The notes under the pieces: model-generated | What the model saw: the letters and a program-made list of their open reading frames with translations, nothing else | Database searches by the model: none | Told to the model about the DNA's origin: nothing | Shown here: positions 1-64,000 of the stretch, piece by piece | Position numbering within the stretch: the stretch's first letter is position 1 | How the letters are laid out: every line of letters starts with the position of its first letter | Made by a program: the position numbers and the translations under genes | IMG/VR virus record: IMGVR_UViG_3300001528_000208 | Location: 32,001 to 96,000 of that record | Length of the DNA: 64,000 bases | Reading direction: 5' to 3' (one strand) | Source: a virus | Lineage: Duplodnaviria; Caudoviricetes

Positions 1-2
1 CA

Positions 3-3000
3 CCTGCAATTTTCAAGCTTATTCAAGCGGCGAAGGCGCTTGGTATTCCGCTAACAGAACTAATTCGATATTTGCTTAACGCTGCATCCGCTGGCGAAGA
101 ATTATCTAAGTCCGTTTCGCTTGAATCGCCTGCGGCACAGATTACCAAATTTAAAGATAAAGTAAAATCTGTCGTAGCAGCAGAAGAAGAACTTGCCGAA
201 ACAGGATATATTTCTGCTGATGCCGCTGAAGCGCTTGCAGAAGCATACACAGACGACGTTTATGACGCCATGGAATGGACAAGCAAGGGATATAAGGTAA
301 GCAAAGAAGCGCTTGAAGACCTTATTAAAGCACAGCGTATCGAATATGAACTTGCGCTTAACGATGCGCAAAATGCAGCCAATAAAATTGTAAACGCGAA
401 TATCGACGAAGCGGATTCGTATAACAAGAAAACACAGGCGATTCTTAATGCCATAAAGGCGAAGAAAGAAGATATCTACACGAGCATATTGGCTGGCGAA
501 CGCGGCTTCGAAGGTTGGGATCAGCTTGCGCTTCTTCGTATGTTACAAGATATTGAAGATGAAGTTGCGACCCTACAGTCGAATCTTGACAATTTTGATA
601 AGACTGTTGCTTATCTTCGCAAGACATCCACTTCTAAGAAGTCTAACGCCGAAACCGCCTACGAACGCGAAATCCGCCTGCTTGAACACGAACTGTATCT
701 TTCTGAACAGTTAGCCGACCTTTATAAAGGCGACAATGACGAAGCGAACTATCGCGCTGAAGTCAACAAGCAGATGGAAATTTACATCAAGCTGATGGAT
801 GCTGCCCACGCTGAAGCCGAACGACTTCGCAAACTTGGCTACGCCGAAACGTCCGAAGAAATTCAGAACTTGCAGCAGGCGTGGTGGGGCTATTACAACG
901 CCCGTCGCGACCTTGCGACCGGTCTTGCCGACTGGGAAAAGCAAACGACCGAAGACGCCCTTAACGACGTCAAGGACGCAATCAACGACCTTCTTGATGA
1001 AGCCGAAGACCGTTTGAACGACAAGCTGAAGTCACTTGAAGCCAAAATCGACAAAAATGAAGCCATCAAGAAGCTTCACGAAGTATTCTTCGGAATCCTG
1101 AATGATGTCGCTGATGGTATGCACGAAATCGACAAGGAACTTGAAGCTTCCCTGTCTTCCGCCGACTATCTTGACGAACAGCTTCGACAGGCGATGTTCA
1201 ACGAAGACGACTACAAGAAGATGTCGTCTGAACTTAACCGCATTGCTGATGAAAGCCGCACGCTGTTCAAGGACTATCTGAATCAGCTTGAAATGCTGAC
1301 GGAAGATGAAGTCTATAAGGCAGATTATATTACCAGCGAATTCGAACGTCAGTACAAGTACAAAGAACTTGAATACGACATCGCGCAGAAAGAACTGGAT
1401 TTGGCGAAGGCGCAGACCAAGCTTCAGAACACGCTGATGAACCGCAACGTCCGTATGTATAAGAACGGACAGTGGATTTGGACTGCGGATTATTCTGCCG
1501 TTCAGGAAGCGAAGAAAGAAGTTCGCGACGCCGAATACGAATATCGCGATGCTGAAATCAAGCTGAAGCAACAGGAAATCCTTGATAAGTATGCCAAGCT
1601 GATTGACGGCCTAAACTTGCAGAAGGATGCTGCGCAGGAAGAATTTGACCGCCTGAAAGACTACTGGGAAAAGGTTCAGAAGCAGTTAACCACCGAAGAA
1701 AGCGCAATGCAGCGTCTTCTAAAGGCGATTAACGGCACCGACATCCCGCAGTTCCGCGAAATTATCAATTCTGTTGGTAAGGGTCTTATCGACCTGATTA
1801 ACGGTCTTGGCACTGGTTCTGTGTATAATCCTGCTGGTGGCGCAGGCGGCTGGTCTTATGGTGCTGGTGGCACTATGGTCAGCGGAAGTGGCTATGTCTC
1901 AGGTTCTTCCGGTGGTAAAAACACCATCGGCGCAATCGGTGGTGGTGGCACTTCTGGCAGCTTAGTTCCCGCCTATTCTGGCGGTCAGCCGCACTACAGT
2001 GGTAGCTATGGTGACGATTATGTTGCGCCGCGCACTGATGGCTGGCAACCCGGCGAAACGCTTCCGGGTACAAGCGGCAATGCGCCTGCTGGTACGGAAT
2101 ACGACAAGTGGGTTCTTGCTAACGGTGAGCCGCCGAATCTTACCTATAAAGACACTGGTGTCTATGCAAAGGGCACTTCTCCGTCTATCAAGGGCGCAGA
2201 CATGAGTCGCGACAGCAAGTGGGCTGGTCAGACTGTTGAAAAGAATGGTTACGTTATCAGCTACGACGAACTTGGCTATGCCCGTAGTGCAATTAACGTT
2301 CGTGCTGGTTCGCGCAACGAAAATCTTGCGAACAAGTATCCGCGCGTTGATGCTGATGGTAACATCATGTATAGCAAGTCCGGTATGTGGTCGTCCAATA
2401 CTGGTCGTGGGTATTACTATTCCACTACTGACACGGCTGACGATACCATCTATTGGGATGAAAGCAATCCCAACTATGTTGGTGGAACGCCCAGCAGCGA
2501 CTCGAATCAGCGCCGTTACCTTGAAAACCTTGTTAAAACTGGTAACTATGGTCAACGCGAATGGGCAAAGGCGGAACTTGCCAAGATGGGCACGTCTTCT
2601 GGCGGAAGTTCGTCTTCCAGTTCTTCTGGCGGTGGTGGCGGTTCGTCTTCCAGCAGCAGTTCTTCGTCCAAGGGAAGTTCTTCCAGTTCGTCTTCCGATA
2701 GCGGGAAGTCCAATCAGCAGCGCTATCTGGAAAGTCTTGTTGAATCTGGCAACTACGGTCAGAAAGAATGGGCGAAAGACCAGCTTAACAAGGGCTTGTA
2801 CGATTCTGGTGGTATTCTGGATGGTGTTGGCGGCATCAAGGCGACTATGAAGGATGAAACCATCTTTGGCCCTGAACTGTCGTCTAAGTTGCTTTCCCCG
2901 CAGAAGTCTAAGGAATTCCTGAATTCTGCGACTGCACTTACCAAGATTCTTGATAATTCGTCTGCGCTTAGTTCGATGCTGAATCGTTTCGCTGGTCTTG

Positions 3001-3143
3001 TCAGCGGCAACAATTCTGTTGCGAACGACAGCCATGACGTCTACTTTAACGGCAATCCGCTTGGCGGAATGACGCGTGCCGATTCCGTTGCGCTGACTTC
3101 GATTCTGCGCAGATATATTCCGATTAGTGGAGGTGGAAGATAA
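3..3143 (+). CDS. Tape-measure-like tail protein, 5'-truncated by the window edge
   Basis: Frame is open from position 3. Long Ala/Glu/Lys helical region, Gly/Ser-rich C-terminal part, and a YDSGG motif near the end; lies directly upstream of tail genes. Confidence 0.7.
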   Translation, partial: PAIFKLIQAAKALGIPLTELIRYLLNAASAGEELSKSVSLESPAAQITKFKDKVKSVVAAEEELAETGYISADAAEALAEAYTDDVYDAMEWTSKGYKVSKEALEDLIKAQRIEYELALNDAQNAANKIVNANIDEADSYNKKTQAILNAIKAKKEDIYTSILAGERGFEGWDQLALLRMLQDIEDEVATLQSNLDNFDKTVAYLRKTSTSKKSNAETAYEREIRLLEHELYLSEQLADLYKGDNDEANYRAEVNKQMEIYIKLMDAAHAEAERLRKLGYAETSEEIQNLQQAWWGYYNARRDLATGLADWEKQTTEDALNDVKDAINDLLDEAEDRLNDKLKSLEAKIDKNEAIKKLHEVFFGILNDVADGMHEIDKELEASLSSADYLDEQLRQAMFNEDDYKKMSSELNRIADESRTLFKDYLNQLEMLTEDEVYKADYITSEFERQYKYKELEYDIAQKELDLAKAQTKLQNTLMNRNVRMYKNGQWIWTADYSAVQEAKKEVRDAEYEYRDAEIKLKQQEILDKYAKLIDGLNLQKDAAQEEFDRLKDYWEKVQKQLTTEESAMQRLLKAINGTDIPQFREIINSVGKGLIDLINGLGTGSVYNPAGGAGGWSYGAGGTMVSGSGYVSGSSGGKNTIGAIGGGGTSGSLVPAYSGGQPHYSGSYGDDYVAPRTDGWQPGETLPGTSGNAPAGTEYDKWVLANGEPPNLTYKDTGVYAKGTSPSIKGADMSRDSKWAGQTVEKNGYVISYDELGYARSAINVRAGSRNENLANKYPRVDADGNIMYSKSGMWSSNTGRGYYYSTTDTADDTIYWDESNPNYVGGTPSSDSNQRRYLENLVKTGNYGQREWAKAELAKMGTSSGGSSSSSSSGGGGGSSSSSSSSSKGSSSSSSSDSGKSNQQRYLESLVESGNYGQKEWAKDQLNKGLYDSGGILDGVGGIKATMKDETIFGPELSSKLLSPQKSKEFLNSATALTKILDNSSALSSMLNRFAGLVSGNNSVANDSHDVYFNGNPLGGMTRADSVALTSILRRYIPISGGGR

Positions 3144-5203
3144 TGGGACAGTATCGCCCGTCAGGGCTTATCCCTTCGACGTTGACATCGGACTATACCA
3201 TTGACGCGACTGTTGCCAATGACTTCCGCTGTAGAATCAATGGCACAAGCCCTACAACTAAATATCAGTTAAAAATCATGAAGAATGACGCCGCATCTAC
3301 CGCCGTGTATGATAGCGGCGTCGTTACTTTAGATACGCCGCTTTACCCCGTGAACTATGACGGGACGCAGAACGAATTAGTCGTAAGCGTCCCCGCCAGT
3401 TCCACGATGGAAAACGGCAACGAATACAAGTGGACTATGACTTCGTATTGGTCTGATGAAGATAAATACGAATCGTATGAAAACGTATTTAAGGCGTATG
3501 CCGCAGCGACTATTTCAATCACCAACTTTGTTGATGTTATGACCACCCGTTCGTATACGTTCACCGCGTCTGTCACACAGGCACAGGGTATTGGCGTGGA
3601 ACGTTTTGGCTGGATTATCCGCAACAAAGATACTGGCGAAGAAACCGTAAATACCATTGACGAAAACAACATCTATTCGTCTGATATTCGCGTTTCTTAT
3701 GATGGTTTCCTTAGTGGAACCACAGAAGAAATCAAGGTGAAATGTTGGTTGAACGATGGCACAAGTGTAGAAACGCCATTTAAGGAATTTTCTGTAAGTT
3801 ACCAGTTGGTAACTTTTGAAAATCTTGTTAACACTGAAATTAGAAGCGATTCTGGTGTTGATATAAAGTGGAATAAGCTTAGTTATATTGACGGCGAAGC
3901 AACTGGAACTAACTATGAATATATACAAGACGACCGCGAAGGATATAGCCATAAATATATTCATATTAAACAGGGCGAAACCGTTAAGTTTGATACGGTT
4001 AATACGGCGCAAATGGCGTTCCCGACATCTACTTCGCACGTTGTTGGTTTTTGGGTTGATGGTTCTAATAATAGCATATATAAAGCTACTGGCGTAGATT
4101 CCAATGGTAACCCGTATTATATCGAATTAAAGTCAACCGCATCTGATATTATTCTGAGTGTTAATGGAAGTGAAACTACGCTGTTTTCAAAAACCGTTAT
4201 ACAGAAATGGTTTACTGTTGTAATTGAACCGAAGCGGGTATATGGCATTGAATGGTCTGAAGATGCACCAATTTATCCAAGAAACGACCTTTATCCAAAC
4301 GATAATATGTATCCTCGCTATGTTATTAGCCCATTTGTGAAAACATATTCCAATGTCGATATTGACGATGGTGGAACATGGAGTTCTATTACTACGTCTG
4401 GCGATGTTCTTATGCGATATATTTGGGTTGAAGACCGCGCGATTGCTGATTTGGACATTGAATATCTTAGTAGCATAAACAATCTTCCTATTTGGGATAA
4501 TGAAACTCTTATGCTTGCCGTCTTTAATGAAAATTTCCGCGCTGGTAATATTGAGTCTGATGTACCTGTTACCGGTTGGATTGTTTATAGTATAGAAAGT
4601 GGGTCATCTTTCCTGAAGCCGGTTCTTTCTGTTGGTGCCACTGTCAGCGGTTTCACCGACTATACCGTTAGAAATCAAACCGGAACGATGTACTACGTTT
4701 TTCCAGTGTTCGGCGATAAGATAGGTGCGTCTGCATCTTCTGATATCGTAACACCAAATTGGTGGGATTGGTCGCTTATTGTTTGTGACAAGGTTGACAA
4801 CGATACGTATTATCAAAGCAAAACATATCAGTTTGACCTTGACGTTTCTTCTGGAAGTATGTCCAACAACACGACATTTAATGAACTACAGAATTTTACC
4901 AAGTATGCAAAGGTTCAAAATTCTCCGTCTAACTATTGGTCTGGTACACTTTCCGCGTTTATTGGAAATTGTGGATTGATCTATAAGGATACTGTTGACC
5001 AAATGAATGAACTAAAATCGTTAACGACAGATAATCGTGACAAGTTCTTAAAAGACCGAAAGGGCAATATGTGGAAAGTTCGCCTCAATTCTGCTGTAAG
5101 CGAGAAAATGACCGATGAATACGTTGAACAGGCTGTTGTTGTGACGCTTGGTTGGATGGAAATTGGTGATGCTTCGAATACTGTTATAACAAATAAGATG
5201 TAA
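3143..5203 (+). CDS. Phage tail structural protein (beta-rich, 686 aa)
   Basis: Coupled to the upstream gene (TAATG). Carries an IYPRNDLYPNDNMYP repeat motif of the kind seen in Firmicutes phage tail proteins. Confidence 0.6.
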   Translation: MGQYRPSGLIPSTLTSDYTIDATVANDFRCRINGTSPTTKYQLKIMKNDAASTAVYDSGVVTLDTPLYPVNYDGTQNELVVSVPASSTMENGNEYKWTMTSYWSDEDKYESYENVFKAYAAATISITNFVDVMTTRSYTFTASVTQAQGIGVERFGWIIRNKDTGEETVNTIDENNIYSSDIRVSYDGFLSGTTEEIKVKCWLNDGTSVETPFKEFSVSYQLVTFENLVNTEIRSDSGVDIKWNKLSYIDGEATGTNYEYIQDDREGYSHKYIHIKQGETVKFDTVNTAQMAFPTSTSHVVGFWVDGSNNSIYKATGVDSNGNPYYIELKSTASDIILSVNGSETTLFSKTVIQKWFTVVIEPKRVYGIEWSEDAPIYPRNDLYPNDNMYPRYVISPFVKTYSNVDIDDGGTWSSITTSGDVLMRYIWVEDRAIADLDIEYLSSINNLPIWDNETLMLAVFNENFRAGNIESDVPVTGWIVYSIESGSSFLKPVLSVGATVSGFTDYTVRNQTGTMYYVFPVFGDKIGASASSDIVTPNWWDWSLIVCDKVDNDTYYQSKTYQFDLDVSSGSMSNNTTFNELQNFTKYAKVQNSPSNYWSGTLSAFIGNCGLIYKDTVDQMNELKSLTTDNRDKFLKDRKGNMWKVRLNSAVSEKMTDEYVEQAVVVTLGWMEIGDASNTVITNKM

Positions 5204-5211
5204 GGTGGTGA

Positions 5212-6477
5212 ATGCCATTGGCGTTTCCTGACGATTATAGTGAATATCTTTCTCTGCTTAAGACTAACTGTAGATATGCCATCAAGCTTGAGTGGGTAAA
5301 CAACGATGGCACCGCCTATGCTGAAATCACAAGTTCGTATGTTGATATGTCGGGCACGCTTTCCGTTGGCATGGAAAATGGAACGCGTCGAACTGCCGAT
5401 ATCGAGCTTGACAATACGGATGGACAGTTCTCTGTTGACGTATATGGCATGTGGTATGGCAAAATGGTAAAGTTGTGGATGGGCGTATATCTGTCTGATG
5501 GTGAACCGTACTACTTCCCGCAGGGCGTGTTCTACGTCAATTCTGTTGAAGAAACAAATGCGCCAGCACAGCGAATCGTCACGTTGCATCTGATTGATAA
5601 GTGGTGCTTCCTTGACGGCACGATGTGGGGAAATCTTGACGGAATCTATATTGTGCCAGTCGGTTCCAACATCTACGACGCGCTGACAAAGTTGCTGAAG
5701 ACTTCGCGCTTCACTGGCGAAAACGTGGACGATAAGGGCGAACCGCAGACAAACGCCGTCGACCCGATTCAGCCCAACCTTGCGTCTTATTATATCACCA
5801 AGGAATATGAAGAAGCTGGGTCGAAATGGAAAGCAATCAACACACCGTATGAAATTCGTATGGAATACGGCAAGACGTATGCTGACGTGTTACTGGAATT
5901 CGCGACCATGCTTGGTGCATATATCTACTATGATGTTGACGGACGCCTGACGATTGAACCCACGCAGGATGATATTGTTGATAGTTCGAAGCCTATTCTG
6001 TGGACTTTCACGCCGAATGAACAGGAATTTCTATCGGAAGATTCAACGCACGACTTCGGAACATTCTATAACGACATTATCGTAATTGGGTATACCACCA
6101 ATGGCAAGCAGGCGAAGGGGCGTGCGCAAAACACGAATACTGCGTCGCCAACTGCAATTCCGATTGTTGGTATTAAGACGTATCCGCCCTACGAGGATAC
6201 CGCGTACTATACCGACGACCAGTGCAACGAACTTGCGCAATACTACTTGAAGCGCCAGACGATTAAGCAGCGTAGTGTTGTAATCACATCGGCGCCCATG
6301 TTCCATTTGCGTGAAAACCGCTTGATTGAATGTGTGCGTCCGTATACATCTAATAAAGAAGCGTTGCTGATTAGTGGTATAGACCTGCCGATTGGTTCGA
6401 CTGGAACAATGTCAATCACGGCGACTTCTGTAAATGAATTTGATTTTGGAGGTGCGGAATCCAGTGGAGAATCCTAA
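5212..6477 (+). CDS. Tail/baseplate hub-like protein
   Basis: RBS AAGGTGGTG; position in the tail module; YYDVDGRLTI-type motif. Confidence 0.55.
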   Translation: MPLAFPDDYSEYLSLLKTNCRYAIKLEWVNNDGTAYAEITSSYVDMSGTLSVGMENGTRRTADIELDNTDGQFSVDVYGMWYGKMVKLWMGVYLSDGEPYYFPQGVFYVNSVEETNAPAQRIVTLHLIDKWCFLDGTMWGNLDGIYIVPVGSNIYDALTKLLKTSRFTGENVDDKGEPQTNAVDPIQPNLASYYITKEYEEAGSKWKAINTPYEIRMEYGKTYADVLLEFATMLGAYIYYDVDGRLTIEPTQDDIVDSSKPILWTFTPNEQEFLSEDSTHDFGTFYNDIIVIGYTTNGKQAKGRAQNTNTASPTAIPIVGIKTYPPYEDTAYYTDDQCNELAQYYLKRQTIKQRSVVITSAPMFHLRENRLIECVRPYTSNKEALLISGIDLPIGSTGTMSITATSVNEFDFGGAESSGES

Positions 6478-6742
6478 TTTGCTAATTGCAGAAATCCAGA
6501 AGATTGTTCGCGCGGAACTGGATTCTGCACTTAAAAACTATTTGCGCGTCATTACTGCGAATGTCGTGTCTGTTAATAACAAGGTGGCGACGGTTCGTAT
6601 GCCATTTGCCGAAGATGCGTCAAGCGATTTTACTGCCTATATTGTCACAGGGCAAACTATTAAGGCTGGCGACGTTGTGAATGTTGCGTACTGGTGCAAC
6701 TTGTCTACGGCTATTGTTTTGTCGAATGTAAGCGAAACGTAA
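6464..6742 (+). CDS. Small tail protein (OB-fold/spike-like)
   Basis: GTG start after GGAGGTG; IKAGDVVNV motif; tail context. Confidence 0.45.
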   Translation: MENPNLLIAEIQKIVRAELDSALKNYLRVITANVVSVNNKVATVRMPFAEDASSDFTAYIVTGQTIKAGDVVNVAYWCNLSTAIVLSNVSET

Positions 6743-6765
6743 ATTTTAAGAAGGAGTTTATTTAA

Positions 6766-7782
6766 ATGCCTATCTTTAATCAAGGTACTGGTGGCGGCGG
6801 CGCAAGCCTGTCGCCTATTATTGTTGTTTCTGCGCCGACCGGAAGCACTGTTACCTGCAAGAAGGGTTCTACCGTTCTGACTGCGGAAGAATCTTCTGGT
6901 ACTTGGTCGTTTGCTATTCCGGCATATGGCACGTGGACGGTAACTGGCATAAGTGCTGGAACTACTGTCGAAAAGACGGTTGAAGTGACTGCCATTGAAG
7001 TTTATTTCGTCGCACTTGAATTTATTCCAGCCGTTCTCAATAATGCGACATGGGCGCAGGTTAAGCAGGCGTCCGATTCTGGTGTTGCGTCCAACTATTG
7101 GTCTGTTGGTGATACCAAACAGATTACGATTAACGGCAAAGTGTCCGACGGTCTTACGCTGTCGAACTATTCCACCTATGTATATATTATCGGGTTTGAC
7201 CACAACAGTTCTGTCGAAGGAACCGGCATCGCCTTTGGCGGATTCAAGACTGCTGCGTCTGGTGGAACAGATGTTGCGCTTTGCGACAGCGGATACAACA
7301 CAAATAAAACCAGTGGTCAGTGGTTCAACATGAACAATGACAATAGTACAAGCGGCGGCTGGGCTTCCTGCAATATGCGTAACAATACTTTGCCGCTGGT
7401 CAAGGCTGCGATGCCAAGCGACTTGCAGTCTGTTCTTAAGACGACCACGATTTACACGGATAATATTGGCGGTTCGTCTACCGCCGCAAGCTATGTGACT
7501 GCCACGCAGGATGAATTATACCTTCTTGCCGAATGGGAAATCTTTGGTGCGCGCACATACGCCAACACTGCTGAACAGACGAAACAGCAGCAGTATGCCT
7601 ACTATGTCGCCGGTAATTCGAAGGTTAAATACCACCAAGATGGTGGTATTGCCGCGTATTGGTGGGAGCGTTCCGTGAATGCGACGAACTCCAACGCTTT
7701 CTGCCGTGTGAACTCCAACGGTGCTGCCGGCCGTAACAACGCTAATTTTTCGTATGGGTTGGCCTTGGCTTTCAAAATTTGA
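6766..7782 (+). CDS. DGR target protein, putative receptor-binding protein with a C-type-lectin-like (DUF6273-like) C-terminal domain
   Basis: C-terminal WWERS...FC.V...GLA.AF motif; the 3' end matches the TR except at TR adenines. Confidence 0.9.
   Translation: MPIFNQGTGGGGASLSPIIVVSAPTGSTVTCKKGSTVLTAEESSGTWSFAIPAYGTWTVTGISAGTTVEKTVEVTAIEVYFVALEFIPAVLNNATWAQVKQASDSGVASNYWSVGDTKQITINGKVSDGLTLSNYSTYVYIIGFDHNSSVEGTGIAFGGFKTAASGGTDVALCDSGYNTNKTSGQWFNMNNDNSTSGGWASCNMRNNTLPLVKAAMPSDLQSVLKTTTIYTDNIGGSSTAASYVTATQDELYLLAEWEIFGARTYANTAEQTKQQQYAYYVAGNSKVKYHQDGGIAAYWWERSVNATNSNAFCRVNSNGAAGRNNANFSYGLALAFKI
7649..7771 (+). repeat. DGR variable repeat (VR)
   Basis: Ungapped 123-bp match to 8440-8562. There are 14 mismatches in the 39-codon core plus one near the 3' edge, all opposite TR adenines. 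Confidence 0.95.
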
Positions 7783-7809
7783 CGAAGTCAAATCACATTT
7801 TTAAACATA

Positions 7810-7825
7810 GCGCGCGAAAGCGCGC
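7810..7825 (+). promoter_or_regulatory. DGR target-recognition hairpin downstream of VR
   Basis: GCGCGC-GAAA-GCGCGC stem-loop about 40 nt after the VR end, the position expected for a DGR hairpin/cruciform. Confidence 0.7.
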
Positions 7826-7839
7826 GGAGGAACTATCAT

Positions 7840-8394
7840 ATGTCCGTATTAAAACCTAAAAGAAATGAAAGTACCATAGAATACGTTAAACTTGCTAACG
7901 ACTTGTTTTCGTGGACTGTTAATTTCGCATCAAGATTGTCTGCCAGATATTCTCGCCTTTTGTCAGATCGTACAATTAGTTTGGCGTCCGATGTTTTGGA
8001 GTGTTGTATTAAGGCGCACAATGCATATCCAAGTTGCTATGAATATGCCAAGATGCGCGAATTTTATTTTATAAAAGCGCTTGGTTCGCTGGAAGCTTTG
8101 GATGTTATGTTTGCGCACATCTATGAAATTTTAAGACTTAATCCACAGGGCGCGTTTTCTAAATCTAACGGAAAGTCAATTCCTGAAAATGAAGCCGTCG
8201 AAAAATTAGACAAAATGTGCGTAACAATCGGCGAAATATTCAACAAGGAAAAGGCTGTTCTTTTAAAGATAAAGAAATCTGCGCATGATAAGGTGCGGAC
8301 ATTAGAAAAAGATGAAAAGAAGCATATTGAACTTCCAGAAGAACTTGAAGGACAAATGCGCATATCTGATTTTGAATTTGAATTAAGTATTTAA
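7840..8394 (+). CDS. avd: DGR accessory variability determinant (Avd-like four-helix-bundle protein)
   Basis: Basic helical protein starting MSVLKPKR, located between the target gene and the TR. Confidence 0.8.
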   Translation: MSVLKPKRNESTIEYVKLANDLFSWTVNFASRLSARYSRLLSDRTISLASDVLECCIKAHNAYPSCYEYAKMREFYFIKALGSLEALDVMFAHIYEILRLNPQGAFSKSNGKSIPENEAVEKLDKMCVTIGEIFNKEKAVLLKIKKSAHDKVRTLEKDEKKHIELPEELEGQMRISDFEFELSI

Positions 8395-8439
8395 GACTTA
8401 CTTGGGTATGTTTCTGTATCTTTGTGCCCGTGGGCGTGT

Positions 8440-8562
8440 TTGCCGCGAATTGGTGGGAGCGTTCCGTGAATGCGACGAACTCCAACAATTTCTGCAATGT
8501 GAACACCAACGGTACTGCCAACAATAACAACGCTAATAATTCGAATGGGTTGGCCTTGGATT
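8440..8562 (+). repeat. DGR template repeat (TR)
   Basis: Non-coding copy of the VR containing 15 AAY codons, between avd and RT. Confidence 0.95.
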
Positions 8563-8786
8563 CGATAGTATTGGGTTAATCAAAAACTTCTTGAAAGTTT
8601 TACGACCCTTATTAAAGGAGAAGCATTTCCCGTGAAGGTGTATTCCTTCCAAAACAACCCCGCGATACTGTTGCACGGACGCTTCTTGCATGGTCGAAAG
8701 GCAAATTCGATTTCATGTGTAACAGTTATGCAAGTAATCTATGCGGGATTGGTTATACCAAGTCTTGTACACGGGGTATTTTATTT

Positions 8787-9956
8787 ATGAATAGTGCGCA
8801 AAGACACGAATTTCGATATTATAGGCGTAAAGAAAAGCGTCTTTCGAAAAAGATTAAACGATGCGAAGCTATCGGTGGAATAGATGGTGTATTTACATTT
8901 GGCGATTTATATAAATGCGGCAAAGCGTGCTGTAATGGCGTTCGGTGGAAGCATAGTGTGCAAAATTTCGAAATGCACTTGTTTTCAACTACGGTTAAAT
9001 CGTTGGCTGACGTAAAGAACGATAAATGGGAAAGCAACGAATATTTCAGATTTGTTTTAACGGAACGTGGTAAAACACGCGATATTGATGCGCCCAAAAT
9101 TGTTGACAGGCAAATCCATAAAGCTATTACGCGAAACATTCTTTTGCCGTTATATACACCAATGATGATTTACAATAATGGGGCAAGTCAAAAAGGAAAG
9201 GGATTCCACTTTAGCTCAAATGAACTGAAGAAAGATTTGCGTGAACATTTTAGGAAGTATGGTCGTGAAGGTTGGATACTTCTAATTGATTTCAAGAAAT
9301 TTTTTCCAAACGCAAAACACGCAAATATATACAATAATCATGAAGAATTAATTTTTGATGAAAGATTGCGTAGATTGTGTGATTATGTTGTTGGATTTAA
9401 CAATAATTCTGGATTTGGTATGCCGCTTGGCGTAGAACCAAGTCAAGCGGAAATGATTTTCTTCCCATGGAAACTTGATTGCTATTTAACGTGCCAATGT
9501 GGATTTAGTGGATGCGGTCACTATATGGATGACTATTATATTATAATACCGCCAACGATGAATCCGCATGATGTTCGTGCGAAAGTATTATCTTTTGCCG
9601 AATCGCTTGGAATAAGAGTAAATCGCGATAAATCATACTTCGTTAAACTTACAAAATCGTTCCGATATTGTAAAATACGATATCGACTTACGGATACTGG
9701 TGCCGTTAAAACACTTGGTAGTAGACCTGCTTATAGGCGAGCTGCAAGGAAAATTCGTGCATTTAAACGCATGGTGGACGAAGGCAAAATGAAATATGAG
9801 GATGTCTACTGTTCTATGAATTCTATAATATCGTATTTCGATAATTTCGACGACAATAACCGTTCTTTTAGATTGAAACGATTGTTTGTTAAAACGTTTG
9901 GATTTAAATATGACGACCTAATGACATTTAGAAGGAGGGATTTCTATAATGTATAA
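8787..9956 (+). CDS. DGR reverse transcriptase (alternative start 8715)
   Basis: DFKKFF, GVEPSQ (DGR-type SQ) and YMDD motifs; adjacent to the TR and avd. Confidence 0.95.
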   Translation: MNSAQRHEFRYYRRKEKRLSKKIKRCEAIGGIDGVFTFGDLYKCGKACCNGVRWKHSVQNFEMHLFSTTVKSLADVKNDKWESNEYFRFVLTERGKTRDIDAPKIVDRQIHKAITRNILLPLYTPMMIYNNGASQKGKGFHFSSNELKKDLREHFRKYGREGWILLIDFKKFFPNAKHANIYNNHEELIFDERLRRLCDYVVGFNNNSGFGMPLGVEPSQAEMIFFPWKLDCYLTCQCGFSGCGHYMDDYYIIIPPTMNPHDVRAKVLSFAESLGIRVNRDKSYFVKLTKSFRYCKIRYRLTDTGAVKTLGSRPAYRRAARKIRAFKRMVDEGKMKYEDVYCSMNSIISYFDNFDDNNRSFRLKRLFVKTFGFKYDDLMTFRRRDFYNV

Positions 9957-10260
9957 GCTGTTTTCTGACGGAAACTTTCTTGGTTATGCGGAAGAACTTA
10001 ATTATATCAAGCGTAGTTCTAACGGATGTTTTATCCCCGCAAAAAGCGATGATGCTCAGGGCATTGCTTTTAAGTCTATTGCCTACAGTTTTGATGCCGG
10101 CAAACTGAAGGGGTGTCCCAAGGTTGTTATTTCCGAAGTCGGTATTGATGAAATCAATGAACGCATCACTGCTGCGCGCGCAGACCTTGACTATGTTATG
10201 ATGATGACCGACACGGTTATCCCTGTTGACGAAACTTCTGTCGAGGAGGTGTCTGAATAA
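9949..10260 (+). CDS. Hypothetical tail-associated protein
   Basis: RBS AGGAGG; C-terminal ADLDYVMMM motif of the kind preceding XkdX-like genes. Confidence 0.55.
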   Translation: MYKLFSDGNFLGYAEELNYIKRSSNGCFIPAKSDDAQGIAFKSIAYSFDAGKLKGCPKVVISEVGIDEINERITAARADLDYVMMMTDTVIPVDETSVEEVSE

Positions 10261-10403
10261 TGCACAGTCCCAAATTTGAACTTGTTAAGCGTTATTACGA
10301 CGCTGGGTACTGGAACAAGGCTATGGTCATCAATGCTACCAAGTTCCCGAAGTCTAATCCGTGGATTACCACAGAAGAAGCTGCCGAAATTCTTGGCGAA
10401 TAA
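10260..10403 (+). CDS. XkdX-like small protein (47 aa, not in the ORF track)
   Basis: MHSPKFELVKRYYDAGYWNKAMV...WITTEEAAEILGE; RBS GAGGAGG. Confidence 0.75.
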   Translation: MHSPKFELVKRYYDAGYWNKAMVINATKFPKSNPWITTEEAAEILGE

Positions 10404-10420
10404 ATTTTTAAGGTGATAAT

Positions 10421-10750
10421 ATGAAAGTTTTGGATAATTTTATCTTTTTTAGTGAAGCGACTGCGGCTGGTGAAAGCAATGTTCTTTCCAACCCTAACCT
10501 TGGCTCACAGATTATTGTTCAGGCTGGTGGCACCGCGACCAACTTTGAAGTGCAGATTCTTGGTCAAGCCGACATCAATGCCGATTTTACGCCGCTTTCT
10601 TGTATCAATATGACAAGCTTCGACGCGGATAGCAAGATTGCTGTTGCTGGCATTTATGCCGTTCCCGCCGATGGAATCTGCAAAATTAAGGCTGAAATTA
10701 AGTCCGTCGCAGGTGGCAATGTGACCGTGTTTGGAAGGCTGGGTGAGTAA
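10421..10750 (+). CDS. Hypothetical virion protein
   Basis: RBS AAGGTGA; beta-rich, 109 aa. Confidence 0.55.
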   Translation: MKVLDNFIFFSEATAAGESNVLSNPNLGSQIIVQAGGTATNFEVQILGQADINADFTPLSCINMTSFDADSKIAVAGIYAVPADGICKIKAEIKSVAGGNVTVFGRLGE

Positions 10751-11938
10751 ATGGCGACTGATAATATAGCGCGCGGTTTAGCCGCGCACGCCCTGTCGGT
10801 TGCTGTTGCTGGCGGTGGCGACCACCCCGTTGAATCCGTAAACGGCAAAACCGGTAAGGTTAATCTTACCGCCGCAGATGTTGGCGCTGAACCCGTTGGT
10901 TCCGCCACTAAGTTCGTCATCAACCTGACCGAAGACGTCGAAAACGGCACTTATGCCGCCGACAAGACGTGGGCGCAGATTAAAGTCGCCTATGAAGGTG
11001 GAAAGGTTTTAGCTGTCCATATTGGAAGTAGCGAGTTGCCCATGATTAACGGACAGATTTCTGATGGCGCCGCTGGGTTCACGTTTGGTTACACCAATAT
11101 CATTGCAGATGGAACCGCTGTTCACACGCGCGCAATTCACTACCTGTACACGGATTCTGTAGAAACTTGGGAAGACGCCGACGCAGAAGGCGAATATCTT
11201 CCTGTTTCTGGCGGCACTATGGCGGGCGCACTTCTTCTTGCTGCCGACCCCGTCTCTGATACTGGTGCTGCGACAAAGAAATACGTAGATGACCGTCGCT
11301 TCAAAGTGACATTCCAGCGCGACCCCGTCGCCGGTCTGAATGCCGACCATTCCTTTGCGGACATTTCTGCCGCTGTCACGGACAACAAAAACGTTGTTGC
11401 GGTACTTGATAACAACGAATATCCGCTGACGTATGAATCTGAAAAGGTTCATGTTGATGGCGTTGCGCCGCTTTATATCGGTTCCACAATCGAAGCGTCT
11501 GGCACTAATGGTGCGCGTCTGACTGGCACGACATCTGGCGATGCAGCCTTCGTGAAGGCAGACACGCAGGCGGATTACATTCCTGTTTATGTTGGTACGC
11601 CGACTGCGCCTAATCACGCCGTTAATCTGGCGTATCTTGCACAGGAAGTCAAAGACGATTCTGCCACCAAGAATCATGTTTCTGTTGCCAAGAATGCGGC
11701 AATCACTATTGGGCTGACAGATGGCGTCTATTTTGTTTCCGCCTGTGATAGCATTCATCGCGGTCTTTCCGTGGTCTATATGTGCGGTTCCACTACTACC
11801 ATTTCCGGTCTTAGTGGTATGGCTGGCTGGGAGGTTACCAAGGGTGGTGTTGACAACAGCCTTTATATTAACAACAAATCTGACGCAGCTGCACTCGAAG
11901 TCTATATTGTTGCTATTGGCGCTGGTTCTGCGTATTAA
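10751..11938 (+). CDS. Tail fiber-like protein
   Basis: VESVNGKTGKVNLTAADVGA, YLPVSGGTMAG and AATKKYVD motifs. Confidence 0.75.
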   Translation: MATDNIARGLAAHALSVAVAGGGDHPVESVNGKTGKVNLTAADVGAEPVGSATKFVINLTEDVENGTYAADKTWAQIKVAYEGGKVLAVHIGSSELPMINGQISDGAAGFTFGYTNIIADGTAVHTRAIHYLYTDSVETWEDADAEGEYLPVSGGTMAGALLLAADPVSDTGAATKKYVDDRRFKVTFQRDPVAGLNADHSFADISAAVTDNKNVVAVLDNNEYPLTYESEKVHVDGVAPLYIGSTIEASGTNGARLTGTTSGDAAFVKADTQADYIPVYVGTPTAPNHAVNLAYLAQEVKDDSATKNHVSVAKNAAITIGLTDGVYFVSACDSIHRGLSVVYMCGSTTTISGLSGMAGWEVTKGGVDNSLYINNKSDAAALEVYIVAIGAGSAY

Positions 11939-11950
11939 GGTGGTGGTTAT

Positions 11951-12496
11951 GTGATTACATTTGATAATTGGGTAATCAAGAACGTTGGTTACCCGTTGGC
12001 AATGCAATACGACCACATGACGCGCGAACTGTATATTTCTGGCGACATCCCTGAAGGCTATACATGGGACGTTCTTTGCCGCTACAAGCGTGAATTAAAT
12101 ATCATTCGGCTTGAAGCTGTTGATGGCGGCATTTCTACGCTGCTGACGAAACACGACCTTGCGAATAATGGAACTTATATTATTCAGTTGCGTGGCACCA
12201 AGGATGGAACTGTGCGACACAGCAACGCGATTCAGGTCGAAGTGCCGAAGTCGCTTTCTGGTGATGACCAGTGGCCCCTTGTCCCAAGCGAATTTTCGCA
12301 GATGGAAGCGCGCATTAACGCGATTGCCAAAGAATCGGACGACTTGAACAACCATCCACCTAAGCCAGACCCGACTGGCTATTGGGATATTTGGAATCCC
12401 GAAAAGCAGGAATACGAACTTAGCGATATTCCCGTATCAAACGTTTCACCCATTTCCTACGACATCATTAGCGGCGGTGGCGCTGCGATTGATTAA
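11951..12496 (+). CDS. Tail/baseplate-associated protein (BppU-N-like)
   Basis: QYDHMTREL and QLRGT motifs; tail context. Confidence 0.45.
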   Translation: MITFDNWVIKNVGYPLAMQYDHMTRELYISGDIPEGYTWDVLCRYKRELNIIRLEAVDGGISTLLTKHDLANNGTYIIQLRGTKDGTVRHSNAIQVEVPKSLSGDDQWPLVPSEFSQMEARINAIAKESDDLNNHPPKPDPTGYWDIWNPEKQEYELSDIPVSNVSPISYDIISGGGAAID

Positions 12497-12515
12497 ACTA
12501 TGATGGAGGTATAAT

Positions 12516-13571
12516 ATGGCAGACAAAGTTTTGAATGTCAGAATTCAACTTCGTCACGACACAGAAGCAAATTGGACTACGGTTGACCCCGTGCTTCTGG
12601 CTGGCGAAGCTGCTGTGACCCTTGATGGCGACAACAAGGGGAGAATTAAGATTGGCGACGGCACTTCCAAGTGGAGTGCGCTTGACTATCTTGGCGGCGA
12701 GGACACCTTGCTCGCTAAGAGTGTTATGTTCGATAGCGACATGGTGTTCACCGAACAGTTTGGTAAGTATAAGCCGACTGGCGGCAAGGTCACTATCCCG
12801 TCCAACAACAAGTCCCTGTATGAAGTTCTTATTGACGCTTATTCCGAAGATAAGAACCCGACCATTACCCAGCCCAGCATGACCATCTCCAGTTCTACTG
12901 CGAAGGCATACGAAGTTGGCACGAATGTTACGCCCGCTTATTCCAGTTCCTTCAACGCTGGTAGCTACGAATATGGCCCCAATCCGACTGGCGTTACCGC
13001 CACGACCTATGCGGCGTCTAACAATAAGACGGATGAAACTGCCAGCACCGCAAGTGGTACGTTTGCCGAGTATCAGGTTGTCGATGGTTCCAACTACAAC
13101 ATCACGCTTGCTATCACCTATGGCGACGGTGCTGTTCCCAAGACTGCACTTGGCGCCAATTATGATGCAGGCAAAATTGTCGGCAAGACTATCAGCAAGA
13201 CCAGTTCCAACATCAGTGGCTATCGTAACAGCTTCTATGGCACGACCACCGATGTTGCTGCTGAAACTACCAGCGACGTTATTCGTGGTCTTTCTCAGAA
13301 GTCTAACAAGGCGCTTGCTAATGGTAACACCTTTACCGTCAACATTCCCGTTGGTGCCCAGCGTGTTATTATTGCGTATCCCGCGACCCTGCGTGCTGTG
13401 ACTTCCATTAAGGACGTTAACGGTCTGAATGCTGATATTACTTCCGCGTTTGCTTCTTCCACCGTTTCTGTTGCCGGCGCTAATGGCTATAGTCCGATTG
13501 AATATCGCGTCTATACGCAGGACTATGCAAAGCCCAACGATACGGCTAACACCTATTCGGTGACTATCTAA
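12516..13571 (+). CDS. Tail fiber protein with Mtd-N/hyaluronidase-N-like domain
   Basis: RIQLRHDTEANWTTVDPVLLAGE...KIGDG. Confidence 0.75.
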   Translation: MADKVLNVRIQLRHDTEANWTTVDPVLLAGEAAVTLDGDNKGRIKIGDGTSKWSALDYLGGEDTLLAKSVMFDSDMVFTEQFGKYKPTGGKVTIPSNNKSLYEVLIDAYSEDKNPTITQPSMTISSSTAKAYEVGTNVTPAYSSSFNAGSYEYGPNPTGVTATTYAASNNKTDETASTASGTFAEYQVVDGSNYNITLAITYGDGAVPKTALGANYDAGKIVGKTISKTSSNISGYRNSFYGTTTDVAAETTSDVIRGLSQKSNKALANGNTFTVNIPVGAQRVIIAYPATLRAVTSIKDVNGLNADITSAFASSTVSVAGANGYSPIEYRVYTQDYAKPNDTANTYSVTI

Positions 13572-13590
13572 GGAAGGGAGGACATATATA

Positions 13591-14004
13591 ATGGCTATTT
13601 CTAATCTGCCCAAGCTTAACTTTAGTGTGCCGTTTGCAATGACTGCGGCACTTCCGCTTGAGTACAATGCGTATTTCGACAGCTATGATTCCGCTGTTGC
13701 CGCCGCCGCCACTGCGGACGTCCCCGGCAGCACTACTACGGTCTACTACTACGGTCAGAAGATTGTTGTTGTTGGCGAAACTTCTGCCGACCTGTACATC
13801 ATTCAGCCCGACAAGACGCTGAAGGCCGCTGGTACTATTCCCATTGCGACCGATACGCTTCTTGGTGTTGTGAAGAGTTCCGCTGAAATCAATAAGATTG
13901 CCGTTGGCGCCGATGGCGTTATGTCCGTCAATACTATTTCCACCGATAAGCTTGAACAGGGTTCTGACACCATTGTTTGGAACGGTGGCGGCGCTTCCGT
14001 TTAA
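13591..14004 (+). CDS. Tail fiber-associated protein
   Basis: YYYGQ and PIATDTLLGVVK motifs. Confidence 0.55.
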   Translation: MAISNLPKLNFSVPFAMTAALPLEYNAYFDSYDSAVAAAATADVPGSTTTVYYYGQKIVVVGETSADLYIIQPDKTLKAAGTIPIATDTLLGVVKSSAEINKIAVGADGVMSVNTISTDKLEQGSDTIVWNGGGASV

Positions 14005-14020
14005 TTGGAGGTAAACAAAC

Positions 14021-14809
14021 ATGGCTACTAAGAATTTTAATGCACGTATTTCGCTGAAGTACGACAGTTATGCAAATTGGCTTGCTAACGACCCTGTTCT
14101 TCTGGTGGGTGAAGTTGCTATTGCGACTATCCCCACCAAAAAGGATGGCATTGAGCAGGTTCCCGCCGTCATTATGAAGGTCGGCGATGGTACCAGCAAG
14201 TATAGCGAACTGTCGTTCGTCAGCGGTCTTGCTGCTGACATCTATGACTGGGCGAAGGCTGCTACGAAGCCCAGCTACACCGCCGACGAAATCAGCGGTC
14301 TTGACACCTATATTTCCGGTCAGATTCAGGACACTAATACCCAGTATCAGATTGTTGTTGACCAGACTAACCCGCGCAAGTTCCAGCTTCAGTCCCACGA
14401 AAAGGGCGTAACTGAATGGACTAATGTTGGCGACCCGATTGAGATTCCTGCCAGCACGCTGGTGACCGGTGACGATAACGGTACTGTTAAGTTCAATGGT
14501 ACCGATGTCGCTGTCAAGGGTCTTGGTTCTGCCGCTTATGCCAATACCGGCGCGTTTGATGCTGCCGGTGCCGCCGCCGACGTTCTTGGTAGTGATGCCG
14601 ACACTGCTGGCGATGCTACCGTCTATGGTGCGAACAAGGCTGCTGCTGCTGCGCAGGCTAAGGCGGATACCAACGCTACTGAAATAGCCAAGAAGATTGA
14701 CGCGACTTCTGTCAGCGCCATTGGTAAGTCTGGCAACATCAATGATGCAATCCAGTCTACTGGCGACTACATCATCTTCAACTGCGGCACTTCTGACACT
14801 GTTATCTGA
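14021..14809 (+). CDS. Tail fiber protein with Mtd-N-like domain
   Basis: RISLKYDSYANWLANDPVLLVGE...KVGDG. Confidence 0.7.
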   Translation: MATKNFNARISLKYDSYANWLANDPVLLVGEVAIATIPTKKDGIEQVPAVIMKVGDGTSKYSELSFVSGLAADIYDWAKAATKPSYTADEISGLDTYISGQIQDTNTQYQIVVDQTNPRKFQLQSHEKGVTEWTNVGDPIEIPASTLVTGDDNGTVKFNGTDVAVKGLGSAAYANTGAFDAAGAAADVLGSDADTAGDATVYGANKAAAAAQAKADTNATEIAKKIDATSVSAIGKSGNINDAIQSTGDYIIFNCGTSDTVI

Positions 14810-14870
14810 TTTTAACGGAAAGGGCGTCGTCGCTTGATGGCGCCCTATTCCAAAGAAAGGAAGGGCTGTT

Positions 14871-15149
14871 ATGGCTACAAAAACCTATAACGCTCGCGTT
14901 CAAAATAAGCGCGACACAAGCGCAAACTGGACTAAAAATGACCCAGTTCTTTTAGATGGTGAAATCATTATTGTTGATACGTCCGCAGGTGAAGTTCGGT
15001 ATAAGGTTGGCGACGGAACAAAGAAATATTCGAAACTTCCGTTCACCGATGAAGTCATGCTGACCCTTATTTCCAGCAAGGCCGACGCCGTTCCCTATTC
15101 GCTTGTCAAGAATAGTGACAATAGTTTAAGTCTTGTTTGGGAGGAATAA
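14871..15149 (+). CDS. Stand-alone Mtd-N-like domain protein
   Basis: RVQNKRDTSANWTKNDPVLLDGE...KVGDG...LPF. Confidence 0.7.
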   Translation: MATKTYNARVQNKRDTSANWTKNDPVLLDGEIIIVDTSAGEVRYKVGDGTKKYSKLPFTDEVMLTLISSKADAVPYSLVKNSDNSLSLVWEE

Positions 15150-15152
15150 CAA

Positions 15153-15509
15153 ATGGCAACAACTACTATTGATTTGCTTAAGAATTCATCTTTCGAAGCG
15201 AAGATGGATTTGCTGATTACTGCGCTTTCTGGTGGCGGTAGCAGCGGTGTTCCGAATGGCGCTATCATTATGTGGTCTGGTTCTGTTGCGACCATTCCCG
15301 ATGGTTTTTCGCTGTGTAATGGTGAAAATGGAACGCCAGACCTTCGAAACCGATTTGTGATTGGTGCTGGCGGTTCTTACGCCGTTGGCGCAACTGGTGG
15401 CGGTTCTGCGACTACTTCGGTCGGCGATGTTGTTGCTGGCCCACAGGCGACCGTATCGACTTCCGCGCTTCCGCCGTACTACGCGCTTTGTTATATCATG
15501 AAGACTTGA
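15153..15509 (+). CDS. Tail-collar-like protein
   Basis: VPNGAIIMWSG..IPDGFSLCNGENGTPDLRNRF...PPYYALCYIMK. Confidence 0.8.
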   Translation: MATTTIDLLKNSSFEAKMDLLITALSGGGSSGVPNGAIIMWSGSVATIPDGFSLCNGENGTPDLRNRFVIGAGGSYAVGATGGGSATTSVGDVVAGPQATVSTSALPPYYALCYIMKT

Positions 15510-15534
15510 CAAATGTTCAAGTCTGTGCTATAAT
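15506..15534 (+). promoter_or_regulatory. SigA-type promoter
   Basis: TTGACA-17-TATAAT with extended TG; the -35 overlaps the upstream TGA stop. Confidence 0.8.
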
Positions 15535-15586
15535 ACAAACAATAGTGGTAGTCCACTGAAATTATATTTTGAAGGAGATTCTAAAC

Positions 15587-16069
15587 ATGGCTATTCTTAC
15601 TCGTATTGCTTCTGATGGTATGCCCATCGAAATGACTGACTGCACGATGGACAAGTCCCATACCAAGCTTGCCGTCATTGCGCCCACCTATAAGCGTTAT
15701 CCCGAGCGCGCTGGCAAGACCATCACGGTTGACCCTTGCTGGGAAATTACCTATGACGACCGTGGCTACTTCGCTTCCATGAAGAACACTGCTGGCAAGG
15801 TTGCTGCGCCCAGACATAACTTCGCGTTTGTCAACGAAGCTGCTGGCGATGTTCAGGTTCCTGGCATGGGCACCTATTACAAGGATTGCACCGCGTCTTC
15901 CGACGACGGCATCCTGTTCACCATCTATGATGGCGCGACCAACTTCGTCTGTCTGGCGAATGTCGTCACCAAGGAGGTCATTCCCAATGTTGGCGACCCC
16001 AGCGACAAGAAGCACGTCGAATATATGTCTTCCTATGGCGAGGCATTCCTGAAGGCTTATCTGCACTAA
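15587..16069 (+). CDS. Hypothetical protein in its own transcription unit (moron-like)
   Basis: RBS AAGGAG; own promoter and downstream terminator. Confidence 0.7.
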   Translation: MAILTRIASDGMPIEMTDCTMDKSHTKLAVIAPTYKRYPERAGKTITVDPCWEITYDDRGYFASMKNTAGKVAAPRHNFAFVNEAAGDVQVPGMGTYYKDCTASSDDGILFTIYDGATNFVCLANVVTKEVIPNVGDPSDKKHVEYMSSYGEAFLKAYLH

Positions 16070-16087
16070 GGGTTAGACCAAAGTTCA

Positions 16088-16118
16088 AAAGAGGGGCGGT
16101 TCTTCCGCCCCTCTTTCT
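16088..16118 (+). terminator. Intrinsic terminator
   Basis: AAAGAGGGGCGG-TTCTT-CCGCCCCTCTTT. Confidence 0.75.
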
Positions 16119-16135
16119 TATTTAGGAGGGTTCCC

Positions 16136-16423
16136 ATGAAGATTTCTACTATGAAAAAGTGGGGCATCCTGTCATGGGGTCTCACTATTATTATTTCTGC
16201 AATCACCATGTATTCCGTGTTTAGCGGGAACGGCGATGCCAACATTCTGATGCAGATTTGCGCCCTTGCATGGGCTGACACTGGTGTGTTCACTGGCGCC
16301 TATGCGTTCAAAGAACGTGCAGAAAACAAGAAAAAGATTGCCGTTGGCATGGTAAAAGACTTGTCTGCTGAATACGGCATCGAAAACGTTGCGCCGCTGG
16401 TTCAGGCGATTATTCAGGATTAA
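16136..16423 (+). CDS. Holin-like membrane protein
   Basis: Two hydrophobic segments; directly upstream of the endolysin. Confidence 0.55.
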   Translation: MKISTMKKWGILSWGLTIIISAITMYSVFSGNGDANILMQICALAWADTGVFTGAYAFKERAENKKKIAVGMVKDLSAEYGIENVAPLVQAIIQD

Positions 16424-16432
16424 GGTGATGTC

Positions 16433-17146
16433 ATGGCGACAAAAGCTGAAATCGAAAAAGTAATCGCAACCGGTATGAAATATATCGGTACCACCAGCAA
16501 GAACAACAATGTAATTTTTAATACGGAATATTACGGGCGCGAAGTTTCTGGCGCGGACTATGCGTGGTGCGTTGTGTTCCAGTGGTATATTTTTCGCGAA
16601 GCTGGGCTGGCGAAGCATTTCTTTAATGGCGCGAAAGTTGCTGGTTGTTCCGCCGCGCGTAAATATCATGAAGCTGTTGGTCAGGTGGTCTATGGCGACT
16701 ATCAGCGCGGCGACCTTCTGCTGTTTGATTTTGACGGCAAGAAGAAGCGCACGCAGCATATCGGCATCTGCCTTGAAAATAACGGCAAGACTGTGAAATC
16801 GCTTGATGGCAATACCAGCAGCAAAAGCGAAGATAACGGCGGAACGGTCAATATTCGCGAACGCGCCTTGAAGTATGTAACGTGCGCCATTCGCTGGTGG
16901 AAGGCGACGCCGTCGCGCACTTATGTTTCTACGTTTGCGCCAATCTTGAAGAACGGTGACGTAGGATACCCCGTAGACGTCCTACAGTACGCCCTGAAGG
17001 CGCGTGGCTACTATTCCGATAACTTAGACGGGTCTTTTGGAAACAACACTGTGGCGGCTGTGAAGGCGCTACAGAAGGCTTCTAAAATCGCGCAGACGGG
17101 CAAGATGGATAAGAATACGTGGGAAAAATTATTGCGGGGTGATTAA
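16433..17146 (+). CDS. Endolysin (CHAP domain plus peptidoglycan-binding domain)
   Basis: AWCVVF, HIGI and DGNT catalytic motifs; C-terminal DGSFGNNT..AVKALQ. Confidence 0.9.
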   Translation: MATKAEIEKVIATGMKYIGTTSKNNNVIFNTEYYGREVSGADYAWCVVFQWYIFREAGLAKHFFNGAKVAGCSAARKYHEAVGQVVYGDYQRGDLLLFDFDGKKKRTQHIGICLENNGKTVKSLDGNTSSKSEDNGGTVNIRERALKYVTCAIRWWKATPSRTYVSTFAPILKNGDVGYPVDVLQYALKARGYYSDNLDGSFGNNTVAAVKALQKASKIAQTGKMDKNTWEKLLRGD

Positions 17147-17536
17147 ATGCTATCTATTATTATCGAAAATTTAGAACTGGTTGGCATTGCAATGGGGTTG
17201 TTCGTCGGTTCTGTTGCTGCCAACACGCTTCTTGGCTTATATAACAACATCAAGATTCTGATGCAGCCGTTTGATAAACAGCGTCTGATTGATACGGGGC
17301 TGAAAACCGGCTGTCTTGTCGTCAGCATTATTCTGATGGTTTTGGTTGTCACGGTGATGCCCGTGTTCTGCAACAATGTTGGGTTCCCGATTCCTGACGA
17401 ATACATTGATGTTTTCAGCAATCTGACGATTATTGGCGCGGCTGTTATTCCGTCTTGTAAGTATCTGAAGGATGCTTATAACAAGCTGTGTAACATTTTC
17501 AACAATATGAATAAAGCCTTGGCAAATCAGGCGTAA
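17147..17536 (+). CDS. Holin-like membrane protein
   Basis: Three hydrophobic segments; directly after the endolysin. Confidence 0.6.
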   Translation: MLSIIIENLELVGIAMGLFVGSVAANTLLGLYNNIKILMQPFDKQRLIDTGLKTGCLVVSIILMVLVVTVMPVFCNNVGFPIPDEYIDVFSNLTIIGAAVIPSCKYLKDAYNKLCNIFNNMNKALANQA

Positions 17537-17548
17537 GGAGGTATAATC

Positions 17549-17968
17549 ATGGCATATACGAAAACTGTATGGGTGAACAATCAGGCGCCTGCAATCAATG
17601 CGGACAATCTGAACAAGATTGAACAGGGAATTTATGACACGGACGCGGGCGTTACCGCTGCGAATGGCAGAATTGACACGACCAATAGTAACGTGACGGC
17701 GCTGACCACCGAAGTCGGCAAGAAGACCGTTAGTTACGCTATTCAGGTAACACTGACGTCGGCTGGTTGGTCTGGTGGTGCGCAGACGGTTAGCGCGGCG
17801 CACGTCACGGCGACGAATTCTGTTGTTGTGTCGCCGATTCCCGCTCATCAGGACGCTTATAGCACTGCGGGTATTCTTTGCACGGAACAGGCGGCTGGAA
17901 CGTTGAAATTTACCTGCACTTCTGACCCGACTGCGAATATCACCGTCAACGTTTATATTGCTGAATAA
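17549..17968 (+). CDS. Tail-associated protein
   Basis: YTKTVWVN...INADNLNKIEQGI motif. Confidence 0.65.
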   Translation: MAYTKTVWVNNQAPAINADNLNKIEQGIYDTDAGVTAANGRIDTTNSNVTALTTEVGKKTVSYAIQVTLTSAGWSGGAQTVSAAHVTATNSVVVSPIPAHQDAYSTAGILCTEQAAGTLKFTCTSDPTANITVNVYIAE

Positions 17969-17980
17969 GGCGGTGGTCAT

Positions 17981-19012
17981 GTGATTTTTAACAGATATGC
18001 ACGTGGCGGTGGTGGCGGTGGACTTGGCGCGTTGATTTACGTGACGGTCGAAGCTGGCAGTACCGTAACGGCAACCATGGGAACAATGACACGCAACGCC
18101 GTGTATAGTCAAGGTGTTTATGTGATTGATATTCCCGCATTTGGCGATTGGGTTGTAACGGCAACAAAGGGCGCGAATACGGCAACGGCGACCGTTTCGG
18201 TGACGAAGGCGGGGATGTATGAAATCACGTTAAAGTATATTAGTGCGACGCTAAACGACAATGATTGGGCAACGATTTGCGATATTGCAGACGCAAATGA
18301 AGGCTCCAATTATTGGTCTATCGGAGACACGAAGCAAATCGTAATTAACGGTAAACTTTCCGACGGATTGACCCTATCAAACTATTCTACATGGGTTTAC
18401 ATTATAGGCTTTGACCACAATTCGTCCGTTGAAGGCACGGGCATTGCGTTTCAGGGCTTCAAGACTGCGCAAACGGGCGGCATTGATGTGGCGTTGGTTG
18501 ATAGTGGGATTGACTCTGCTAAAACCAGTGGTCAGTGGTTCAATATGAATAACGCATCCACGATAAGCACCGGTGGTTGGAAAGATAGTTTGATGAGAAC
18601 TGTAACGATTCCAGTTGTAAAGTCTGCTTTCCCGAATGACTTGATATCCGTTATTAAAAAGACTAATATTTACAGTGATAACACCGGTGGTGCAAGTGAA
18701 GCTGCATCATATGTCACTGCTACGCAAGACGACCTATATCTTCTTGCTGAGTACGAAGCGTTTGGTACAAGAACTTATGCTAATACTGCCGAACAGAATT
18801 ATCAGCAGCAATACGCCTACTACTCGTCTGGTAATAGTAGAATTAAATATCGCCACAATTCTACTGCAACTGGCGTGGTTTGGTGGGAACGTTCCGTTCG
18901 TGCAGCATATTCTGGATATTTCTGTAGTGTGGGGACTGCTGGAGATCCTTTTATTGGACAGGCGAGTACCGACCGTGGTCTTGCCCCGGCATTTAAAGTT
19001 GGGGGGGGGTAA
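17981..19012 (+). CDS. Paralog of the DGR target (lectin-like receptor-binding protein), ending in a G9 tract
   Basis: Colinear high similarity to 6766..7782 (NYWS.GDTKQI.INGK.SDGLTLSNYST..., WWERSV). Confidence 0.9.
   Translation: MIFNRYARGGGGGGLGALIYVTVEAGSTVTATMGTMTRNAVYSQGVYVIDIPAFGDWVVTATKGANTATATVSVTKAGMYEITLKYISATLNDNDWATICDIADANEGSNYWSIGDTKQIVINGKLSDGLTLSNYSTWVYIIGFDHNSSVEGTGIAFQGFKTAQTGGIDVALVDSGIDSAKTSGQWFNMNNASTISTGGWKDSLMRTVTIPVVKSAFPNDLISVIKKTNIYSDNTGGASEAASYVTATQDDLYLLAEYEAFGTRTYANTAEQNYQQQYAYYSSGNSRIKYRHNSTATGVVWWERSVRAAYSGYFCSVGTAGDPFIGQASTDRGLAPAFKVGGG
19001..19009 (+). repeat. G9 homopolymer at a frame junction
   Basis: GTT GGG GGG GGG TAA; the -1 frame is open from 18997 to 19704. 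Confidence 0.9.
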
Positions 19013-19704
19013 CAACTAACCCTATTTCTGACCTGTCTGTTGGTGATTCGGTTTATATAAAGGAAGACGGAACCGATGTTGAATATCTGATTGTCCATAG
19101 GGGTAATCCAGATTCTTCTGTGTATGATTCGTCTTGCGATGGAACGTGGTTGTTACGCAAGACAGTATTCCCGAATGTCGCTTGGAACGCTACAGCTTCG
19201 TCCAACTGGACCACGTGCGACGTTATGAAGTGGTTGCGTGACACGTATCCATCTACTACCAATGTTTCGTCTATAATGAACACAGCAAAGGTACCATATA
19301 TTGGAACACAGATGAACCAGATTATTTCTGGGGCAAATGGAAACGCTGCCAAATGTTTCCTTCTTAGTAATGCTGAAGCTGGATTCCTGACCGACACAAA
19401 CGCAACGAAATCTTTGAATGTGTGTGGCGCCAAGCTTGATTATTTTGATGAAACATCAACCACTGTGGCATCCAGTAAGCGCATTGCCTATAGTTACACT
19501 AATGCATCTACTGCTGTATCTTGGTGGTTGCGTACTCAGCCGCTGTCAAATCAAAGCAACGCAGAGTTTTGTGGCCTATATGGTGGCCATGGTCACGGCA
19601 GCGTGACGTATACGTCTGCGATGGGACAGGTATTTGGCGTTCGTCCGTGCTTCATTGTTCCGAATGATACGCTAATCGACAGTAATCACAATATCGTCGT
19701 ATAA
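19009..19704 (+). CDS. Second DUF6273-like lectin domain lacking its own start, probably reached by a frameshift or G-tract change (annotated GTG at 19120 is inside the domain)
   Basis: ISDLSVGDSVYIKEDG..EYLIVHRGNP...YDSSCDGTWLLRK...WWLR...GVRP. No ATG/GTG/TTG between TAA 18994 and 19120. Confidence 0.75.
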   Translation, partial: VTTNPISDLSVGDSVYIKEDGTDVEYLIVHRGNPDSSVYDSSCDGTWLLRKTVFPNVAWNATASSNWTTCDVMKWLRDTYPSTTNVSSIMNTAKVPYIGTQMNQIISGANGNAAKCFLLSNAEAGFLTDTNATKSLNVCGAKLDYFDETSTTVASSKRIAYSYTNASTAVSWWLRTQPLSNQSNAEFCGLYGGHGHGSVTYTSAMGQVFGVRPCFIVPNDTLIDSNHNIVV

Positions 19705-19712
19705 AGAATAAC

Positions 19713-19741
19713 TTGACAAAAATCAAACCGTGCGCTATAAT
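19713..19741 (+). promoter_or_regulatory. SigA-type promoter
   Basis: TTGACA-17-TATAAT. Confidence 0.8.
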
Positions 19742-19800
19742 TAGGATAATCAAGGGCGGACAATCTTCGCCCTTGACGATTCTAATATGCGGAGGCAATC

Positions 19801-20151
19801 ATGCTAACGGTAACACTGCGAAACACATTTACAAAATTTGACGAAACGCGAATCGTGGCATCGTTTGAAGATGCGCGCGAATTCGTGTCGGACAAACTGC
19901 GCGAAATGTTCAAGGCGACAACCGACGAACAGCAGCGCGAATATTGTCAGGACGTAATCGAACGCTTACACAAGGGCGTGCCGTCTTATGGGCGCGGCGT
20001 GGAAGATTCGATTGCGTATGACATCGTTGACTATATGGATTGGAAGGAACATCAAGACAAGCAGGTCAACGGGCTGATTGAAACTATTCAGGAACTTACG
20101 CGGGAAATCGAAGAAAAGCGTAAGGAACTTGATGCTATACGGGGAACTTAA
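19801..20151 (+). CDS. Hypothetical protein
   Basis: RBS GGAGG; C-terminal coiled coil. Confidence 0.65.
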   Translation: MLTVTLRNTFTKFDETRIVASFEDAREFVSDKLREMFKATTDEQQREYCQDVIERLHKGVPSYGRGVEDSIAYDIVDYMDWKEHQDKQVNGLIETIQELTREIEEKRKELDAIRGT

Positions 20152-20207
20152 CGGTTCCCCGTTTTTAGCGAAAACCTGTGTTTACAATTTGTTTACACTT
20201 AAACCCC

Positions 20208-20236
20208 TTGACAAAATATTGTTTGTGTGCTATAAT
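20208..20236 (+). promoter_or_regulatory. SigA-type promoter of tnpB-1
   Basis: TTGACA-17-TGCTATAAT. Confidence 0.8.
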
Positions 20237-20264
20237 GCAGATAATGTTGAAAGGAGGTGAATAA

Positions 20265-21356
20265 ATGGTAAACAGGTTTAAGACGGAGATTTTTCCAGAC
20301 GAAAATCAGCACAAGTTATTCCTTTATTTTTGTAACGAATATAGGGAAATGTGGAACTATACGGTTGAAAAATTTCGGGACAATTATCCTATTGTTTACA
20401 AGAATGGAATTAAAGGATTCAAACCGTCTGATTTATTCAAGGAATCTAAGAACAAATGTTTGCAAAGAATAGCGGTTGGTGTTATAAAGAATTATGCCTT
20501 TGCAGTCAAAATGTTCAAGCTTGGTATTTGTAATAAGCCAAGATTTCATAAATATAACCCAAACAAACAATCATTCTATCTTGCGTGTCATAAGTTTGAA
20601 ATAACAAGACTTAGTGAAGATGAAGTGATTATTGGTAAAAATGGCGTTTTTCGATGGATTCGCCTTGACGTAGAAGTTATAAACAAATACGATATCAAAG
20701 AAATACGTGAACCAGTGTTTTCTTATGAAAATGGCAGGTGGTATATCAGTGGTGCGTATAGGGTTGAAGCTGCACCGCGTCAAGGTCGCACAGAATTCAT
20801 TGGTCTTGATTGGGGAATTAAGAATTTCATGACAACATCAGATGGTCAATTTATAAATTACCCGAAGTCTATAAAAAGGGAATATCAACGTGTCAAAGTT
20901 TTGCTTAAACATCTTAACAAAAAGCAAAAAGGTTCTCGAAATTATATTAAGATGATAAGAAAGTGCCATAAAGCGATTCGAAGAATTGAACATTTGAAGC
21001 ACAATTTTATAGAACAAGAAACGACAAGATTGTGTAGGCAAAACAATATTGCTGTTGAAAAATTTCCACCAACCACTTATAAAAGATTTAAATACGTTGA
21101 ACGTGTTGCACCACGCGGAAGATTTGTTGTAAGACTTGCGCGAAAATGCGAAAAGTTTGGCACCGAGTTTATGGCTGTTCCGCCGCAATATACAAGCAGG
21201 ATTTGTAGTTGCTGTGGTTTTCAAAAGAAAAGCCTTAAATTATCTGAACGTGTTTATAAGTGTGAAAACTGCGGAGTTGAAATTGACCGTGATGTAAATG
21301 CGGCGCGAAATATCGCCGCAATGGGTGTTCGCAGCATCCACAAGCCTATAGAATAG
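20265..21356 (+). CDS. tnpB: TnpB-family RNA-guided nuclease (no tnpA nearby)
   Basis: GLDWG, IAVE and TSRICSCCG...CENCG..DRDVNAA motifs; AT-richer than its flanks. Confidence 0.9.
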   Translation: MVNRFKTEIFPDENQHKLFLYFCNEYREMWNYTVEKFRDNYPIVYKNGIKGFKPSDLFKESKNKCLQRIAVGVIKNYAFAVKMFKLGICNKPRFHKYNPNKQSFYLACHKFEITRLSEDEVIIGKNGVFRWIRLDVEVINKYDIKEIREPVFSYENGRWYISGAYRVEAAPRQGRTEFIGLDWGIKNFMTTSDGQFINYPKSIKREYQRVKVLLKHLNKKQKGSRNYIKMIRKCHKAIRRIEHLKHNFIEQETTRLCRQNNIAVEKFPPTTYKRFKYVERVAPRGRFVVRLARKCEKFGTEFMAVPPQYTSRICSCCGFQKKSLKLSERVYKCENCGVEIDRDVNAARNIAAMGVRSIHKPIE

Positions 21357-21403
21357 GCGGCGAAAGCAATGCGAATAATTTCGATCAAAACAAATTTGTT
21401 TAT

Positions 21404-21440
21404 AAGGGTGTACATTTATCGTGTACACCCTTTATTTTTT
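21404..21440 (+). terminator. Intrinsic terminator
   Basis: AAGGGTGTACA-TTTATCG-TGTACACCCTT followed by a T-run. Confidence 0.75.
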
Positions 21441-21462
21441 CACTAAAAGGAGGAAATAAAAA

Positions 21463-21696
21463 ATGTATGATGTAACTGTGTATGGGCGCGATGGGTGCCC
21501 ACGATGTTATTTCATCGCAACAAAGGTTAAACAACTAAAAAATGTGCATTTAACCGAAATCCATGACGATAACATCCTGAAAGAAATGTCTATTAAATAT
21601 GGTACAGATGAACTGCCGATGTCTGTGGTCGATGGGGAATTCTACGATTTTTTAAGGATGCGCGCATGGATTGATGATAGGAAGCGGGAGGAATAA
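21463..21696 (+). CDS. Glutaredoxin/NrdH-like protein
   Basis: VYGRDGCPRC motif; upstream of nrdD. Confidence 0.75.
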   Translation: MYDVTVYGRDGCPRCYFIATKVKQLKNVHLTEIHDDNILKEMSIKYGTDELPMSVVDGEFYDFLRMRAWIDDRKREE

Positions 21697-21698
21697 TC

Positions 21699-24026
21699 TT
21701 GAATATTAGCATCAATCTGGACAAAGATTTTAGCGAAAAATTTAATGAACTGCGTGAAAAATATGGCGATGAAATTGCAAAGCTGAATGGATTTTCCGAC
21801 GAACAGCTTAGTTATACAGACTTCATTGATAACTTTGTTGATAAAAATACGGTGGCAGACGCCAGTATTGACGGCAATGCCAATGTTGGTGCAAAAGATA
21901 TTTGTTCGCTTGATAGCGAAATGAATAAGCCACATAGCAAGTTGCTGTCCTTCAACAAGGTCTATTACGAAATGAAGAAAAAGTATGGCAAGGATATTGC
22001 TGATAGATGGTTAGAATACGAGTGGATCGGAAAATTTTACGCTCACGATTCCCCAAGTTTGTCGCAGAAAAGTTATTGTTTTGCGTATGACCTTGAAGGT
22101 TTGGTAAGTAAGGGGCTATATTTTGTTCCTAATTTCAATGGTCAGCCGCCTAAGCATCTTGTAACATACACTGATTTCGTTGGTGAATTTGTTTCTTATG
22201 CAAGCAATCGTTCTTCTGGCGCTTGTGGACTTCCCAGCTTCCTTGTATATTCGTTCTACTTCTGGAAGAAAGACGTAAAAGATGGCTACTATACTGGTAC
22301 GCCTGAAAGATATCGCGACCAAGAGTTCCAAAGAATCACCTATAAGCTGAACCAGCCGTATTTGCGTGTTAATCAAAGCGCGTTTACAAACTTTTCTATT
22401 TTTGATAGACCGTATTTCGAATCGCTTTTTGGATACAAAACATTTCCTGATGGTGAATTCATGATTGACTATATTGATGAATTTATGGAATATCAGAAGG
22501 CATTTATGGAAGTTGTGTCAAAAATTCGCGAACAGAATATGATGACTTTCCCGGTGCTTTCATTTTGTCTTCTTCGTAAGAATGGAAAGTTTGTAGACGA
22601 AGATTTTGCGCGCTGGTGCTGTAAACACAACATGAAGTGGGCGGATTCCAACTTTTTCGTAAGCGAAGATGTCACATCCCTTTCAAACTGTTGTTTTAGC
22701 GGCAACACAATGTTTATGACGACTGATGGCATCAGAAGATTTGATTCTTTTAAAGACGGCGATTCCATTGTCGTTCCGTGCATCAATGGTTCCAACAATA
22801 ATGCAGTTGTCCATACTTATGGCGAACAAAGACTATTCCGCATCAAACTTTGCCGTAATGGAAAGCATAGAGATGTATTGACCACCAGAAATCACAGGTG
22901 GATTCTTGACGGAAATACGGAAACAAACTATCTTTCTGTTGGCGATGTGTTAGTTAAATCTGCGCATGATACAGATGATGGGAATTGGTCTGTTGTTGAT
23001 ATTGAAGATACTGGAATTGTAGAAACTGTTTGGTGTCTTGATGTCGAAAATGAACACAATTTCATTCTTGCGGACAACATTCCTTGTGGGAACTGCCGTC
23101 TTGTTTCTGATGTAAAGAATTTGGGCTATTTCAATTCTATTGGCGGGACCGCGCTTGAAGTCGGTTCTGTCAAGGTAAACACCATCAATCTTGCAAGAAT
23201 CGCCTATGAAACGAAATCTAAAGAAGATTATCTAAAGCAGCTTTCTGATGAAGTTGTTCTTTGCTTGCAGATGCTTGATGTGGTGCGCCACATTATCACG
23301 CGCAATATCGAAAAAGGACTTCTGCCGAATTATTCTTATGGTCTTATGCACATGAAGTCTCAGTACAATACCATCGGCATCGTCGCCCTTTATGAAACCT
23401 TACAGGAGTTTGGTATGACGCACAAGGATAAACTTGGCTATGCGCATTACACCGACGAAGGTATCGAATTTGCAAAAGATATTCTTCATACCATTAACAA
23501 GGTAAAAGATGAATTTGTTGCCGACAAGGATTATTCTGCGAATCTGGAGCAGATTCCCGCCGAACGGGCGGCAAGCATTCTGATGCAGAAAGATATGGTT
23601 TTCTTCCCTGATGAAGCATACGACCTTCCGCTATATGGCAACCAGTGGATTCCGCTTGGTGTAAAGACCACGCTTGAAGAAAAGTGCAAGCTTAGTGCGA
23701 TTCTTGATAAGGCGTGTAACGGTGGCAGTATTGCGCACATCAACATTGATGCACCGTTCAATAACTTTGACACGGCGTGGAATATGCTGAACTATGTCGC
23801 CGACAGTGGCGTCCCTTATTTCGCGTTCTGCACCAGAATTTCTGCCTGTGAAGAAAATCACGGATTCTATGGCGACAAGTGTCCTATTTGTGGCAAGCCG
23901 AAGGTTACGACTTATCAGCGCGTGGTTGGTTTCTTAACACCTGAAAAGACATATTCTAAGGAACGCAAGGCTGAATTTAAGATGCGCGACTGGTTTGACC
24001 TGAACGCAATCTGTGATACATTATGA
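21699..24026 (+). CDS. nrdD: Anaerobic (class III) ribonucleotide reductase containing a mini-intein
   Basis: YC, TFPV, SNC/CRL, EQIPAE, C-terminal Zn site and the RVVGF glycyl-radical loop. Confidence 0.92.
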   Translation: MNISINLDKDFSEKFNELREKYGDEIAKLNGFSDEQLSYTDFIDNFVDKNTVADASIDGNANVGAKDICSLDSEMNKPHSKLLSFNKVYYEMKKKYGKDIADRWLEYEWIGKFYAHDSPSLSQKSYCFAYDLEGLVSKGLYFVPNFNGQPPKHLVTYTDFVGEFVSYASNRSSGACGLPSFLVYSFYFWKKDVKDGYYTGTPERYRDQEFQRITYKLNQPYLRVNQSAFTNFSIFDRPYFESLFGYKTFPDGEFMIDYIDEFMEYQKAFMEVVSKIREQNMMTFPVLSFCLLRKNGKFVDEDFARWCCKHNMKWADSNFFVSEDVTSLSNCCFSGNTMFMTTDGIRRFDSFKDGDSIVVPCINGSNNNAVVHTYGEQRLFRIKLCRNGKHRDVLTTRNHRWILDGNTETNYLSVGDVLVKSAHDTDDGNWSVVDIEDTGIVETVWCLDVENEHNFILADNIPCGNCRLVSDVKNLGYFNSIGGTALEVGSVKVNTINLARIAYETKSKEDYLKQLSDEVVLCLQMLDVVRHIITRNIEKGLLPNYSYGLMHMKSQYNTIGIVALYETLQEFGMTHKDKLGYAHYTDEGIEFAKDILHTINKVKDEFVADKDYSANLEQIPAERAASILMQKDMVFFPDEAYDLPLYGNQWIPLGVKTTLEEKCKLSAILDKACNGGSIAHINIDAPFNNFDTAWNMLNYVADSGVPYFAFCTRISACEENHGFYGDKCPICGKPKVTTYQRVVGFLTPEKTYSKERKAEFKMRDWFDLNAICDTL
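22692..23093 (+). mobile_element. Mini-intein (134 aa, no endonuclease)
   Basis: Starts CFSGNT, block B TRNHRW, block F VWCLDV..EHNF, ends GN before the +1 Cys. Removal restores SNCCRL. Confidence 0.9.
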
Positions 24027-24505
24027 AAGTAAAACAGGTTGTTATTGAAGATTTCGTAAATTATAAATATCCATCGTTGTTTATAGGAATTAGCACCTGC
24101 GATTTTAAGTGTTGCCGCGAAGGTGGCTTTGATAAATCTGTTTGTCAGAATAGCAAACTTGCCTTGGCGAAACCGATAGAACTAAGCAAAGATGAAATAT
24201 TTGGCGCATTCGATGGTAACGGCATCACAGAATCTATTGTTGTTGGCGGGATGGAACCGATGCTTCAATTTGATGACGTTCTATCGCTGTTGAAATATTT
24301 CCGCGAACACGATCGTGATGCTGACTTCGTAATCTACACCGGCTATTATCGCTACGAAATCGAAGATAAAATTCAGAAGCTTGCAAAATATAAAAACGTG
24401 GTTGTCAAATTTGGACGCTATATTCCAAACCAAGAAAAACACTATGATAAAGTGCTTGGCGTGTGGCTGGCGTCCGACAATCAGTACGCCGAAAGGATAA
24501 GTTGA
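24023..24505 (+). CDS. nrdG: RNR-activating radical SAM protein
   Basis: CDFKCC...CQN, GGMEP, YTGY and KFGRY motifs. Confidence 0.88.
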   Translation: MKVKQVVIEDFVNYKYPSLFIGISTCDFKCCREGGFDKSVCQNSKLALAKPIELSKDEIFGAFDGNGITESIVVGGMEPMLQFDDVLSLLKYFREHDRDADFVIYTGYYRYEIEDKIQKLAKYKNVVVKFGRYIPNQEKHYDKVLGVWLASDNQYAERIS

Positions 24506-24684
24506 TGTTAAAAGTAAGGGTGAATCCCGACAAGGAAATTGTCAAAATGGTCACGGACTATCTTCGTGAACACGATGGCGAGTGTCCTTGTCAAATCGGA
24601 CAAAAATGTCAATGTAGTAAGTTTAAGCAGATGAATAGCGTTGGGCAATGTCATTGTATGCTATTCGAAAAATATGAAGGGTGA
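24505..24684 (+). CDS. Ferredoxin-thioredoxin reductase catalytic-subunit-like small protein
   Basis: CPC...CQC...CHC.LF pattern. Confidence 0.7.
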   Translation: MLKVRVNPDKEIVKMVTDYLREHDGECPCQIGQKCQCSKFKQMNSVGQCHCMLFEKYEG

Positions 24685-24686
24685 AA

Positions 24687-24854
24687 ATGAACAAAACATA
24701 TTGCGATATCTGTGGCAAAGAAATTGTCACGTTGCCAAACGTAACAGAAATGCGGTTTAGACAGGGTTCCAGCGCTTCTTACGAGTGTTGCGATAAGTGT
24801 TTTGAACTTCTGTTTCGTATGGTTGAAACAATAAAAGACTTTAAGGAGAAATAA
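24687..24854 (+). CDS. Small Cys-rich protein (not in the ORF track)
   Basis: YCDICGK...CDKC. Confidence 0.55.
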   Translation: MNKTYCDICGKEIVTLPNVTEMRFRQGSSASYECCDKCFELLFRMVETIKDFKEK

Positions 24855-24855
24855 G

Positions 24856-25335
24856 ATGAAATTTGAACGTGTTTCTGCCGCCCAGTTTGCGGCTGATTGC
24901 GATGCTGCTGGCTTCGCTGTTGAATATGCCAACGTGGTGATGCCGCGTCGTGCAACAAAGGGTAGCGCGGGCTACGACATTTGCATCCCGTTTGATGTGG
25001 TTCTGGCGCCGCACACAAGTGCCAAGATTCCAACCGGTATCAGGTGTACCGGTATGCCAAGAAACGTCGTAATGACCATTTATATTCGTTCCAGCGTGGG
25101 TATTAAGCGCGGTGTGCGTTTTATGAACCTGCTTCCCGTTGTGGACAGTGACTACGCAGACAGTCCTAACGAAGGGCACATCTGGCTGGCGCTTTATAAC
25201 GACAGCGATAAGGACGTCGAATTCGATGCTGGCGAACGAATTGCACAGGCGGTATTCACGCAGTATATTATCTGTGACGATGATGATGCTGTTGGCAAGC
25301 GCGAAGGCGGCATTGGTTCTACTGGAAGGGCTTGA
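24856..25335 (+). CDS. dut: Trimeric dUTPase
   Basis: SAGYD, RSS, VDSDY, GERIAQ and REGGIGSTG motifs. Confidence 0.95.
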   Translation: MKFERVSAAQFAADCDAAGFAVEYANVVMPRRATKGSAGYDICIPFDVVLAPHTSAKIPTGIRCTGMPRNVVMTIYIRSSVGIKRGVRFMNLLPVVDSDYADSPNEGHIWLALYNDSDKDVEFDAGERIAQAVFTQYIICDDDDAVGKREGGIGSTGRA

Positions 25336-25360
25336 CAAGACCAAAACAATGTGTTATAAT
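25332..25360 (+). promoter_or_regulatory. SigA-type promoter
   Basis: TTGACA-17-TGTTATAAT; the -35 overlaps the dut stop. Confidence 0.8.
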
Positions 25361-25381
25361 ACAATATAGGAGGAAAGGTTA

Positions 25382-25582
25382 ATGACCGAACAGGAAATGC
25401 AAAACAACAAGGTGGCAAATCGTACAAACGAACTTGAATATACATTTATTTGTAAGGATTGCGGTAAACCTACAACGATTAAGTTAGCCGAGGTGACCTA
25501 CTGTCATGACAACGGATTGCGTGTGACTGAACGTTGCAAGGAATGTCGCGATGCGAAAAATAGGCGATTTGCACAAATCTAA
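25382..25582 (+). CDS. Zinc-ribbon protein
   Basis: CKDCG...RCKECR. Confidence 0.75.
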   Translation: MTEQEMQNNKVANRTNELEYTFICKDCGKPTTIKLAEVTYCHDNGLRVTERCKECRDAKNRRFAQI

Positions 25583-25602
25583 AAAAAAGGAAAGAAAAAT
25601 CT

Positions 25603-26175
25603 ATGGTAGTTGATAAAATTCCAGCAGAAGTAGTAAAAGACCTGATTCCACTGGTGAACAGCCTTGGCAATCTACCCAAGACTGCGACGGTAAAGTATGG
25701 CGCGACCAACTTTTCTTACGTTCCGTTGGACGACATCATGGCAAAGATTAAGGCCGATGGCAACTTCGCATTTATGCAACCGATGGGCGTTTCCGAAGAT
25801 GGGCGTACCTGTCTACAGTGCGTGCTTTATCACAAGTCTGGATTCCCGATTTCTTCTGATGCTTTTCCGCTTCCGATTAAGGACGGAATGAAGGCGCAAG
25901 ACGTCGGCGCGGTTCTGACGTATTATCGTCGTTATAGCGCGTCGGCTTTCTTTGGCATTGCATCTGACGAAGACAACGATGGGCAGGCGCCTGAAATTGC
26001 ATCGCCGAAGGAAAAGTGCGAAGACTGCGGTAAGGATATCGTCGGTTCGCATGGTTTGTCGCCCGAGAAGATTGTTGCTGGTAGTATGCGTGCTTATCAC
26101 AAAAAGCTGTGTTTCGATTGTTCGATGAAGGCTAAGGCGGCAAAGGAAGCAGAAAAGAAAGAAGAGGTAAAGTAA
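25603..26175 (+). CDS. ERF-family single-strand annealing protein
   Basis: GAVLTYYRRY...GIASDEDNDG; C-terminal Zn finger. Confidence 0.88.
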   Translation: MVVDKIPAEVVKDLIPLVNSLGNLPKTATVKYGATNFSYVPLDDIMAKIKADGNFAFMQPMGVSEDGRTCLQCVLYHKSGFPISSDAFPLPIKDGMKAQDVGAVLTYYRRYSASAFFGIASDEDNDGQAPEIASPKEKCEDCGKDIVGSHGLSPEKIVAGSMRAYHKKLCFDCSMKAKAAKEAEKKEEVK

Positions 26176-26556
26176 ATGGCAATTTTTGCAACAAGTGATA
26201 GTTTTTGGACGTACTGGCGTACCACCGACCAGCAACAGAAGTACGCGACCTGCGTTTTTTCCACAAGCCGTAAGGATAAGCAGAATGGCGAATGGAAAAA
26301 TTCGAATTGGTCGTTCGTTAGGGTGGTTGGAAACGGTTTTGCAAAGCTTGCAGACCTGAACGAAAAAGATAAGATTACTAATGTTCGCTTTAGTCTTGAA
26401 TGTGAACCTTATACGGACAAAACTGGGCAGCGTGTGTTTCCTAAGTCGCCTCGGATGGTAATTTTTGATTTCGACTTCGCAGAAGTTGGTCGAAAGCCTG
26501 TTGGCCCTGCACCCGTTGACGAATACGACCCGGATGGTTCAGAACTTCCGTTCTAA
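26176..26556 (+). CDS. ssb: Single-stranded DNA-binding protein
   Basis: OB-like sequence with an acidic tail ending ELPF. Confidence 0.75.
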   Translation: MAIFATSDSFWTYWRTTDQQQKYATCVFSTSRKDKQNGEWKNSNWSFVRVVGNGFAKLADLNEKDKITNVRFSLECEPYTDKTGQRVFPKSPRMVIFDFDFAEVGRKPVGPAPVDEYDPDGSELPF

Positions 26557-26564
26557 ATAACCTA

Positions 26565-26602
26565 ATAGGAGTACGATTTAATTAGTCGTACTCCTATTTT
26601 TT
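26565..26602 (+). terminator. Intrinsic terminator
   Basis: ATAGGAGTACGA...TCGTACTCCTAT followed by a T-run. Confidence 0.8.
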
Positions 26603-26612
26603 ACCGAAAGGG

Positions 26613-28013
26613 GTGAATATTATCAAATTTGAAGAACTTTCCGACGTAAAATCTGAATCTGGTGTAGTCGCGTCGCTTATCGCCGAACCGAACTTTCTAA
26701 ACTTCATCGAAAATCTGAAAGGCGACGACTTTACCGACCGCGCAAACGGCGTAATCTATGATGCGATTTGTCGCCTGAAAGAACAGGACATTCAGCAGAT
26801 TGACGCTTTCAATATCAACACGTCCATTTCTGGTGATGTGAAACTACAAAAGCGCGCAGAAGGTTGTCTTTCGCCCGATATCATCTCGCAGATTGTAGAC
26901 AACGCGAAGTTTCTGGCGCGTGGCACGTCCGAAGAATTTGTGTTGTGCGTCAACAATGTGTTGGCGATGGCGTATAAGCGCAAGCTGTATCGCGACTTGA
27001 ACGCGGCGCAAACCCGCGTGTTGTCGGCGAAATCTATCACAGATATTCAGCGCGATGTGTCTGATATTTTGGATAGCGCGGCGGATAACTATATCAACGG
27101 CGCAGACATTCCCAAGATTGGCGACCAGCTTGACGAAATCATGCAGAAGATTGAAGCAAAGCAGGGCGCAGGGCGCGGATATGTATTTGAATGTGTCCCA
27201 CAGTTGAACGACTATGTAACAATCGACAAGAATGAAATGTTGACGTTCTTGGCACCGATGAAAAGCGGCAAGTCAATCATGCTGATGGACACTGCGATTG
27301 ATGTGATTCGACAAGGCGGCAAGTGTATCTATCTCGACACAGAAATGACGGACGCGCTTTTTACACAGCGATTGATTGCATATTATTCGCAGGTGCCAGT
27401 CCAGCATATCAGACGCGGCAACTATAGCGACGATGAACAGCGTCGTGTGGAATTGGCGCTTGAAAAAATCAAGGGGCTTGAATTGTATCACAAGTATATC
27501 CCGATTTATACGTCTGATGAAATCTATGGTTATGTGAAAACAATGAAGCGTAAGTGTGGGTGCGACGTTCTTTTCTTCGATTATTTGAAACCGTCTGCAT
27601 CTACGGATGCGTATGGCACTTATGCGGAACTTGGCAATCTTACAAATGTATTGAAGAACCGTATTGCTGGCGACCTTGATATGGCAGTCGTTTCTGCGTG
27701 TCAGGCGTCAAGAAATGGCGGAATCGCGGATTCTGTTCGTATCGCACAGTATAGTTCTGCTGTTATCAAGATGGAACGCAAGGATTATGCGGACTTCAAG
27801 GCGAATGAAGCACAGGGCAACTATCGGTTTACAGTTCTTTATAATCGTCTTGGCGAACAGATGCAAGAAGGTGAACAGTGGATTGATGCAAACTTCTTTG
27901 GCAACTACGCAAAGTTCCAAAGCTGTGAACAGCATATGCAAGAAGATATTTATGGCGAAATTCCGCAGGAAGCGGTAAAAAATGAAATTAAAGGAGAAAA
28001 TAACAATGGATAA
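26613..28013 (+). CDS. dnaB: DnaB-like replicative helicase
   Basis: DnaB N-domain, Walker A APMKSGKS, DTEM, FFDYLK and Q.SR...IADS. Confidence 0.9.
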   Translation: MNIIKFEELSDVKSESGVVASLIAEPNFLNFIENLKGDDFTDRANGVIYDAICRLKEQDIQQIDAFNINTSISGDVKLQKRAEGCLSPDIISQIVDNAKFLARGTSEEFVLCVNNVLAMAYKRKLYRDLNAAQTRVLSAKSITDIQRDVSDILDSAADNYINGADIPKIGDQLDEIMQKIEAKQGAGRGYVFECVPQLNDYVTIDKNEMLTFLAPMKSGKSIMLMDTAIDVIRQGGKCIYLDTEMTDALFTQRLIAYYSQVPVQHIRRGNYSDDEQRRVELALEKIKGLELYHKYIPIYTSDEIYGYVKTMKRKCGCDVLFFDYLKPSASTDAYGTYAELGNLTNVLKNRIAGDLDMAVVSACQASRNGGIADSVRIAQYSSAVIKMERKDYADFKANEAQGNYRFTVLYNRLGEQMQEGEQWIDANFFGNYAKFQSCEQHMQEDIYGEIPQEAVKNEIKGENNNG

Positions 28014-28245
28014 GAAGCTCAATAAGAATATTACGAAGGTCTATACTATCATTACTGGCGGTCTTTATCCCGACCCCGACACTGATGCCAGTTGGATTCT
28101 TGACGAATTCAACGAACTTTATGGCGTTCCCGCACAGCTTGCCCGCGACCTGCGTGACAAAATGGACGAAATCTTTGACGAATGCGACAGCGTTGAAGAT
28201 TGCAAGGATGCGCTGGAAGCTTACTTTTACGATCTTTGGGCGTAA
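28006..28245 (+). CDS. Hypothetical acidic protein
   Basis: RBS AAGGAG. Confidence 0.6.
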   Translation: MDKKLNKNITKVYTIITGGLYPDPDTDASWILDEFNELYGVPAQLARDLRDKMDEIFDECDSVEDCKDALEAYFYDLWA

Positions 28246-28268
28246 CTAAATAGGAAAGGATAAATAAT

Positions 28269-28541
28269 ATGATTAAGAATCTTAAGGAAACCATTACCGG
28301 CATGACTTCCGCCAATCACGTTGACCGTCTGGTTGCTGAATTTGACCAGTTGCAGTTCCGCCTTGACAAGCTGTACGACGTGCTGAAAAAGTACGCCACG
28401 CACCAGCTTGACCATCCGCTTGATTGCGATATCAAAATTTTGCGACAGCAGGCTGACGCGATGGAAGTTTATCTTGATTGTCTTGCTGAACGTATCTGTA
28501 ACTACGAAGACTGCTGTGAGGACTGCGACCATGCAAACTGA
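28269..28541 (+). CDS. Hypothetical phage protein (crAss001_48-like)
   Basis: DRLVAEFDQL..RLDKL...QADAMEVYL..LAER. Confidence 0.6.
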   Translation: MIKNLKETITGMTSANHVDRLVAEFDQLQFRLDKLYDVLKKYATHQLDHPLDCDIKILRQQADAMEVYLDCLAERICNYEDCCEDCDHAN

Positions 28542-28830
28542 AGGCTGGATTTGTCCGCGCTGTGGTCGTGTGAACGCACCATGGTTGGCGTGGTGTGGTT
28601 GCAGCAACATGGATGTTGTCTGTAACGGGACTGGTTCCACACAAGACCCGTGTACGATTGGTTTGCATGACTGGAAGCAAGTGGGATATCGTCCGTCCAA
28701 GAACACATCGTCCGTTTGCACGGTCGAATATGAATGTTCGCGATGTGGCAAGCGTAAATTCATTGACACGCCAACTATCACGGCGACGTACAACGAAAAG
28801 GGCATTAAGGATTTTGGCTTGACAAGCTAA
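28531..28830 (+). CDS. Cys-rich hypothetical protein
   Basis: GWICPRCGRVNAP; HDW...CSRCG. Confidence 0.6.
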   Translation: MQTEGWICPRCGRVNAPWLAWCGCSNMDVVCNGTGSTQDPCTIGLHDWKQVGYRPSKNTSSVCTVEYECSRCGKRKFIDTPTITATYNEKGIKDFGLTS

Positions 28831-28847
28831 ACGGAATGTGATATAAT
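28819..28847 (+). promoter_or_regulatory. SigA-type promoter
   Basis: TTGACA-17-TGATATAAT. Confidence 0.75.
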
Positions 28848-28861
28848 AATCGAAAGGTGGT

Positions 28862-29809
28862 GTGGGCATGGACGTTAAGAAGATTCGTGACAAGTTGGAT
28901 ATTGTTGATTATATCGGGCGTTATGCGGATTTGCAGACGCGCAACGGCGTAGAATTCTTCTGTTCATGCCCTTTCCACCGCGACGACAATCCGTCATTTT
29001 TTGTAAATCGTGAAAAGCAGCTTTTTCATTGCTATAGCTGTAATTCTTCTGGTGATATTCTGTCTTTTATTCAGAAATATCACAACGTTCCGTTTCGTGA
29101 AGCGGTGCAAATTCTTGAAATGGAAACTGGCGCAGAAATTATAGAAACGCCATGTTTCATCAAGGTTGCGGACGTGTTCCGCCCGAAGGAAAAGGCATTT
29201 GAACAACGGCTTTTCCTTTTGGCAGATGCTATGGAAGCATTTCCACCGTCGCATGAAATCAAGGAATGGCTTGCAGAGGGGATTACAAAAGATGTTTTGA
29301 CGCGATATGACGTGCGTTATAATGCGGATAAAACGCGAATTATGTTTCCGATTTATGATGCGGACAACAGATTAGTTACGATTAAATATCGCAATTTGGT
29401 GGCAAAACCGAAATATTCATATGTGAACAAGCTTGGAAGAAAAGATTTTCTATATAATTTCGTTAACGCGCGCGATGCAATCGTCGGGCTAAATGAATGC
29501 ATCGTTGTGGAAAGTGAAAAATCTGTGTTGAAGCTGGAAAGCTGGGGAATCCATAATTCCGTAGCAGCCGGTTCGCATGGACTGAAAGATGAAATTCAAC
29601 TGCTGGTGAAATGTCCGTTTAATACGTTAATATTTGCGTATGATGAAGATGTGACGACGGAAGAAATCTATAAACAAAGTGAAATATTAAAACATTATAA
29701 ATCGGTTTGGCGTATCCCTATGCGCGGTGTTGCGCCTAAAAATGCACCTGTGGATATGGGGTATGACAGATGGATAGAACTATACAACAAAAGAAAGAAG
29801 GTAGAATGA
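28862..29809 (+). CDS. dnaG: DNA primase (CHC2 zinc finger plus TOPRIM)
   Basis: CPFHRDDNPSF...HCYSC; IVVESE; AYDED. Confidence 0.9.
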   Translation: MGMDVKKIRDKLDIVDYIGRYADLQTRNGVEFFCSCPFHRDDNPSFFVNREKQLFHCYSCNSSGDILSFIQKYHNVPFREAVQILEMETGAEIIETPCFIKVADVFRPKEKAFEQRLFLLADAMEAFPPSHEIKEWLAEGITKDVLTRYDVRYNADKTRIMFPIYDADNRLVTIKYRNLVAKPKYSYVNKLGRKDFLYNFVNARDAIVGLNECIVVESEKSVLKLESWGIHNSVAAGSHGLKDEIQLLVKCPFNTLIFAYDEDVTTEEIYKQSEILKHYKSVWRIPMRGVAPKNAPVDMGYDRWIELYNKRKKVE

Positions 29810-30108
29810 TGAATGAAAAAGACTTTAAGGAATTTTATCATATTCGCGAAGCTACGTTTAAGGCGATTCACGAAGAACTGATGGAAGATAATTTCTGTAA
29901 ATCATACGAAGGCACATTTGAATTGACTATCTGCTGGCCTGATTATTTTGAAGACGATACGGCAACAGCAGAACCAGAATATTACAAGTTGACTTTGCAT
30001 TGTTATGTGCTTGGCCCAGCGCGTCACTATGACTGGTGCGGCAGAACGCTTGCAGACGCGCTCAAACTGTGCAAGAGCGACCTTATAGATTGGGGTGTGA
30101 AACTATGA
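29806..30108 (+). CDS. Hypothetical protein
   Basis: ATGA-coupled to the primase. Confidence 0.6.
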   Translation: MMNEKDFKEFYHIREATFKAIHEELMEDNFCKSYEGTFELTICWPDYFEDDTATAEPEYYKLTLHCYVLGPARHYDWCGRTLADALKLCKSDLIDWGVKL

Positions 30109-30284
30109 ATTTTATCGGTGCGTTATTTGTGGTTTGTGCAATTTTCATGCTGATGGATGCGTCGTGTATCGTATACTTCATCCAACAGAAAGACTGGAAT
30201 TATCTTGGCTGGTCGCTTATTATTTTCATGATGATTCTGTTCATCGTGTCTATGCTTGATGCAATTTCAAAGGGGCTGATTTGA
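30105..30284 (+). CDS. Small two-TM membrane protein
   Basis: Two hydrophobic stretches. Confidence 0.55.
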   Translation: MNFIGALFVVCAIFMLMDASCIVYFIQQKDWNYLGWSLIIFMMILFIVSMLDAISKGLI

Positions 30285-30457
30285 TGTATAAGAACGGCGA
30301 TGTTTACCTGAATCCATGCTTCGGCGACCTTTGGTTTGTTGATGGCGATAAATTTCAGAAAATTAACTACGACTATTCGATTGACCTTGACGAACCCGAA
30401 GGATTTATTAAGGTTGGACATATCGACGGTGTAACAACCGTAGAAAGGAAATATTGA
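30284..30457 (+). CDS. Hypothetical protein (not in the ORF track)
   Basis: TGATG coupling at both ends; MYKNGDVYLNP... Confidence 0.55.
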   Translation: MYKNGDVYLNPCFGDLWFVDGDKFQKINYDYSIDLDEPEGFIKVGHIDGVTTVERKY

Positions 30458-30951
30458 TGGCATTAGAGATTGAACGCAAGTTCTTAACTTCAGGCTTTCC
30501 CAATATAAAGCCAGATTGTGAAATTTCTGTCGAAGGTAGTTATGTTGTTTCTGGAACGCCAGAAGTTCGTATCCGTCGCATGGAAATCCTGACCGGCGAT
30601 TGGGAAGGCAAAGTCGATTACATGATGACCATAAAGGGTGACGGCGGTCTTACGCGCGCAGAAGTCAACCACTATATCAGCGAAAAGACATATCATGATT
30701 TGCTGGAATCGTTTCACCTGCCGACATTCCACAAATATTATCGCATTTACCACGTTGATGGTCGCGAAATCGAAATCTGTCATTGCGACGGTGGATTAAA
30801 CGAAGATTTCTACTACGCCGAAGTCGAATTTGATAACGAAGAAGAAGCAAAGGCATATATGTGGCCTTTTGGCGAAGCGAAAGACGTGACAAATAATCCA
30901 TACTTTAAGATGAAAAATTTTTGGAGGCGAACCTATGCGGTGGACAAATAA
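30457..30951 (+). CDS. CYTH-domain protein
   Basis: EIERKF, RIR, TIK and AEVEF motifs. Confidence 0.9.
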   Translation: MALEIERKFLTSGFPNIKPDCEISVEGSYVVSGTPEVRIRRMEILTGDWEGKVDYMMTIKGDGGLTRAEVNHYISEKTYHDLLESFHLPTFHKYYRIYHVDGREIEICHCDGGLNEDFYYAEVEFDNEEEAKAYMWPFGEAKDVTNNPYFKMKNFWRRTYAVDK

Positions 30952-31807
30952 GTTCGGTCTTCCACAATCAATCTATGATGCTGTTGCAAGGGATGATTAT
31001 GACCACGGAGATGCCTATAGCAGTACGGAACTGATAAAAGATCCATGTGAAATTCTTTTGTCGCGAAGGCATTTTGACGAACTGGAAGAAGATGTAAGTG
31101 ATTCGTGGTACAGCGTTCTCGGTTCTGCCGTCCACAGCGTGATGGAACACACCAAGGAAGGCGAAAACGAAGTTCGTGAAGAACGACTGCACTATGAATT
31201 TCCAGAAGGTGCAATATCAGGAAAGTTTGACAGCCTTGATTTAACTGATGGAAATGAAGTGTTGCGCGATTATAAATGCACCAGCACATGGACGGCAATC
31301 TATGGTGATGGTGGAAAATACAAGAAGCAGCTTTCTGTATATCTCATGCTTATAGAAAAGACGCTAAACATCCGTTGTCGCCATGCGCAAATTATCCAGT
31401 TCTTCCGTGACCATTCTATGTCAAAAGCTAAATTCGACAAGTCTTATCCACAGTCACCCATTCGCGTAATCGACTACTATTTTACCGATGAAGATATCAC
31501 GCAGACCGAAGAAGATGTGCGCGCGAAACTGCGTGAAATCAACGCGCTGAAAGAAACGCCAGACGATGAACTTCCGCCATGTTCTGCTGAAAATCGCTGG
31601 GAAACGCCTACGACCTATGCCGTCAAAAAGGATGGGCGCAAGTCTGCGTTGCGTGTTTTGCCGTCAAAAGAAGAAGCCGAAACATGGATGGAACTGAACG
31701 ATGCAAAGGGTTGCTATATTGAAGAACGCAAAGGTGAAAGTAGAAAATGTATGAATTATTGTAAGGCGGCGCCATTCTGTCATTACTACTTGACAAATTG
31801 CATTTAA
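30935..31807 (+). CDS. PD-(D/E)XK (Cas4/RecB-like) nuclease
   Basis: YSSTEL..PC, GSAVH, SGKFD, DYK, QL.VY and C-terminal C..YC....FC. Confidence 0.85.
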   Translation: MRWTNKFGLPQSIYDAVARDDYDHGDAYSSTELIKDPCEILLSRRHFDELEEDVSDSWYSVLGSAVHSVMEHTKEGENEVREERLHYEFPEGAISGKFDSLDLTDGNEVLRDYKCTSTWTAIYGDGGKYKKQLSVYLMLIEKTLNIRCRHAQIIQFFRDHSMSKAKFDKSYPQSPIRVIDYYFTDEDITQTEEDVRAKLREINALKETPDDELPPCSAENRWETPTTYAVKKDGRKSALRVLPSKEEAETWMELNDAKGCYIEERKGESRKCMNYCKAAPFCHYYLTNCI

Positions 31808-31837
31808 AATGTTAATATAATGTCGAGGTGATATTTT

Positions 31838-32053
31838 ATGACAGTGGATGAATACATGATTCTTCACAAATACATCTGTGGGAAATTCGGCGGATGTCGT
31901 GACTGCCCAATTAACGATTGGGTTCCGTGTGACATGGAGACGCCAGAAAAGGCAATGGTAAAATGTGCTCTAATCGCCTATGAAAAATATGGTAACGCCG
32001 GTATGCAGACGATGGGTGTTCTGTCGCGTTATTTGAAGGCGGTGATTGTTTGA
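31838..32053 (+). CDS. Small Cys-rich protein, C-terminus AVIV
   Basis: IC....GCRDCPI; downstream of a promoter at 31790. Confidence 0.7.
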   Translation: MTVDEYMILHKYICGKFGGCRDCPINDWVPCDMETPEKAMVKCALIAYEKYGNAGMQTMGVLSRYLKAVIV

Positions 32054-32292
32054 ATGATAAAGATTATGAACTGTTAAACAGTTTTATATGTTCGCGCTAT
32101 GGTTCGTGCGATAATTGTCCGCTGAACAAATACGACGATTGTGATTTTGGGCCAACAAAACAGGAAATCGTGGAAATCGCAAGGGGATTATACGATTTGC
32201 CAAACAATGATGAAATGTTCGGACTTACACACAAGGACGAAGAAAAGGTGCGAAAAATCCTTGAAAATTATCGAAAGGTGGCGATTGTGTGA
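32050..32292 (+). CDS. Small Cys-rich protein, C-terminus VAIV
   Basis: IC....CDNCPL. Confidence 0.7.
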   Translation: MNDKDYELLNSFICSRYGSCDNCPLNKYDDCDFGPTKQEIVEIARGLYDLPNNDEMFGLTHKDEEKVRKILENYRKVAIV

Positions 32293-32513
32293 CAGCAGAA
32301 GATATGAATGTTATACAAGCCATACTTTGCGATAGGGTTGATGAATGTAAGAATTGCCCACTTTTCAGAAGAAAAGGGAACGCTTGCTGGGGAAATTTTT
32401 CAGCAGAAGACGAGGATGATTTCCTTCGCATCGTCCCACTTGTTATCAAACTGACAAACAGCCCTGCCATTAAGAAGTATCTTGCCGGATTTCTGAAGGT
32501 AGGTGTGGTCTGA
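32289..32513 (+). CDS. Small Cys-rich protein, C-terminus VGVV
   Basis: LC....CKNCPL. Confidence 0.7.
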   Translation: MTAEDMNVIQAILCDRVDECKNCPLFRRKGNACWGNFSAEDEDDFLRIVPLVIKLTNSPAIKKYLAGFLKVGVV

Positions 32514-32695
32514 TGTGCAAGTTCTGCGATTATGATTCCAACGACTGCACGATTTTTCAAGATGCTGTCGGCGACTGGTATCTTGACCATGAAACAGGCG
32601 AATGGGATATCTATGAAGACGAATTTGTCCACGATAGAATCTATATAAATTATTGTCCGTTCTGTGGGGAAAGGCTGAAGAAATGTGAAAAGTAG
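32513..32695 (+). CDS. Small Zn-finger protein
   Basis: MCKFC...INYCPFCG. Confidence 0.7.
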   Translation: MCKFCDYDSNDCTIFQDAVGDWYLDHETGEWDIYEDEFVHDRIYINYCPFCGERLKKCEK

Positions 32696-33566
32696 CAACT
32701 ATACTGATATGACGGGATGGATAATGAAAGAACATGGCGTTCCTAATAGTAAACTAACGGTTTTAAGACGTGCAGAAAATAAAGGGCATCATATAATGTG
32801 GGAATGTGTATGTGAATGTGGCAATGATATTGTTGCTGATGGCTATAACATAAAACACAACAAACTTTCTTGCGGTTGCGATAATCCATACTCATTTATT
32901 GATATGACTGGCTGGGTGATGAAAGAACATGGTGTGCCAGAAAGCAAGCTTACCGTAATACGTTTGCATGAAAAGGGCAATTATAAACCAACAACATGGG
33001 AATGTTTATGTGAATGCGGTAATATTTGTATTAAGCCCGGTAATCGTATAAGATTTGGGAATGCTATTTCTTGCGGATGCATTAGTGCTGGAAATAAAAA
33101 ACGGAAACATAAGACTGGAATTGTTGGGGAAGACTACAAAAAATTTTTAACAAGACACCTTAGAATAGTATGGTATGGCATGAAACAAAGATGTTACGAT
33201 AAAGAACATGGTAGTTATAAAAATTATGGAGGACGTGGAATATCGGTATGCAAGAACTGGTTAAACGATTCTCAAAGTTTTATAGATTGGGCTTTTAATA
33301 CAGGTTATGCGCCCGGCTTAACCTTAGATAGAATAGATTGCAATGGAAACTACGACCCAGATAATTGCAGGTGGGCTACGGCAAAAGAACAGGGCAACAA
33401 TAGAAGAACAAATTATTGTATAGAAATTGATGGCGTTATACACACTCTTCAAGAATGGTCTGACATTTCAGGGGTAAATAGAAGTACAATAAAGACCAGA
33501 ATGGGTCAAGGAATGTCTGCAAAAGATGCAATTTTTAATCCCATAAATAATGGAGGTATATCATGA
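32685..33566 (+). CDS. Putative HNH-type homing endonuclease with a duplicated N-terminal domain
   Basis: Two DMTGW.MKEHGVP...WEC.CECGN...SCGC repeats; MKQRC..YGGRGI...LDRID.NGNY.PDNCRW; AT-rich. Confidence 0.8.
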   Translation: MKSSNYTDMTGWIMKEHGVPNSKLTVLRRAENKGHHIMWECVCECGNDIVADGYNIKHNKLSCGCDNPYSFIDMTGWVMKEHGVPESKLTVIRLHEKGNYKPTTWECLCECGNICIKPGNRIRFGNAISCGCISAGNKKRKHKTGIVGEDYKKFLTRHLRIVWYGMKQRCYDKEHGSYKNYGGRGISVCKNWLNDSQSFIDWAFNTGYAPGLTLDRIDCNGNYDPDNCRWATAKEQGNNRRTNYCIEIDGVIHTLQEWSDISGVNRSTIKTRMGQGMSAKDAIFNPINNGGIS

Positions 33567-34024
33567 AGTATATTTGTTCAAAAAGAATGAATATAAAAGC
33601 TATTTCTGGAGAAGTTAATTTTCGGGTTGGGACGGTGTTTAACTGTTCCAACGGGTTGATTACGCATAACGGGAAGGCTATTTGTTATGACCACAGTCAA
33701 AACGCATACGATTATCTATCTTGTGATGATGATGGATTTGGAATTCGCCGCGGACAGCTTGTGCGTGATATTATGGGGCGCTTAAAAAAACGTGACGACA
33801 AGTATCAGGAAAAATGGGATAGAATTTGGATGGATAAATCGCTTCAAAAATATAAAAGAATTGAATTTGCAGATTATTGGCTTTGGAATTATGATTTTTT
33901 TAATGCACCGATCGGCGAACTTGAATATATTCTTGCACGCGTGAAGGGCGAAGTAGAACCGCGAGACGGCGTTACAGAAGATTTTATGGACGAAGAAACG
34001 GTGGTTGAAGATGGCGACGACTGA
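33563..34024 (+). CDS. Hypothetical protein
   Basis: RBS GGAGGT. Confidence 0.65.
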   Translation: MKYICSKRMNIKAISGEVNFRVGTVFNCSNGLITHNGKAICYDHSQNAYDYLSCDDDGFGIRRGQLVRDIMGRLKKRDDKYQEKWDRIWMDKSLQKYKRIEFADYWLWNYDFFNAPIGELEYILARVKGEVEPRDGVTEDFMDEETVVEDGDD

Positions 34025-34187
34025 TTTCTATACAACTTTAGCGGATTTTGCGTGGATTACACCCAAAGATGTCATTACAACTTGGACTTTGCCAACGTGT
34101 GAAATCTATAGCGAAACAGACTGGTGGCGGTCTGCTATGAAGGTATGGTGTAGGTCTGTAAAGCCAAGAACCGCAAAGGTGGTGTAG
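34011..34187 (+). CDS. Small hypothetical protein, C-terminus AKVV
   Basis: Short ORF carrying the shared C-terminal tag. Confidence 0.5.
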   Translation: MATTDFYTTLADFAWITPKDVITTWTLPTCEIYSETDWWRSAMKVWCRSVKPRTAKVV

Positions 34188-34189
34188 CT

Positions 34190-34414
34190 ATGTTCAAGCT
34201 TGGACAAATGGTCTGGTGTAAAGATAAGACAAATTGTGGCGGTGGTTATACAAGAACGACATATCATACGCCATGCGTTGTGTGCGATATACGGAAACAG
34301 AAAGACGGCAAAATCACCGTTGCGCCATTTGAAAACAGCGAATATTTTGAATATTGTTATACGGTAGATGCAGACTTGTTTGAACCGATTCCGTCAGGGG
34401 CGAAGGTGGTGTGA
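34190..34414 (+). CDS. Small SH3/KOW-like protein, C-terminus AKVV
   Basis: MFKLGQMVWC...TYH.PC.V family. Confidence 0.7.
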   Translation: MFKLGQMVWCKDKTNCGGGYTRTTYHTPCVVCDIRKQKDGKITVAPFENSEYFEYCYTVDADLFEPIPSGAKVV

Positions 34415-34419
34415 TATGA

Positions 34420-37400
34420 TTGTTTAACCATTTACACGTTCACACTATGCTATCCCTTCTTGATTCATGCACGTCGTATAAAGACTATGTTGACAAAGCA
34501 AAAGAATATGGACAGACGGCTATAGCGTTCACTGAACACGGAAATCTTTATAACCATCTGTCCAAAAAGCTTTATTGCGATAAAATGGGAATAAAGTTCA
34601 TTTTTGGCGTCGAAGTGTATCTTACCAGACAACTTGAACCAAAAGTGCGTGACAATTATCACACGATTCTACTGGCAAAAAATCAAGAAGGAATGAAGGA
34701 AATCAATCTTCTTGTCGCCCTGTCTACTAAAGACGACCACGTTTATTACAAGCCAAGAATCACGTTTGATGAATTTCTGAATATTTCTGACAACGTGATT
34801 ACCCTTTCTGCTTGCCTGCAATCTCCACTAAATCGTCTCGACGAAAATGATGAATACTATATTAAGTTGTTGAACCGATACGATTTTTTAGAGGTTCAGC
34901 CGCATGAAATGTCTGACGAACAGAAGGCATTTAACGAAAAGCTGGCGAAATTCTGTAAAGACTATAAGAAGAAATTGGTCGCAACAACAGACGTTCACAG
35001 CGTAAACGATTATAAAGCTAAGTGTCGTAAGGTTCTTTTGAAGGCAAAGGATTTCCATTTCAAAGGCGACGATACAAACGGACTTGAAGAAAAGTTTAAT
35101 CTTACGTTCAAAACCGAAGAAGAAATGCGTGCCGAATTCAGGCGTCAAGGCGTTCTTACAGCAGAAGAAATTGAAGAAGCCATTCATAATACTGTTGTAA
35201 TTGCGGATATGTGTGAAGATTTAGTTGTTGACAAATCTTTTAAGTATCCTAAAATTTCCGATAATGATGAAGAACTCTTCAAAAAGGCGATTAACGAAGG
35301 TTATTTGAAAAAGAAAAAAGCAGGATATATTTCTGGTGGCAAAAAATATCTTGATCAGATTCAAGAAGAATTTCGTGTTTTCAAAAAGTTAAACATGATG
35401 ACGTTTATGTTATCAATGTCTCGTATTGTCAACTGGTGTAAGGATAATGGTATTCCTATGGGGCCATCTCGTGGTTCCGTCGCTGGAAGTTTGGTCGCGT
35501 ATCTGTTAAATATTACAGAAGTTGATCCCATTCGTTGGAACACAATCTTTTCACGATTCGCAAATGAAAATCGACTCGAGTTGGGAGATATTGATGTTGA
35601 CGCACCCACGGATAGTCGTGACAGAATTTATCAACACATCTTTGAAGAATTTGGACAAGACAAATGTGCTTATGTACTTGCGCTTGGAACAATTTCTGAA
35701 AAGGCGACAATAGACGAAATTGGTCGTGCTTTCGATATTCCGCTTGACGAAGTATCTGAAATAAAGCGCCAATATGATATTGACCCTGAAAAAACAAAAG
35801 AAAAATATCCTAAAATATTCTATTATTTTGATGGTCTTGTTGGAACAACAGTATCGCAATCCATTCATCCTGCGGGTGTGGTAATTTCGCCTATTACGCT
35901 TCCTGATAATTATGGCGTTTTCTACAAGGACGGTATGCAAATTATCAACCTTGATATGGAAGATGTCCACGACAGTGGGTTGGTGAAATACGATATTCTT
36001 GCCTTGCGCAATGTGGATATTATTCGTGATACGTGCAGTCAAATTGGGATTCCATACCCGACAGTTGACACAATGGATTTTGAAGACAAAGCTGTGTGGG
36101 AAGATATGACTTCATCGCGCGTTGGCATTTTTGAATTTGAAAAACCATACGCAATGGATTTGTTGAAGAAGTACAACCCGTCCAAAATTTCTGATGTATC
36201 TATGATAAATGCAGCGCTTCGTCCTTCTGGTGCATCATATCGTGACAGATTGGTAAATCATGAAATTAACAAGAACCCGTCAAAAGAGATTGATGATTTA
36301 TTAGCTGATACGTCTGGATTTCTTCTCTACCAAGAGCAAATTATTGCGTTCCTACAGCATCTATGTGGATATTCTGGTTCAGAAGCTGACACTTGCCGTC
36401 GTATGATTGCAAGAAAACATCCCGAAGAGCTTGAAGCTGAATTACCGAAAATTCTTGATGGTTACTGTAATCATTCAACGAAACCGCGCGAAGAAGCGGA
36501 AAAAGAAGCGCAAACATTTGTTCAGATTGTAAGCGATGCTTCGTCTTATATGTTTGGTAAAAATCATAGCGATGGCTATAGCATCGTCGCATATTATTGT
36601 GCATATTATCGCTATCATTATCCCGGACAGTTTATCACAGCATACTTAAATACAGCAAACGGGCAGGAAGATATTCAAGATGGGACAGAACTTGCACGTC
36701 AGAAAAAAATCAGAATTACTGCGCCAAAATTCAGGAAGTCTATAGATAAGTATATCTACGATGCTGAAACAAACGAAATTCATAAGGGTATCAGTTCTAT
36801 TAAGCACATTTCTGCCGATTGTGCCGACCAACTTTATTCCATCCGTTTCATGGATTTTCCCACGTTCATTGACCTTCTTGTTTATCTACGCGAGAATACC
36901 ACGGTTGACGCGCGCCAAATCAAGGTGCTGACCACCATTGGCTTCTTTAGCGAATTTGGCAAAAACAAGAAGCTGTTGGCTATTGTAGACAAATTCTTTG
37001 AACGCTACAAGAAAACGTATGTCGCCAAAACCAAGGTTGCGCGCATCGCTGAACTGAAAGCGTTCGAATCTTCCTTGCCAGACGAATATCTACCGCTGGT
37101 GCAACGCATCGCAAGCGACCGCGAACTGCTTGGTTATGTGTCATTTACACAGCCAGAATTGCCTAAAAACTTCTGCTTCACATTGGCGATAGACGCCAAG
37201 TATACGCCACGCGCTACTCTTTATTGTATCGCAACTGGAAAATCTATAGAGTGCAAAATAGACAAAAAAATCTATGGCAAACGCAAATTCAAAGCGGATG
37301 ATGTGTTGTATTGCAAGAAATTCCAGAAGCGCCCGAACTGGCGGAAAACTGAAAACGGTTTTGAACAAACCGGAACGTATTGCGATTGTCTTGTAGACTA

Positions 37401-37428
37401 CGATGTGGTCACTTCAAAGTTTGCTTGA
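34420..37428 (+). CDS. dnaE: DNA polymerase III alpha subunit (family C)
   Basis: PHP HLHVHT..SLLD, TEHGN, SRGSVAGS, DIDVD, HPAGVVI, KYDIL and LYQEQ motifs. Confidence 0.96.
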   Translation: MFNHLHVHTMLSLLDSCTSYKDYVDKAKEYGQTAIAFTEHGNLYNHLSKKLYCDKMGIKFIFGVEVYLTRQLEPKVRDNYHTILLAKNQEGMKEINLLVALSTKDDHVYYKPRITFDEFLNISDNVITLSACLQSPLNRLDENDEYYIKLLNRYDFLEVQPHEMSDEQKAFNEKLAKFCKDYKKKLVATTDVHSVNDYKAKCRKVLLKAKDFHFKGDDTNGLEEKFNLTFKTEEEMRAEFRRQGVLTAEEIEEAIHNTVVIADMCEDLVVDKSFKYPKISDNDEELFKKAINEGYLKKKKAGYISGGKKYLDQIQEEFRVFKKLNMMTFMLSMSRIVNWCKDNGIPMGPSRGSVAGSLVAYLLNITEVDPIRWNTIFSRFANENRLELGDIDVDAPTDSRDRIYQHIFEEFGQDKCAYVLALGTISEKATIDEIGRAFDIPLDEVSEIKRQYDIDPEKTKEKYPKIFYYFDGLVGTTVSQSIHPAGVVISPITLPDNYGVFYKDGMQIINLDMEDVHDSGLVKYDILALRNVDIIRDTCSQIGIPYPTVDTMDFEDKAVWEDMTSSRVGIFEFEKPYAMDLLKKYNPSKISDVSMINAALRPSGASYRDRLVNHEINKNPSKEIDDLLADTSGFLLYQEQIIAFLQHLCGYSGSEADTCRRMIARKHPEELEAELPKILDGYCNHSTKPREEAEKEAQTFVQIVSDASSYMFGKNHSDGYSIVAYYCAYYRYHYPGQFITAYLNTANGQEDIQDGTELARQKKIRITAPKFRKSIDKYIYDAETNEIHKGISSIKHISADCADQLYSIRFMDFPTFIDLLVYLRENTTVDARQIKVLTTIGFFSEFGKNKKLLAIVDKFFERYKKTYVAKTKVARIAELKAFESSLPDEYLPLVQRIASDRELLGYVSFTQPELPKNFCFTLAIDAKYTPRATLYCIATGKSIECKIDKKIYGKRKFKADDVLYCKKFQKRPNWRKTENGFEQTGTYCDCLVDYDVVTSKFA

Positions 37429-37453
37429 CAAATGTTAAGGCGCATGATATAAT
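37425..37453 (+). promoter_or_regulatory. SigA-type promoter
   Basis: TTGACA-17-TGATATAAT; overlaps the dnaE stop. Confidence 0.8.
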
Positions 37454-37476
37454 ACCATTAAAGGTGGTGAAGTGTC

Positions 37477-37722
37477 ATGCGTCTTGATAATGTTGGTGGC
37501 GCAGATGTTTGTAGTTTCATTTGTGGCGGTTCAGCGTGTAATCGAAATTGTTGCATGAATCAAGTTTTGGGTCACTGTTATTCTATAGCGCCTGCTTGGA
37601 ATGAATTTCCAGAAAGGCGTGCGGAACTTTTGCGCGTCATGAAGTGGCGTATTGACCATGGCGAACGCACGCTGGCGCAAGCAAATGAAATTGGTGTTTA
37701 TTTTGGTGCAAAGGTGGTGTAA
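37477..37722 (+). CDS. Small Cys-rich protein, C-terminus AKVV
   Basis: RBS AAGGTGGTG. Confidence 0.65.
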   Translation: MRLDNVGGADVCSFICGGSACNRNCCMNQVLGHCYSIAPAWNEFPERRAELLRVMKWRIDHGERTLAQANEIGVYFGAKVV

Positions 37723-37724
37723 CT

Positions 37725-37955
37725 GTGACTTACGGAGAAATCAATATAGGCGACATTTTAATTGCCGACAGCGAAGACAGAACGTTCCGATATAAGGTTA
37801 CGCACAAGAACGACCGGGCGCGCATGGTTACAGTACAAACCATCGAAGAATACGACCGAAATCTGCAACGCCACGTCCCATATATCGGCGGTGCGTATTC
37901 TGTATTTGCGGAAGACTTCTGTGGGAAGATTCAAAAGAAGGCGGTGGTATTATGA
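37725..37955 (+). CDS. Small beta-barrel-like protein, C-terminus AVVL
   Basis: INIGDIL...YKV. Confidence 0.65.
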   Translation: MTYGEINIGDILIADSEDRTFRYKVTHKNDRARMVTVQTIEEYDRNLQRHVPYIGGAYSVFAEDFCGKIQKKAVVL

Positions 37956-38188
37956 CGATAGACGATTACAGATTGGAAGATATTCTATTTTCTACAGAAA
38001 ATTCAAACTATGCCTTCATGGTTATTGCTATCGACTACGAACACAATCGTGTTAGATTATGTCCAAGCTATCGCCGAAATGGTAATAACATCGCCGACGC
38101 AAATGACGGCATGCCATATTGGCGCGATGCGACCGCAAGTAATTTATACCTATTTAAGCGCGTAAGAAAGGTGGCGAAAATCGTATGA
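37952..38188 (+). CDS. Small hypothetical protein, C-terminus AKIV
   Basis: ATGA-coupled. Confidence 0.65.
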   Translation: MTIDDYRLEDILFSTENSNYAFMVIAIDYEHNRVRLCPSYRRNGNNIADANDGMPYWRDATASNLYLFKRVRKVAKIV

Positions 38189-38517
38189 ATTATTTGGATA
38201 AATATAAAATAACAAACAAAAATTCAAAATTCTATGGTCGCTACGCTTGGATGATTGATTTGCCTGACGAAAATAACCGCGCTCGCTTTATAGTCGATAG
38301 CAACGTCAAGCTTCGCATGAAAATGTCGTCCGTTCAGTTTGTTTCACCGCGCTTTTCGGACGGTTATCGGTTTCGTGATATGGCGCTTGGTGTAGAATAT
38401 GTTATCACGCGAATCAACTGGTCGCATGACAGATATCGGGCAAAATATAAGGGCGCGCTTTGGGAAGTGGCATTTTATCCGTGGAACGTACCAGAACAAA
38501 GGGCGAAGGTGGTATAA
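38185..38517 (+). CDS. Hypothetical protein, C-terminus AKVV
   Basis: ATGA-coupled. Confidence 0.65.
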   Translation: MNYLDKYKITNKNSKFYGRYAWMIDLPDENNRARFIVDSNVKLRMKMSSVQFVSPRFSDGYRFRDMALGVEYVITRINWSHDRYRAKYKGALWEVAFYPWNVPEQRAKVV

Positions 38518-38519
38518 CT

Positions 38520-39191
38520 ATGTGGACATATTATGGCACCAAGAAGAAAATTGCGAAATATTATCCATCGCCAATCCATGATAAAATCATAGAACCCTTT
38601 GCTGGCGCCGCACAATATTCACTTTTTGGCGAAAACTGGCAAAAGGAAGTCGTTCTTTACGACAAATATGATGTGATTGTAAAGATTTGGGAATATCTTA
38701 TCGCCGCGAATCCACATGATATATTGTCACTTCCCGACATGAATGTTGGCGATAAGGTGGACGACCACACCGAACTTTGCGATGCGGAAAAATATCTTAT
38801 CGGCTTTTGCATCAATAGCGGAAGCGCCAGTCCGAAAAAAACTGTGGCAAAATTCAACTGCTGGAATAGACAAAAGAAAGTTATCGCCGACAATATCTAT
38901 AAGGTTAAGCATTGGAAAGTTCATCAATGCGACGGATATGAAGATATTCTGAACGAAACTGCGACTTGGTTTATTGACCCGCCCTATCAGTTTGGTGGAC
39001 AATATTACCGCCATTCCAACAAGAACATCGACTATCCTGCGCTTTCTGACTGGTGTCTTTCGCGCAACGGACAGCTTATTGTATGTGAAAATACGAAGGC
39101 TGATTGGCTTGATTTCAAGCCGCTTGTTGACTTAAAAGGTCAACTTCACAAGACAACCGAAGCAATTTTCTATAAGGAAGTGAATCCATGA
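38520..39191 (+). CDS. DNA adenine methyltransferase (Dam-like, orphan)
   Basis: Y.GTK, EPFAGAA and FIDPPY motifs. Confidence 0.88.
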   Translation: MWTYYGTKKKIAKYYPSPIHDKIIEPFAGAAQYSLFGENWQKEVVLYDKYDVIVKIWEYLIAANPHDILSLPDMNVGDKVDDHTELCDAEKYLIGFCINSGSASPKKTVAKFNCWNRQKKVIADNIYKVKHWKVHQCDGYEDILNETATWFIDPPYQFGGQYYRHSNKNIDYPALSDWCLSRNGQLIVCENTKADWLDFKPLVDLKGQLHKTTEAIFYKEVNP

Positions 39192-40153
39192 AATATTATA
39201 TTTCAAACGGCATCAAAATTATCGAATGTCACCCCGACGAAGTATCAATCGTCATGGTTGACAAAGCCAAGAAGAACATCGCAGATTCCACCTATGTGAA
39301 TCTTGGTTTCTTCGCGGCTGGAACACAGAACGGTCAGAAGTACACCTATCCTGTTGGTGCCACCGTCTGTGATGTTGCTACTATTGGCGCAAAGACGCGC
39401 GAAATCTGCGGGCAGAACGGCAAGTTCACCGATGGAAAATATACCTGCGATTTCTATGACCTGTGGGGCGAACAATATAATAGGTTCTATCACAAGGCTG
39501 TTGATGTTTTTGCCATCGCCAACGGTAAACCCATCATCGAACGCATCGACCATCTGAAGCCAGAATATAGCTACTGCGCGGCTGGAATTGCTGTTATGAA
39601 GAACGGCGTTGCATCTGACTACCAGAAAGACGTGATTGGTTGTGGCTGGCAAGGCGGCGAAGTCTATAGCACCTATCACATTTTTGTGGGCTTGAAGCGC
39701 GGTTCTGACACAATCTACGTTATGGGCTTCCATACCAGTACCGGCAACATGATTACGTCCAAGGAAGCCTTCAAGAAATTCCACACCCTTGGTTTCACAG
39801 ACGTGTTGAAATTTGACGGTGGCGGAAGCGAAATCATGCGCGTAGACGGCGCGATTAAACACGCCACGCTGGAAAATCGCAGGATTTCTACGGCGCTGGT
39901 GATTAAGCCCAAGGTAGACGGAAAGAACCCTTATCCCGTTCCGAAGCGCACCCTTGTTCGCGGCTGTACTGGCGACGATGTACGCTGGCTACAGTGGCAG
40001 TTGGTTTATTGCGGTTTTGACCCCAAGGGCATTGACGGTAGTTTTGGCGGTGGTTGTCTTGAAGCCGTTAAGGCGTATCAAAAGTCGCGTGGTCTCGCAG
40101 TCGATGGTTCTGTTGGCCCTGCAACAAGGGCGAGTTTAATTGCGGAGGTGTAA
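39188..40153 (+). CDS. Phosphodiester-glycosidase (NAGPA-like) domain plus peptidoglycan-binding domain
   Basis: VNLGFF and FDGGGS motifs; C-terminal G.DVRWLQ..L...DGSFG...AVKAYQ...DG.VGPAT. Confidence 0.75.
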   Translation: MKYYISNGIKIIECHPDEVSIVMVDKAKKNIADSTYVNLGFFAAGTQNGQKYTYPVGATVCDVATIGAKTREICGQNGKFTDGKYTCDFYDLWGEQYNRFYHKAVDVFAIANGKPIIERIDHLKPEYSYCAAGIAVMKNGVASDYQKDVIGCGWQGGEVYSTYHIFVGLKRGSDTIYVMGFHTSTGNMITSKEAFKKFHTLGFTDVLKFDGGGSEIMRVDGAIKHATLENRRISTALVIKPKVDGKNPYPVPKRTLVRGCTGDDVRWLQWQLVYCGFDPKGIDGSFGGGCLEAVKAYQKSRGLAVDGSVGPATRASLIAEV

Positions 40154-40155
40154 TT

Positions 40156-40359
40156 ATGACAAGGGTTGAAAAAATTTTTAATCGTCTTACATGGATTTGC
40201 ATTGTTGCCGCCATTGTAAGCGGAATCTATGGCGCCACGCATGGCGAACAGCCGACGTGGCTTACAGTATTCCTGCTTGACGCTTTCGGCGTTATTGCCT
40301 ACGGTGCTTACACATGGGCGCGCTATCTTTTAGAAAAGGATGATAGGGATGGAATGTAA
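40156..40359 (+). CDS. Small two-TM membrane protein
   Basis: RBS GGAGGTG; two hydrophobic segments. Confidence 0.65.
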   Translation: MTRVEKIFNRLTWICIVAAIVSGIYGATHGEQPTWLTVFLLDAFGVIAYGAYTWARYLLEKDDRDGM

Positions 40360-40519
40360 TCCCGCCTGCATCTATTTTCCCACAACCGAAACCGTAGTTT
40401 CAGAAGAAATCGTTGACGGTGTGAAGCATCGCAAGGTGATTCGCCGCTGTGCATTTGATTCCTATGTTATCAGAACATGGGATAATTGCCACAGACCCGA
40501 AGGCGCACTTCTGAAATGA
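40349..40519 (+). CDS. Small hypothetical protein (not in the ORF track)
   Basis: 56-codon ORF filling the gap. Confidence 0.45.
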   Translation: MECNPACIYFPTTETVVSEEIVDGVKHRKVIRRCAFDSYVIRTWDNCHRPEGALLK

Positions 40520-40520
40520 C

Positions 40521-40549
40521 TTGACAGAAGCCTGTTTTTGTGCTATACT
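40521..40549 (+). promoter_or_regulatory. SigA-type promoter
   Basis: TTGACA-17-TGCTATACT. Confidence 0.75.
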
Positions 40550-40571
40550 ATCAGTATAACATGAAATCAAA

Positions 40572-41808
40572 GATATCCGCTATGCTTTAGCATAGTCGGC
40601 AAAAGAAAGAGAACTATATCGGAAAGGAAGTGATTGTAGATATGTTGATTGCCTACAAATATAGAATGTATCCAAATGAAGAACAGAAAACTTATTTTTC
40701 AAAATGCTTCGGTTGCGTCAGATTTATCTACAATCGTATGCTTGCTGATAAAATCGAGTTTTACAATAAGACAAAACAAAACCTGAAAAATACGCCAGCC
40801 CAATATAAAGACGAATTTCCATGGCTTCGAGAAGTCGATGCGCAAGCGTTGTCAAATGCTCAGATGAATTTACGGACAGCGTACAACAACTTCTTCAAGC
40901 GACCAGAAGTTGGGTTCCCAAAATTCAAAAGTAAGAAAACGCGATATGATTCTTATACTACAAATCAAGCCAATATCCGCGTGACAGAACGACACATTAA
41001 CCTTCCGAAAATTGGACTTGTCAGGATTAAGAAACACAGGAATTTTTTTGGAACAATCAAACACGCTACCATTACAAGAACGCCATCGGGAAAATATTAT
41101 GTTTCGGTTCTTGTTGAACAAGAAGATATTCCAAAGAAAATTCCATGTGATTCTGAACTTGGAATAGATTTGGGAATCAAGGGGTTCGCAACCACTTCTG
41201 ATGGCAAAGTGATTGAAAATCCGAAATACTTGAAAAAATCAGAAAAGAAACTGCGGAAGTTGCAGAAAGACTTGTCTCGTTGTAAAAAAGGAAGTAAAAA
41301 TCGAGATAAATGTAGAATTAAAGTTGCACGTTGTCACGAGAAAATAACGAATCAACGCAAGGACTTTCTAAACAAACTTTCAAAAAGACTGATTGATGAA
41401 AACCAAGTCATATGTCTGGAAACATTGAAAGTTAAGAATATGATGAAAAATCATAAACTCGCTAAGTCTATTGCTGATGTATCATGGTCAGAATTTGTAC
41501 GACAACTGGAATACAAAGCAAACTGGTACGGAAGAGAAATTGTGAAAATTGATTCGTGGTATCCAAGTTCGCAGTTGTGTAGTAAATGCGGATACAAAAA
41601 TACAGAAATAAAGGATTTGTCTGTTAGAGAATGGGTGTGTCCGCAATGTGGAACTGTTCACGATAGAGACATTAACGCTGCAATAAATATTCTTAATGAA
41701 GGATTGAGAATAAGAACCGTAGGAACTACGGGGATAGCCTAAGTAAACTTGTCTCGTTAGAGATATTGATTAGGAAGCACCGGTGCTTTATCATCGTGTG
41801 TAGTTCAC
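40572..41808 (+). mobile_element. IS200/IS605-family (IS1341-like, tnpB-only) element; boundaries approximate
   Basis: Subterminal hairpins share a TGCTTTA core (40580-40595, 41781-41796). The right end reads GTAGTTCAC, and an omega-RNA-like 3' region overlaps the tnpB end. Confidence 0.7.
40630..41742 (+). CDS. tnpB: TnpB RNA-guided nuclease
   Basis: [29 protein letters not shown] and [11 protein letters not shown] motifs. Confidence 0.95.
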
Positions 41809-41849
41809 CATGAGACAGGCTTCTTTTTAGCCGATTTTAGGGGTACGTT

Positions 41850-42371
41850 ATGGAATGGGTGAACATTGACGGTTATAAATACGTCTATCAAATCAACACT
41901 GAAGGTCAAGTGCGTTGGCTTGATGCATACGGCATCGCGCATATCGTGCGTCCATATACTGCTGGACAGAAGCGCACACGAATTACAATGACACGCGCAG
42001 ATGGCGTGAAAATTTCTGTGGCTGTTGTGAATTTGATGGCAGACGCTTTCATGGGTGGACGTCTGGAAGGATACAATATTATCCATAAGAACGGTTGTAA
42101 ATACGACAACCGACTGTCGAATCTACAGTTTGCCACCAAAGAAGAAACCGCGCAAATGTCTGCCAGCAACAGGCGTAAGCCCGTGCTTAAAATGTTGTAT
42201 GACCGCACGATTGTTGACATTTATCCGTCAGCGACCAAAGCGGCAAAGGCAAACTATATCAGCCTAACAGTTATGTGTGGGCTATGCAAAGGAAATTTTG
42301 AAGATTCTTGCCGTGTTGACGGCTTCTATTACCAATATGAAAATCTTGAAAGGGGCGAACATCGTGGATAA
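41850..42371 (+). CDS. NUMOD4/HNH-type endonuclease-like protein
   Basis: W..IDGY...YQINTEGQVR; HKNGCKYDNRLSNL. Confidence 0.8.
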   Translation: MEWVNIDGYKYVYQINTEGQVRWLDAYGIAHIVRPYTAGQKRTRITMTRADGVKISVAVVNLMADAFMGGRLEGYNIIHKNGCKYDNRLSNLQFATKEETAQMSASNRRKPVLKMLYDRTIVDIYPSATKAAKANYISLTVMCGLCKGNFEDSCRVDGFYYQYENLERGEHRG

Positions 42372-42588
42372 TATTTGGAACGTTGTTTATAAGCTTCGTC
42401 GCGCACATTTCAACAAGAAATTATGTCGTGAAGCTGCTGACGTAATCGAAAATCTGGCGCGTGAACGCGACTATCACATGGAATTGCACAAGGACGCAAG
42501 AGCAGAATGTGAAGCGATACTTGCCGACATTGTGCGGTTGCAGAACGAATTGGCAGATGCTACGAAATATATAAAAGACCATTTTTAA
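42364..42588 (+). CDS. Hypothetical protein
   Basis: EAADVIENL helical motif. Confidence 0.55.
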   Translation: MDNIWNVVYKLRRAHFNKKLCREAADVIENLARERDYHMELHKDARAECEAILADIVRLQNELADATKYIKDHF

Positions 42589-42599
42589 GGCGGTGCGGC

Positions 42600-43145
42600 A
42601 TGGCAATTTTCTATATTTCTGACACGCATTTTGGGCACAAGAACGTTCTGAAATATGACAATCGCCCATATTTCACCGTAACCGAAATGGACGCCGACCT
42701 TATCAAGCGCTGGAATGATGCTGTGAAGCCGACCGATACTGTTTACCATCTTGGTGATTTTTCATGGTATAAGCCAGCGGAAGAAAGCGCGATTCTTCAA
42801 CAGTTGAATGGCGAAAAGATTCTGATTCGCGGCAATCACGATTATAAGCCGACTGCCGAATGGAAAGATATTTTACCGTTTGCTGAAATTGTTGATAACG
42901 GTCGCCACGTCATTCTGTCGCATTTTCCCCTCGCGTCTTATAAAAACATGACGCACGGATATTGTCATCTGTATGGACACGTCCACAATTCATTTGAAGA
43001 TGGATTGTTTGACGCATATCGCCGTGCTTGGGAAAAGCATTATGAAAAGCAGATGCGGTCTTTTAACGTGGGTTGCATGAATCCGTTGATGGATTATATG
43101 CCGCGAACGCTGGACGAAATCTGCGACTTCTGCGGATGGACTTGA
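42600..43145 (+). CDS. Calcineurin-like metallophosphoesterase
   Basis: SDTHFGH, LGD, GNHD, HFP and GHVH motifs. Confidence 0.92.
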   Translation: MAIFYISDTHFGHKNVLKYDNRPYFTVTEMDADLIKRWNDAVKPTDTVYHLGDFSWYKPAEESAILQQLNGEKILIRGNHDYKPTAEWKDILPFAEIVDNGRHVILSHFPLASYKNMTHGYCHLYGHVHNSFEDGLFDAYRRAWEKHYEKQMRSFNVGCMNPLMDYMPRTLDEICDFCGWT

Positions 43146-43195
43146 CAATAACTTTAATTTGTGCTAATATAATAGCATAAGGATGGTGGACAAAA

Positions 43196-43483
43196 ATGAA
43201 CGACTTTGACAAGGCTCTTGATTTTATTCGGAATCACTACTTTTCAATCCTTGTGTTCAACAAGGGTACAAAAGAACTATATGAACGTATCTGTAAAAGG
43301 TATGATGCCGTGCGTGTTGAATACGACGATGCTGTCGGGCTTAGGTTTGGTCTCTATAGGTACGCTGGATATTCAATTTATCCTGCACGATGCTATGAAA
43401 TTTCCGACGGCAGAGGATATTACGACGGTCAGTGGTATTCCGTTCTGTCGTTCGATAGGCGTCCGACGGCAAAGGTGGTGTAA
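43196..43483 (+). CDS. Hypothetical protein, C-terminus AKVV
   Basis: Downstream of a promoter at 43142-43170. Confidence 0.65.
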   Translation: MNDFDKALDFIRNHYFSILVFNKGTKELYERICKRYDAVRVEYDDAVGLRFGLYRYAGYSIYPARCYEISDGRGYYDGQWYSVLSFDRRPTAKVV

Positions 43484-43485
43484 CT

Positions 43486-43689
43486 ATGTTCAAAGTCGGT
43501 CAAGTTGTTTGGTGTAAGAAAAGGTATCAATACAGCGTTACAAATTATCACGTCAAATGCAGGGTGGTTAAAACGTCTGCAACCTGCGCCATTCGCGTTC
43601 GTGTTATGGAAGGTCATTATTCTGGCAACGAATATCCCGTAGACGGAAGCTATTTTGAATTGGTGCAAAAGAAGGCGGTGGTTGTATGA
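43486..43689 (+). CDS. Small SH3/KOW-like protein, C-terminus AVVV
   Basis: MFKVGQVVWC...TNYHVKC.V. Confidence 0.7.
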   Translation: MFKVGQVVWCKKRYQYSVTNYHVKCRVVKTSATCAIRVRVMEGHYSGNEYPVDGSYFELVQKKAVVV

Positions 43690-43919
43690 AATTCTCGGAT
43701 TTTCGCAAGGGCGACCTTGTGTTTTCTGATGGGAACAAGGGGCGCGTCTGGACTGTTGTAGAAACATCCGCCGTCGGCGTAAGGCTGCTTTGCACACATT
43801 TCCGCGAAGGTGATAAGGTCGGTGAAAAGCTGGGTAAATTCAGCACCTGCGAACCGACTTGGTTCACAGGAAATCCAAAGATTCTTCATGTCGTTTCGCG
43901 TTCTGCAAGGGTAATATAA
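43686..43919 (+). CDS. Small SH3/KOW-like protein, C-terminus ARVI
   Basis: FRKGDLV. Confidence 0.65.
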   Translation: MKFSDFRKGDLVFSDGNKGRVWTVVETSAVGVRLLCTHFREGDKVGEKLGKFSTCEPTWFTGNPKILHVVSRSARVI

Positions 43920-43920
43920 T

Positions 43921-44160
43921 ATGGCAAGACTGAAAGCTGAAAAACTGATTCCCGCCTGTCCTATCTGTGGCAACAATATGCAGGTGGAATATAGCGCCAA
44001 CATGAACCAGATTGCTGGAACTGCCGATTGGCATTTGGATTTTGCACCACGCATTAAAATGTGCGCAGACTGTAACAAATCGCTGGTGGAAACTGTGAAC
44101 AAGTGGTTCAAAAAGCAGGATAAAACCGGATTTTATCGTAAGAAGTGGGTGAAAACATGA
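43921..44160 (+). CDS. Zn-ribbon protein
   Basis: CPICG...CADC. Confidence 0.65.
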   Translation: MARLKAEKLIPACPICGNNMQVEYSANMNQIAGTADWHLDFAPRIKMCADCNKSLVETVNKWFKKQDKTGFYRKKWVKT

Positions 44161-44381
44161 ACTTTAACATTGGCGATGTCGTCTGGTGCATCGACCCAAC
44201 CAATAACGGCGGACGTTATCCAATCACCCACTATCATCGTCCTTGCGAAGTTGTGCAAGTCAGAAAAGAAGAAATTCGCGTCAAAGTTCTTGGCGAATGT
44301 GATTACGGCGTCAAGAATCTTGAATTTTGGGTTGACAGAAAGCTGTTTCAGCGTGTAGAATCGAAGGCGAAGGTGATTTGA
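44157..44381 (+). CDS. Small SH3/KOW-like protein, C-terminus AKVI
   Basis: FNIGDVVWC...THYHRPC.V. Confidence 0.7.
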   Translation: MNFNIGDVVWCIDPTNNGGRYPITHYHRPCEVVQVRKEEIRVKVLGECDYGVKNLEFWVDRKLFQRVESKAKVI

Positions 44382-44692
44382 TGAATCTTCGTGAAGAAAT
44401 CGGCGGCGTCAGGCTGAACTGGCAAAAACTTGACGGCATCAATGATATAAAAACGATTCCGTTTATAAATTTTTCCGAAGTCGTTGTGCTTGTCGAATCA
44501 GACAATGATGCCGTGTCTTTTCTTAGAAAAATCGACAAAATATACTGGCATGGCAACTACCTGTGGTTTAATCAAGATGGTGAATATGCTGGATGGGATA
44601 GTGACCTTGACTGGTATCCATCCGAAGATGAAAAATGGGAAACGATTGGAACGTTCTATATTCCCGAAAGAAAGGCGGCGAAAGTTTTATGA
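44381..44692 (+). CDS. Hypothetical protein, C-terminus AKVL
   Basis: TGATG-coupled. Confidence 0.65.
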   Translation: MNLREEIGGVRLNWQKLDGINDIKTIPFINFSEVVVLVESDNDAVSFLRKIDKIYWHGNYLWFNQDGEYAGWDSDLDWYPSEDEKWETIGTFYIPERKAAKVL

Positions 44693-44946
44693 AATACTAC
44701 TGTAACGTTTATCCGCGCGATGGTCGCGACCTTACCTATGTTCACGAAATGGTTAATGGCAAGGTCGTAACCGACCTTGAAAACATCAACGTTGGCGAAC
44801 GTGGTTATATCCGTCCTGCTAATGGTGGCGGCGTTCACACGTCCACAATTCAGGAAGTGGATTATCTGTGCGATGGCGATATTCGCATTGTAACGCGCAA
44901 CAGTATCTATGAACTCACAAGGATGGGTGACGACGATGCGCCTTGA
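44689..44946 (+). CDS. Hypothetical protein
   Basis: HTS.I......I.TRNSIY motif. Confidence 0.65.
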   Translation: MKYYCNVYPRDGRDLTYVHEMVNGKVVTDLENINVGERGYIRPANGGGVHTSTIQEVDYLCDGDIRIVTRNSIYELTRMGDDDAP

Positions 44947-45160
44947 GTGGCTTGATAGGAAGGGCGACCGCACGTTCGTAGGTAATGCTGATAACGTAGA
45001 CCAAGCGTTGGACATGATTGGCGACTGGTGTAAAGAACACGATTTTCAGTCGTTCTATGTGCGGTGGTGCGAATTTTCAGACCATTATTGGTTCGATTAC
45101 GGATCGCACACCTGCTTCTTTGAACTTGCAAAAGGTCTTGACAAAGCGCAAGTTGTGTGA
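44936..45160 (+). CDS. Hypothetical protein, C-terminus AQVV
   Basis: DYGSHT.FF motif. Confidence 0.65.
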   Translation: MRLEWLDRKGDRTFVGNADNVDQALDMIGDWCKEHDFQSFYVRWCEFSDHYWFDYGSHTCFFELAKGLDKAQVV

Positions 45161-45166
45161 TATTAT
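45138..45166 (+). promoter_or_regulatory. SigA-type promoter of ncRNA-1
   Basis: TTGACA-17-TGATATTAT. Confidence 0.8.
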
Positions 45167-45180
45167 AATGTCATAGCACA

Positions 45181-45452
45181 AATCGGCGTGTGTTTGGTGG
45201 AATAGCTGGTGACACCTAAAATAACCCAGCGACCAGCCTGAAAGGGCATTGACACTGGCGCGTTCCAAGGGGCGCGTTAAGCCAAAACCGGTATTTTGTG
45301 GCAACAAACAAGGGTTTCCTCCGGTATATAAGGTGGTGCGAAATCATCCCATCTAAAATTACTATACTGATGGGCATTGTTGCGAACGGCAATAGCGGAT
45401 ACGGATGTTTGATGGGGCGTCAAGCCGTATAGCGATTAAACCCCTGCCGATT
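45181..45452 (+). ncRNA. Putative structured ncRNA-1 (~275 nt), family not recognised
   Basis: Own promoter; terminal helix AATCGGCG../..TGCCGATT; several internal hairpins; module shared with ncRNA-2. Confidence 0.7.
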
Positions 45453-45472
45453 CTATTTTTTAGGTGGTCAAT

Positions 45473-45763
45473 ATGGCTAAGAAATTTTTTGCATCATTCG
45501 AATCAGTTCCAAACGATTTCGCCGCAGCTAAACTGCGCCTTGGCGAATTTGGTGTGATTCGCGCCAATGGTAATCGCTACAACGTCCTGCCCGTTAAGGA
45601 CAAGACGCCGCTGGATGTTGGCGACAGCGTGTTTACCCGCGCTGGTGGCAATTATGGCATCTACGATATTATTGCGATTGACGACCGCTGGTTTTCTGTT
45701 GGCAAAGGCGACAAGAAAAAGGGTCGCGTTGTGCGTGCTGATATCTATGGGAAGGTGGTCTAA
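45473..45763 (+). CDS. Hypothetical protein, C-terminus GKVV
   Basis: RBS AGGTGG. Confidence 0.65.
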   Translation: MAKKFFASFESVPNDFAAAKLRLGEFGVIRANGNRYNVLPVKDKTPLDVGDSVFTRAGGNYGIYDIIAIDDRWFSVGKGDKKKGRVVRADIYGKVV

Positions 45764-45975
45764 TGAGAAACTATCCAGCTAAGGTTGGCGACCTGCTAAA
45801 ATATGGTTCGACCATATATCGCGTTGTTGGCGTGAATGAATATGGGCGTGTCGATGTGCGACGTGCGTATGTGTTTTCAGGCAAAAATCCTGTTAAAAGC
45901 GATGGTGAACTTATACCAGATATTACTGTAACTGCTTTTGACCGTCGGTTTTTCATTTCTGCGAAGGTGATATAA
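45763..45975 (+). CDS. Small SH3/KOW-like protein, C-terminus AKVI
   Basis: KVGDLL...IYRV; paralog of the next gene. Confidence 0.7.
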   Translation: MRNYPAKVGDLLKYGSTIYRVVGVNEYGRVDVRRAYVFSGKNPVKSDGELIPDITVTAFDRRFFISAKVI

Positions 45976-46199
45976 TGACAAGGGGATATAAACCTAAAGT
46001 CGGACATTTCTTGTGGTATTGTGGTCACATATACCGCATCTTAAAGGTACATGACGACAACAACCATGTTGACGTTCTGCATCATAGTTATAAGACTGTC
46101 GCTGGAAATTTCGTAAAGGTAAGCGATGATGTTCCACTGACATATATAACAGCAGATTCTTTTGAAAAGCGATTTATTCCGTCAGCAAGGGTGGTTTGA
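45975..46199 (+). CDS. Small SH3/KOW-like protein, C-terminus ARVV
   Basis: KVGHFL...IYRI. Confidence 0.7.
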   Translation: MTRGYKPKVGHFLWYCGHIYRILKVHDDNNHVDVLHHSYKTVAGNFVKVSDDVPLTYITADSFEKRFIPSARVV

Positions 46200-46201
46200 C
46201 T

Positions 46202-46408
46202 ATGAAATTCAGGGTTGGTCAGCTTGTTTGGTGCAATACCACCGGACAGTATGTTCAGACGGATTATCACGTCAAGTGTATTGTAACGAACGTTTTAAGA
46301 AACGACTACATTACCGTGCGTATTACCGAAGGAAGATACGCTGGAAACGAATGGGATGTCGAAACCATTTTCTTTGAACTGGTGCAAAACCGCGCAAAAA
46401 TTATCTAA
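46202..46408 (+). CDS. Small SH3/KOW-like protein, C-terminus AKII
   Basis: FRVGQLVWC...TDYHVKC.V; close paralog of 43486. Confidence 0.7.
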   Translation: MKFRVGQLVWCNTTGQYVQTDYHVKCIVTNVLRNDYITVRITEGRYAGNEWDVETIFFELVQNRAKII

Positions 46409-46425
46409 GCAATAAGGAGTACAAC

Positions 46426-46974
46426 ATGAAAGACATCAAGAAGCTTTTCCTTTGGATGTGCGTCTGCTGGACGTTTATTTCTACTGTCATGCCACTTTTG
46501 GCACCAGTAGAAGAAGAACCTGTTAAAGTGCTGGTGCGAACAGAATTGTTTCACCACACTGATTATGTAGAAGTCTACGTCGAACCGACGCCATATTTCT
46601 TTGTGACGTCAACCGAACGCGAAATGCTGGCACGTCTATTATGGACGGAAGCGCGTGGTGAATCCATGGAATGTCAGCGCGCCGTTGTAAGCGTAGTGTT
46701 TAATCGCGTGAAGTCCGACGATTTCCCCAACAGCATCGAAGAAGTTGTCAAGCAGAATAGTGGTGGCGTTCCACAGTTTGATTTAGGCAATAAACTTGGA
46801 AATGTGACACCGAATGAAATGCAATACGAGGCGGTGGATTATGTCATTTGTAATGGATGCACAGTGCCTGATTGGGTGTGCTATTTCCGCAGTCGCCATC
46901 ATTTTAATTGGCGAGGGTACACACCTTATGCGCAAATTGATAGGACATATTTCGGCGGTTACGAATGGGCTTGA
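46426..46974 (+). CDS. SleB-like cell wall hydrolase (Hydrolase_2) with an N-terminal signal/anchor
   Basis: LARLLWTEARGE...V.NRV.S..FPNSI..V..Q. Confidence 0.88.
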   Translation: MKDIKKLFLWMCVCWTFISTVMPLLAPVEEEPVKVLVRTELFHHTDYVEVYVEPTPYFFVTSTEREMLARLLWTEARGESMECQRAVVSVVFNRVKSDDFPNSIEEVVKQNSGGVPQFDLGNKLGNVTPNEMQYEAVDYVICNGCTVPDWVCYFRSRHHFNWRGYTPYAQIDRTYFGGYEWA

Positions 46975-47041
46975 CAAAATATAAACAGCGTGCTATTATA
47001 TATAATACAGCGGCAAACCCGCTTATTGAGGAGGACGAAAA

Positions 47042-47269
47042 ATGAAAAAGGACTGTTTCGGCTGTAACGGCATGGGCGGATGTTCCGTTCTTTCTGGCGA
47101 TCCAACTTGTGATGTGTGCCATTTCTATGCGACACGCGAACAGGTTGATGCGGCAAGGGCGGATGCAGACGCAAGGCTTGACGCCAAGGGTCTACGCAGA
47201 ACGATTGTGGTGCGCAACGATGTGCAAATCATGACCGTTGTTCCGATTAAGAAGGAGGTGCTGGCATGA
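47042..47269 (+). CDS. Small Cys-rich protein
   Basis: Downstream of a promoter at 46971; DCFG...C.VL...C..C.FY.T. Confidence 0.7.
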   Translation: MKKDCFGCNGMGGCSVLSGDPTCDVCHFYATREQVDAARADADARLDAKGLRRTIVVRNDVQIMTVVPIKKEVLA

Positions 47270-47841
47270 TTTCGTATCGCGGAACTGAACCCGATATCAA
47301 GATGTCACAGGCGGTGTACAATGAACTGCGCAAATATGCAGTTGCCAGTTCGACGAGGATGATGGCTATTTTCCTGAAGATTGACAAGGACGGTAGCACA
47401 TATCGCGTTAAGGAAATCTATATTCCCGAACAGAACTGTAACACGGCGCATTGCATTATTGCAGATGCGGAACTTCGTAAGCTGGGTGCAGAATATATCG
47501 GTCTTTGTCGCACTGGTCATGGCACAAAGCTTGACTTTTCAAAAGACGATGTTGAACTGTTTGACAAGTCTTTCCTTGGCGTGGAAGATTACGTCTGTAT
47601 GAATTTCACGCTGGGTGGCAATATGTCGGCAGACATTGTTGTTGGCGACCTGACCTTTGAAGATGTTCGCATCATGGTGATGCCGGAGTTCAAGAAGGAA
47701 GAACTGGATGCTGCGCGGGATTATGTCGATGATCGTGTCAAGGATTGGACGTATAAGGATGGCTATACTGCCCGTGAACGCGGTAATTATGTCCCGACGC
47801 CGCTATTGACCGAACGCATCGGTTGGCGGGACGTTGTTTGA
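47266..47841 (+). CDS. Hypothetical protein, possibly a degenerate JAB/MPN fold
   Basis: V.EIYIPEQ...IG....H....FS..D pattern lacking the canonical HSH. Confidence 0.4.
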   Translation: MISYRGTEPDIKMSQAVYNELRKYAVASSTRMMAIFLKIDKDGSTYRVKEIYIPEQNCNTAHCIIADAELRKLGAEYIGLCRTGHGTKLDFSKDDVELFDKSFLGVEDYVCMNFTLGGNMSADIVVGDLTFEDVRIMVMPEFKKEELDAARDYVDDRVKDWTYKDGYTARERGNYVPTPLLTERIGWRDVV

Positions 47842-47860
47842 AGGAAGGTTGTGAAATGGA

Positions 47861-48043
47861 TTGGCGTTTAAGGGTGAAAAGATTGTCCATTCGCCACGAA
47901 TGTGCGAATATTTGTTGGCGCATGGCGGAAAGCTGTTAAAAACAAAGCGCGACCTGAAAGATGTAACAAGAAAAATCTACATATTCGACGAAAAATCCAT
48001 CAATGGGATTATCGGCGGGTATAAGAAAGAAGGAGTACGATGA
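47861..48043 (+). CDS. Small hypothetical protein
   Basis: YLL..G.......D.......IF pattern. Confidence 0.5.
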   Translation: MAFKGEKIVHSPRMCEYLLAHGGKLLKTKRDLKDVTRKIYIFDEKSINGIIGGYKKEGVR

Positions 48044-49017
48044 ACAAGGAAGGTTTTAAGAAACTTTGTCTGCCGGTCAAAGAAGATTTGCTTGCGTGGC
48101 TTTATCAGCAGTTAAGCGAATATTATGGGCTGGCGAACACGGTCAACGGTGGCGACTATCTGTTTTTCAGCGGCAACTGCCCGACAATGCTTTGTGCGCA
48201 TCTTGATACGGTGCATAAGCGTCAGCCGACCAAGATTGTCGATGATGGTAACAAGGTAAGTTCGCCCATGGGAATTGGCGGTGACGACCGCTGTGGCGTC
48301 TATTCCGTTCTTGCTGTGTTGAAGGCAACGGAAGAAAGCGGCAAGCGTCCGTATCTGTTTTTCAGCACGGATGAAGAAGTCGGCGGCGCGTCTACGAAGC
48401 GTGCGGCGCAGGATATCAAGGGTCGTGTAGCTGGCGTCGGCTACATGATTCAGATTGACCGTCGTGGCAAGCAGGATTCGGTCTATTATAAGTGCGACAA
48501 CAAGCAGTTCAAGAAGTTCATTGACGAACACGGCTTTGTCGAAGCAAGCGGTTCGTTTACGGACATCTGCAATTTGTCACCCGTGTTTGACCTTGCAAGT
48601 GTCAATCTGTCGTGCGGCTATTATAGCGAACATCATCCCGAAGAGTATGTTATCTATACAGAATTGCAGGATACAATCGACAAGGTGGTGCAGATTATCG
48701 CCGACACCAAGGACGACATTATCTATCCGTATTGTGAAGCGAAGCCGAAGCCAACGCAGAATTACTATGGCAATAAAGGGTCGCACTTTTGGTCGAAATA
48801 CTATACGAAGGGTGACGAAGTTTTCACGAAGTACGGTTCCAGCGCCGTCTACAAGAAGCCGAATTACAGCAACCCAATTTCTGGCGTATATCTGCCCGCT
48901 TATCATTCGTTCATTGTGCTGGACGTCAAGGATGATTTTATCCAGATTGAATACAATGGCGAAAAAGTGTGGTCTACGTCTTGGAATTTTCAGCCTGACT
49001 ACGACAGCCTGTATTGA
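48040..49017 (+). CDS. M28/M20-type zinc peptidase with a C-terminal SH3-like extension
   Basis: AHLDTVH, GGDDRCG, DEEVGG, DRRG, GSFTD and GYY.EH motifs. Confidence 0.85.
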   Translation: MNKEGFKKLCLPVKEDLLAWLYQQLSEYYGLANTVNGGDYLFFSGNCPTMLCAHLDTVHKRQPTKIVDDGNKVSSPMGIGGDDRCGVYSVLAVLKATEESGKRPYLFFSTDEEVGGASTKRAAQDIKGRVAGVGYMIQIDRRGKQDSVYYKCDNKQFKKFIDEHGFVEASGSFTDICNLSPVFDLASVNLSCGYYSEHHPEEYVIYTELQDTIDKVVQIIADTKDDIIYPYCEAKPKPTQNYYGNKGSHFWSKYYTKGDEVFTKYGSSAVYKKPNYSNPISGVYLPAYHSFIVLDVKDDFIQIEYNGEKVWSTSWNFQPDYDSLY

Positions 49018-49042
49018 CAAAAACCAAAACGTGTGATATTAT
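49014..49042 (+). promoter_or_regulatory. SigA-type promoter of ncRNA-2
   Basis: TTGACA-17-TGATATTAT; overlaps the peptidase stop. Confidence 0.8.
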
Positions 49043-49050
49043 AATGGCAA

Positions 49051-49500
49051 CGGTTGAAACGTAGGCTTAGAAGCAGCCATCGTCTAAGGAGTTTATCGCG
49101 GGGCGAGTCTTGACGGTCTTTGTGCCGTGGGAAGTATCTGCTATTGCAATCATATAGAATGATATTTCTTGACCGCCTATGATTGCCGTGGATAATTTGG
49201 CGTAGTAGCACATCAACCGCATGGTGGAATGGCGGGTGACACCTAAAATAACCTCGCCACCATATCCCACAAGTTCCGCAATCGGGGCAGAGTGTAAAAT
49301 GCGAAAGCACACTTGGAAGGAAAGCCGTGGGATTAACAGCGCCCATTGAAATCCGTGCGAATATTATTAACATGGTAGAATCGCCTATCTGCAACGCCGC
49401 CACAACAACGTGGATGGCTATGCGTTAGGGCTACCGGCTAAACCGTCATTTCAAGACGGTAAGGATTAGCTGTTGCGAACCGCGAAAGTGGGATAGCGGG
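49051..49500 (+). ncRNA. Putative structured ncRNA-2 (~450 nt) with a 23S rRNA GTPase-centre-like domain
   Basis: GTAGGCTTAGAAGCAGCCATCGTCTAAGGAGT...GGCGTAGTAGCACA closed by CGGTTGA/TCAACCG. Lies between two promoters with no credible ORF. Confidence 0.75.
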
Positions 49501-49506
49501 AAGCAC

Positions 49507-49535
49507 TTGACAAAATGTAAAGTGTGTGTTATTAT
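49507..49535 (+). promoter_or_regulatory. SigA-type promoter of tRNA-Glu
   Basis: TTGACA-17-TGTTATTAT. Confidence 0.8.
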
Positions 49536-49552
49536 AATAACATAAAGCAAAT

Positions 49553-49628
49553 GGCCCCGTGGTCAAGTGGTCTAAGACTCCGCCCTTTCAAGGCGGCAAC
49601 GGCAGTCCGAATCTGCTCGGGGCTACCA
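49553..49628 (+). tRNA. tRNA-Glu(TTC)
   Basis: Acceptor GGCCCCG/CGGGGCT, anticodon arm CCGCC-CTTTCAA-GGCGG, T-loop TCCGAAT, encoded CCA. Confidence 0.92.
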
Positions 49629-49780
49629 GATTGTGAAATTCAAGCGGCGAAAGCCAAGCCACCGTTACAGCCGGTATTGACAAAATCCAAAATGTGTGCT
49701 ATATTATTATCATGGTGTGAACAGGTTGGTCGCCTGTGAACATAAATTCAAAATTTTGAAAGTAAGAAAGGAAAAAGACT

Positions 49781-50167
49781 ATGATTCGTAATTTCAGAGA
49801 CATCGACGCCGGTAGCATCATCATCTCCAAGAAGGGCAAGCAGTACATCGTTTTGACCGACGGTGAAAACAACAAGGGCCTGTTCGACAAGAACGGCGTT
49901 TGGAGCCGCGTCAACTACGACACGCTGACCTTCGGCAAGAACGACAGCGGCGAAGTCAAGGAAGTCAAGCAGTTCCGCACTCTTCCTGCCCTTGATCGCA
50001 TCAGTGAGGCGGTGAAGTACCAGTACACCAGCCGCACCGCCTGTGCGCCGCTGACTACGGTTTACACCGCCGAGCCCGCCGAGGTCACTGCCGCCCGCAA
50101 GGCGCTTGCTGACGCTCAGGCTGCCGCTGACCGTGCCCGTGCCGTCATGGCTGCCTACGGTTTCTAA
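49781..50167 (+). CDS. Hypothetical protein (codon bias suggests high expression)
   Basis: Own promoter at 49677-49705; strong RBS; hairpin at 50187-50210 downstream. Confidence 0.75.
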   Translation: MIRNFRDIDAGSIIISKKGKQYIVLTDGENNKGLFDKNGVWSRVNYDTLTFGKNDSGEVKEVKQFRTLPALDRISEAVKYQYTSRTACAPLTTVYTAEPAEVTAARKALADAQAAADRARAVMAAYGF

Positions 50168-50217
50168 GCCGTAGAAATTCCCCAGCGGGAAGTGGCGTAA
50201 GCCACTTCCCTATATAT

Positions 50218-50293
50218 GGCGCACTCGTCTAAAGTTAGGATGCCGCCTTCTCACGGCGGAGATAGAAGTTGCAATTCCTTCTGTGCGTCACCA
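50218..50293 (+). tRNA. tRNA-Glu(CTC), atypical T-arm
   Basis: Acceptor GGCGCAC/GTGCGTC, anticodon arm CCGCC-TTCTCAC-GGCGG, encoded CCA, terminator immediately downstream. Confidence 0.82.
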
Positions 50294-50397
50294 AGGCGTA
50301 GAAATACGCCTTTTTCTATGGGTGTTGACAAAAACAAAATATAGTGCTATTATAATAGCATAGGCAAGCAAAACATAAAACATTAAAACGGAGGTCT

Positions 50398-51948
50398 ATG
50401 AAAATGGCAGAGATTGTCAAAAAGGTTGAGTGTAAGGAAGATGCGTGGTCGAACGTTCCGCCGCATCTTCGCGGCATTCAGGATGGCGACGTTCTGGTTA
50501 TCAATCGCTTTGAAAGTGGCAAGCGGTATCCCGAGGAACTTCTTTGGTGCAAGGGTCTGTTTCTTCTTGCTGATGATTATATGCGTTGGCAGTTTGACAG
50601 TCCCGATGGCATCGCGCTGACTATCAATGACGAAATTCCCGCCGAGCGTCAGGCGCTTGTTCGTGAAAACGGTTTCGATGGTGATTTCAAGGTTGGCTTT
50701 GATGCCGTGGTTTTCCCTGAAAACCTCTCGTTCCGTGACAAGGAACCCGAAGTCGAAGCTGAAAAGCCCGCCATGAAAAACTATAGCATCCATCATGACG
50801 TGCAGGATGAAGATATCATCAAGGAAATGATGGGCAAGGTCGATAAAGAAAGGTTTCGCAAACTTTGCCAAGTCGCTGTCGGCAATGGCAAAAAGACTTC
50901 TAACGAAGCCATCGACATTCTTCTGCGCAAGTGGGCAGAAGCGAAGTACGATTACTACGTCGCTTTCGGGCATCAGTTGATTATCCGCACGCCCATCGAA
51001 TATACCATGGATGCGAACGAAATGCGTCCGATGGTCTATGACCTGTATAAGACATGGCCTCAGTATGCCGCGTCTATCGACAAGGTTGTTGAATCTGGCG
51101 GTCGTGATGGCATCGACTACTTCACGAAGAACGAAATGCCGAAGTGTGATTTCTTCAAGACCTATGCCCCCGACGTTTATAAGAAGGGCATGAAGATTTC
51201 CAAGTTCTTCAGCCAGCTTTTCAAGAACGAAAAGTTCGACATCGACTTCAGCAAGGTCATGCAGAATCGCATGATTAAGGGCTTCGTCTGCATCAGCATT
51301 GACCCGTATGACTTCATGACTTCGGGTACGAATATGCACGGCTGGTCTACCTGCCAGAAGCTGTACGGTTCTATGAACTATGGTACAGTCCAGTGGATTT
51401 GGGACCCGAACGCGCTGATTGCGTATCGCGACAACGGCAAGACATATCTGTATGACCGCATCGTGGCGAAGCAGGACGGCGAACGCGACGAATATACGTT
51501 CGGTAAGAACCAGTTCGAGGGCAATTCCAAGTCTTGGCGTCAGATTATCAACGGCGACCGCATGAACTGCACGTTCCTGTTTGGTCGTGAATATCCCCAG
51601 CACAAGGACATCGAAGTTGTGTCTGAAAAGGCGCGTGAACTGCTGGAAAACACCATCGGTTCCTATATCGGCGTGACCGATTGGGATAACTATGGCGATT
51701 TGAAGCGGATTCACAGCGAAAAGTATTTCGGTAACAAGCCCGTGTACGCTGACGTGACGAACCATCACTACAGCGACATCCACGAGTGGGAATCCTTGAA
51801 GCGTTCTTATCCCGAAATTAAGAAGGCTTTGGTTTCCCCGCACAACACGGATATGTCCAAGGTGCAGGTGACTGCCGGCGGCAAGCTGTACTGCCTTTGC
51901 TGTGGCAAGGAAATCAAGAACAACGCCGTGTTCGATAATTGTCAGTGA
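50398..51948 (+). CDS. Hypothetical protein (516 aa), paralog of the next gene
   Basis: Own promoter at 50325-50353; SIDPYD...S....W.TC motif; C-terminal CLCCG. Confidence 0.8.
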   Translation: MKMAEIVKKVECKEDAWSNVPPHLRGIQDGDVLVINRFESGKRYPEELLWCKGLFLLADDYMRWQFDSPDGIALTINDEIPAERQALVRENGFDGDFKVGFDAVVFPENLSFRDKEPEVEAEKPAMKNYSIHHDVQDEDIIKEMMGKVDKERFRKLCQVAVGNGKKTSNEAIDILLRKWAEAKYDYYVAFGHQLIIRTPIEYTMDANEMRPMVYDLYKTWPQYAASIDKVVESGGRDGIDYFTKNEMPKCDFFKTYAPDVYKKGMKISKFFSQLFKNEKFDIDFSKVMQNRMIKGFVCISIDPYDFMTSGTNMHGWSTCQKLYGSMNYGTVQWIWDPNALIAYRDNGKTYLYDRIVAKQDGERDEYTFGKNQFEGNSKSWRQIINGDRMNCTFLFGREYPQHKDIEVVSEKARELLENTIGSYIGVTDWDNYGDLKRIHSEKYFGNKPVYADVTNHHYSDIHEWESLKRSYPEIKKALVSPHNTDMSKVQVTAGGKLYCLCCGKEIKNNAVFDNCQ

Positions 51949-51965
51949 CCTCCGTTTGAAGATTG

Positions 51966-51995
51966 GGGTGGGTGTAGTCACCCACCCTTTTCTTC
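51966..51995 (+). terminator. Intrinsic terminator
   Basis: GGGTGGGTG-TAGT-CACCCACCC followed by TTTT. Confidence 0.75.
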
Positions 51996-52051
51996 TTGAC
52001 AAAATAACTTTTTAGCGCTATAATATAAGTACAATAAGGTAAAAGGAGTAC

Positions 52052-53134
52052 ATGGCAATGGCTGTTTCTTCGGAAATTAAAAAGGAAATGCTGGCGGCGG
52101 TCGATAAGAAAGCGTTCATGGAAGCCGTCAGAATCACTGCTGAAATTGACGTGAAAACAATTTCGCGCAAGCAGGTGAATGAATATCTGCGTCAATGGGT
52201 TGATGCAAAGGCGTGGATGTTTGAACTGTTCGGGCATAAGACGCGCTTGATTCGAGAAGTCGAAATTCCCGCAGACAACGAAACGATGCGGTCTAATATT
52301 GAAGAACTTTGCCGCAAGTATCCGCAGTATGCGGCGACCATTAGCGAACTGCGAACGGAAGATTTCTGCGAAGGCGTTATTAACAGAACAACAAGCAAGA
52401 CGCTGACGTGGCTGTTTCCCCGCGTCTATCGCAAGGGCGCAAAGACGTCTAAGGTTCTGTCAAAGATTCTAAACGACTACGACTTCGATGTGGAACTGTC
52501 AAAGGTTTTGCAGAACAATATGGTCAAGGGTCGCGCAATCGTCAGTATTGACCCTGTGGATATGGTCATGCTGTCCACTAACACGCACAAGTGGGGCAGT
52601 TGTATGTCCATTCTGTATGACCGCAACGACCGCACACAGAATCGTGGTGGCTTTAATAAGGTCGGCGGATTTTCTTTGATGCGCGATGATTGTACTACCG
52701 TCGCATATCTTGACCACAATAAGACAGCCGTGTTTGCGAACGATTTCGGTTCATTTGAATGGACGGATATGATTTTCCGTCAGTTGCTGACCATTGACAA
52801 GAACGACCTGACCAACGTGGTCTATGGTCATTATAACGGTACGCCCAGCGATGCAATTCGTGACGTTTGGGGCGAAATGCTTCGCGAAGTTATGGGTGGC
52901 GAAAATTGGACGATGAATGATACGGGCTATTATGGATTCCATAAGCAATGTGCAGGGTTCTATTATGACACCATGAATACACATTGGTACGGTTCGTCTA
53001 AGCCTAAAGACCGTACAATCGGTGTAAAACAGCTTTTCTGTGTCTGCTGTGGAAAGAAATTTGAACGTCTACATCAATATAAGAACTGGTTATCCTGTTC
53101 GGATGGTTGCAAGACCAAGGAGGACAAAAAATGA
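52052..53134 (+). CDS. Hypothetical protein (360 aa), paralog of 50398..51948
   Basis: Promoter at 51996-52024; PQYAA, SKV.QN.M.KG, SIDPVD...S....WGSC, RQ and CVCCG motifs. Confidence 0.8.
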   Translation: MAMAVSSEIKKEMLAAVDKKAFMEAVRITAEIDVKTISRKQVNEYLRQWVDAKAWMFELFGHKTRLIREVEIPADNETMRSNIEELCRKYPQYAATISELRTEDFCEGVINRTTSKTLTWLFPRVYRKGAKTSKVLSKILNDYDFDVELSKVLQNNMVKGRAIVSIDPVDMVMLSTNTHKWGSCMSILYDRNDRTQNRGGFNKVGGFSLMRDDCTTVAYLDHNKTAVFANDFGSFEWTDMIFRQLLTIDKNDLTNVVYGHYNGTPSDAIRDVWGEMLREVMGGENWTMNDTGYYGFHKQCAGFYYDTMNTHWYGSSKPKDRTIGVKQLFCVCCGKKFERLHQYKNWLSCSDGCKTKEDKK

Positions 53135-53778
53135 AAAATGTGATTCTTTTTTCTACGCATTGCGCCGACAAGCGCCTGAACAATCGCGTGAACGACTGGC
53201 TGAATAAGCACGGCAAGAATCGTCGCATTGCTGTTATCCCGTCCTATTGGCAGGCGACCACCCGCGAGTATCCGCCCTACTTCGCCGCCAAGATGGGCTT
53301 TGAAGAATACATCATTTGCCCTGTTGGCGAAAACTTCGACAAGAAGTGCTGGGAATATGCGTTGGAAAGCGACGCAATCCTTTTAGAAGGAGGGAACACG
53401 TTTGTCGAATGGACTATGATTCATTTCCGTGGTCTTGATAATGACTTGCGCAAGTTCGCCAATCGCGGTATCCTGATGGGCATTTCTGCCGGTTCGCACA
53501 TCATCAGCCCAACCATCGACCTTGCATCTGTTGCTGACGACAACTATCTTTGTCTTGCTGGCGACGAACTGAACAGCCTTTGTCTTACCGATTTTCTTGT
53601 AAAGCCGCACGCTGGCGGGTGGATGGAACACAAGGCGCTGTTCCGCAACTATGCGACCAAGTACAACAAGCCGGTTTTTATGATTGATGAAGGTCAGGCG
53701 GTGTGGGTTTGCGACCACGGCGTCCGCGAATATGGCGGGCATATCACAAAATTCTTACCATACAAGGACGGTGCGTGA
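53131..53778 (+). CDS. Peptidase S51 (peptidase E)/class I GATase-like protein
   Basis: LEGGNTF, GISAG and PH motifs. Confidence 0.85.
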   Translation: MKNVILFSTHCADKRLNNRVNDWLNKHGKNRRIAVIPSYWQATTREYPPYFAAKMGFEEYIICPVGENFDKKCWEYALESDAILLEGGNTFVEWTMIHFRGLDNDLRKFANRGILMGISAGSHIISPTIDLASVADDNYLCLAGDELNSLCLTDFLVKPHAGGWMEHKALFRNYATKYNKPVFMIDEGQAVWVCDHGVREYGGHITKFLPYKDGA

Positions 53779-54107
53779 TGGAAATTGCTTGTTCCTGTGA
53801 CATTGTGCGCAACAATAATCCAAAATCTAACCGCTTCGGTCAGTGTGGGATTGTCTTGACAACATCGACCGCGTGTGCTTATGTCAATTATCAAGATGGC
53901 AAAACCGTTTATTGCGCCGTCAAAAATTTTGTGCTTGTTAAGCACTTTGAACTTCGTGAAAAGATAGGCAACGAAGCTGTTTTTGCCCGTACATATTGGG
54001 GGAGTCTTGAATTTATTGATGAATACGGTCGCAGAAGACGCCTTAGCCGTGATGAAATGTGGAAGTTGGCGCAGAAATATATCCGTCGCGCCGCCGTGGT
54101 GGTTTGA
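53778..54107 (+). CDS. Hypothetical protein, C-terminus AVVV
   Basis: TGATG-coupled; KOW-like N-terminal half. Confidence 0.6.
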   Translation: MEIACSCDIVRNNNPKSNRFGQCGIVLTTSTACAYVNYQDGKTVYCAVKNFVLVKHFELREKIGNEAVFARTYWGSLEFIDEYGRRRRLSRDEMWKLAQKYIRRAAVVV

Positions 54108-54148
54108 CAAATCATCAACTTTCTGCTATTATAATATAGGTGATGAAA

Positions 54149-54355
54149 ATGAACAGAATTAAAATCGGCGACAAGGTTCTAATCAAAGGCAATTCACGAA
54201 TCCACCACAGCCTGCTTGTTCCATCTATTGCAGAAGTTATCGGTATGGATGCTGTCAGTTTCAATGTTTTTGGGCATGACATCAATGGCAGGACATATAG
54301 CCAGTGGATTTCACCCATTGATATTGAACTGGTAAGAAAGGCGGTGATTGTATGA
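54149..54355 (+). CDS. Small SH3/KOW-like protein, C-terminus AVIV
   Basis: IKIGDKV.I.GNS..HH; promoter at 54104-54132. Confidence 0.7.
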   Translation: MNRIKIGDKVLIKGNSRIHHSLLVPSIAEVIGMDAVSFNVFGHDINGRTYSQWISPIDIELVRKAVIV

Positions 54356-54762
54356 CGCGCGAAGAAAAGAATCAGCACGTTGAGTTTATGAATGACGCGC
54401 TTTGCGACCTTTGTTCCACCTATCAGGATTGCACTTGTGACGGCTGTGAATTTGCGCGCTACATTTCCGTCAACGGTCGTGCCGGCACAATCATTTCTTC
54501 CACCGACATGGGCGACTGGATTGATATGGCGGTGTATATCGAAGGCATTATTTGCCAAGTCATGATGGCTGACGGGAAGCCTGTCGCTATCTGTGATGAC
54601 GTCGGTCTTGTCCGCCTTGGTGATGCCAAAGCAAGCGACGTGGCTGATTTCGCAAGCAATTATGCTGAATTTGACGAAAACGAATGGAACGATTCTTTGC
54701 CGTGCTGGTGGAATGATTCGTTTGGATGTTGGGAAGAGGTAATCGAAAATGCCGGTAAATGA
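54352..54762 (+). CDS. Cys-rich acidic hypothetical protein
   Basis: LCDLC....C.CDGC.F. Confidence 0.65.
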   Translation: MTREEKNQHVEFMNDALCDLCSTYQDCTCDGCEFARYISVNGRAGTIISSTDMGDWIDMAVYIEGIICQVMMADGKPVAICDDVGLVRLGDAKASDVADFASNYAEFDENEWNDSLPCWWNDSFGCWEEVIENAGK

Positions 54763-55030
54763 TTACAATATAGACCGTCTAACCGGAAGAATCTGCGAAG
54801 AATTTATGTCTTGCGAAGATTGTCCGCTTTATCCCCACAAATATCCAACACAAGAACGTATCGAACAGGGCGACCCGACTTTTTGGTGCGATGATGCGTC
54901 TTGGAAAGATGCTGAAATTTCTGCCACGCTTGCATTTCAAGATTTGCTGAAAAATCATCCCGAACTTCGCAAAAAATTTACCGCAGAAGATATCCGCGAA
55001 ATTGGCGTTATGAAAGGGACAATCTTATGA
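54749..55030 (+). CDS. Small Cys-rich protein, C-terminus GTIL
   Basis: IC....CEDCPL. Confidence 0.7.
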   Translation: MPVNDYNIDRLTGRICEEFMSCEDCPLYPHKYPTQERIEQGDPTFWCDDASWKDAEISATLAFQDLLKNHPELRKKFTAEDIREIGVMKGTIL

Positions 55031-55263
55031 AATACGATGGCGAATATCTGCGCGGTTTCATTTGCCGTAATTATATGTGCGACCTTTGCCCACTGACCAA
55101 TAGCGACGATTGTTATTATCGCTGTCGCAAAAACACGCCCGCGACAAGCGAACTTTTGAAAGCTGTTGGAACCTACATGAACACAAAGACACCCGCACAG
55201 CGTAAACAATGCAGTCGTGTTAACGCCATTATGGCGAAATATATAAAGGCGGTGGTGCTGTGA
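55027..55263 (+). CDS. Small Cys-rich protein, C-terminus AVVL
   Basis: IC...MCDLCPL. Confidence 0.7.
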   Translation: MKYDGEYLRGFICRNYMCDLCPLTNSDDCYYRCRKNTPATSELLKAVGTYMNTKTPAQRKQCSRVNAIMAKYIKAVVL

Positions 55264-55730
55264 TGGAAAAGATTTTATATACCTGCCCATTAGGTTTTTT
55301 AATCGCATTATTTATCCCTGTCGCTGTCCTTTTTGTAGGCGCGGTTCGCGAAGCCTATGTTTCCACAAAGAAAGCAATACAAAAGAATCGCCTTAAAAAG
55401 TTTATTAAAGACAATGAACAAAAAGCTGTCCCCTGCCATTGTGGTGGTCATGCGTATATTGAACACCGCTTCGGTGAATTTTACCACATCGGATGCACGG
55501 GTTGTGTTACCGGCTTCACGGACGAAGATATTCCAAAACTTGTCAAGATGTGGAACGACGTCCAAAGCCTTAAAGCTGGCGATTATGTTGACGCAGGTGT
55601 TTTTAAGGGGCGCGTTCAATCAATATCTTGCGGCGAAGCCTATGTTTATGCAGATGTCTATAACACCTATGTCGAAGTTCCGCTGTCCTATTTGAAGAAA
55701 ATCAGACCGTCGTCTGCAAAGGTGGTGTAG
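55263..55730 (+). CDS. TM plus Lar-like Zn ribbon plus KOW-like protein, C-terminus AKVV
   Basis: PCHCGG...CTGC....WN; AGDYV..G.F.G.V. Confidence 0.65.
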   Translation: MEKILYTCPLGFLIALFIPVAVLFVGAVREAYVSTKKAIQKNRLKKFIKDNEQKAVPCHCGGHAYIEHRFGEFYHIGCTGCVTGFTDEDIPKLVKMWNDVQSLKAGDYVDAGVFKGRVQSISCGEAYVYADVYNTYVEVPLSYLKKIRPSSAKVV

Positions 55731-55731
55731 T

Positions 55732-55947
55732 ATGAAAACTGGAACCGCGCGTCAAGGTATGCGCGTCAGAATCATCGGCAATCACAATAACCACGGATTT
55801 AAAATTGGCAAAGTGGTAACGCTTCTGGAAAAGGCGTGGTACCCGCCTGACGACCGTGGTTATTCGTTCTATGTAAGATATAGAAAGGGTGTTTTACACA
55901 GCGTTCGTGAAATTGACATAGTGCCGGTCAACGCCACCGTGGTATAG
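55732..55947 (+). CDS. Small SH3/KOW-like protein, C-terminus ATVV
   Basis: GMRVRIIGNHNNHGFKIG.VV; paralog of 61009. Confidence 0.7.
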   Translation: MKTGTARQGMRVRIIGNHNNHGFKIGKVVTLLEKAWYPPDDRGYSFYVRYRKGVLHSVREIDIVPVNATVV

Positions 55948-56006
55948 CTTGACAAGTCAACTTTTTGATGGTACAATATAAGCATGATAAGGAAAGGGGT
56001 ACTACC

Positions 56007-56342
56007 ATGAAAAATTTTCGCACAAGAAATTCCATCATCCTGTTCTTCGGTATCGCGCTAATTGTTGTTGTAGCTATTGCGTCCACTTCATGCGTGAAAA
56101 ATGACCCGCAACCGTCAGTTGACAACCTGTATCCGCACGTTGCCGTGGTTGTCGATACCGACGAAGTTGACGACAGTGTTTATTTATGCGACTTTAACGG
56201 CGAACTTTGGAAGTTCTACGGTGTCGAGGACTGGATGGTTGGCGATATCGCCGCCATGATTATGGACGACCGTGGAACGCCTGAAATTGCTGGCGACAGA
56301 ATTGTTTCAGTTCGCTATTGTGGCAGTATTGCCGTGGGGTGA
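56007..56342 (+). CDS. Putative exported or lipoprotein-like protein
   Basis: N-terminal hydrophobic segment followed by Cys; promoter at 55949-55977. Confidence 0.65.
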   Translation: MKNFRTRNSIILFFGIALIVVVAIASTSCVKNDPQPSVDNLYPHVAVVVDTDEVDDSVYLCDFNGELWKFYGVEDWMVGDIAAMIMDDRGTPEIAGDRIVSVRYCGSIAVG

Positions 56343-56346
56343 AATT

Positions 56347-56598
56347 ATGAATAAAGAAGATATTGCATATCACTTCAAACGCGCCGGTTGCCGTGTGCCC
56401 GGATTTGGAAATGGATGCCACACTTGTCCAATTCGCAAGAAACTTGGGCGGTGTTGTTCGTATGACAAACACGACGAAACCATTAACGTCGGCAAACTTC
56501 TATATCACACGGATAAGAAATACCGCGAAAGCATAAACACCGAAATCAAAGAACATCCAGATTTTCGACCGTATGTATGCGGTTGTCGAATCGTCTAA
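56347..56598 (+). CDS. Small Cys-rich protein, C-terminus CRIV
   Basis: GCHTCPI. Confidence 0.65.
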   Translation: MNKEDIAYHFKRAGCRVPGFGNGCHTCPIRKKLGRCCSYDKHDETINVGKLLYHTDKKYRESINTEIKEHPDFRPYVCGCRIV

Positions 56599-56617
56599 AA
56601 AAGAAAGGAAGAAAACT

Positions 56618-57235
56618 ATGAATCTGAAAGAATCTTTCCGCTATGCGTCCTACCTTGAAACCCTTGCATCCAACGCTTCTGGAAATCTGCGTCTTTCCAC
56701 ACACGCCCTGACCACAACCAAAATCCATCGCAAGTCTGCTGTTGACCCCGAAGCCAAGGACATTACTGAAACCGTTGACAACGGCGATTTCGTTGCGAAT
56801 AACGACCTTATCCGCTTCTTGCAGTTCGTTATCGCCGAACGCGACAAGCTGGGCAAGGCAATCACCGCCGCGAAGAATAACTGCGGCTTTGACATTGACA
56901 ATGCGGTCGCCGTAAACAAGATGCGTCAGCGCGTTGCCGATGATATCAAGCGTATGCTGTCCTATAAGGCAAGCAAGACCAAGAATATCGCCAATGGCTA
57001 TCGTTTCAACGTGGCTGGCGACCAGACTTCCTATCGCTACGAAGTGGAAATCGTCGACGAAGAAAACTTTGACCGCAAGGCGTCTAAGGCTGTCATGACC
57101 GCCATGCTGGAAGAATCTGATGCGACTTCTGCTGAAATTGACCGTGTTCTTGTCACGACCAACGTTGACTTCATGCCGCATTTTAGTGTGAATGACAGTT
57201 TCGACGATGCTGTTGAATCGTACTTAAAAATGTAA
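56618..57235 (+). CDS. Conserved-looking helical hypothetical protein preceding ncRNA-3
   Basis: MNLKESFRY...YRFNVAGDQTSY.Y; strong RBS AAAGGA. Confidence 0.8.
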   Translation: MNLKESFRYASYLETLASNASGNLRLSTHALTTTKIHRKSAVDPEAKDITETVDNGDFVANNDLIRFLQFVIAERDKLGKAITAAKNNCGFDIDNAVAVNKMRQRVADDIKRMLSYKASKTKNIANGYRFNVAGDQTSYRYEVEIVDEENFDRKASKAVMTAMLEESDATSAEIDRVLVTTNVDFMPHFSVNDSFDDAVESYLKM

Positions 57236-57251
57236 AGCGGGTTTTGCCCGC

Positions 57252-57676
57252 TTGCTTCTGGTGGTAAATTAGCGCGAAACTACACGAAACGCCTGCAAAC
57301 GCGCAGTTTGTAGCACCATAGCGATATGGTCGCTTGTAGAAGTTTGATATGCCACTTAAAATTTTTAAGTGGCGTGGATAATATATACTAAAACAATCAA
57401 AGCCTTTCTGGCTTGCTGAAGGTCGCTTCGCATAACGACATTCACCTAACACAATTACCTGATTCCATTATCCATAAACACGAAACACCACCTGTCGGAC
57501 GGAACATTTATCGCGTAATCACGCAAAGCACCGACCGTCTTGGCATCCTCTGGGCTAATTACCCAGCTCCAATGCTTAATGGATGAAATTGGTAAGTGCA
57601 AATTACCATCTATCAATGCCGATTTATTCGGCACTATTTTCGTGTTCTTTCTGCGGCTTCTTGCCGCCAGAAGCAA
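57252..57676 (+). ncRNA. Putative structured ncRNA-3 (~425 nt)
   Basis: 16-bp terminal helix TTGCTTCTGGTGGTAA/TTGCCGCCAGAAGCAA with two G-U pairs on the + strand; internal hairpins; no credible ORF. Confidence 0.7.
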
Positions 57677-57708
57677 ACGGGTAAACGCCAACTTTAGTGA
57701 GGTGTAAT

Positions 57709-58035
57709 ATGAACATAAATGCAATCAAAGGTGTTATCAGAGAAAATCCGCGCGTCATACTATATTTCGGTTCTGATTGCGAATCGTTCATTGCTGTCAC
57801 TAAGGCAACAGGCGGATTTATCCCAGCCCACATAAAAGGTTACACTGAACTTTGCCTATTGTATGCTAATGGCAAATATGATGGTTTCAACCGTGATGGT
57901 AGCATCGAGTTTTTCAAGATGGATTTTTCTACCAAGACTGCATATTATAAACGTTGGGTCGGACTTAATCGCGACCAAGAAGATGAATGGTTGCTGGTGG
58001 ACTTGTCTCACGAAAGAAGGGCGCGAATTGTATGA
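57709..58035 (+). CDS. Hypothetical protein (IYFG..DG family), C-terminus ARIV
   Basis: Paralog of 61215 and 61532. Confidence 0.7.
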   Translation: MNINAIKGVIRENPRVILYFGSDCESFIAVTKATGGFIPAHIKGYTELCLLYANGKYDGFNRDGSIEFFKMDFSTKTAYYKRWVGLNRDQEDEWLLVDLSHERRARIV

Positions 58036-58280
58036 ATTGGATTCGAATAACAGCCAAAAGTCAAAAAGACATTCGCGTTGGTGATTTCGTCAGGACGATA
58101 TATTTCAGTAACACCCTATATAAAGTTCTTTCAATCGAATATGTCGATGATGAAATGTATCTTATGGTTGGCGTTTCTGATAAACATGGCGCAGTGGACG
58201 AAAGATGTATTTACGCCCGTCAACACATAAAATATTTTGGCACCTATTCACCACAGAACAGAAAAGCGCAGGTGATTTGA
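58032..58280 (+). CDS. Small SH3/KOW-like protein, C-terminus AQVI
   Basis: IRVGDFV...YKV. Confidence 0.65.
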   Translation: MNWIRITAKSQKDIRVGDFVRTIYFSNTLYKVLSIEYVDDEMYLMVGVSDKHGAVDERCIYARQHIKYFGTYSPQNRKAQVI

Positions 58281-58501
58281 TGGATTTTCATGTTGGTCAA
58301 AAAGTTATCATAGACAGCGACGATACCGAGTATCTTGAAGACCGTGCTGTTGATAATGGCATGGTCGGTGTAGTCATTCACATTTATGAAGGCAGACGCT
58401 TCCCAATCAAGATAAAGGTTGATAGCCACATCGCGCCTGTCGAATGTTGCTTCAAGCCGGACGAACTGAAACCCGCGCCCGACTGTGCAAAAATTATTTA
58501 G
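58280..58501 (+). CDS. Small SH3/KOW-like protein, C-terminus AKII
   Basis: FHVGQKV...GMVGVV...F..DEL. Confidence 0.7.
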   Translation: MDFHVGQKVIIDSDDTEYLEDRAVDNGMVGVVIHIYEGRRFPIKIKVDSHIAPVECCFKPDELKPAPDCAKII

Positions 58502-58534
58502 ACGCCGAAAGGCGTCTTTTCTTTTGCAAAAATA

Positions 58535-58565
58535 TTGACAAATTGTGAACAAAATGTTACAATAT
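58535..58565 (+). promoter_or_regulatory. SigA-type promoter, identical 31-bp copy at 60479
   Basis: TTGACAAATTGTGAACAAAATGTTACAATAT. Confidence 0.8.
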
Positions 58566-58592
58566 TATTACAATAAGAAAGGCGGTGTGCAA

Positions 58593-58829
58593 ATGAAACC
58601 AAAAATCTTTCGCTGGTTCGTCTACAAATACGAAAACGGCAAGTTCAGCGTCAGCACAATGCACCAGTCACAGAACGCGGCGAATATTTGCGCAGGCGAC
58701 GCGATTGATGATATTTGCGAAGCGCATGGCTATAAGCGCAGGTTCAACGACACGGGTGAAGTTCAGGCATATATCGCGTCCGATGGCGATAAAATCGTCA
58801 CAGCGCGACTGGTAAAGCGGGTGTTCTAA
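58593..58829 (+). CDS. Hypothetical protein
   Basis: RBS AAGGCGGTG. Confidence 0.65.
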   Translation: MKPKIFRWFVYKYENGKFSVSTMHQSQNAANICAGDAIDDICEAHGYKRRFNDTGEVQAYIASDGDKIVTARLVKRVF

Positions 58830-59044
58830 TGAATTATCTTTATAGGGTTAATCAGCGCGTTCGGATTGTAGACAATACTGCAATCCATCACTACGCCCCA
58901 CTTGGGCAGGTTGCAAAAATAAAAAGTCTTACATCGTGGGGCAACAGGGAAGCATATATTGTCACCTGTAAAACAACAAACGGAAAACCTGCACAGGTAA
59001 TTATCGAGCACGACCTGCGTCCAGCGGGTGCGGAGGTGGTGTAA
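58829..59044 (+). CDS. Small SH3/KOW-like protein, C-terminus AEVV
   Basis: V.IV.NT..HHYA...Q.I...DLRP; paralog of 59315. Confidence 0.7.
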   Translation: MNYLYRVNQRVRIVDNTAIHHYAPLGQVAKIKSLTSWGNREAYIVTCKTTNGKPAQVIIEHDLRPAGAEVV

Positions 59045-59045
59045 C

Positions 59046-59318
59046 ATGAATATTCCCGACAGTAATGCGCTTGATGCAATCACGGATTGCCTTTGCAGGG
59101 TATATCGCGCAGAAAAAGGCGGCGTCGGTTGTCTTGATTGTCCGTTGCATAAAATAAAAACCAGACATGGTGGCACCATTTGTTCGCTTTATGTTGGTAA
59201 TGACGAAGAAAGACTGGAACTTTTGCAAGCCTGCATTAAGCACGGCAACGCAACTATATTCAAAGATTTGTCGCCAGAATATAAACAATTTGTGACAAGG
59301 ACGGTGACAGTAGTATGA
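59046..59318 (+). CDS. Small Cys-rich protein, C-terminus VTVV
   Basis: LC.......GCLDCPL. Confidence 0.7.
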   Translation: MNIPDSNALDAITDCLCRVYRAEKGGVGCLDCPLHKIKTRHGGTICSLYVGNDEERLELLQACIKHGNATIFKDLSPEYKQFVTRTVTVV

Positions 59319-59524
59319 ATGAATTTCATGTTGGACAAAAGGTGAAAATCGTTGGGAACACACACGAAATTCATTACGCAATTATCCCGCAGATTGGCGA
59401 AATCGTCCGTGCGGGATACCGCGATTGCCGCGTAAAATGTAAAACAATAAATAGTGGTAATAACACGACCACGCAAACAATTTACACTTGCGACTTGCGC
59501 CCAATCGGTGCTGAAATAATTTAA
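59315..59524 (+). CDS. Small SH3/KOW-like protein, C-terminus AEII
   Basis: FHVGQKVKIVGNT..IHYA. Confidence 0.7.
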   Translation: MNEFHVGQKVKIVGNTHEIHYAIIPQIGEIVRAGYRDCRVKCKTINSGNNTTTQTIYTCDLRPIGAEII

Positions 59525-59539
59525 TGGAGGACTAAAAAA

Positions 59540-59935
59540 ATGACTGTATCAAATCAAATCATCGCGGTTCTTGATGCCATCTGCGAAAAATTCGGCATCG
59601 TAATCGACTGGACGGCAAGCAACATCATGCCGTATCTGCAAGACCTGTGTAAACGCATCATCACCTATGAAATTGCCACTTCTGTCGCATGGATTATTTT
59701 GCAAGTCGTCGTCGTTCTTCTTGCATTTTACATCCGCAACAAGAAAATCAAACCACTTTCGGAAGAAGAAGGCGACAACTATTTCTTAGTTATCGCCACT
59801 GTTGCCTGCGTTATCATCGCCGCAATCGCCCTTATTATTGTTTGTGTTCAGGTGGTTGATATTATCAAGGCGTTGACTATTCCCGAAATCACGATTTACA
59901 AGTTCGCCAAACCGTTTCTGAAAGGCGGGTGCTAA
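59540..59935 (+). CDS. Membrane protein
   Basis: Two TM segments; RBS GGAGG. Confidence 0.75.
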   Translation: MTVSNQIIAVLDAICEKFGIVIDWTASNIMPYLQDLCKRIITYEIATSVAWIILQVVVVLLAFYIRNKKIKPLSEEEGDNYFLVIATVACVIIAAIALIIVCVQVVDIIKALTIPEITIYKFAKPFLKGGC

Positions 59936-59936
59936 C

Positions 59937-60284
59937 ATGACCATTCTTGAAATTCTATTCATTCTTCTGCTGGTGCTTATCTTCCTGTGGTTTATGGTCA
60001 ACATCTTTGACTTCACCAAGATTTCGCTTAATGCGAAAACAGCGCGTCGCCTTGGCGATTTAAGTATCAAGCTGAACGATTGGGACGAACAGCGACAGGC
60101 GTATGGCGCGTTAAACTCAAGAATCCATGCCGATGCAAGCATGGGAATGAAATGCACCAAGACATACGTCAAGCGTGAATATGCCGACCTTTTTGAAAAG
60201 CGATTAACGCGGCGCGGTTTTCAGGTTGAACAGGATGATTACTACGCATTTTCGTCCCAAATTAGACTTATTATATCGTGGTGA
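59937..60284 (+). CDS. Membrane-anchored hypothetical protein
   Basis: N-terminal TM; ends IISW; terminator at 60284-60311. Confidence 0.7.
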   Translation: MTILEILFILLLVLIFLWFMVNIFDFTKISLNAKTARRLGDLSIKLNDWDEQRQAYGALNSRIHADASMGMKCTKTYVKREYADLFEKRLTRRGFQVEQDDYYAFSSQIRLIISW

Positions 60285-60478
60285 AGGCGGGATAAACCCG
60301 CCTTCTTTTTTGTTGTTTACAAAATAGTCACAATTTCCAAATCGCGCATAAATGCGTTCTAAGCGCGTTTAAGATAGGGTGCATACTTTTACCACCGCGC
60401 GCCTAAAAGCGCGTACAGCGCGTTCTACGGGCATTTATAGCGGTTTTATCGCGTCCGGTCGGGTAAATCGCGCAAGGC

Positions 60479-60509
60479 TTGACAAATTGTGAACAAAATG
60501 TTACAATAT
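60479..60509 (+). promoter_or_regulatory. SigA-type promoter, identical copy of 58535
   Basis: TTGACAAATTGTGAACAAAATGTTACAATAT. Confidence 0.8.
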
Positions 60510-60561
60510 GGGTACAACAGGGAAGATAGCATCTTCAATTTATCTGTTGTTGGAGTACAAT

Positions 60562-60741
60562 ATGAACACGATTGATTATGAATATAGCCAGTATCTTCTG
60601 CGCTACGGTAAATTCATCACTGATGATTTTGTAGGTAACGCGCGAATCAGAATTATCCGCGCACCATTCAGCGGACTGCGGTATCATAAGATGGTGAACG
60701 GCGAAGTGGTGAAACTGGTCAATTTAACTTCGGCAGAATAA
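60562..60741 (+). CDS. Small hypothetical protein
   Basis: RBS GGAG after a structured leader. Confidence 0.6.
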   Translation: MNTIDYEYSQYLLRYGKFITDDFVGNARIRIIRAPFSGLRYHKMVNGEVVKLVNLTSAE

Positions 60742-60750
60742 GGTGAAACT

Positions 60751-61008
60751 ATGGATAGAAATATTGTTCTGGAAATTGAGCAGGCATTCTGCGACCATTA
60801 TAATACAAACTGCGATAGGTGTCCAATTAGCAAATACAAAATAGCGGAAGATTTGGCGATGTGTCACTATGCCTTTAACAAGGAATCTACTGAAGAACAA
60901 GTGAATATATTCGTCAACCTTGCGCGTTGGCATTGGAATCACAAGTGGACGCAGGAACTTAGCAATAAGGCAAGAAGAATTATTGGAATAAGGGCGAAGG
61001 TGGTTTGA
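60751..61008 (+). CDS. Small Cys-rich protein, C-terminus AKVV
   Basis: FC.....CDRCPI. Confidence 0.7.
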   Translation: MDRNIVLEIEQAFCDHYNTNCDRCPISKYKIAEDLAMCHYAFNKESTEEQVNIFVNLARWHWNHKWTQELSNKARRIIGIRAKVV

Positions 61009-61218
61009 ATGAAGGTTAAGAAGGGCGACCGTGTGAAAATTGTTGCCAACCACAGCGGACACCAATTCAAGATTGGAACCGTTGTTGAAATTCGCAGCGG
61101 GGACAAAGGCGGTCTTTCTGCTTGGGAACCAAACCATAAACACATGAACCACGGACACGGCGGTTTCTGGTGGATTCGCGAAAATGATTTTATTCCGACA
61201 AAGGTGACGATACTATGA
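61009..61218 (+). CDS. Small SH3/KOW-like protein, C-terminus VTIL
   Basis: KKGDRVKIVANHSGHQFKIG.VV. Confidence 0.7.
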   Translation: MKVKKGDRVKIVANHSGHQFKIGTVVEIRSGDKGGLSAWEPNHKHMNHGHGGFWWIRENDFIPTKVTIL

Positions 61219-61535
61219 CGACCGAACAGATTTTACAAAAGATTAAGCGTAGAATACGAACCTTAATTTATTTTGGCGACAATATCGCACAATTTCAGGA
61301 AGTTGCCGAAGCGATTTATCCTGACTATGCCGACAGGCTTATGGAACAAATCAGCGAATATAATGATGGAACAGAATTTCAACTTGTGCTTCGCACTTTT
61401 CATGGTAGATTCGACGGCTGGAACGTTGAAGATAGCTTGGAATGTTATCGCATACATCTTGAACGGGACACATGCGCCCATAGATATGGTGCGTTTATTA
61501 ACGCGACGAAGGTAAAACGGGCGGTGATACTGTGA
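61215..61535 (+). CDS. Hypothetical protein (IYFG..DGWN family), C-terminus AVIL
   Basis: Paralog of 61532. Confidence 0.7.
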   Translation: MTTEQILQKIKRRIRTLIYFGDNIAQFQEVAEAIYPDYADRLMEQISEYNDGTEFQLVLRTFHGRFDGWNVEDSLECYRIHLERDTCAHRYGAFINATKVKRAVIL

Positions 61536-61861
61536 CAACACAACAAATTATATCTGCAACCAAGAAATGTTATTCGACTGTGATTTACTTCGGCAAGGAT
61601 ATGGAACAGTTTCGCGAAATTCTGCCACGACTTAAATACGTTCGCGGCTATACATACGATGGCATCCTAAGAAACTTAGACGCCTACATTGCTGATGGTG
61701 GCAAAATCGACCTTGTTATTCGCACGGTTGGCGGGTACTTTGATGGCTGGAATTGTTCCAAAAGCGTCGGATTCTACAATATTAACTTTGACACAGGAAC
61801 CTGTCGTCTTACAAACACCACGGTGATTGACGCCAGCAGAAGGACGGTGAAAATTCTATGA
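61532..61861 (+). CDS. Hypothetical protein (IYFG..DGWN family), C-terminus VKIL
   Basis: Paralog of 61215. Confidence 0.7.
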   Translation: MTTQQIISATKKCYSTVIYFGKDMEQFREILPRLKYVRGYTYDGILRNLDAYIADGGKIDLVIRTVGGYFDGWNCSKSVGFYNINFDTGTCRLTNTTVIDASRRTVKIL

Positions 61862-62097
61862 CTAAACGCGAAGCAGCAACCAGCATTATATGCTACTGGA
61901 ATAATTGTCGTAGGGATTGTCCGCTGTGGAACCACGCGCGCAACAGTTGTTCTTGCGAGTTTTATTCTGTCGCGGAATTGCTTAGGATTGCACGCAAGGA
62001 ATATGCGCGGAAATCAAGCGATGTAAGGTGTGGCAAAGAATATCGGCAGATGGTGGAAAATGAGTGGAAGAAGATTGGCGGTGCAATAATTCTATGA
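61858..62097 (+). CDS. Small Cys-rich protein, C-terminus AIIL
   Basis: IC....CRRDCPL. Confidence 0.7.
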   Translation: MTKREAATSIICYWNNCRRDCPLWNHARNSCSCEFYSVAELLRIARKEYARKSSDVRCGKEYRQMVENEWKKIGGAIIL

Positions 62098-62294
62098 TGT
62101 TGAAAGTCGGGGAGACCGTCAAAATCGACGTGGATATGGCAGAACGCTTCAACGTTTCGTTCATTGCTACAGTAAAACAGGTGGATGAAAACGATAAAGA
62201 TTTCACATATCTATTACGTTTGTCTGACGGAAGAGATATCTGGTTTATGAATGAAGATGTGATACCGGCAAAAGCATTATCAAAAGTCGTCTAA
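62094..62294 (+). CDS. Small SH3/KOW-like protein, C-terminus SKVV
   Basis: LKVGETVKI...WF..EDV. Confidence 0.7.
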   Translation: MMLKVGETVKIDVDMAERFNVSFIATVKQVDENDKDFTYLLRLSDGRDIWFMNEDVIPAKALSKVV

Positions 62295-62374
62295 CGCTTG
62301 ACAAAACCATTGTAATTTGCTATTATATCATTAGCGGCGGGGAAGTCCCCAATCTATGCCGCGCGGAGTACATT

Positions 62375-62647
62375 ATGAAAATTGTAACTTTTGGCGAAAT
62401 CAAGAACGGCAATTACATTTTCGATGTTGTCGAATTTGATGAAGCCGACGCAAAAATCACCAACGGATTCAGACCAACAGAAGATGGCACCGAACCATAT
62501 CCCACGCTTCGCATCACAAAATATAGGGTGGTCGGTCAGATTTCTGCCGAAGAAGTGCCTGTGGACAATCGCATGGAATGTGGCGTAACGCTGGTTCGCG
62601 GCGCGATGGAAAGCGTCACCTTTACTTGTTTTAGAATGGCGGTGTAA
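62375..62647 (+). CDS. Hypothetical protein
   Basis: Promoter at 62298-62326; structured leader. Confidence 0.65.
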   Translation: MKIVTFGEIKNGNYIFDVVEFDEADAKITNGFRPTEDGTEPYPTLRITKYRVVGQISAEEVPVDNRMECGVTLVRGAMESVTFTCFRMAV

Positions 62648-62649
62648 GG

Positions 62650-63039
62650 ATGTATTATATTAAGTTTGACTGTTCTGGCAATGCCACAATCTATGAATTT
62701 GAAAAGAAAATGCACGCCATTTGTGGAACATTTGTTCTTGTGAATCGCCTTGTTTCATCAGAGACTGGGTGCGCATCTGAACTTCTGCCGAAACGCGGAA
62801 TTGTGCCCGTATCCGACAAAACAGAAACCGTCAACTTCGCCAGCGTCGAATATAACATCGAAGGCTGGTGTGGACTTTACGGTGAAGGATTTGATGGTTC
62901 TACGTCTATCGCGAATTACAAGCTGAATGATATGACACCCGCCAAAAAGACGGATAAGATGTTTACAGTCGTACACGAGCCCATTGGTGTCTATCGCTTC
63001 ACTCCTCCAATCGCGTATTTTGCGGAAAGATTAAGGTGA
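62650..63039 (+). CDS. Hypothetical protein
   Basis: ORF within an operon. Confidence 0.6.
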   Translation: MYYIKFDCSGNATIYEFEKKMHAICGTFVLVNRLVSSETGCASELLPKRGIVPVSDKTETVNFASVEYNIEGWCGLYGEGFDGSTSIANYKLNDMTPAKKTDKMFTVVHEPIGVYRFTPPIAYFAERLR

Positions 63040-63043
63040 CATT

Positions 63044-63256
63044 ATGAGTTATGCAGAACACATGGCGGCGCTGTATCGCCAAGGCACAATTATCAACCAG
63101 AAGCATCGCATCAACGAAAACGGCGAAGCTGTTACGATGTTCACAATCCGCATGAACCACGTCTACGACAATCTGACGTCGGGCTACTGTGACGGTCTTT
63201 ACCATGTAACAACGGTCAACGGTAGGTTTGCTGGCGCCAAGCGCGTCTATGTGTAA
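63044..63256 (+). CDS. Hypothetical protein
   Basis: RBS AAGGTGA. Confidence 0.6.
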   Translation: MSYAEHMAALYRQGTIINQKHRINENGEAVTMFTIRMNHVYDNLTSGYCDGLYHVTTVNGRFAGAKRVYV

Positions 63257-63267
63257 AGGAGTATAAT

Positions 63268-63549
63268 ATGATTCAATTTATTATCGCCGTTCTGGCGCTT
63301 ATCCTTCTTTACTGCATCGTTTTATGGCTTGTCGGCATCGTTGAAAACGCCGACGAAAAAACAGTCATGTGCCTGCGGACGTTCTACCGTCTGCTGAAAA
63401 ACAACAAGGTGTTTGACATTGATATGTTGTCTGGTATTGGCTACTATAATCAAGGTGGCTACCGCGATTGGGTCATGCCGCGCTGGTCTTGGTATCCGAT
63501 TTTCGTCGCATTCCTTATTGGTAGCGCTTTTCACAAGGATGTAATTTGA
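63268..63549 (+). CDS. Membrane protein
   Basis: RBS AAGGAG; hydrophobic termini. Confidence 0.65.
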   Translation: MIQFIIAVLALILLYCIVLWLVGIVENADEKTVMCLRTFYRLLKNNKVFDIDMLSGIGYYNQGGYRDWVMPRWSWYPIFVAFLIGSAFHKDVI

Positions 63550-63665
63550 TATGCAGGCGCGGTGGAATAATTTTTCACCGCGCTTGACAATTTTATATAG
63601 GCGTGCTATACTATAATTACAGCAGGAAAGGGAAGCCTTTAATTTATCTGCTGTCGGGGTACATC

Positions 63666-63944
63666 ATGGATATTATTGCCGCTTACAATCGCGCGCCAGC
63701 ACAGACGGTGTGCGATGTCTACAAGAAACCATCTGTTGCAAAGAAAACCATCGAGCGCATGATTCTGCAAGAAATGAAAGGCTGCAATGGCTGGGGTTAC
63801 AAGGTGATTTATCATACCTGTCAGCATTTTACCGCTGGATATTTATACGCCAATGGTTATACTGGCGAAATCGTTCTGCGCGTTCATAAACCGCATTACA
63901 CGACTGACATGGAATGGCATCGTACCGATGCAACGGTGGTTTAA
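63666..63944 (+). CDS. Hypothetical protein, C-terminus ATVV
   Basis: Promoter at 63584-63612; structured leader; VYKKPS.AK motif. Confidence 0.65.
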   Translation: MDIIAAYNRAPAQTVCDVYKKPSVAKKTIERMILQEMKGCNGWGYKVIYHTCQHFTAGYLYANGYTGEIVLRVHKPHYTTDMEWHRTDATVV

Positions 63945-64000
63945 CTATGAAAGATAGAATTTTTAATAAGGCGCTGTGGGCGTGTTGCAAAATGTCCGGC

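What the first reader, a model, noticed from the sequence alone, without database searches (positions are those of the whole stretch)
18994..19704. A G9 tract joins two lectin-like receptor-binding domains: phase variation or -1 frameshift
Seen: gene 17981 ends AFKV-GGG GGG GGG TAA. The -1 frame is closed by TAA at 18994-18996, then open to 19704 with no start codon until 19120. Even so, the first 37 codons (VTTNPISDLSVGDSVYIKEDG...) read as the N-terminus of a DUF6273-like domain. The only crossover window is 18997-19012, which is the G tract. G10, G7 or a -1 slip on G GGG GGG would give a tandem two-domain protein. Inference: a second, DGR-independent host-range switch between short and long adhesin forms.
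Basis: partly seen in the sequence, partly recalled or inferred. Interest (0 to 1): 0.8.

Follow-up and report, generated by a model that had tools for sequence, protein, structure and literature searches.

The report
Poly-G switch joining two phage lectin domains
A run of nine G's sits exactly at the joint between two lectin-like domains of a gut-phage surface protein and puts the second domain out of frame. Related phages carry the same joint in frame, one base short or one base long, so it most likely acts as a mutational on/off switch for the extra domain.

Summary
ORF 17981..19012 ends AFKV-GGG-GGG-GGG-TAA, with the G9 run at 19001-19009. The -1 frame is open from 18997 to 19704 and has no ATG, GTG or TTG before 19120. 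The stretch before 19120 is real domain sequence. It aligns with homologues, is modelled as two confident beta-strands, and is covered by the match to a solved DUF6273 domain (9qa6, Z 17.8).

Relatives carry the same joint in frame (AFKVGGGVTKP, AFKVGGVVTKP). Others have the extra domain in the -1 frame (seven other diverged proteins ending AFKVGGG-stop) or in the +1 frame (second-domain ORFs reading back as ..SKWGGGVTKP).

GGG is the rarest Gly codon here (7.6%), and G/C runs are otherwise depleted. There is no downstream RNA structure, and all-G heptamers are not among efficient -1 frameshift motifs in E. coli.

Best reading (about 0.5): a hypermutable poly-G contingency tract that toggles a one-domain and a two-domain lectin protein, caught here in the short phase. 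Programmed slippage, an assembly miscount (true G10) and a recent dead frameshift remain open, because no reads or DNA of close relatives could be fetched. "Host-range switch" is unproven. Earlier first-stage notes of this scan flagged the same tract on this genome. Phage poly-G switches are already known, so this is a new variant.

The parts
17981..19012 (+). ORF1, the short form (343 aa): N-terminal beta-sandwich-like module (about residues 1-85), then DUF6273 C-type-lectin-like domain 1, ending AFKV-GGG-stop. It is a paralogue (58% identity) of the DGR target gene 6766..7782.
19001..19009 (+). The G9 homopolymer: three GGG Gly codons in frame 0, forming the flexible inter-domain linker. It is the proposed slippage or contingency tract.
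   Evidence: The linker is low-confidence (flexible) in the model of the fused relative.
19010..19012 (+). TAA stop of the short form. It arises from G-TAA-C, which in the G10 (in-frame) state would read GTA ACA (Val-Thr).
   Evidence: junctions of relatives
18994..18996 (+). TAA that closes the -1 frame just upstream of the tract.
19009..19704 (+). Second DUF6273 C-type-lectin-like domain in the -1 frame (VTTNPISDLSVGDSV... to the stop at 19702-19704). It has no start codon of its own before 19120.
19120..19122 (+). First canonical start codon (GTG) in the -1 frame. It falls at domain residue 42, after two core beta-strands, with no good Shine-Dalgarno sequence at proper spacing, so it is unlikely to be the real start.
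19713..19741 (+). Perfect TTGACA-17-TATAAT promoter directly after domain 2. The same promoter follows the 339-aa (single-domain) orthologue in relatives L140 and G002. Domain 2 therefore lies inside the gene-17981 transcription unit as an insert-like module.
6766..9956 (+). Context, the genome's DGR: target gene 6766..7782 (VR 7649-7771), TR 8440-8562, reverse transcriptase 8715..9956. It does not serve gene 17981.

Best explanation
The G9 run is a hypermutable homopolymeric (contingency) tract placed in the glycine linker between two C-type-lectin-like domains of a virion-surface accessory protein of a ~105-kb human-gut phage. Slipped-strand mispairing during phage DNA replication changes the tract length.

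In the in-frame length (G10 or G7 in this genome) one polypeptide is made: N-terminal beta-sandwich, lectin domain 1, Gly linker, lectin domain 2. In the other two phases translation stops right after the linker and only the one-domain form is made.

The assembled genome is in the -1 (short, 'OFF') phase. The phage population would therefore hold a heritable, reversible mixture of particles with and without the distal lectin module. A low level of decoding slippage on the G run may add a trace of long form.

Shown: the anatomy, that the pre-19120 codons belong to the domain, the fold, the existence of fused and of both kinds of out-of-frame relatives, and the codon and composition anomaly of the tract.

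Inferred: that tract length really varies within populations, that switching is reversible and selected, and what the domains bind.
For: 1. Anatomy.
2. In-frame relatives have the same joint: P0334 AFKVGGGVTKP; P0326, P0327, P0330, P0339 and P0358 AFKVGGVVTKP; P0337 GGVI; P0301 GGAV.
3. -1 phase relatives: seven further clusters, mutually diverged throughout domain 1, end AFKVGGG-stop (P0020, P0036, P0052, P0053, P0057, P0062, P0108).
4. +1 phase relatives: second-domain ORFs read back through the junction as ..PSKWGGVVTKP or ..RSKWGGGVTKP (P0127, P0367, P0369). This is the +1-frame reading of ..AFKVGG... Further split forms start at an internal TTG or ATG, two of them on contigs of 108,746 and 106,980 nt.
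5. Split second domains are intact. P0002 keeps the family-invariant residues and folds at pLDDT 90.
6. Two other C-terminal module types also show frameshifted alleles right after AFKVGG (P0074 and P0119 against P0120 and P0025).
7. GGG is the rarest Gly codon, and G/C runs of 6 or more are depleted except for this G9 and a G8.
8. Poly-G tracts in coding DNA recur in related ~107-kb phages. G001 has six. Three lie about 13 codons after ATG-started genes seen (one of these a DUF6273 gene), two lie at the same N-terminal motif of earlier ORFs (one a DUF6273 gene by Pfam), and a C8 run codes the linker of a DUF6273-like protein. One of the ATG-started genes is out of frame behind a good RBS and ATG. 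G002 has a G9 that breaks a PP-loop ATPase gene.
9. Precedent: Campylobacter phage poly-G tracts (Sorensen 2021, cited in PMC12823448 and PMC10877375) and phage contingency loci (bioRxiv 10.1101/2025.10.21.683753).
Against:
- Tract lengths in relatives are therefore inferred from protein ends, not seen.
- Some of the apparent phase variation could be homopolymer miscalls in other people's assemblies.
- Within the closest lineage (N-terminus MIFNRYARGGGGGG), every G-tract allele seen is in the -1 phase and none is in frame. This would also fit a fixed programmed -1 arrangement or a favoured OFF state.
- It is unknown which domain follows the seven AFKVGGG-stop ORFs.
Confidence: 0.5

Rival explanations
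1. Programmed decoding slippage. The G9-plus-TAA arrangement is the wild type. A fixed minority of ribosomes slip -1 on G_GGG_GGG (or at the GGG/TAA boundary), or RNA polymerase adds one G. Each infected cell then makes mostly short protein plus some two-domain protein, as with C-terminal Ig-like extensions of other phage structural proteins.
For: - Re-pairing of tRNA-Gly in the -1 frame is perfect, and three rare GGG codons are followed directly by a stop.
- All eight G-tract alleles of the closest lineage share the -1 arrangement.
- Precedent: frameshift-appended C-terminal domains in T3, A2, A118 and PSA, and low-level frameshifting on a G run in HSV thymidine kinase (PMC5009743).
Against: - There is no downstream stimulatory structure. 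The 121-nt fold gives z = +1.36, and 186 of 200 shuffles fold at least as well.
- All-G heptamers are absent from the list of efficient E. coli -1 motifs, and G_GG.G_GG.U without stimulator gave 0.018%, the lowest value measured (PMC4066793).
- Relatives exist in frame and in the +1 phase, which a -1 slip cannot serve.
- Transcriptional slippage in bacteria is documented mainly for A/T runs (own knowledge).
Confidence: 0.15
2. Assembly or sequencing miscount. The real tract is G10 (or G7), and the gene is simply an in-frame two-domain protein like P0334.
For: - Long G homopolymers are error-prone.
- A one-base change restores a protein with the same architecture as natural relatives.
- The record is a single metagenome-assembled contig.
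Against: - The same AFKVGGG-stop end occurs in seven other diverged sequences from independent ENA and Logan assemblies.
- Large ORFs elsewhere in the window are unbroken, so the assembly is not generally indel-ridden.
- With only three runs of 8 or more in the genome, this is a weak control.
Confidence: 0.15
3. Plain inactivating frameshift. The second domain was recently lost by a one-base deletion and is a decaying remnant. The short form is the only product, and the tract has no switching role.
For: - Most orthologues (84 of the best 120 hits) are 339-aa single-domain proteins that end at AFKV or AFKI. Syntenic relatives L140 and G002 lack the second domain altogether. The extra domain is therefore dispensable.
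Against: - The 235-codon frame is intact, keeps the invariant family residues and folds confidently.
- The nearest relative of the second domain (P0123, 67% identity) is also called as a separate ORF from an internal start, yet is intact.
- The break lies exactly in a rare-codon homopolymer rather than at a random site.
Confidence: 0.12
4. Independent initiation. The second domain is translated on its own, from GTG 19120, TTG 19150 or a non-canonical codon, perhaps with the G run acting as a Shine-Dalgarno-like element.
For: - Free-standing DUF6273 proteins of 230-240 aa exist in other phages (PMC10743442).
- G-rich motifs can act as SD sequences (PMC4066793).
Against: - There is no ATG, GTG or TTG for 37 codons after the tract.
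- GTG 19120 and TTG 19150 would delete two core strands.
- In none of 80 distant loci does the first start codon lie inside the domain near residue 42. It lies upstream of, or within two codons of, the match start.
- The nearest non-canonical codon (ATT 19024) is 14 nt from the G run.
- There is no promoter between the ORFs.
- A free domain would lack the N-terminal module that fused relatives have.
Confidence: 0.03

Closest known systems
Hypermutable poly-G tracts in Campylobacter (Fletchervirus) phage receptor-binding genes (Sorensen et al. 2021, Cell Rep 35:109214; cited in PMC12823448 and PMC10877375)
   Same: A long G homopolymer inside a phage surface or receptor-binding-type gene. Length changes shift the frame and create phenotypically mixed phage populations. 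Related genomes (G001) carry several tracts.
   Different: Different phage group and host: a ~105-kb human-gut phage whose DUF6273 relatives are in Faecalibacterium phages and Oscillospiraceae or Clostridia MAGs. Here the tract sits at an inter-domain linker, so it toggles an extra C-terminal domain rather than the whole protein. It also coexists with a DGR. I did not read that paper itself, so details of its tract positions are not compared.
Phage contingency loci in T2, T4 and other phages (Gomez, Barrick and Waters 2025, bioRxiv 10.1101/2025.10.21.683753)
   Same: Simple-sequence repeats in phage genes give reversible frameshifts by polymerase slippage, acting as bet-hedging.
   Different: Those were shown by sequencing and phenotype. 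Here switching is only inferred from alleles of relatives.
C-terminal Ig-like or other extensions of phage structural proteins added by programmed frameshifting (T3 and T7 gene 10, Lactobacillus A2, Listeria A118, A500 and PSA; PMC5009743)
   Same: One gene gives a short and a C-terminally extended form that carries an extra binding-type domain. Related phages have the extension in frame, at -1 or at +1.
   Different: Those use defined slippery sites with stimulators and give fixed ratios. Here the site is a G9 run with no stimulator, and the motif class is inefficient in E. coli.
DUF6273 C-type-lectin-like DGR targets of gut phages ('tgt2' proteins and tentaclins, PMC10743442; Toutatisvirus hotspot, bioRxiv 10.1101/2024.10.15.618418)
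   Same: Same domain family and fold, same kind of phages, and a DGR-targeted paralogue in the same genome.
   Different: Gene 17981 is not matched by this genome's TR. Its topology (N-terminal beta-sandwich followed by lectin domains) is the reverse of tentaclins. No homopolymer switch was described for these proteins in the passages I read.
HSV thymidine kinase G-run indels with compensatory frameshifting (PMC5009743)
   Same: A G-run indel plus a possible low level of decoding slippage on the same run.
   Different: That is a eukaryotic virus and translation system. It is a drug-selected mutation, not a domain switch.

Membership tests
Homopolymeric-tract contingency locus (phase variation by slipped-strand mispairing) | Uninterrupted mononucleotide run of about 7 nt or more inside a coding region or promoter | tested here: met
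   G9 at 19001-19009 inside ORF 17981..19012. It is one of only two G/C runs of 6 or more in 104.8 kb.
Homopolymeric-tract contingency locus (phase variation by slipped-strand mispairing) | A change of tract length switches between two defined protein products | tested here: met
   Frame logic: G9 gives a 343-aa one-domain form, and G10 or G7 gives a two-domain form of about 574 aa. Natural fused relatives confirm the long product.
Homopolymeric-tract contingency locus (phase variation by slipped-strand mispairing) | Tract-length polymorphism among close relatives or within a population | tested here: inconclusive
   Protein ends of relatives imply in-frame, -1 and +1 alleles. No DNA or reads of these relatives could be fetched, and assembly miscalls cannot be separated from real variation.
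Homopolymeric-tract contingency locus (phase variation by slipped-strand mispairing) | Measured high-frequency, reversible switching | not testable with these tools
   Needs reads or passage experiments.
Programmed -1 ribosomal frameshift site | Slippery heptamer X_XXY_YYZ that allows both tRNAs to re-pair in the -1 frame | tested here: met
   G_GGG_GGG at 19003-19009. All-G heptamers are not among the efficient E. coli motifs (PMC4066793).
Programmed -1 ribosomal frameshift site | Stimulatory element (downstream hairpin or pseudoknot, or upstream SD at a defined spacing) | tested here: not met
   RNA fold of 18990-19110 gives -25 kcal/mol against a shuffle mean of -29.5, z = +1.36. No separate SD lies upstream apart from the run itself.
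Programmed -1 ribosomal frameshift site | Shift site and frame relation conserved among homologues | tested here: inconclusive
   Eight alleles of the closest lineage share the -1 arrangement. The wider group has in-frame and +1 alleles of the same joint.
DUF6273 / C-type-lectin-like domain | Pfam PF19789 match above the gathering score | tested here: met
   P0001 scores 36.1 bits and P0002 scores 69.7 bits against a cut-off of 23.5.
DUF6273 / C-type-lectin-like domain | C-type-lectin-like fold | tested here: met
   AlphaFold2 model of P0002 has pLDDT 90. VIA-align gives Z 17.8, rmsd 2.3 A over 184 residues, to the DUF6273 N-terminal domain of 9qa6. It then gives Z 5-7.5 to many CTLDs and to the DGR protein TvpA (2y3c, Z 6.5). 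The paper on that peptidase family names its N-terminal domain DUF6273 (PMC12402451).
DGR variable protein (target of this genome's DGR) | VR that differs from the TR only at TR adenines | tested here: not met
   Gene 17981 C-terminus against the TR: 30 of 85 non-A positions differ. Domain 2 C-terminus: 37 of 79 differ. The true VR (7649-7771): 0 of 88 non-A and 15 of 35 A positions differ.

The most novel reading that the evidence does not exclude
Glycine linkers written as poly-G (or poly-C) runs may be a selected, lineage-wide 'joint' in these ~105-108-kb gut phages. The same AFKV-GG(G) joint carries at least three interchangeable C-terminal module types: a second DUF6273 lectin domain, the 'KYTPLEYI' module, and a repeat of domain 1. 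At least two of these occur in out-of-frame alleles. Related genomes place G8-G10 runs at the N-terminal ends of whole sets of neighbouring genes, at least two of them DUF6273 genes. The phages would then diversify their surface lectins on two tiers. DGR mutagenesis would change the binding site of one paralogue, and poly-G slippage would stochastically add or remove whole binding modules on another.
Probability: 0.35. Interest if true: 0.7.

Novelty: new variant of a known kind. Interest (0 to 1): 0.55.

Why it matters
Gut phages are known to diversify their lectin-like surface proteins with DGRs. A second, independent layer would be a homopolymer switch that adds or removes a whole distal lectin domain. 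That would mean a single phage genotype produces mixed populations of particles with different binding valency or specificity. This bears on phage persistence, on adsorption to bacteria or mucus, and on how metagenomic phage genes are annotated, because such genes are now called as a short protein plus a start-less orphan ORF. It would also extend phage poly-G contingency loci, known from Campylobacter phages and T-even phages, to abundant human-gut phages of Firmicutes. The idea is directly testable from existing public read sets.

Tried and rejected
The DNA around the AFKVGGG-stop proteins, the fused proteins and the split second-domain ORFs could therefore not be fetched. This was the planned decisive comparison.
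- blastn of the locus against GenBank phages found no match. tblastn gave only relatives below 50% identity, including Faecalibacterium phages.
- IMG/VR scans:
  - P0002 alone found nothing.
  - P0001 found only single-domain orthologues (L002, L003/L004) and distant relatives.
  - The junction pattern GCNTTYAARGTNGGGGGGG gave three chance hits.
  - A second-domain alignment gave 80 loci, all at 40% identity or less.
- The JGI metagenome scan found two loci, both 339-aa single-domain forms.
- The GTDB genome scan found five distant relatives.
- I rebuilt the orthologue of G002 across its contig ends. It is the single-domain form.
- The AFKVGSN-stop alleles (P0095, P0104, P0110) could not be explained by a simple poly-C slip of the GSNPPPQP linker and are left open.
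- The AlphaFold2 model of the fused relative P0334 was poor for domain 1 (mean pLDDT 63). It is used only for the N-terminal sandwich, domain 2 and the flexible linker.
- Considered and rejected: an independent start for domain 2 (see rivals), and gene 17981 as a second VR of the local TR.
Full report
**What is there.** The window is bases 32001-96000 of a 104,805-nt IMG/VR phage contig rated 98% complete. ORF 17981..19012 (GTG start, 343 aa, P0001) ends GCA TTT AAA GTT GGG GGG GGG TAA. The G run occupies 19001-19009. In the -1 frame a TAA lies at 18994-18996. After it the frame is open for 235 codons to the TAA at 19702-19704 (P0002). The first ATG, GTG or TTG in that frame is GTG at 19120. 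The record's own gene call starts later still, at TTG 19150 (P0122).

**Both parts are DUF6273 domains, and the start-less stretch is part of the second one.**
- Pfam DUF6273 matches P0001 residues 195-340 and P0002 residues 48-222.
- PHROG 10993 matches P0002 from residue 11.
- tblastn hits in Faecalibacterium and uncultured gut phages begin at residues 9-14.
- In 80 distant IMG/VR loci the match begins at residues 3-14. The first start codon in frame lies upstream of the match start in nearly all of them, and within two codons of it in the rest, never near residue 42.
- In a 120-sequence alignment the near-invariant columns G16, V19, G25 and V33 lie before residue 42, the GTG.
- An AlphaFold2 model of P0002 (pLDDT 90.1, pTM 0.89) has pLDDT 97-98 over residues 11-40 and places strands 18-23 and 26-36 there.
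- The model matches the N-terminal domain of the Thomasclavelia ramosa IgA peptidase over residues 7-235 (9qa6; Z 17.8, rmsd 2.3 A, 184 residues). The paper on that peptidase family names its N-terminal domain DUF6273 (PMC12402451).
- Below that come many C-type-lectin-like domains and the DGR variable protein TvpA at Z 5-7.5.

A start at 19120 or 19150 would remove two core strands. No promoter or terminator lies between the two ORFs. A perfect TTGACA-17-TATAAT promoter follows the second domain at 19713-19741.

**Relatives show the two ORFs are one protein.** A search with P0001 found thousands of homologues.
- Most close ones are 339-aa proteins ending AFKV or AFKI (84 of the best 120).
- Others continue in frame into a second module.
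- With the P0002-type domain the in-frame junctions are AFKVGGGVTKP (P0334), AFKVGGVVTKP (P0326, P0327, P0330, P0339, P0358), AFKVGGVITKP, AFKVGGAVTKP, AFKVGSTTISAL and AFKVGSNPPPQPIS.
- The predicted read-through product of this window, AFKVGGG-VTTNPISDLSVGDSVY, aligns column for column with them.
- Other module types hang on the same joint: AFKVGG[AVT]KYTP..., and a repeat of domain 1 after AFKVGTTP.
- Syntenic relatives L140 and G002 have the 339-aa form, followed by a hairpin and the same promoter. The second domain is therefore an optional module inside this transcription unit.

**The joint occurs in all three phases.**
- -1 phase: seven further protein clusters end AFKVGGG-stop like this window (P0020, P0036, P0052, P0053, P0057, P0062, P0108). 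They differ from each other all along domain 1, so they are not copies of one sequence.
- Split second domains: the cluster of P0127 holds ten second-domain ORFs called on their own.
- +1 phase: three of these read back across the junction as ..PSKWGGVVTKP, ..PPSKWGGVVTKP and ..RSKWGGGVTKP. The string [PLHR]-S-K-W-G is the +1-frame reading of GCN TTC AAA GTG GGG (A-F-K-V-G). In those contigs the second domain is thus one base long rather than one base short.
- Other split forms: four begin at an internal TTG (MLPVGASVY) and two at ATG (MRK...), on contigs of 108,746 and 106,980 nt.
- P0123, the closest relative of P0002 (67% identity), is also called as a separate ORF from an internal codon.
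- P0074 and P0119 are the +1-frame read-through of the KYTPLEYI module directly after AFKVGG.

In-frame, -1 and +1 alleles of the same G-rich joint therefore all exist, for more than one module type.

**The tract is not a by-product of coding.**
- GGG is the rarest glycine codon in 22 genes of the window (54 of 715, 7.6%).
- Of 16 Gly-Gly-Gly triplets, only this one uses GGG.
- The six-glycine run at residues 9-14 of the same gene is written GGC GGT GGT GGC GGT GGA.
- The genome has only two G/C runs of 6 or more where a first-order Markov model expects about ten. Those two are this G9 and a G8.

**Tests for programmed frameshifting.**
- G_GGG_GGG allows perfect re-pairing. However, the 121 nt around and after it fold no better than shuffles (z = +1.36).
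- In the systematic E. coli study, all-G heptamers are not among the efficient motifs. G_GG.G_GG.U without a stimulator gave the lowest value measured, 0.018% (PMC4066793).
- A -1 slip cannot serve the +1 alleles.
- In favour of slippage, all G-tract alleles of the closest lineage are in the -1 phase. Precedents exist for frameshift-appended C-terminal domains in phages and for low-level frameshifting on a G run (PMC5009743).

**Context.**
- The genome has a complete DGR: TR 8440-8562, VR 7649-7771 in gene 6766..7782, with 15 of 15 mismatches at TR adenines, and the reverse transcriptase at 8715..9956.
- P0001 is 58% identical to that target. Its own C-terminus differs from the TR at 30 of 85 non-A positions, so it is not a target here.
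- Gene 17981 lies after the endolysin (16433..17146) at the end of the late region. Its relatives are annotated only as Hoc-like or Ig-like decoration proteins.
- That it sets host range is therefore not shown.

**Poly-G tracts in related phages.** Three IMG/VR genomes of 107-108 kb share the DNA polymerase at 38-45% identity.
- G001 has six G/C runs of 8 or more.
  - G8 at L051:3840, G10 at L148:1732 and G10 at L148:2629 each lie about 13 codons after an ATG. The genes begin MSQIIGE, MSKIIGD (ORF called from MEFS) and MSQIIGD. The L148:1732 gene is DUF6273-like.
  - G10 at L051:2334 and G8 at L051:2695 lie at the same N-terminal motif of two earlier ORFs (MIIYGD..., MKIQGD...). The second of these matches Pfam DUF6273.
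  - The L051:3840 gene is out of frame behind a good RBS and ATG.
  - A C8 run codes a PPPP linker just before the lectin domain of a DUF6273-like protein.
- G002 has a G9 run 12 codons into a PP-loop ATPase gene that breaks the frame.

The theme of long G runs in coding DNA, some of them out of frame, is therefore wider than this gene.

**Verdict.** The most likely explanation is a hypermutable poly-G contingency tract that toggles a one-domain and a two-domain lectin protein, seen here in the short phase (about 0.5). The rivals are:
- programmed decoding slippage (0.15);
- an assembly miscount of a true G10 (0.15);
- a recent dead frameshift (0.12);
- independent initiation (0.03).

The decisive data are read-level tract lengths and the DNA of the relatives' contigs. 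Phage poly-G switches are already described (Sorensen 2021, as cited in PMC12823448 and PMC10877375; bioRxiv 10.1101/2025.10.21.683753). This is therefore a new variant of a known kind. It differs in three respects: the tract sits at a domain joint, the phage is a DGR-bearing gut phage, and the tract toggles a module rather than a whole gene.

Earlier first-stage notes of this scan flagged the same tract and the DGR on this genome. They added no independent evidence.

Noticed in passing
G000:C1:103012-103019 (outside the window; would be window coordinate 71012): This G8 is the only other long G/C run of the genome. On the minus strand it is a C8 run placed directly before an ATG (CCCACCCCCCCC-T-ATGGCGATGAAG...), just after the stop of the upstream minus-strand gene. 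A look-alike G8 (CATAGGGGGGGGTG) is present in relative G002 (L147:1218), where the ATG is followed by an early stop. It may be a second switch acting on translation initiation or promoter spacing.
   Followed up: partly
L051:2334, 2695, 3840 and L148:885, 1732, 2629 (G001, IMGVR_UViG_3300045988_126954): This related 107-kb phage has six G/C runs of 8-10 nt. Three (L051:3840, L148:1732, L148:2629) lie about 13 codons after the ATG of genes beginning MSQIIGE, MSKIIGD (called from MEFS) and MSQIIGD. Two (L051:2334, 2695) lie at the same N-terminal motif of ORFs beginning MIIYGD and MKIQGD. At least two of the five are DUF6273 genes. The gene starting at L051:3799 is out of frame at its G8. A C8 run codes a PPPP linker before the lectin domain of a DUF6273-like protein.
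   Followed up: partly
L146:1511 (G002:C1:56110-56118): A G9 run 12 codons after the ATG of a PP-loop (SGGKDS) ATPase gene puts the start out of frame with the body of the gene.
   Followed up: partly
window 6766-9956: This is a complete DGR cassette: target with VR 7649-7771, TR 8440-8562 (15 mismatches, all at TR adenines) and reverse transcriptase 8715..9956. In relatives L003 and L139 a 339-aa MIFNRYARGG-type gene sits directly upstream of the TR.
   Followed up: yes
window 18868-18990 and orthologues (alignment A4 columns 300-335): The last ~35 residues of domain 1 before AFKV are hypervariable among orthologues (W-x-ERS-V-x...FC-x-V...G...), as in a DGR variable region. In this genome, however, the stretch differs from the TR at many non-A positions. 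It may be a former VR, or a VR served by a DGR elsewhere.
   Followed up: partly
P0095, P0104, P0110 (proteins of relatives): Three orthologues end AFKVGSN-stop, exactly where fused relatives continue AFKVGSNPPPQPIS. A simple poly-C slip does not explain this stop, and no DNA was available.
   Followed up: no
window 20265-21356 and 21699-24026: A TnpB/IS605 OrfB-type gene (Cas12f-like TNB domain) lies just downstream. After it comes an anaerobic ribonucleotide reductase NrdD gene with a weak, sub-threshold match to an intein splicing domain (Pfam 28.4 bits against a cut-off of 35.8).
   Followed up: no
P0021 versus P0117 (fused relatives), second domain: Two fused proteins with near-identical second domains differ at a few clustered positions near its C-terminus (for example NNATDYW against NNAFDYW, and SYSGDGSNPTC against SCDGDGINPTC). 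The second domain may itself be DGR-diversified in some phages.
   Followed up: no

Follow-up and report, generated by a model that had tools for sequence, protein, structure and literature searches.

A dual-coded C-terminal motif, candidate for a shared recognition signal, on the small proteins of an uncultured phage

Most small proteins encoded in one arm of the genome of an uncultured phage end in the same short tail, [AGVS]-x-[VI]-[VIL], and selection appears to act on the peptide itself. The role of the tail codons as ribosome-binding site (RBS) of the following gene is equally real; since both layers are real, the element is dual-coded, and the tail persists where it has no RBS role. We interpret it as a dual-coded C-terminal short linear motif and a candidate shared recognition signal, our first guess at its function being a C-degron; this is a tentative reading that we place a little short of an even chance.

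We scored this pattern at the C-termini of genes called with guidance from Shine-Dalgarno (SD) sequences, in a window of 64,000 nucleotides and in the complete 104,805-bp genome. It is found on 38 of the 73 genes between positions 31838 and 63944 of the window (Table 1) and on none of the 51 genes upstream of 31800. Genome-wide there are 41 tails, the three additional ones lying just past the window end, and all are confined to one 33-kb block of small genes, where 41 of 78 genes are tailed compared with 0.8% of internal protein positions matching the pattern; none of the 81 genes of the structural/replication arm has the tail. Within the block it is carried by 40 of 61 small (<130 aa) proteins versus 1 of 17 large ones. 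The original prediction of some 40 small proteins with a common tail was therefore accurate, as was AKVV at every end listed for it (34187, 34414, 37722, 38517, 43483, 55730 and 61008). P-2 varies freely, whereas P0, P-1 and P-3 are conserved: Ala occupies P-3 in 33 of 41 tails, and P-1 is almost exclusively Val or Ile rather than Leu, Met or Phe. Near-tags (CRIV, RDVV, KRVF, RVYV) are also present in the block.

Table 1. Tailed genes and neighbouring signals in the window. Coupled genes are followed by the next start codon within 5 nt.
Feature	Positions	Strand	Tail	Coupling	Remarks
Cys-rich helical protein	31838..32053	+	AVIV	coupled	ATGA overlap; AF2 all-alpha model
Cys-rich paralogue	32050..32292	+	VAIV	coupled	
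Cys-rich paralogue	32289..32513	+	VGVV	coupled	AEVV in orthologue
Singleton	34011..34187	+	AKVV	coupled	
SH3-like protein	34190..34414	+	AKVV	coupled	
Cys-containing protein	37477..37722	+	AKVV	coupled	AKVVQL in one relative
Small protein	37725..37955	+	AVVL	coupled	
Small protein	37952..38188	+	AKIV	coupled	GCG AAA ATC GTA
110-aa protein	38185..38517	+	AKVV	coupled	
95-aa protein	43196..43483	+	AKVV	coupled	
SH3-like protein	43486..43689	+	AVVV	coupled	
Small protein	43686..43919	+	ARVI	coupled	next ATG at 43921
SH3-like protein	44157..44381	+	AKVI	coupled	
103-aa protein	44381..44692	+	AKVL	coupled	GCG AAA GTT TTA
Singleton	44936..45160	+	AQVV	uncoupled	inside promoter 45138-45166
Promoter-like site TTGACA-17-TATTAT, TG-extended	45138..45166	+			overlaps AQVV tail and stop
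96-aa protein	45473..45763	+	GKVV	coupled	
Small beta protein	45763..45975	+	AKVI	coupled	
Paralogue of 45763..45975 gene	45975..46199	+	ARVV	coupled	
SH3-like protein	46202..46408	+	AKII	uncoupled	GCA AAA ATT ATC; own AAGGAG for next gene
109-aa protein	53778..54107	+	AVVV	uncoupled	stop overlaps -35 box of promoter 54104-54132
SH3-like protein	54149..54355	+	AVIV	coupled	
Cys-rich paralogue	54749..55030	+	GTIL	coupled	
Cys-rich paralogue	55027..55263	+	AVVL	coupled	
155-aa protein, hydrophobic N-terminus, SH3-like C-terminal part	55263..55730	+	AKVV	coupled	only tailed protein >130 aa
SH3-like protein	55732..55947	+	ATVV	uncoupled	GCC ACC GTG GTA; then promoter 55949-55977
IYFG/DG family protein	57709..58035	+	ARIV	coupled	
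82-aa protein	58032..58280	+	AQVI	coupled	
SH3-like protein	58280..58501	+	AKII	uncoupled	GCA AAA ATT ATT; then terminator
Intrinsic-terminator-like hairpin and T-run	58500..58517	+			immediately past AKII stop codon
SH3-like protein	58829..59044	+	AEVV	coupled	GCG GAG GTG GTG, perfect GGAGGTG
Cys-rich family protein	59046..59318	+	VTVV	coupled	
SH3-like protein	59315..59524	+	AEII	uncoupled	GCT GAA ATA ATT; separate GGAGG past stop
Cys-rich family protein	60751..61008	+	AKVV	coupled	TGA ATG
SH3-like protein	61009..61218	+	VTIL	coupled	
IYFG/DGWN family protein	61215..61535	+	AVIL	coupled	
IYFG/DGWN paralogue	61532..61861	+	VKIL	coupled	
Cys-rich family protein	61858..62097	+	AIIL	coupled	AKVV in orthologue
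SH3-like protein	62094..62294	+	SKVV	uncoupled	TCA AAA GTC GTC; then TTGACA-17-TATTAT promoter 62298-62326
92-aa protein	63666..63944	+	ATVV	coupled	TAA CT ATG

The carriers fall into at least three families, SH3/KOW-like, Cys-rich and IYFG/DG, and are as unrelated as had been proposed: pairwise hhalign probabilities among the three are at most 2%, and the folds modelled by AF2 for two of them differ. When tails were trimmed before BLAST comparison, 28 separate tagged clusters remained, with paralogy in the Cys-rich family (at least eight members) and among the SH3-like proteins (about 20). The SH3-like protein at 46202..46408 is modelled by AF2 as a five-strand SH3/KOW/Tudor-like barrel, on which the tail is predicted, with low confidence, to be an accessible appendage (pLDDT <50, no secondary structure). 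The AF2 model of the Cys-rich protein at 31838..32053 is an all-alpha four-helix fold; here the tail forms the close of the final helix in the model, so in the helical family it may have some structural role.

A tail of this kind could merely translate the SD of the next gene in stop-start overlaps and have no meaning as a peptide. As had been stated, many tails also supply the next RBS: 31 of the 38 tailed genes are followed by a start codon within 5 nt (ATGA, TAATG or TGATG overlaps), and the codons of coupled tails are SD-shaped (Ala is GCR in 24/24, Lys is AAG in 10/13 and Val is GTG in 16/21). In addition, about 50% of the non-coding SDs of this lineage are of the GGTG type, compared with 15% in distant relatives. 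The string TAA GGTGGTG is present in spacers of the structural module. For a frame-aware null, we took the 58-72 strong-SD regions of this phage that are non-coding and translated them in the frames that the real junctions impose. Such regions encode the tail about 3% of the time, and the null predicts 1.3-1.7 tails at 47 junctions versus 33 observed (binomial p about 5e-41, a statistic that counts paralogue copies of gene and junction, which are not independent because paralogue expansion duplicates a gene along with its junction); restricting it to GGTG-type regions predicts 1.7. Stop-start overlap therefore does not fully explain the motif once frames are modelled. Anti-SD energies at coupled junctions are -9.7 kcal/mol for untagged and -10.4 kcal/mol for tagged genes, and since untagged junctions have equally strong SDs, SD function has no need of the tail.

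The choice of reading frame points in the same direction. The embedded GGTG core is in the Val frame at 32 of 38 junctions of the small-gene arm versus 1 of 10 in the other arm (Fisher p = 2.6e-5), where the Gly frame is used and 0 of 23 coupled genes are tailed; non-coding SD spacings of d=5 and d=7 are about equally frequent. Of the A[AG]GGTG sequences, 13 of 18 in coding DNA have GCR (Ala) in front of them, versus 0 of 6 in non-coding DNA; the GC bases of this codon are unpaired with the anti-SD. For a comparison with other phages, as had been suggested, we scored the small genes of five distant DnaE-phage loci: 0 of 79 have the tail, and the coupled genes there have ends rich in E, K, G and R. 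The motif is lineage-specific. SDs embedded in upstream 3' ends are familiar from translationally coupled operons, and the tails resemble them in carrying the next SD; ordinary embedding, however, as seen in the other arm and the control loci, leaves ends that are variable and E/K/G/R-rich, and does not place a common peptide in a single frame on unrelated proteins or on uncoupled genes.

The tail is carried by 7 of 25 uncoupled genes (p = 1.6e-8), including the non-SD examples of the original prediction (AKII before a terminator, SKVV, AEII, and AQVV inside a promoter). Codons of these seven tails are at background (e.g. GCC, GCT, AAA, ATT, GTC), as is their anti-SD energy (-3.9 versus -3.4); as many as 5 of 9 bases depart from an SD spelling, yet the tails still read A-x-[VI]-[VI]. 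Lineages with only 55-75% identical proteins have uncoupled tails in common, which indicates that the uncoupled state is old. Among orthologues of 61215-61535, 120 of 120 clusters end in K[KR]AV[VI]L, and KAV[VI]L is kept in 11 orthologue clusters of 55027-55263. A tail-trimmed profile recovered Cys-rich homologues belonging to separate 50%-identity clusters; the majority end in K/R-A-x-[VI]-[VIL], and the most distant ones found in this search are without the tail. Two homologues retain it despite a separate SD past the stop codon: L015 (GCA TCT GTT TTA, with a distinct GGAGG) and L014 (AKIV, encoded by GCA AAA ATC GTG, then GGCGGTGG downstream of the stop). An RBS by-product without peptide meaning is contradicted by the control loci, the frame bias, the frame-aware null and the SD energies, and we consider it very improbable. 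Selection at the protein level, as had been proposed, is favored by these results together with the uncoupled tails, the folds and the homologues with a separate SD.

A tail derived from the SD may also have spread historically, via duplication of gene plus junction and recombination at conserved junctions (as a linker or cassette), and have no present function, its uncoupled copies being fossils preserved through inertia or through weak structural constraints specific to individual families. The paralogy of numerous carriers fits this explanation, as does the fact that SH3-like proteins carry five of the genome's seven uncoupled tails. Orthologue substitutions are synonymous and non-synonymous in a ratio of 10:4 in motif codons versus 12:9 in the four upstream codons, few changes whose contrast is not significant, and tails do change, the uncoupled one of 53778-54107 being lost in one relative and another being extended (Table 1). 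Against it stand the 28 tagged clusters, three families unrelated by both hhalign and fold, and old uncoupled tails that are far from SD spelling yet keep the motif; moreover, because junction DNA is heterogeneous (AKVV, AVIV, VTIL, AIIL; overlaps of -4, -1, +1 and +2), there is no single cassette. We regard this explanation as unlikely, although part of the tail excess could be historical. The tail could instead be a docking strand through which a variety of small effectors attach to a single hub, either a host machine or a conserved phage protein, by adding a beta-strand or occupying a pocket, without degradation. This is a serious if unlikely candidate: the modelled accessibility of the tail on the barrel is in its favor, conservation of P0, P-1 and P-3 around a free P-2 fits a one-sided strand contact, and the consensus LKxh for the ClpX zinc-binding domain is similar to A-K-V-V (PMC7226468). 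However, the best-conserved untagged proteins of the arm are peptidase-like or of no known family (the one at 48040 has weak similarity to poly-Asp hydrolase/peptidase T, and the one at 53131 is PepE-like), and none resembles a peptide-binding module.

Two further explanations were weighed. A hydrophobic beta-branched C-terminus might, with no specific reader, reduce the amounts of early proteins that are potentially toxic, or affect their termination or release. Across 1,582 bacterial genomes, hydrophobic residues are under-represented at C-termini, where they reduce expression up to several-fold, partly via degradation (PMC7246954), and in the block the near-tags and the two terminal hydrophobic residues of 43 of the 61 small proteins agree with such tuning; it predicts neither Ala at P-3 nor the preference for Val or Ile at P-1, and we judge it quite improbable. 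A signal for loading carriers into virions or exporting them from the cell accounts for the existence of a shared tail and nothing further. The genes of the carriers sit in the small-gene arm, which is rich in promoters, outside the structural module, no structural protein is tailed, and by inspection no carrier except 55263-55730 has an obvious hydrophobic N-terminal segment, making this reading barely credible.

A C-degron is suggested by the reduced levels of proteins with accessible hydrophobic ends (PMC7246954) and by the Clp ATPases of Firmicutes, which recognise C-terminal signals of three to six residues. Those described include ssrA (...ALAA/AVAA), MuA (RRKKAI), S. mutans SsbA (LPF) and, for ClpC, B. 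subtilis LCN, and like the phage tail they are short stretches of small or hydrophobic residues at a free end, commonly follow basic residues and can be transferred from one protein to an unrelated one (PMC5143411). The phage tail differs in being genome-encoded on about 40 proteins, rather than added by tmRNA or restricted to few substrates. To our knowledge, A-x-[VI]-[VIL] is not among described degrons. The XBR tail of SspB, which docks on the ClpX zinc-binding domain, a binder of C-terminal LKxh-type peptides, is likewise a flexible C-terminal peptide with the order small/hydrophobic, basic, x, small hydrophobic (PMC7226468). The phage tail resembles it in sequence but has Ala in place of Leu and its motif ends at the carboxylate, and SspB is proteobacterial whereas the host of this phage is probably a member of Clostridia. 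Viral PDZ-binding motifs (x-S/T-x-hydrophobic or hydrophobic-x-hydrophobic) also consist of four free C-terminal residues with a final Val, Ile or Leu on small viral proteins. What defines a PDZ ligand is P0 together with P-2, whereas P-2 is free in the phage tail, and the canonical pattern is not matched, which also counts against docking; we know of no cytoplasmic PDZ reader and found none here.

Under the favored reading of a dual-coded recognition signal, most small proteins of the small-gene arm would have had the tail added to their folded domains, and selection on the peptide would keep it. The tail probably originated as a Val-frame reading of a GGTG-type SD that was later fixed as a peptide signal; an RNA-level origin is likely because one reading frame of such an SD encodes exactly this motif and the type already makes up about half of the lineage's non-coding SDs. 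AKVV can be spelled GCR-AAG-GTG-GTN and AVIV GCG-GTG-ATT-GTN, and through the choice of synonymous codons these 12 bases also serve as the SD of the next gene in coupled genes. The block is probably the early, host-takeover arm of the phage, and its tail may be a common signal for one host or phage factor, our leading guess being a C-degron or protease-docking signal that would keep the carriers scarce or short-lived.

The window covers bases 32001-96000 of a single contig of 104,805 bp. One arm of this genome, for structure and replication, holds large genes; the other, of 33 kb, holds small ones (median approximately 75-85 aa) and is rich in promoter-like sites. All credible genes of the window lie on the plus strand. 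We chose gene starts by the energy of their duplex with the anti-Shine-Dalgarno (anti-SD) sequence, which cleanly set apart true starts at about -9 kcal/mol or lower. With these SD-guided calls, the C-terminal tail [AGVS]-x-[VI]-[VIL] ends 38 of the 73 genes at 31838-63944 and 0 of the 51 genes upstream, against a background of 0.8% of internal positions. Genome-wide there are 41 tails, all within a single block, where they are found on 40 of 61 small proteins and on only 1 of 17 large ones. The fourth residue from the end (P-3) is Ala in 33 tails, Val in five, Gly in two and Ser in one. Position P-2 is variable (K18, V7, T5, R4, Q2, E2, A1), P-1 is either Val (28) or Ile (13), and the last residue (P0) is Val (25), Leu (8) or Ile (8). 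Lys and Arg are enriched at P-4 and P-5, and a stop codon always follows the motif immediately. Re-examination of the window showed that the tail coordinates and spellings in the original prediction were all correct; the terminator that it had placed after the tail at 58501 was also found, and promoters are present at 45138-45166 and 62298-62326, consistent with its description of a tail inside a promoter.

The phage polymerase is of the DnaE type and is at most 43% identical to the DnaE of large Clostridioides and Bacillus phages (tblastn); a megablast search of the phage collection with the DnaE gene returned no match. Related contigs of 90-110 kb are numerous in metagenomes. DnaE is interrupted in one tag-bearing relative that is more divergent: it has an intein (Hint/Intein_splicing), and two DnaE pieces are separated by a LAGLIDADG gene. 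About a dozen promoter-like sites in the small-gene arm are near-identical (TTGACA, 17 nt, TATTAT/TACAAT, with a TG-extended -10), in several cases overlapping the upstream gene's stop codon. A single phage-encoded tRNA lies within approximately 0.8 kb that contains no SD-guided gene call. Between the gene for a 110-aa AKVV protein and that for a PG_binding_1 protein is a slot whose contents vary by lineage (a D12 methyltransferase-like gene, a radical SAM gene, or an unknown gene with an acetyltransferase), and this slot is a variable cassette hot-spot. An IS605-family TnpB gene (OrfB_IS605 and Cas12f1-like TNB) occupies differing positions in this phage and two relatives, and therefore the element appears to move within the phage lineage. 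Its closest bacterial copies are encoded in gut Lachnospiraceae genomes at about 75% identity, a similarity that is suggestive, but not decisive, as a weak hint of the host.

Positions of features in the window and, where prefixed with L, in loci of related phages
Feature	Position	Strand	Remarks
Non-coding SDs in structural-module spacers (examples)	5203, 11938, 16423, 17968		TAA GGTGGTG
Cys-rich carrier	31838-32053	+	structure predicted
SH3-like carrier	34190-34414	+	used in predicted complex
Variable slot	38520-39191; L007:5821-6921; L009:2293-3641; L010:3460-4155		
TnpB gene	40642-41742; L009:10828-11886; L011:19543-20649		
Promoter-like sites (starts include)	45138, 46971, 49014, 49507, 50325, 51996, 54104, 55949, 58535, 60479, 62298, 63584	+	within 45138-63612
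Uncoupled tails (ends)	45160, 46408, 54107, 55947, 58501, 59524, 62294	+	
SH3-like carrier	46202-46408	+	structure predicted
MH-clan peptidase-like gene	48040-49017	+	phrog_4191
tRNA-Glu	49553-49628		anticodon UUC
Untagged paralogue, longer	50404-51948	+	514 aa
Untagged paralogue, shorter	52058-53134	+	358 aa
PepE-like gene	53131-53778	+	S51
DnaE with intein	L014:2978-7992		

It had been proposed that many tails double as the ribosome-binding site (RBS) of the next gene, and indeed in 31 of the 38 tails of the window the next start follows within 5 nt, through ATGA overlaps, TAATG or TGATG junctions, or spacers of 0-5 nt, behind SD-shaped codons. In these coupled tails all 24 Ala codons are GCR (background 54%), AAG serves for 10 of the 13 Lys residues, and GTG, with a background of 23%, spells 16 of the 21 Val residues at P-1. 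The order GCR-AAG-GTG-GTN presents AAAGGtGGTG or AGGTGGT to the 16S tail, GCG-GTG-ATT presents GGTGAT, and the mean anti-SD energy of coupled tails is -10.4 kcal/mol. Approximately half of the non-coding SDs of this lineage are of the GGTGG/GGTGAT type instead of GGAGG, as compared with about 15% in distant DnaE-phage loci, which indicates that a preference exists at the RNA level, and the tail peptide may well have originated from it. Such non-coding SDs also occur in spacers of the structural module, directly behind a TAA stop.

This preference would favor reading the tail as purely a by-product of SD overlap. We tested that reading with a frame-aware null, for which the phage's own strong SD regions from non-coding spacers (58, or 72 when a relative is included) were translated in real stop-start frames. 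The null yields the tag about 3% of the time, so that 1.3-1.7 tags are expected at 47 junctions where 33 are observed (p ~5e-41); limiting it to GGTG-type SDs gives 1.7 expected tags. RBS overlap with frames modelled, an account that the original prediction had held against itself, therefore does not fully explain the motif. Within the small-gene arm, the embedded SDs of untagged coupled junctions are as strong as those of tagged ones, at -9.7 versus -10.4 kcal/mol. Depending on the frame, an embedded GGTG yields Val, Gly-x, or one of Trp, Cys and stop. The Val frame is used at 32 of 38 junctions in the small-gene arm and at 1 of 10 in the other arm (p = 2.6e-5), and spacing does not set the frame, since d=5 and d=7 are about equally common as non-coding spacings. 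The G-C of the Ala codon is unpaired with the anti-SD, and A[AG]GGTG has GCR in front of it in 13 of 18 coding and 0 of 6 non-coding cases. In five distant loci of DnaE phages, where SDs are strong and small genes are coupled, 0 of 79 genes are tagged, their coupled ends being the usual E/K/G/R-rich readings of GGAGG, and the coupled genes of this phage's other arm are likewise untagged (0 of 23).

Seven tails of the window are uncoupled: no start is present within 12 nt, and a terminator, promoters or a separate SD come next. Their codons are drawn from the background set (GCC, GCT, AAA, ATT, ATA, GTC), and their mean anti-SD energy, -3.9 kcal/mol, equals that of the internal background, -3.4 kcal/mol; 7 of 25 uncoupled genes are tagged (p = 1.6e-8 versus background). 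The peptide therefore persists with non-SD codons or where no gene follows, as had been claimed. The by-product explanation fails on start spacing, on anti-SD pairing in every copy and on the peptide frequency expected from SDs in the junction frames, and it is very improbable. Spread of the tail between junctions on a single recombination cassette is rejected, because the spellings and overlap geometries of the junctions are heterogeneous.

Syntenic relatives at approximately 75% and 55% protein identity (loci L007/L011, L009/L012 and L010) have the same genes tagged, and untagged genes remain untagged. Uncoupled tails are common to these lineages, with synonymous or conservative changes: AQVV shows GCG/GCA and GTT/GTC exchanges, AKII/AKIV shows GCA/GCG and ATT/ATC/GTT exchanges, and residues changed from ATVV to ATLV and from AEII to GKII. 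One tail has been lost among the relatives and one has been lengthened to AKVVQL. The conservation of the last four codons, which the original prediction had proposed to compare, goes in the expected direction in uncoupled tails, with synonymous to non-synonymous changes of 10:4 at motif codons versus 12:9 in the four upstream codons; these small counts lean towards peptide selection but are not significant. Each of the 131 orthologue clusters of two coupled genes retains KAV[VI]L; given their shared synteny, this retention is not informative.

We also searched 1.8 billion representatives with a tail-trimmed profile of the Cys-rich family. Matches from different 50%-identity clusters mostly end in K/R-A-x-[VI]-[VIL] (KAVIV, KAEVI, KASVL, KATVL, RASII and RATII were seen), while the most distant matches have quite different ends. 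In locus L015, KASVL is spelled GCA TCT GTT TTA and is followed by TAA and then a separate GGAGG; in L014, AKIV is spelled GCA AAA ATC GTG, with GGCGGTGG after the stop; and in L013, AKII and AKIM each precede a long gap. These contexts, together with the divergent homologues, indicate that the tail extends to a wider clade and is retained where it is unable to act as an SD. We conclude that the tail is a C-terminal motif that is specific to this lineage and dual-coded, with a constraint on its peptide that does not depend on the RBS, and that it is very probably under selection at the peptide level.

When carriers were clustered with BLAST after removal of their last eight residues, tagged proteins fell into 28 separate clusters, although remote homology would merge many of the SH3-like ones. 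Profile-profile probabilities among the SH3-like, Cys-rich and IYFG/DGWN families do not exceed 2%, and no Pfam family was above threshold for ten tagged proteins. AF2 predicts one SH3-like carrier to be a five-strand barrel (mean pLDDT 85), with its AKII tail (residues 65-68) outside the barrel, at pLDDT <50 and without secondary structure. Foldseek relates this barrel to NusG/Spt5 KOW, SH3 and Tudor domains at TM 0.67-0.72, with weak E-values of only ~1e-2, and on the model the largest carrier group qualifies as a putative SH3/KOW/Tudor-like small beta-barrel. For the Cys-rich carrier the model has four helices (mean pLDDT 82.5), the tail being the low-confidence, fraying end of helix 4, and Foldseek found no match for this model in the PDB. 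The differing models and unmatched profiles indicate that one tail is present on at least two predicted folds, three sequence-unrelated families and several singletons, in agreement with the predicted spread over at least three unrelated families.

We infer that the tail is a recognition signal; a common reader of any kind is conceivable, with a likelihood slightly short of even. A PDZ-binding motif does not fit, as the specificity of PDZ ligands lies in P0 and P-2, whereas in the tail P-2 is the variable position and P0, P-1 and P-3 are conserved. In bacteria, C-termini of hydrophobic character are under-represented and lower protein levels, partly via degradation (PMC7246954). A specific reader is favored over such a generic hydrophobic effect by the near-invariant Ala at P-3, the predominance of beta-branched residues at P-1 and P0, and the accessibility of the tail on the beta fold. 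Clp ATPases of Firmicutes read C-terminal signals of 3-6 residues (PMC5143411), and ClpX's zinc-binding domain (ZBD) binds C-terminal LKxh-type peptides (PMC7226468). With AAA+ protease degrons the tail shares the extreme accessible C-terminus, a broadly small/hydrophobic character and the K/R often present upstream, but A-x-[VI]-[VIL] matches none of LAA/VAA, RRKKAI, LPF and LCN (PMC5143411). Compared with the LKxh consensus, the second position is Lys in 18 and Arg in 4 of 41 tails and the last is Val, Ile or Leu, but the first is Ala in 33 of 41, not Leu. A predicted complex of two copies of B. subtilis ClpX residues 1-62 with an SH3-like carrier (score 0.02, mark 0.32) speaks neither for nor against binding. 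That the tail acts as a candidate degron is our leading guess, albeit a rather unlikely one; transient action of the small early carriers is plausible and would fit a degron-like role.

A phage-encoded reader was sought among the conserved untagged proteins of the small-gene arm, and neither of its two exopeptidase-like proteins points to tail recognition. Two large paralogous untagged proteins are 87-96% conserved across lineages and have no Pfam family. The two exopeptidase-like genes are located in the most conserved part of this arm, at 77-98% identity across lineages. One belongs to a phage peptidase family of the MH clan, with weak similarity to M20/M28/M42 and, as nearest solved relatives, also weak, a poly(aspartic acid) hydrolase and peptidase T. 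The second gene resembles the aspartyl dipeptidase PepE. Such genes are unusual for a phage, and their similarities point to putative activity of both towards Asp-containing peptides.

In the mechanism that we propose, most small early proteins of any fold would bear the four-residue address A-x-V/I-V/I/L-COOH, and one factor, such as an AAA+ protease of the host, the N-domain of such a protease or a phage hub, would read it. The whole early effector set would then be dealt with collectively, perhaps by joint clearance, and the address would double as the RBS of the next gene, tying a proteome-wide peptide signal to operon architecture. Taken as a whole, such an address read by one factor and doubling as RBS is a tentative proposal, on balance improbable. 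SDs embedded in upstream genes are well known, as are short C-terminal degrons and docking peptides. In the literature we found no description of a four-residue tail that is common to approximately 40 unrelated proteins within one phage and also spelled as the next RBS.

The tail is a clean natural case of dual coding, with a peptide signal and a translation-initiation signal in the same 12 bases, and it cautions annotators to run a frame-aware test before discounting conserved C-termini in compact phage operons as artefacts of the RBS. The origin of short linear motifs is informed even by the conservative reading, in which an SD-derived peptide was later constrained. If one factor reads the tail, about 40 phage proteins of unknown function would share a handle that is simple, transferable and four residues long, a new degron or docking tag might become available for use in Gram-positive anaerobes, and a single pull-down or degradation assay could show how a phage of the gut-Clostridia type manages its early effectors.

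Follow-up and report, generated by a model that had tools for sequence, protein, structure and literature searches.

The 41-nt element that occurs twice in this ~105-kb Clostridia-type gut phage is, judging from covariation among related phages, an H-type pseudoknot whose third loop is A-rich; the knot is followed by a single hypervariable base and by an ACCA that is both invariant and unpaired. We favour the reading, with a probability of about one half, that it may act as a minimal surrogate of a tRNA acceptor end, by analogy with the acceptor pseudoknot of TYMV and with pseudoknots used as model substrates of RNase P. In this role, it probably punctuates multi-module transcripts, which would be processed at the module.

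Two promoter-driven RNAs carrying the module

The window (the whole 64,000-nt stretch of DNA analysed here) contains two distant copies of the element on the + strand, with the sequences quoted for them in the first-pass annotation (Table 1). Each copy sits in an ORF-free unit, RNA A or RNA B, with no credible ORFs around it and a strong TTGACA-17-TGnTATTAT promoter directly upstream; the host type is Bacillota-like. There are exactly two occurrences of the 19-nt core GGTGACACCTAAAATAACC in the window; in 100 dinucleotide shuffles it had no match at all, even with up to 3 mismatches allowed. A covariance model (CM R1) scored copy A at 67.6 bits and copy B at 64.2 bits. The motif reported as shared near the 3′ ends of both RNAs was recovered as well, with TGTTGCGAAC at 45378 and 49471 and ATAGCGG at 45392 and 49493. 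Each genome has only two copies of the module, always on the transcribed strand and behind promoters, and the module-bearing transcripts contain no terminator ahead of the next tRNA. Stem 2 is identical in the two copies of the related phage L019, which suggests gene conversion between them.

Table 1 Features of RNA A, RNA B and the adjoining tRNA region, in window coordinates
Feature	Position	Strand	Description
Promoter of RNA A	45138..45166	+	TTGACA, 17 nt, TG-extended TATTAT; 11/12 matches with TG in the scan; conserved in sister phages
Optional 22-nt 5′ leader of RNA A, AUAGCACAAAUCGGCGUGUGUU	45173..45194	+	Missing in L002 and L027; found in L019, L039 and L044
Module copy A	45195..45235	+	H-type pseudoknot; stem 1, 45196-45199 with 45213-45216; stem 2, 45205-45209 with 45226-45230
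Tail of module copy A	45231; 45232-45235	+	Variable base; invariant ACCA
GNRA hairpin GCCUGAAAGGGC	45236..45247	+	Directly 3′ of ACCA; compensatory GCCC/GGGC and ACCC/GGGU in sister phages
A-core	45257..45399	+	Conserved hairpin GGCGCGUUCCAAGGGGCGCG (45257-45276), then further helices
Common motif UGUUGCGAAC...AUAGCGG in A-core	45378-45398	+	
Second, different H-type pseudoknot	45400..45444	+	3′ end of RNA A, just upstream of SD and ATG at 45473
Promoter of RNA B	49014..49042	+	Promoter scan
5′ domain of RNA B	49050..49219	+	Self-closed mimic of the 23S rRNA GTPase-associated centre (GAC)
Module copy B	49222..49262	+	Same pseudoknot as copy A, plus C-ACCA
B-core	49263..49506	+	Variable hairpin, then conserved ~190-nt structured core
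Next promoter and tRNA-Glu(UUC)	49507..49628	+	Ends in encoded A-CCA
Weak tRNA-like element	50219..50293	+	Rfam tRNA, 29.8 bits; CUC anticodon-type loop, odd T loop; ends in ACCA
Intrinsic terminator	50293-50312	+	After the weak tRNA-like element

The A-core is kept, with compensatory changes, in eight related phages (L002, L019, L039, L044, L062, L061, L068 and L078). In the second pseudoknot of RNA A, ACGG (45401-04) pairs with CCGU (45425-28) and GGGG (45414-17) with CCCC (45441-44); both stems covary in L039, L014, L061, L068 and L078, and the motif persists in a 46%-identity relative (L076). By eye, the RNA A leader looks similar to the sequence with which the GAC-mimic domain of RNA B ends on its 3′ side.

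This domain comprises a closing stem (CGGUUGA/UCAACCG), a copy of H43 (49059-49097), an ~105-nt insert and, near 49198-49211, an H44-like GGCGUAGUAGCACA. Positions 1098-1143 of the LSU model matched it with E = 0.0017 in a small search; the match (23 bits, E = 2.1e-6 per genome) was the only such one in the phage. The H43 hairpin, with its conserved UUAGAAGCA loop and adjoining junction, is closed by an H42-like stem, and one compensatory change was found in the closing stem and one in the H43 stem. The H44-like segment agrees at 11 of 14 positions with 23S 1090-1103, its best place in 23S, but at weak significance, as 46 of 500 shuffles did equally well against the whole 23S. The mimic stands alone as its own RNA in L077. 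Further downstream, five B-core homologues share 43 consensus pairs, 5 of them changed on both sides, with 97% of cells paired. The B-core ends in UGUUGCGAAC-(GNRA hairpin)-AUAGCGG and runs straight into the next promoter with no terminator. The Rfam search returned no family for either the A-core or the B-core. Given that RNA A and RNA B share modules but not a core, their earlier description as one family holds in a loose sense only.

An H-type pseudoknot with an unpaired ACCA

Covariation was analysed in 14 distinct module variants from sister phages (module numbering 1-41), all from one narrow lineage whose neighbouring protein is at least 78% identical. In every variant, stem 1 forms between bases 2-5 and loop bases 19-22 (pairs 2-22, 3-21, 4-20 and 5-19 paired in 100% of cells), with double compensation at 2-22 (GC in 11, AU in 3) and 4-20 (UA in 9, CG in 5). 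Stem 2 (11-15/32-36) is 100% paired in the same variants and sometimes lengthened by 10-37; it changes at 12-35 (UA in 8, CG in 6) and 13-34 (CG in 8, UA in 5, GC in 1), so that four pairs of the two stems together have changes on both sides. When partners were slid by 1-3 columns as a control, pairing fell to 25-45%. The window copies themselves differ by compensating changes in the inner stem (GCUGG/CCAGC in A versus GCGGG/CCUCGC in B). The G14-U33 wobble in copy B indicates pairing as + strand RNA, and the G-U pairs 14-33 and 10-37 make sense only as such.

Loops 1, 2 and 3, namely GAAU(R), UGA and the A-rich UAAAAUAAC, are nearly invariant while both stems covary; this invariance may partly reflect shared ancestry, since all variants come from one narrow lineage. 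The final A38-C39-C40-A41 is invariant in all variants, even where bases 1-4 become AAGC, UGGC or AGGC, and has no conserved pairing partner. Base 37, directly before it, takes all four letters and pairs with R10 in 7 of the 14 variants. Neither copy matched the Rfam tRNA model (RF00005), nothing from the tRNA or Tymo_tRNA-like models covered the 41-nt module, and the rest of a tRNA L-shape (analogues of the T, D and anticodon arms) is absent.

This fold replaces the bulged hairpin of the first-pass annotation. The GGAAT bulge and core, described as invariant, are so within this genome, but sister phages carry U9C, A20G, C22U, A24U, U28C and C31U. The reported stem covariation holds for the inner stem 11-15/32-36 but fails for the basal stem 1-4/38-41 (UGGU/ACCA), which has no compensatory change, 13 broken cells and disruption in 5 of the 14 variants. 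The bases with which its 5′ strand does covary are loop bases 19-22.

It had further been proposed that the GGAAUA bulge and the UAAAAUA loop form interdigitated double T-loops that stack on a tRNA elbow, as in the L1 stalk, T-box Stem I and RNase P. The E. coli L1 stalk does look superficially similar (GUAGGAUAGGUGG and UUGAAAUACCACC in the stalk, GUGGAAUAGCUGG and CUAAAAUAACCCAGC in the phage), with a 5-bp connecting helix in both. Like double T-loop modules (PMC3664808), whose contact on the tRNA elbow is G19:C56, the phage element has a purine-rich 5′ "bulge", an A-rich distal segment and a ~5-bp helix between them, and RNA B, which bears it, also bears another rRNA mimic. However, the AGNNA...UGNNA core with its six near-invariant residues (PMC3664808, 2013) is absent. 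Compared with AGNNA, GGAAU(A/G) begins with G and ends in A in 7 and G in 7 variants; compared with UGNNA, UAAAA has A where the invariant G is expected. The UGNNA-like pentads UGGAA (4-8) and UGACA (16-20) are U-closed, and their candidate closing bases vary (U4 is C in 5 of 14, A20 is G in 5 of 14). Because U4/A20 changes to C/G and G2/C22 to A/U in concert, those bases pair in a canonical helix, that of pseudoknot stem 1, and closure of either pentad inside its own loop by a trans Watson-Crick/Hoogsteen pair, with the loops interdigitated, was not found. Furthermore, the basal helix of the double T-loop model lacks covariation support, the hairpin is no more similar to E. coli 23S, 16S and 5S rRNA than expected by chance, and the T-box and LSU models gave no match on it. 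Covariation has already largely refuted this model, which we regard as very improbable.

An element acting at the DNA level, such as an operator, a site of recombination or attachment, or the remaining 3′ part of a former tRNA gene, is even harder to credit and already disfavoured. It would suit the exactly two copies per genome beside promoters and tRNA genes, the tRNA-gene-like end and the possible gene conversion in L019. Nevertheless, compensatory changes keep two crossing helices, with G-U pairs that the opposite strand could form only as C-A; the module lies downstream of promoters, not over them, is not palindromic as operators are, and has no 7-nt acceptor strand as expected of a tRNA 3′ fragment. 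The first-pass annotation is borne out in that the element is a structured, strand-specific, covarying module at the RNA level, common to two differing promoter-driven ncRNAs.

A portable module in a tRNA slot

The module sits on three unrelated RNA cores (A, B and C) and on one short leader. In RNA A, the ACCA always lies 7-21 nt upstream of the conserved A-core hairpin. What precedes that ACCA is the pseudoknot in the window phage, L002, L019, L039 and L044, a tRNA-Met(CAU) in L068 (3058-3133, 59.1 bits with Rfam tRNA), a tRNA of the Ile(UAU) type in L061 (1892-1965, ARAGORN) and L078 (522-592, 54.9 bits), and a long stem-closed multibranch element in L062. In a 53% relative, the slot is filled by tRNA-Leu plus tRNA-Pro. 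True tRNAs were seen in place of the module in the RNA A slot only; none stood before a B or C core. Most tRNAs of these phages have A-CCA encoded at their end. Since the module ends in ACCA and takes the place of a tRNA in sister phages, it resembles a tRNA end rather than the tRNA-binding platform suggested earlier.

As an acceptor-end surrogate, the module would imitate the functional end of a tRNA, where a helical stack leads into the discriminator A and the CCA, and serve as a minimal stand-in for a tRNA gene in promoter-driven, terminator-less strings of RNA modules. Host tRNA-end machinery would recognise it: RNase P may cut loop 1 after U9, and 3′ trimming may halt at CCA. In 13 of 14 variants, the putative +1 base (R10) follows a U. 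Both steps would separate and define the neighbours, with the GAC-mimic domain on the 5′ side and the A, B or C core on the 3′ side. The sequence comparison shows the fold, an invariant ACCA that has no pairing partner, the modularity and the positional equivalence with true tRNAs; recognition and cleavage by RNase P or CCA-end enzymes, and whatever the processed pieces would then do, are inferred. Several features count against the surrogate reading. The ACCA lies internal in a DNA-encoded primary transcript; the stacked stems, separated by the 3-nt loop 2, add up to ~10-11 bp as against 12 bp in the acceptor/T arm; the T-loop to which the RNase P specificity domain would bind is missing; and the extra base N37, which pairs with R10 in half of the variants, stands between stem 2 and ACCA.

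The very strong conservation of loops 1 and 3 seems to exceed what a mere processing signal needs and hints at an additional specific partner. It is conceivable, though unlikely, that binding such a partner (a phage or host protein, or a small molecule in the manner of an aptamer) is the actual function, with the loops and ACCA as the binding surface and the attached RNA tethered or regulated. Near-invariant loops beside covarying stems typically mark a binding pocket or recognition surface, unrelated cores carry the same portable module, and preQ1-I-type folds have a similar order of elements and an A-rich loop 3. On the other hand, small-window searches of both RNAs (311 nt and 471 nt) found no riboswitch family of Rfam 15, neither preQ1-I nor other pseudoknot riboswitches, and no protein-binding family even at E <= 10. 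RNA B has no downstream gene to regulate, the RNA A module lies ~240 nt from the ribosome-binding site, and true tRNAs in the same slot would be left unexplained.

The knot could also be an end-protecting cap that blocks 5′-to-3′ decay of the RNase J1 type or shields a processed 3′ end, making the ncRNAs long-lived. The module starts within ~5-10 nt of the predicted transcription start in L002, L027, L019-B, L039-B, L083 and L067, and the Bacillota-like host type would fit, 5′ exonuclease decay being important in Bacillota. We find this doubtful, as the module is internal, behind a 170-nt domain, in RNA B of the window and in L062, a stabiliser needs no invariant single-stranded ACCA, and replacement by tRNAs speaks for recognition specific to tRNA, even though a tRNA, too, is a stable 5′ block. 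Another speculative and rather improbable reading joins the pseudoknot-ACCA and the GAC mimic into an off-ribosome decoy of a stalled ribosome, presenting the uL11 stalk base together with the free CCA end of an uncharged tRNA to trap or mis-trigger a host factor. Such a factor might be Rel/RelA, the stringent factor, or else a toxin of a defence system for which the GAC or tRNA CCA ends are the targets of modification; an abortive-infection or stringent response would be blunted.

Comparison with known systems

Embedded tRNAs or tRNA-like folds are cut sites that release neighbouring RNAs in mitochondrial tRNA punctuation and in MALAT1/mascRNA, and phage T4 encodes stable RNAs of unknown function, species 1 and 2, within its tRNA cluster. 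Unlike in tRNA punctuation, the phage mark would be a 41-nt pseudoknot, not a cloverleaf. As would-be released RNAs, the GAC mimic and the A, B and C cores are new. Compared with the 23S GAC (H42-H44, E. coli 1051-1108), the mimic is identical at 26 of 30 positions across the H43 loop and junction (E. coli 23S 1058-1088), has a closing stem in place of H42 and carries an H44-like GCGUAGUAGC, but it is free-standing, split by the ~105-nt insert and degenerate in its H44 part.

The TYMV acceptor pseudoknot has the same strand order (a-b-a′-b′), with an upstream strand that pairs with a hairpin loop, and there too the 3′ strand of the hairpin is followed by unpaired A-CCA and a U precedes the RNase P site, putative in the phage. 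In contrast to the phage module, TYMV has a complete tRNA shape with analogues of the T, anticodon and D arms, forms the true 3′ end of an RNA genome and is aminoacylated. The dsDNA phage has the knot alone, internal to a primary transcript; its loops are longer (5, 3 and 9 nt) and an extra variable base precedes ACCA. The two share no sequence similarity, and the Rfam Tymo_tRNA-like model had no match on the module. The TYMV tRNA-like pseudoknot is also an RNase P substrate (PMC12710915).

More generally, bacterial RNase P acts on H-type pseudoknots to which a 3′ RCCA tail has been added: cleavage falls in loop 1, depends on the tail and reaches its highest rates with U at N-1, although it is slow in such model substrates and takes place at very high Mg2+ without the protein subunit (PMC12710915). 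One such substrate is pPK (Kosek et al. 2025, PMC12710915), the biotin aptamer with an added GCCAC tail. This H-type pseudoknot of ~33 nt, with residue 10 as the start of helix 2, requires the 3′ RCCA tail for cleavage in loop 1 between N9 and N10, and U9 is best (PMC12710915). pPK is synthetic and was cleaved in vitro at high Mg2+, whereas the phage module is natural and known from sequence; loop 1 before the site, a putative one in the module, has 4 nt in the module versus 2 nt in pPK. Like pPK, the phage module has U9, R10 and a stem 2 that starts from 10/11, followed by A-CCA.

Occurrence and fold of the repeated module

The two 41-nt copies quoted in the first-pass annotation were found exactly in the window, where the 19-nt core occurs twice; shuffled sequences gave no match even with three mismatches allowed. 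Both copies lie directly downstream of a predicted promoter in stretches without credible ORFs, and the noted repetition of TGTTGCGAAC and ATAGCGG near the 3' ends of both RNA A and RNA B was also recovered. Beyond such shared blocks the two RNAs do not align. Exact-pattern scans placed the module in only one sister phage in IMG/VR (L001 and L002; L handles denote phage or metagenome sequences related to the window phage, or chance scan matches) and in nine contigs from metagenomes that belong to the same ~107-kb lineage. L006, L074, and L075 were discarded as chance matches in coding DNA from the IMG/VR pattern scans. All 16 matches in a pattern scan of 185,579 reference genomes were due to chance, and thus no prophage copy was found there; blastn against a phage collection gave no match. 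More contigs (L061-L064, L067-L069, L076-L078, and L081-L083) were gathered through homologues of the peptidase-like gene directly upstream of RNA B, at 95-46% protein identity. Fourteen distinct module sequences were aligned, and a fifteenth is present in L083. A covariance model of the module detected exactly two copies per genome and no other convincing match. In L019, the two copies have an identical stem 2 (AGUCGG/CCGACC) and a different stem 1, which suggests gene conversion between paralogous modules.

The inner stem (11-15/32-36) is paired in every variant, with GCUGG/CCAGC, GUCGG/CCGAC, and GCGGG/CCUCGC alternating, so the covariation noticed at first pass is real. The basal stem proposed at the same time, between UGGU (1-4) and ACCA (38-41), failed, with 13 unpaired cells and no compensatory change: five variants carry AAGC, UGGC, or AGGC at bases 1-4, yet ACCA is unaltered. 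Instead, the 5' strand covaries with the loop, G2-C22 being replaced by A2-U22 and U4-A20 by C4-G20, independently of each other (UGGC/GCC and AGGC/GCC versus AAGC/GCU), around the constant pairs G3-C21 and G5-C19. These four stem 1 pairs are formed in 14/14 variants, and shifting the partners by 1-3 columns lowers pairing to 25-45%. The strands run in the order 2-5, 11-15, 19-22, 32-36, as in a classical H-type pseudoknot. Base 37, directly 3' of stem 2, can be any of the four bases and pairs with R10 in half of the variants; the A-C-C-A that follows is invariant and has no pairing partner. We are therefore confident that the fold is a pseudoknot plus ACCA and not the bulged hairpin first proposed. 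Furthermore, G-U pairs occur at 14-33 in window copy B and at 10-37 in three variants and place selection on the + strand RNA rather than on DNA. Single-sequence folding was set aside as uninformative since its z-scores were unremarkable (-0.39 and -1.22).

The first-pass annotation read the module as a double T-loop that binds tRNA. In double T-loop modules, two stacked base triples are built from six core residues, which for this reason hardly vary (PMC3664808). In the module, GGAAUA begins with G rather than A and ends with A or G equally often, and UAAAA has A at the position of the required invariant G. Only two pentads resemble UGNNA, namely UGGAA (4-8) and UGACA (16-20), and each is U-closed; their closing bases U4 and A20 vary jointly as a Watson-Crick pair, so they cannot each close a loop of their own. 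Local alignments of the module and of the cores downstream of it in RNA A and RNA B (A-core and B-core) to E. coli 23S, 16S, and 5S rRNA stayed at chance level, for the module also at the L1 stalk of 23S, and neither the T-box nor the LSU model matched the module. Membership of the double T-loop family is therefore rejected, and the tRNA-binding interpretation is not supported. Searches of Rfam 15 at gathering thresholds and at E <= 10, with large and small windows, gave no family for the module, A-core, or B-core, the only matches being tRNA, RT-2, and local LSU. A presumed resemblance to B. subtilis 5S rRNA was also dropped.

A slot occupied by pseudoknots and tRNAs

The module is portable. 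It lies upstream of A-core in the window, L002, L014, L019, L027, L039, and L044; upstream of B-core in the window, L001, L019, L039, L067, and L083; and upstream of a third, unrelated C-core in L062 and L068. It starts a few bases from the predicted transcription start in several of these, and it comes after a 170-nt domain in L062 and in window RNA B. In L067 nothing but a GNRA hairpin follows it, making a leader of ~115 nt.

The most conserved piece of A-core is the hairpin GGCGYGUUCYAYGGGGCRCG, and ACCA is found 7-21 nt upstream of it in every relative. What precedes this ACCA varies from the pseudoknot to canonical and aberrant tRNAs (see the table), and a relative at 53% identity has tRNA-Leu and tRNA-Pro in the slot, upstream of the same small ORFs. 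The tRNAs of these phages, including the window tRNA-Glu, mostly have an encoded A-CCA end. Thus, pseudoknot-ACCA and tRNA-ACCA are interchangeable by position.

Two candidate explanations for these elements were discarded. A-core was considered as an HDV-like 'theta' ribozyme trimming tRNA 3' ends, but no HDV-type Rfam match was obtained and theta-adjacent tRNAs rarely encode CCA (only 4.5% of the tRNAs adjoining published theta ribozymes encode the tail; PMC10879173). The ACCA was also considered as an anti-Shine-Dalgarno strand for a downstream GGUGGUC, but by eye base 37 does not follow the SD.

Features of the locus, its relatives, and the rest of the phage
Feature	Genome	Position	Remarks
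Module copies	window	45195-45235 (A), 49222-49262 (B)	+ strand
Module loops			loop 1 G-A-A-U/C-R; loop 2 U-G-A; loop 3 A-rich UAAAAUAAC
Module copies	L019	1253-1293, 6362-6402	
RNA A promoter	window	45138-45166	near-consensus extended -10
RNA A	window	~45173 to 45470	then small ORF from 45473
RNA B promoter	window	49014-49042	near-consensus extended -10
RNA B	window	~49049 to 49506	then promoter of tRNA-Glu 49553-49628
GAC-mimic domain	window	49050-49219	
GAC-mimic domain	L077	2092-2257	
GAC-mimic domain	L062	7021-7189	
Match to LSU model 1098-1143	window	49059-49097	helix 43 + GAC junction
RNA A slot before ACCA: pseudoknot	five phages		
RNA A slot: canonical tRNA-Met(CAU)	L068		ARAGORN; Rfam tRNA model 59.1 bits
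RNA A slot: tRNA-Ile(UAU)-type cloverleaf, odd T loop	L061, L078		ARAGORN (L061); 54.9 bits (L078)
RNA A slot: decayed copy of tRNA-Ile(UAU)-type cloverleaf	L082		
RNA A slot: 92-nt element, ACCA counted in	L062		closed by 8-bp stem
Second pseudoknot	window	45400-45444	RNA A 3' end
Second pseudoknot	L076	~1385-1435	in front of tRNA-Ser
Spacer module	window	49631-49676	
Spacer module	L019	~6850-6890	
Spacer module	L067	~6210-6255	
Spacer module	L062	~3097-3138	
Spacer module	L068	~2992-3052	
tRNA-like gene	window	50219-50293	Rfam tRNA 29.8 bits
Four small ORFs	window	45473-46408	~70-96 aa
RT-2 RNA motif with reverse transcriptase ORF	window	8571-9956	motif RF03077, 104.7 bits
TnpB genes	window	20265-21356, 40630-41742	IS605 OrfB / Cas12f-like
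Third TnpB copy	L061	2482-3630	directly behind RNA A-linked ORF
NrdD gene	window	21699-24026	apparent intein-type insertion

Other RNA modules and the genomic setting

The 5' domain of RNA B contains a piece that matches the GTPase-associated centre (GAC) of 23S rRNA, at helix 43 and the junction, in the bacterial LSU model (E = 0.0017 when the search was small; 23 bits with E = 2.1e-6 per genome), the sole such match in the phage. It is identical to E. coli 1058-1088 at 26/30 positions and is the only piece above chance in local rRNA alignment. The instinct of ribosomal mimicry in the first-pass annotation was thus right, although both the part of the RNA and the ribosomal site differ from those it proposed: the likeness is to the GAC and not to the L1 stalk, and it does not lie in the module. 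The domain is closed by CGGUUGA/UCAACCG, an H42-like stem; among four homologues, one compensatory change is seen in this stem and one in the H43 stem. The best fit of GGCGUAGUAGCACA, close to the 3' end of the domain, is to 23S positions 1090-1103 (helix 44 loop), at 11/14, which is only weakly significant. The domain can be described as a free-standing, self-closed GAC mimic with an exact H43 loop, an insert of ~105 nt, and a degenerate H44-like piece, and in L077 it makes up a promoter-driven RNA by itself. RNAalifold gave partly implausible 5' pairings for this domain and for RNA A, and explicit pair counts were relied on instead.

B-core has 43 consensus pairs, which are 97% paired, five of them with changes on both sides; comparison among relatives indicates that A-core and B-core are conserved and structured. 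At the 3' end of RNA A lies a second H-type pseudoknot, unrelated to the module, both stems of which covary in five relatives and which is kept in a relative at 46% identity. No other RNA module of the locus is as widely conserved: this one is also present in L061, L068, and L078 with conserved loops AUGUUUG, GUCAAG, and AUAGCGAUNAAA. It has no Rfam match, and in the window the SD preceding the small ORF at 45473 lies just downstream of it. A spacer module, GUGAAAUYCAA-(hairpin)-CGUUAYAGYCGGU, recurs directly 3' of the tRNA-Glu CCA or just 5' of the tRNA or tRNA-like element of RNA A, and is possibly another processing cassette. Further downstream in the window, a weak tRNA-like gene, conserved in L077 and not called by ARAGORN, has a CUC anticodon-type loop, UUGCAAU in place of the normal T loop, and an ACCA end followed immediately by an intrinsic terminator.

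The parent IMG/VR record is 104.8 kb, and the window holds its bases 32001-96000. The phage encodes Pol III alpha, DnaB, an anaerobic ribonucleotide reductase, a reverse transcriptase, and two TnpB proteins, and its polymerase has its closest counterparts in large Clostridioides and Bacillus phages and in a human faecal phage; the host is therefore probably an anaerobic member of Bacillota. Neither a CCA-adding enzyme (PF01743) nor an RNA ligase (PF09414) was found in the phage's own genome. The RT-2 motif overlaps the start of the 413-aa reverse transcriptase ORF (RVT_1). The four successive small ORFs downstream of RNA A resemble diverged paralogues and have no Pfam match, and in more distant relatives (L081) plain tRNA genes lie upstream of the same cluster.

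The module as a candidate tRNA surrogate

The machinery acting on tRNA ends reads a helix stack, a discriminator A, and CCA. Given the tRNA-like layout of the module and its fit to a pseudoknot substrate of RNase P, we propose that it may act as a minimal tRNA surrogate punctuating multi-module transcripts that lack terminators; no intrinsic terminator was detected between the RNA B promoter and 50293. We infer that RNase P, by analogy with that substrate, would cut the module in loop 1 and that 3' maturation would halt at its CCA. Together, these steps would free the upstream domain and fix where the downstream core begins, while the next tRNA would mark the core's 3' side. The data show the fold, the unpaired invariant ACCA, the modularity, and the shared slot, whereas all enzymatic steps are proposals. 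The best-supported reading, to which we assign a probability of about one half, is a pseudoknotted surrogate of the tRNA acceptor end that is interchangeable with tRNAs; cleavage by RNase P specifically is held with less confidence than mimicry of the tRNA end. The near-invariance of loops 1 and 3 seems to exceed the needs of a mere cut site, and two rivals are live, namely that the module binds a specific protein or ligand partner, or that it is an end-protecting knot.

If the acceptor-end surrogate reading is correct, a dsDNA phage has cut tRNA down to a 41-nt knot keeping only the features that the tRNA-end machinery needs, and exchanges it with real tRNAs. More broadly, this lineage appears to assemble noncoding RNAs from swappable modules (an rRNA GAC mimic, tRNA-like ends, several cores, and a second, conserved pseudoknot), none of which is in Rfam 15, pointing to an RNA-based layer of phage-host interaction that targets the translation apparatus. 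In annotation, such slots may be better read as tRNA-equivalent processing sites than as 'intergenic' DNA.

Earlier examples of pseudoknotted acceptor mimics come from plant RNA viruses and engineered RNase P substrates. The module would be a natural case from a bacterial virus and a ready-made minimal substrate for studies of RNase P and CCA-end recognition. Kosek et al. turned a 33-nt H-type pseudoknot into a substrate of bacterial RNase P by adding a 3' RCCA tail; loop 1 was cut between N9 and N10, the RCCA interaction was required, and U at N-1 gave the fastest cleavage (PMC12710915). By comparison, the module has U9 in 13/14 variants, a purine at position 10, a stem 2 beginning at 10/11, and an A-CCA end.
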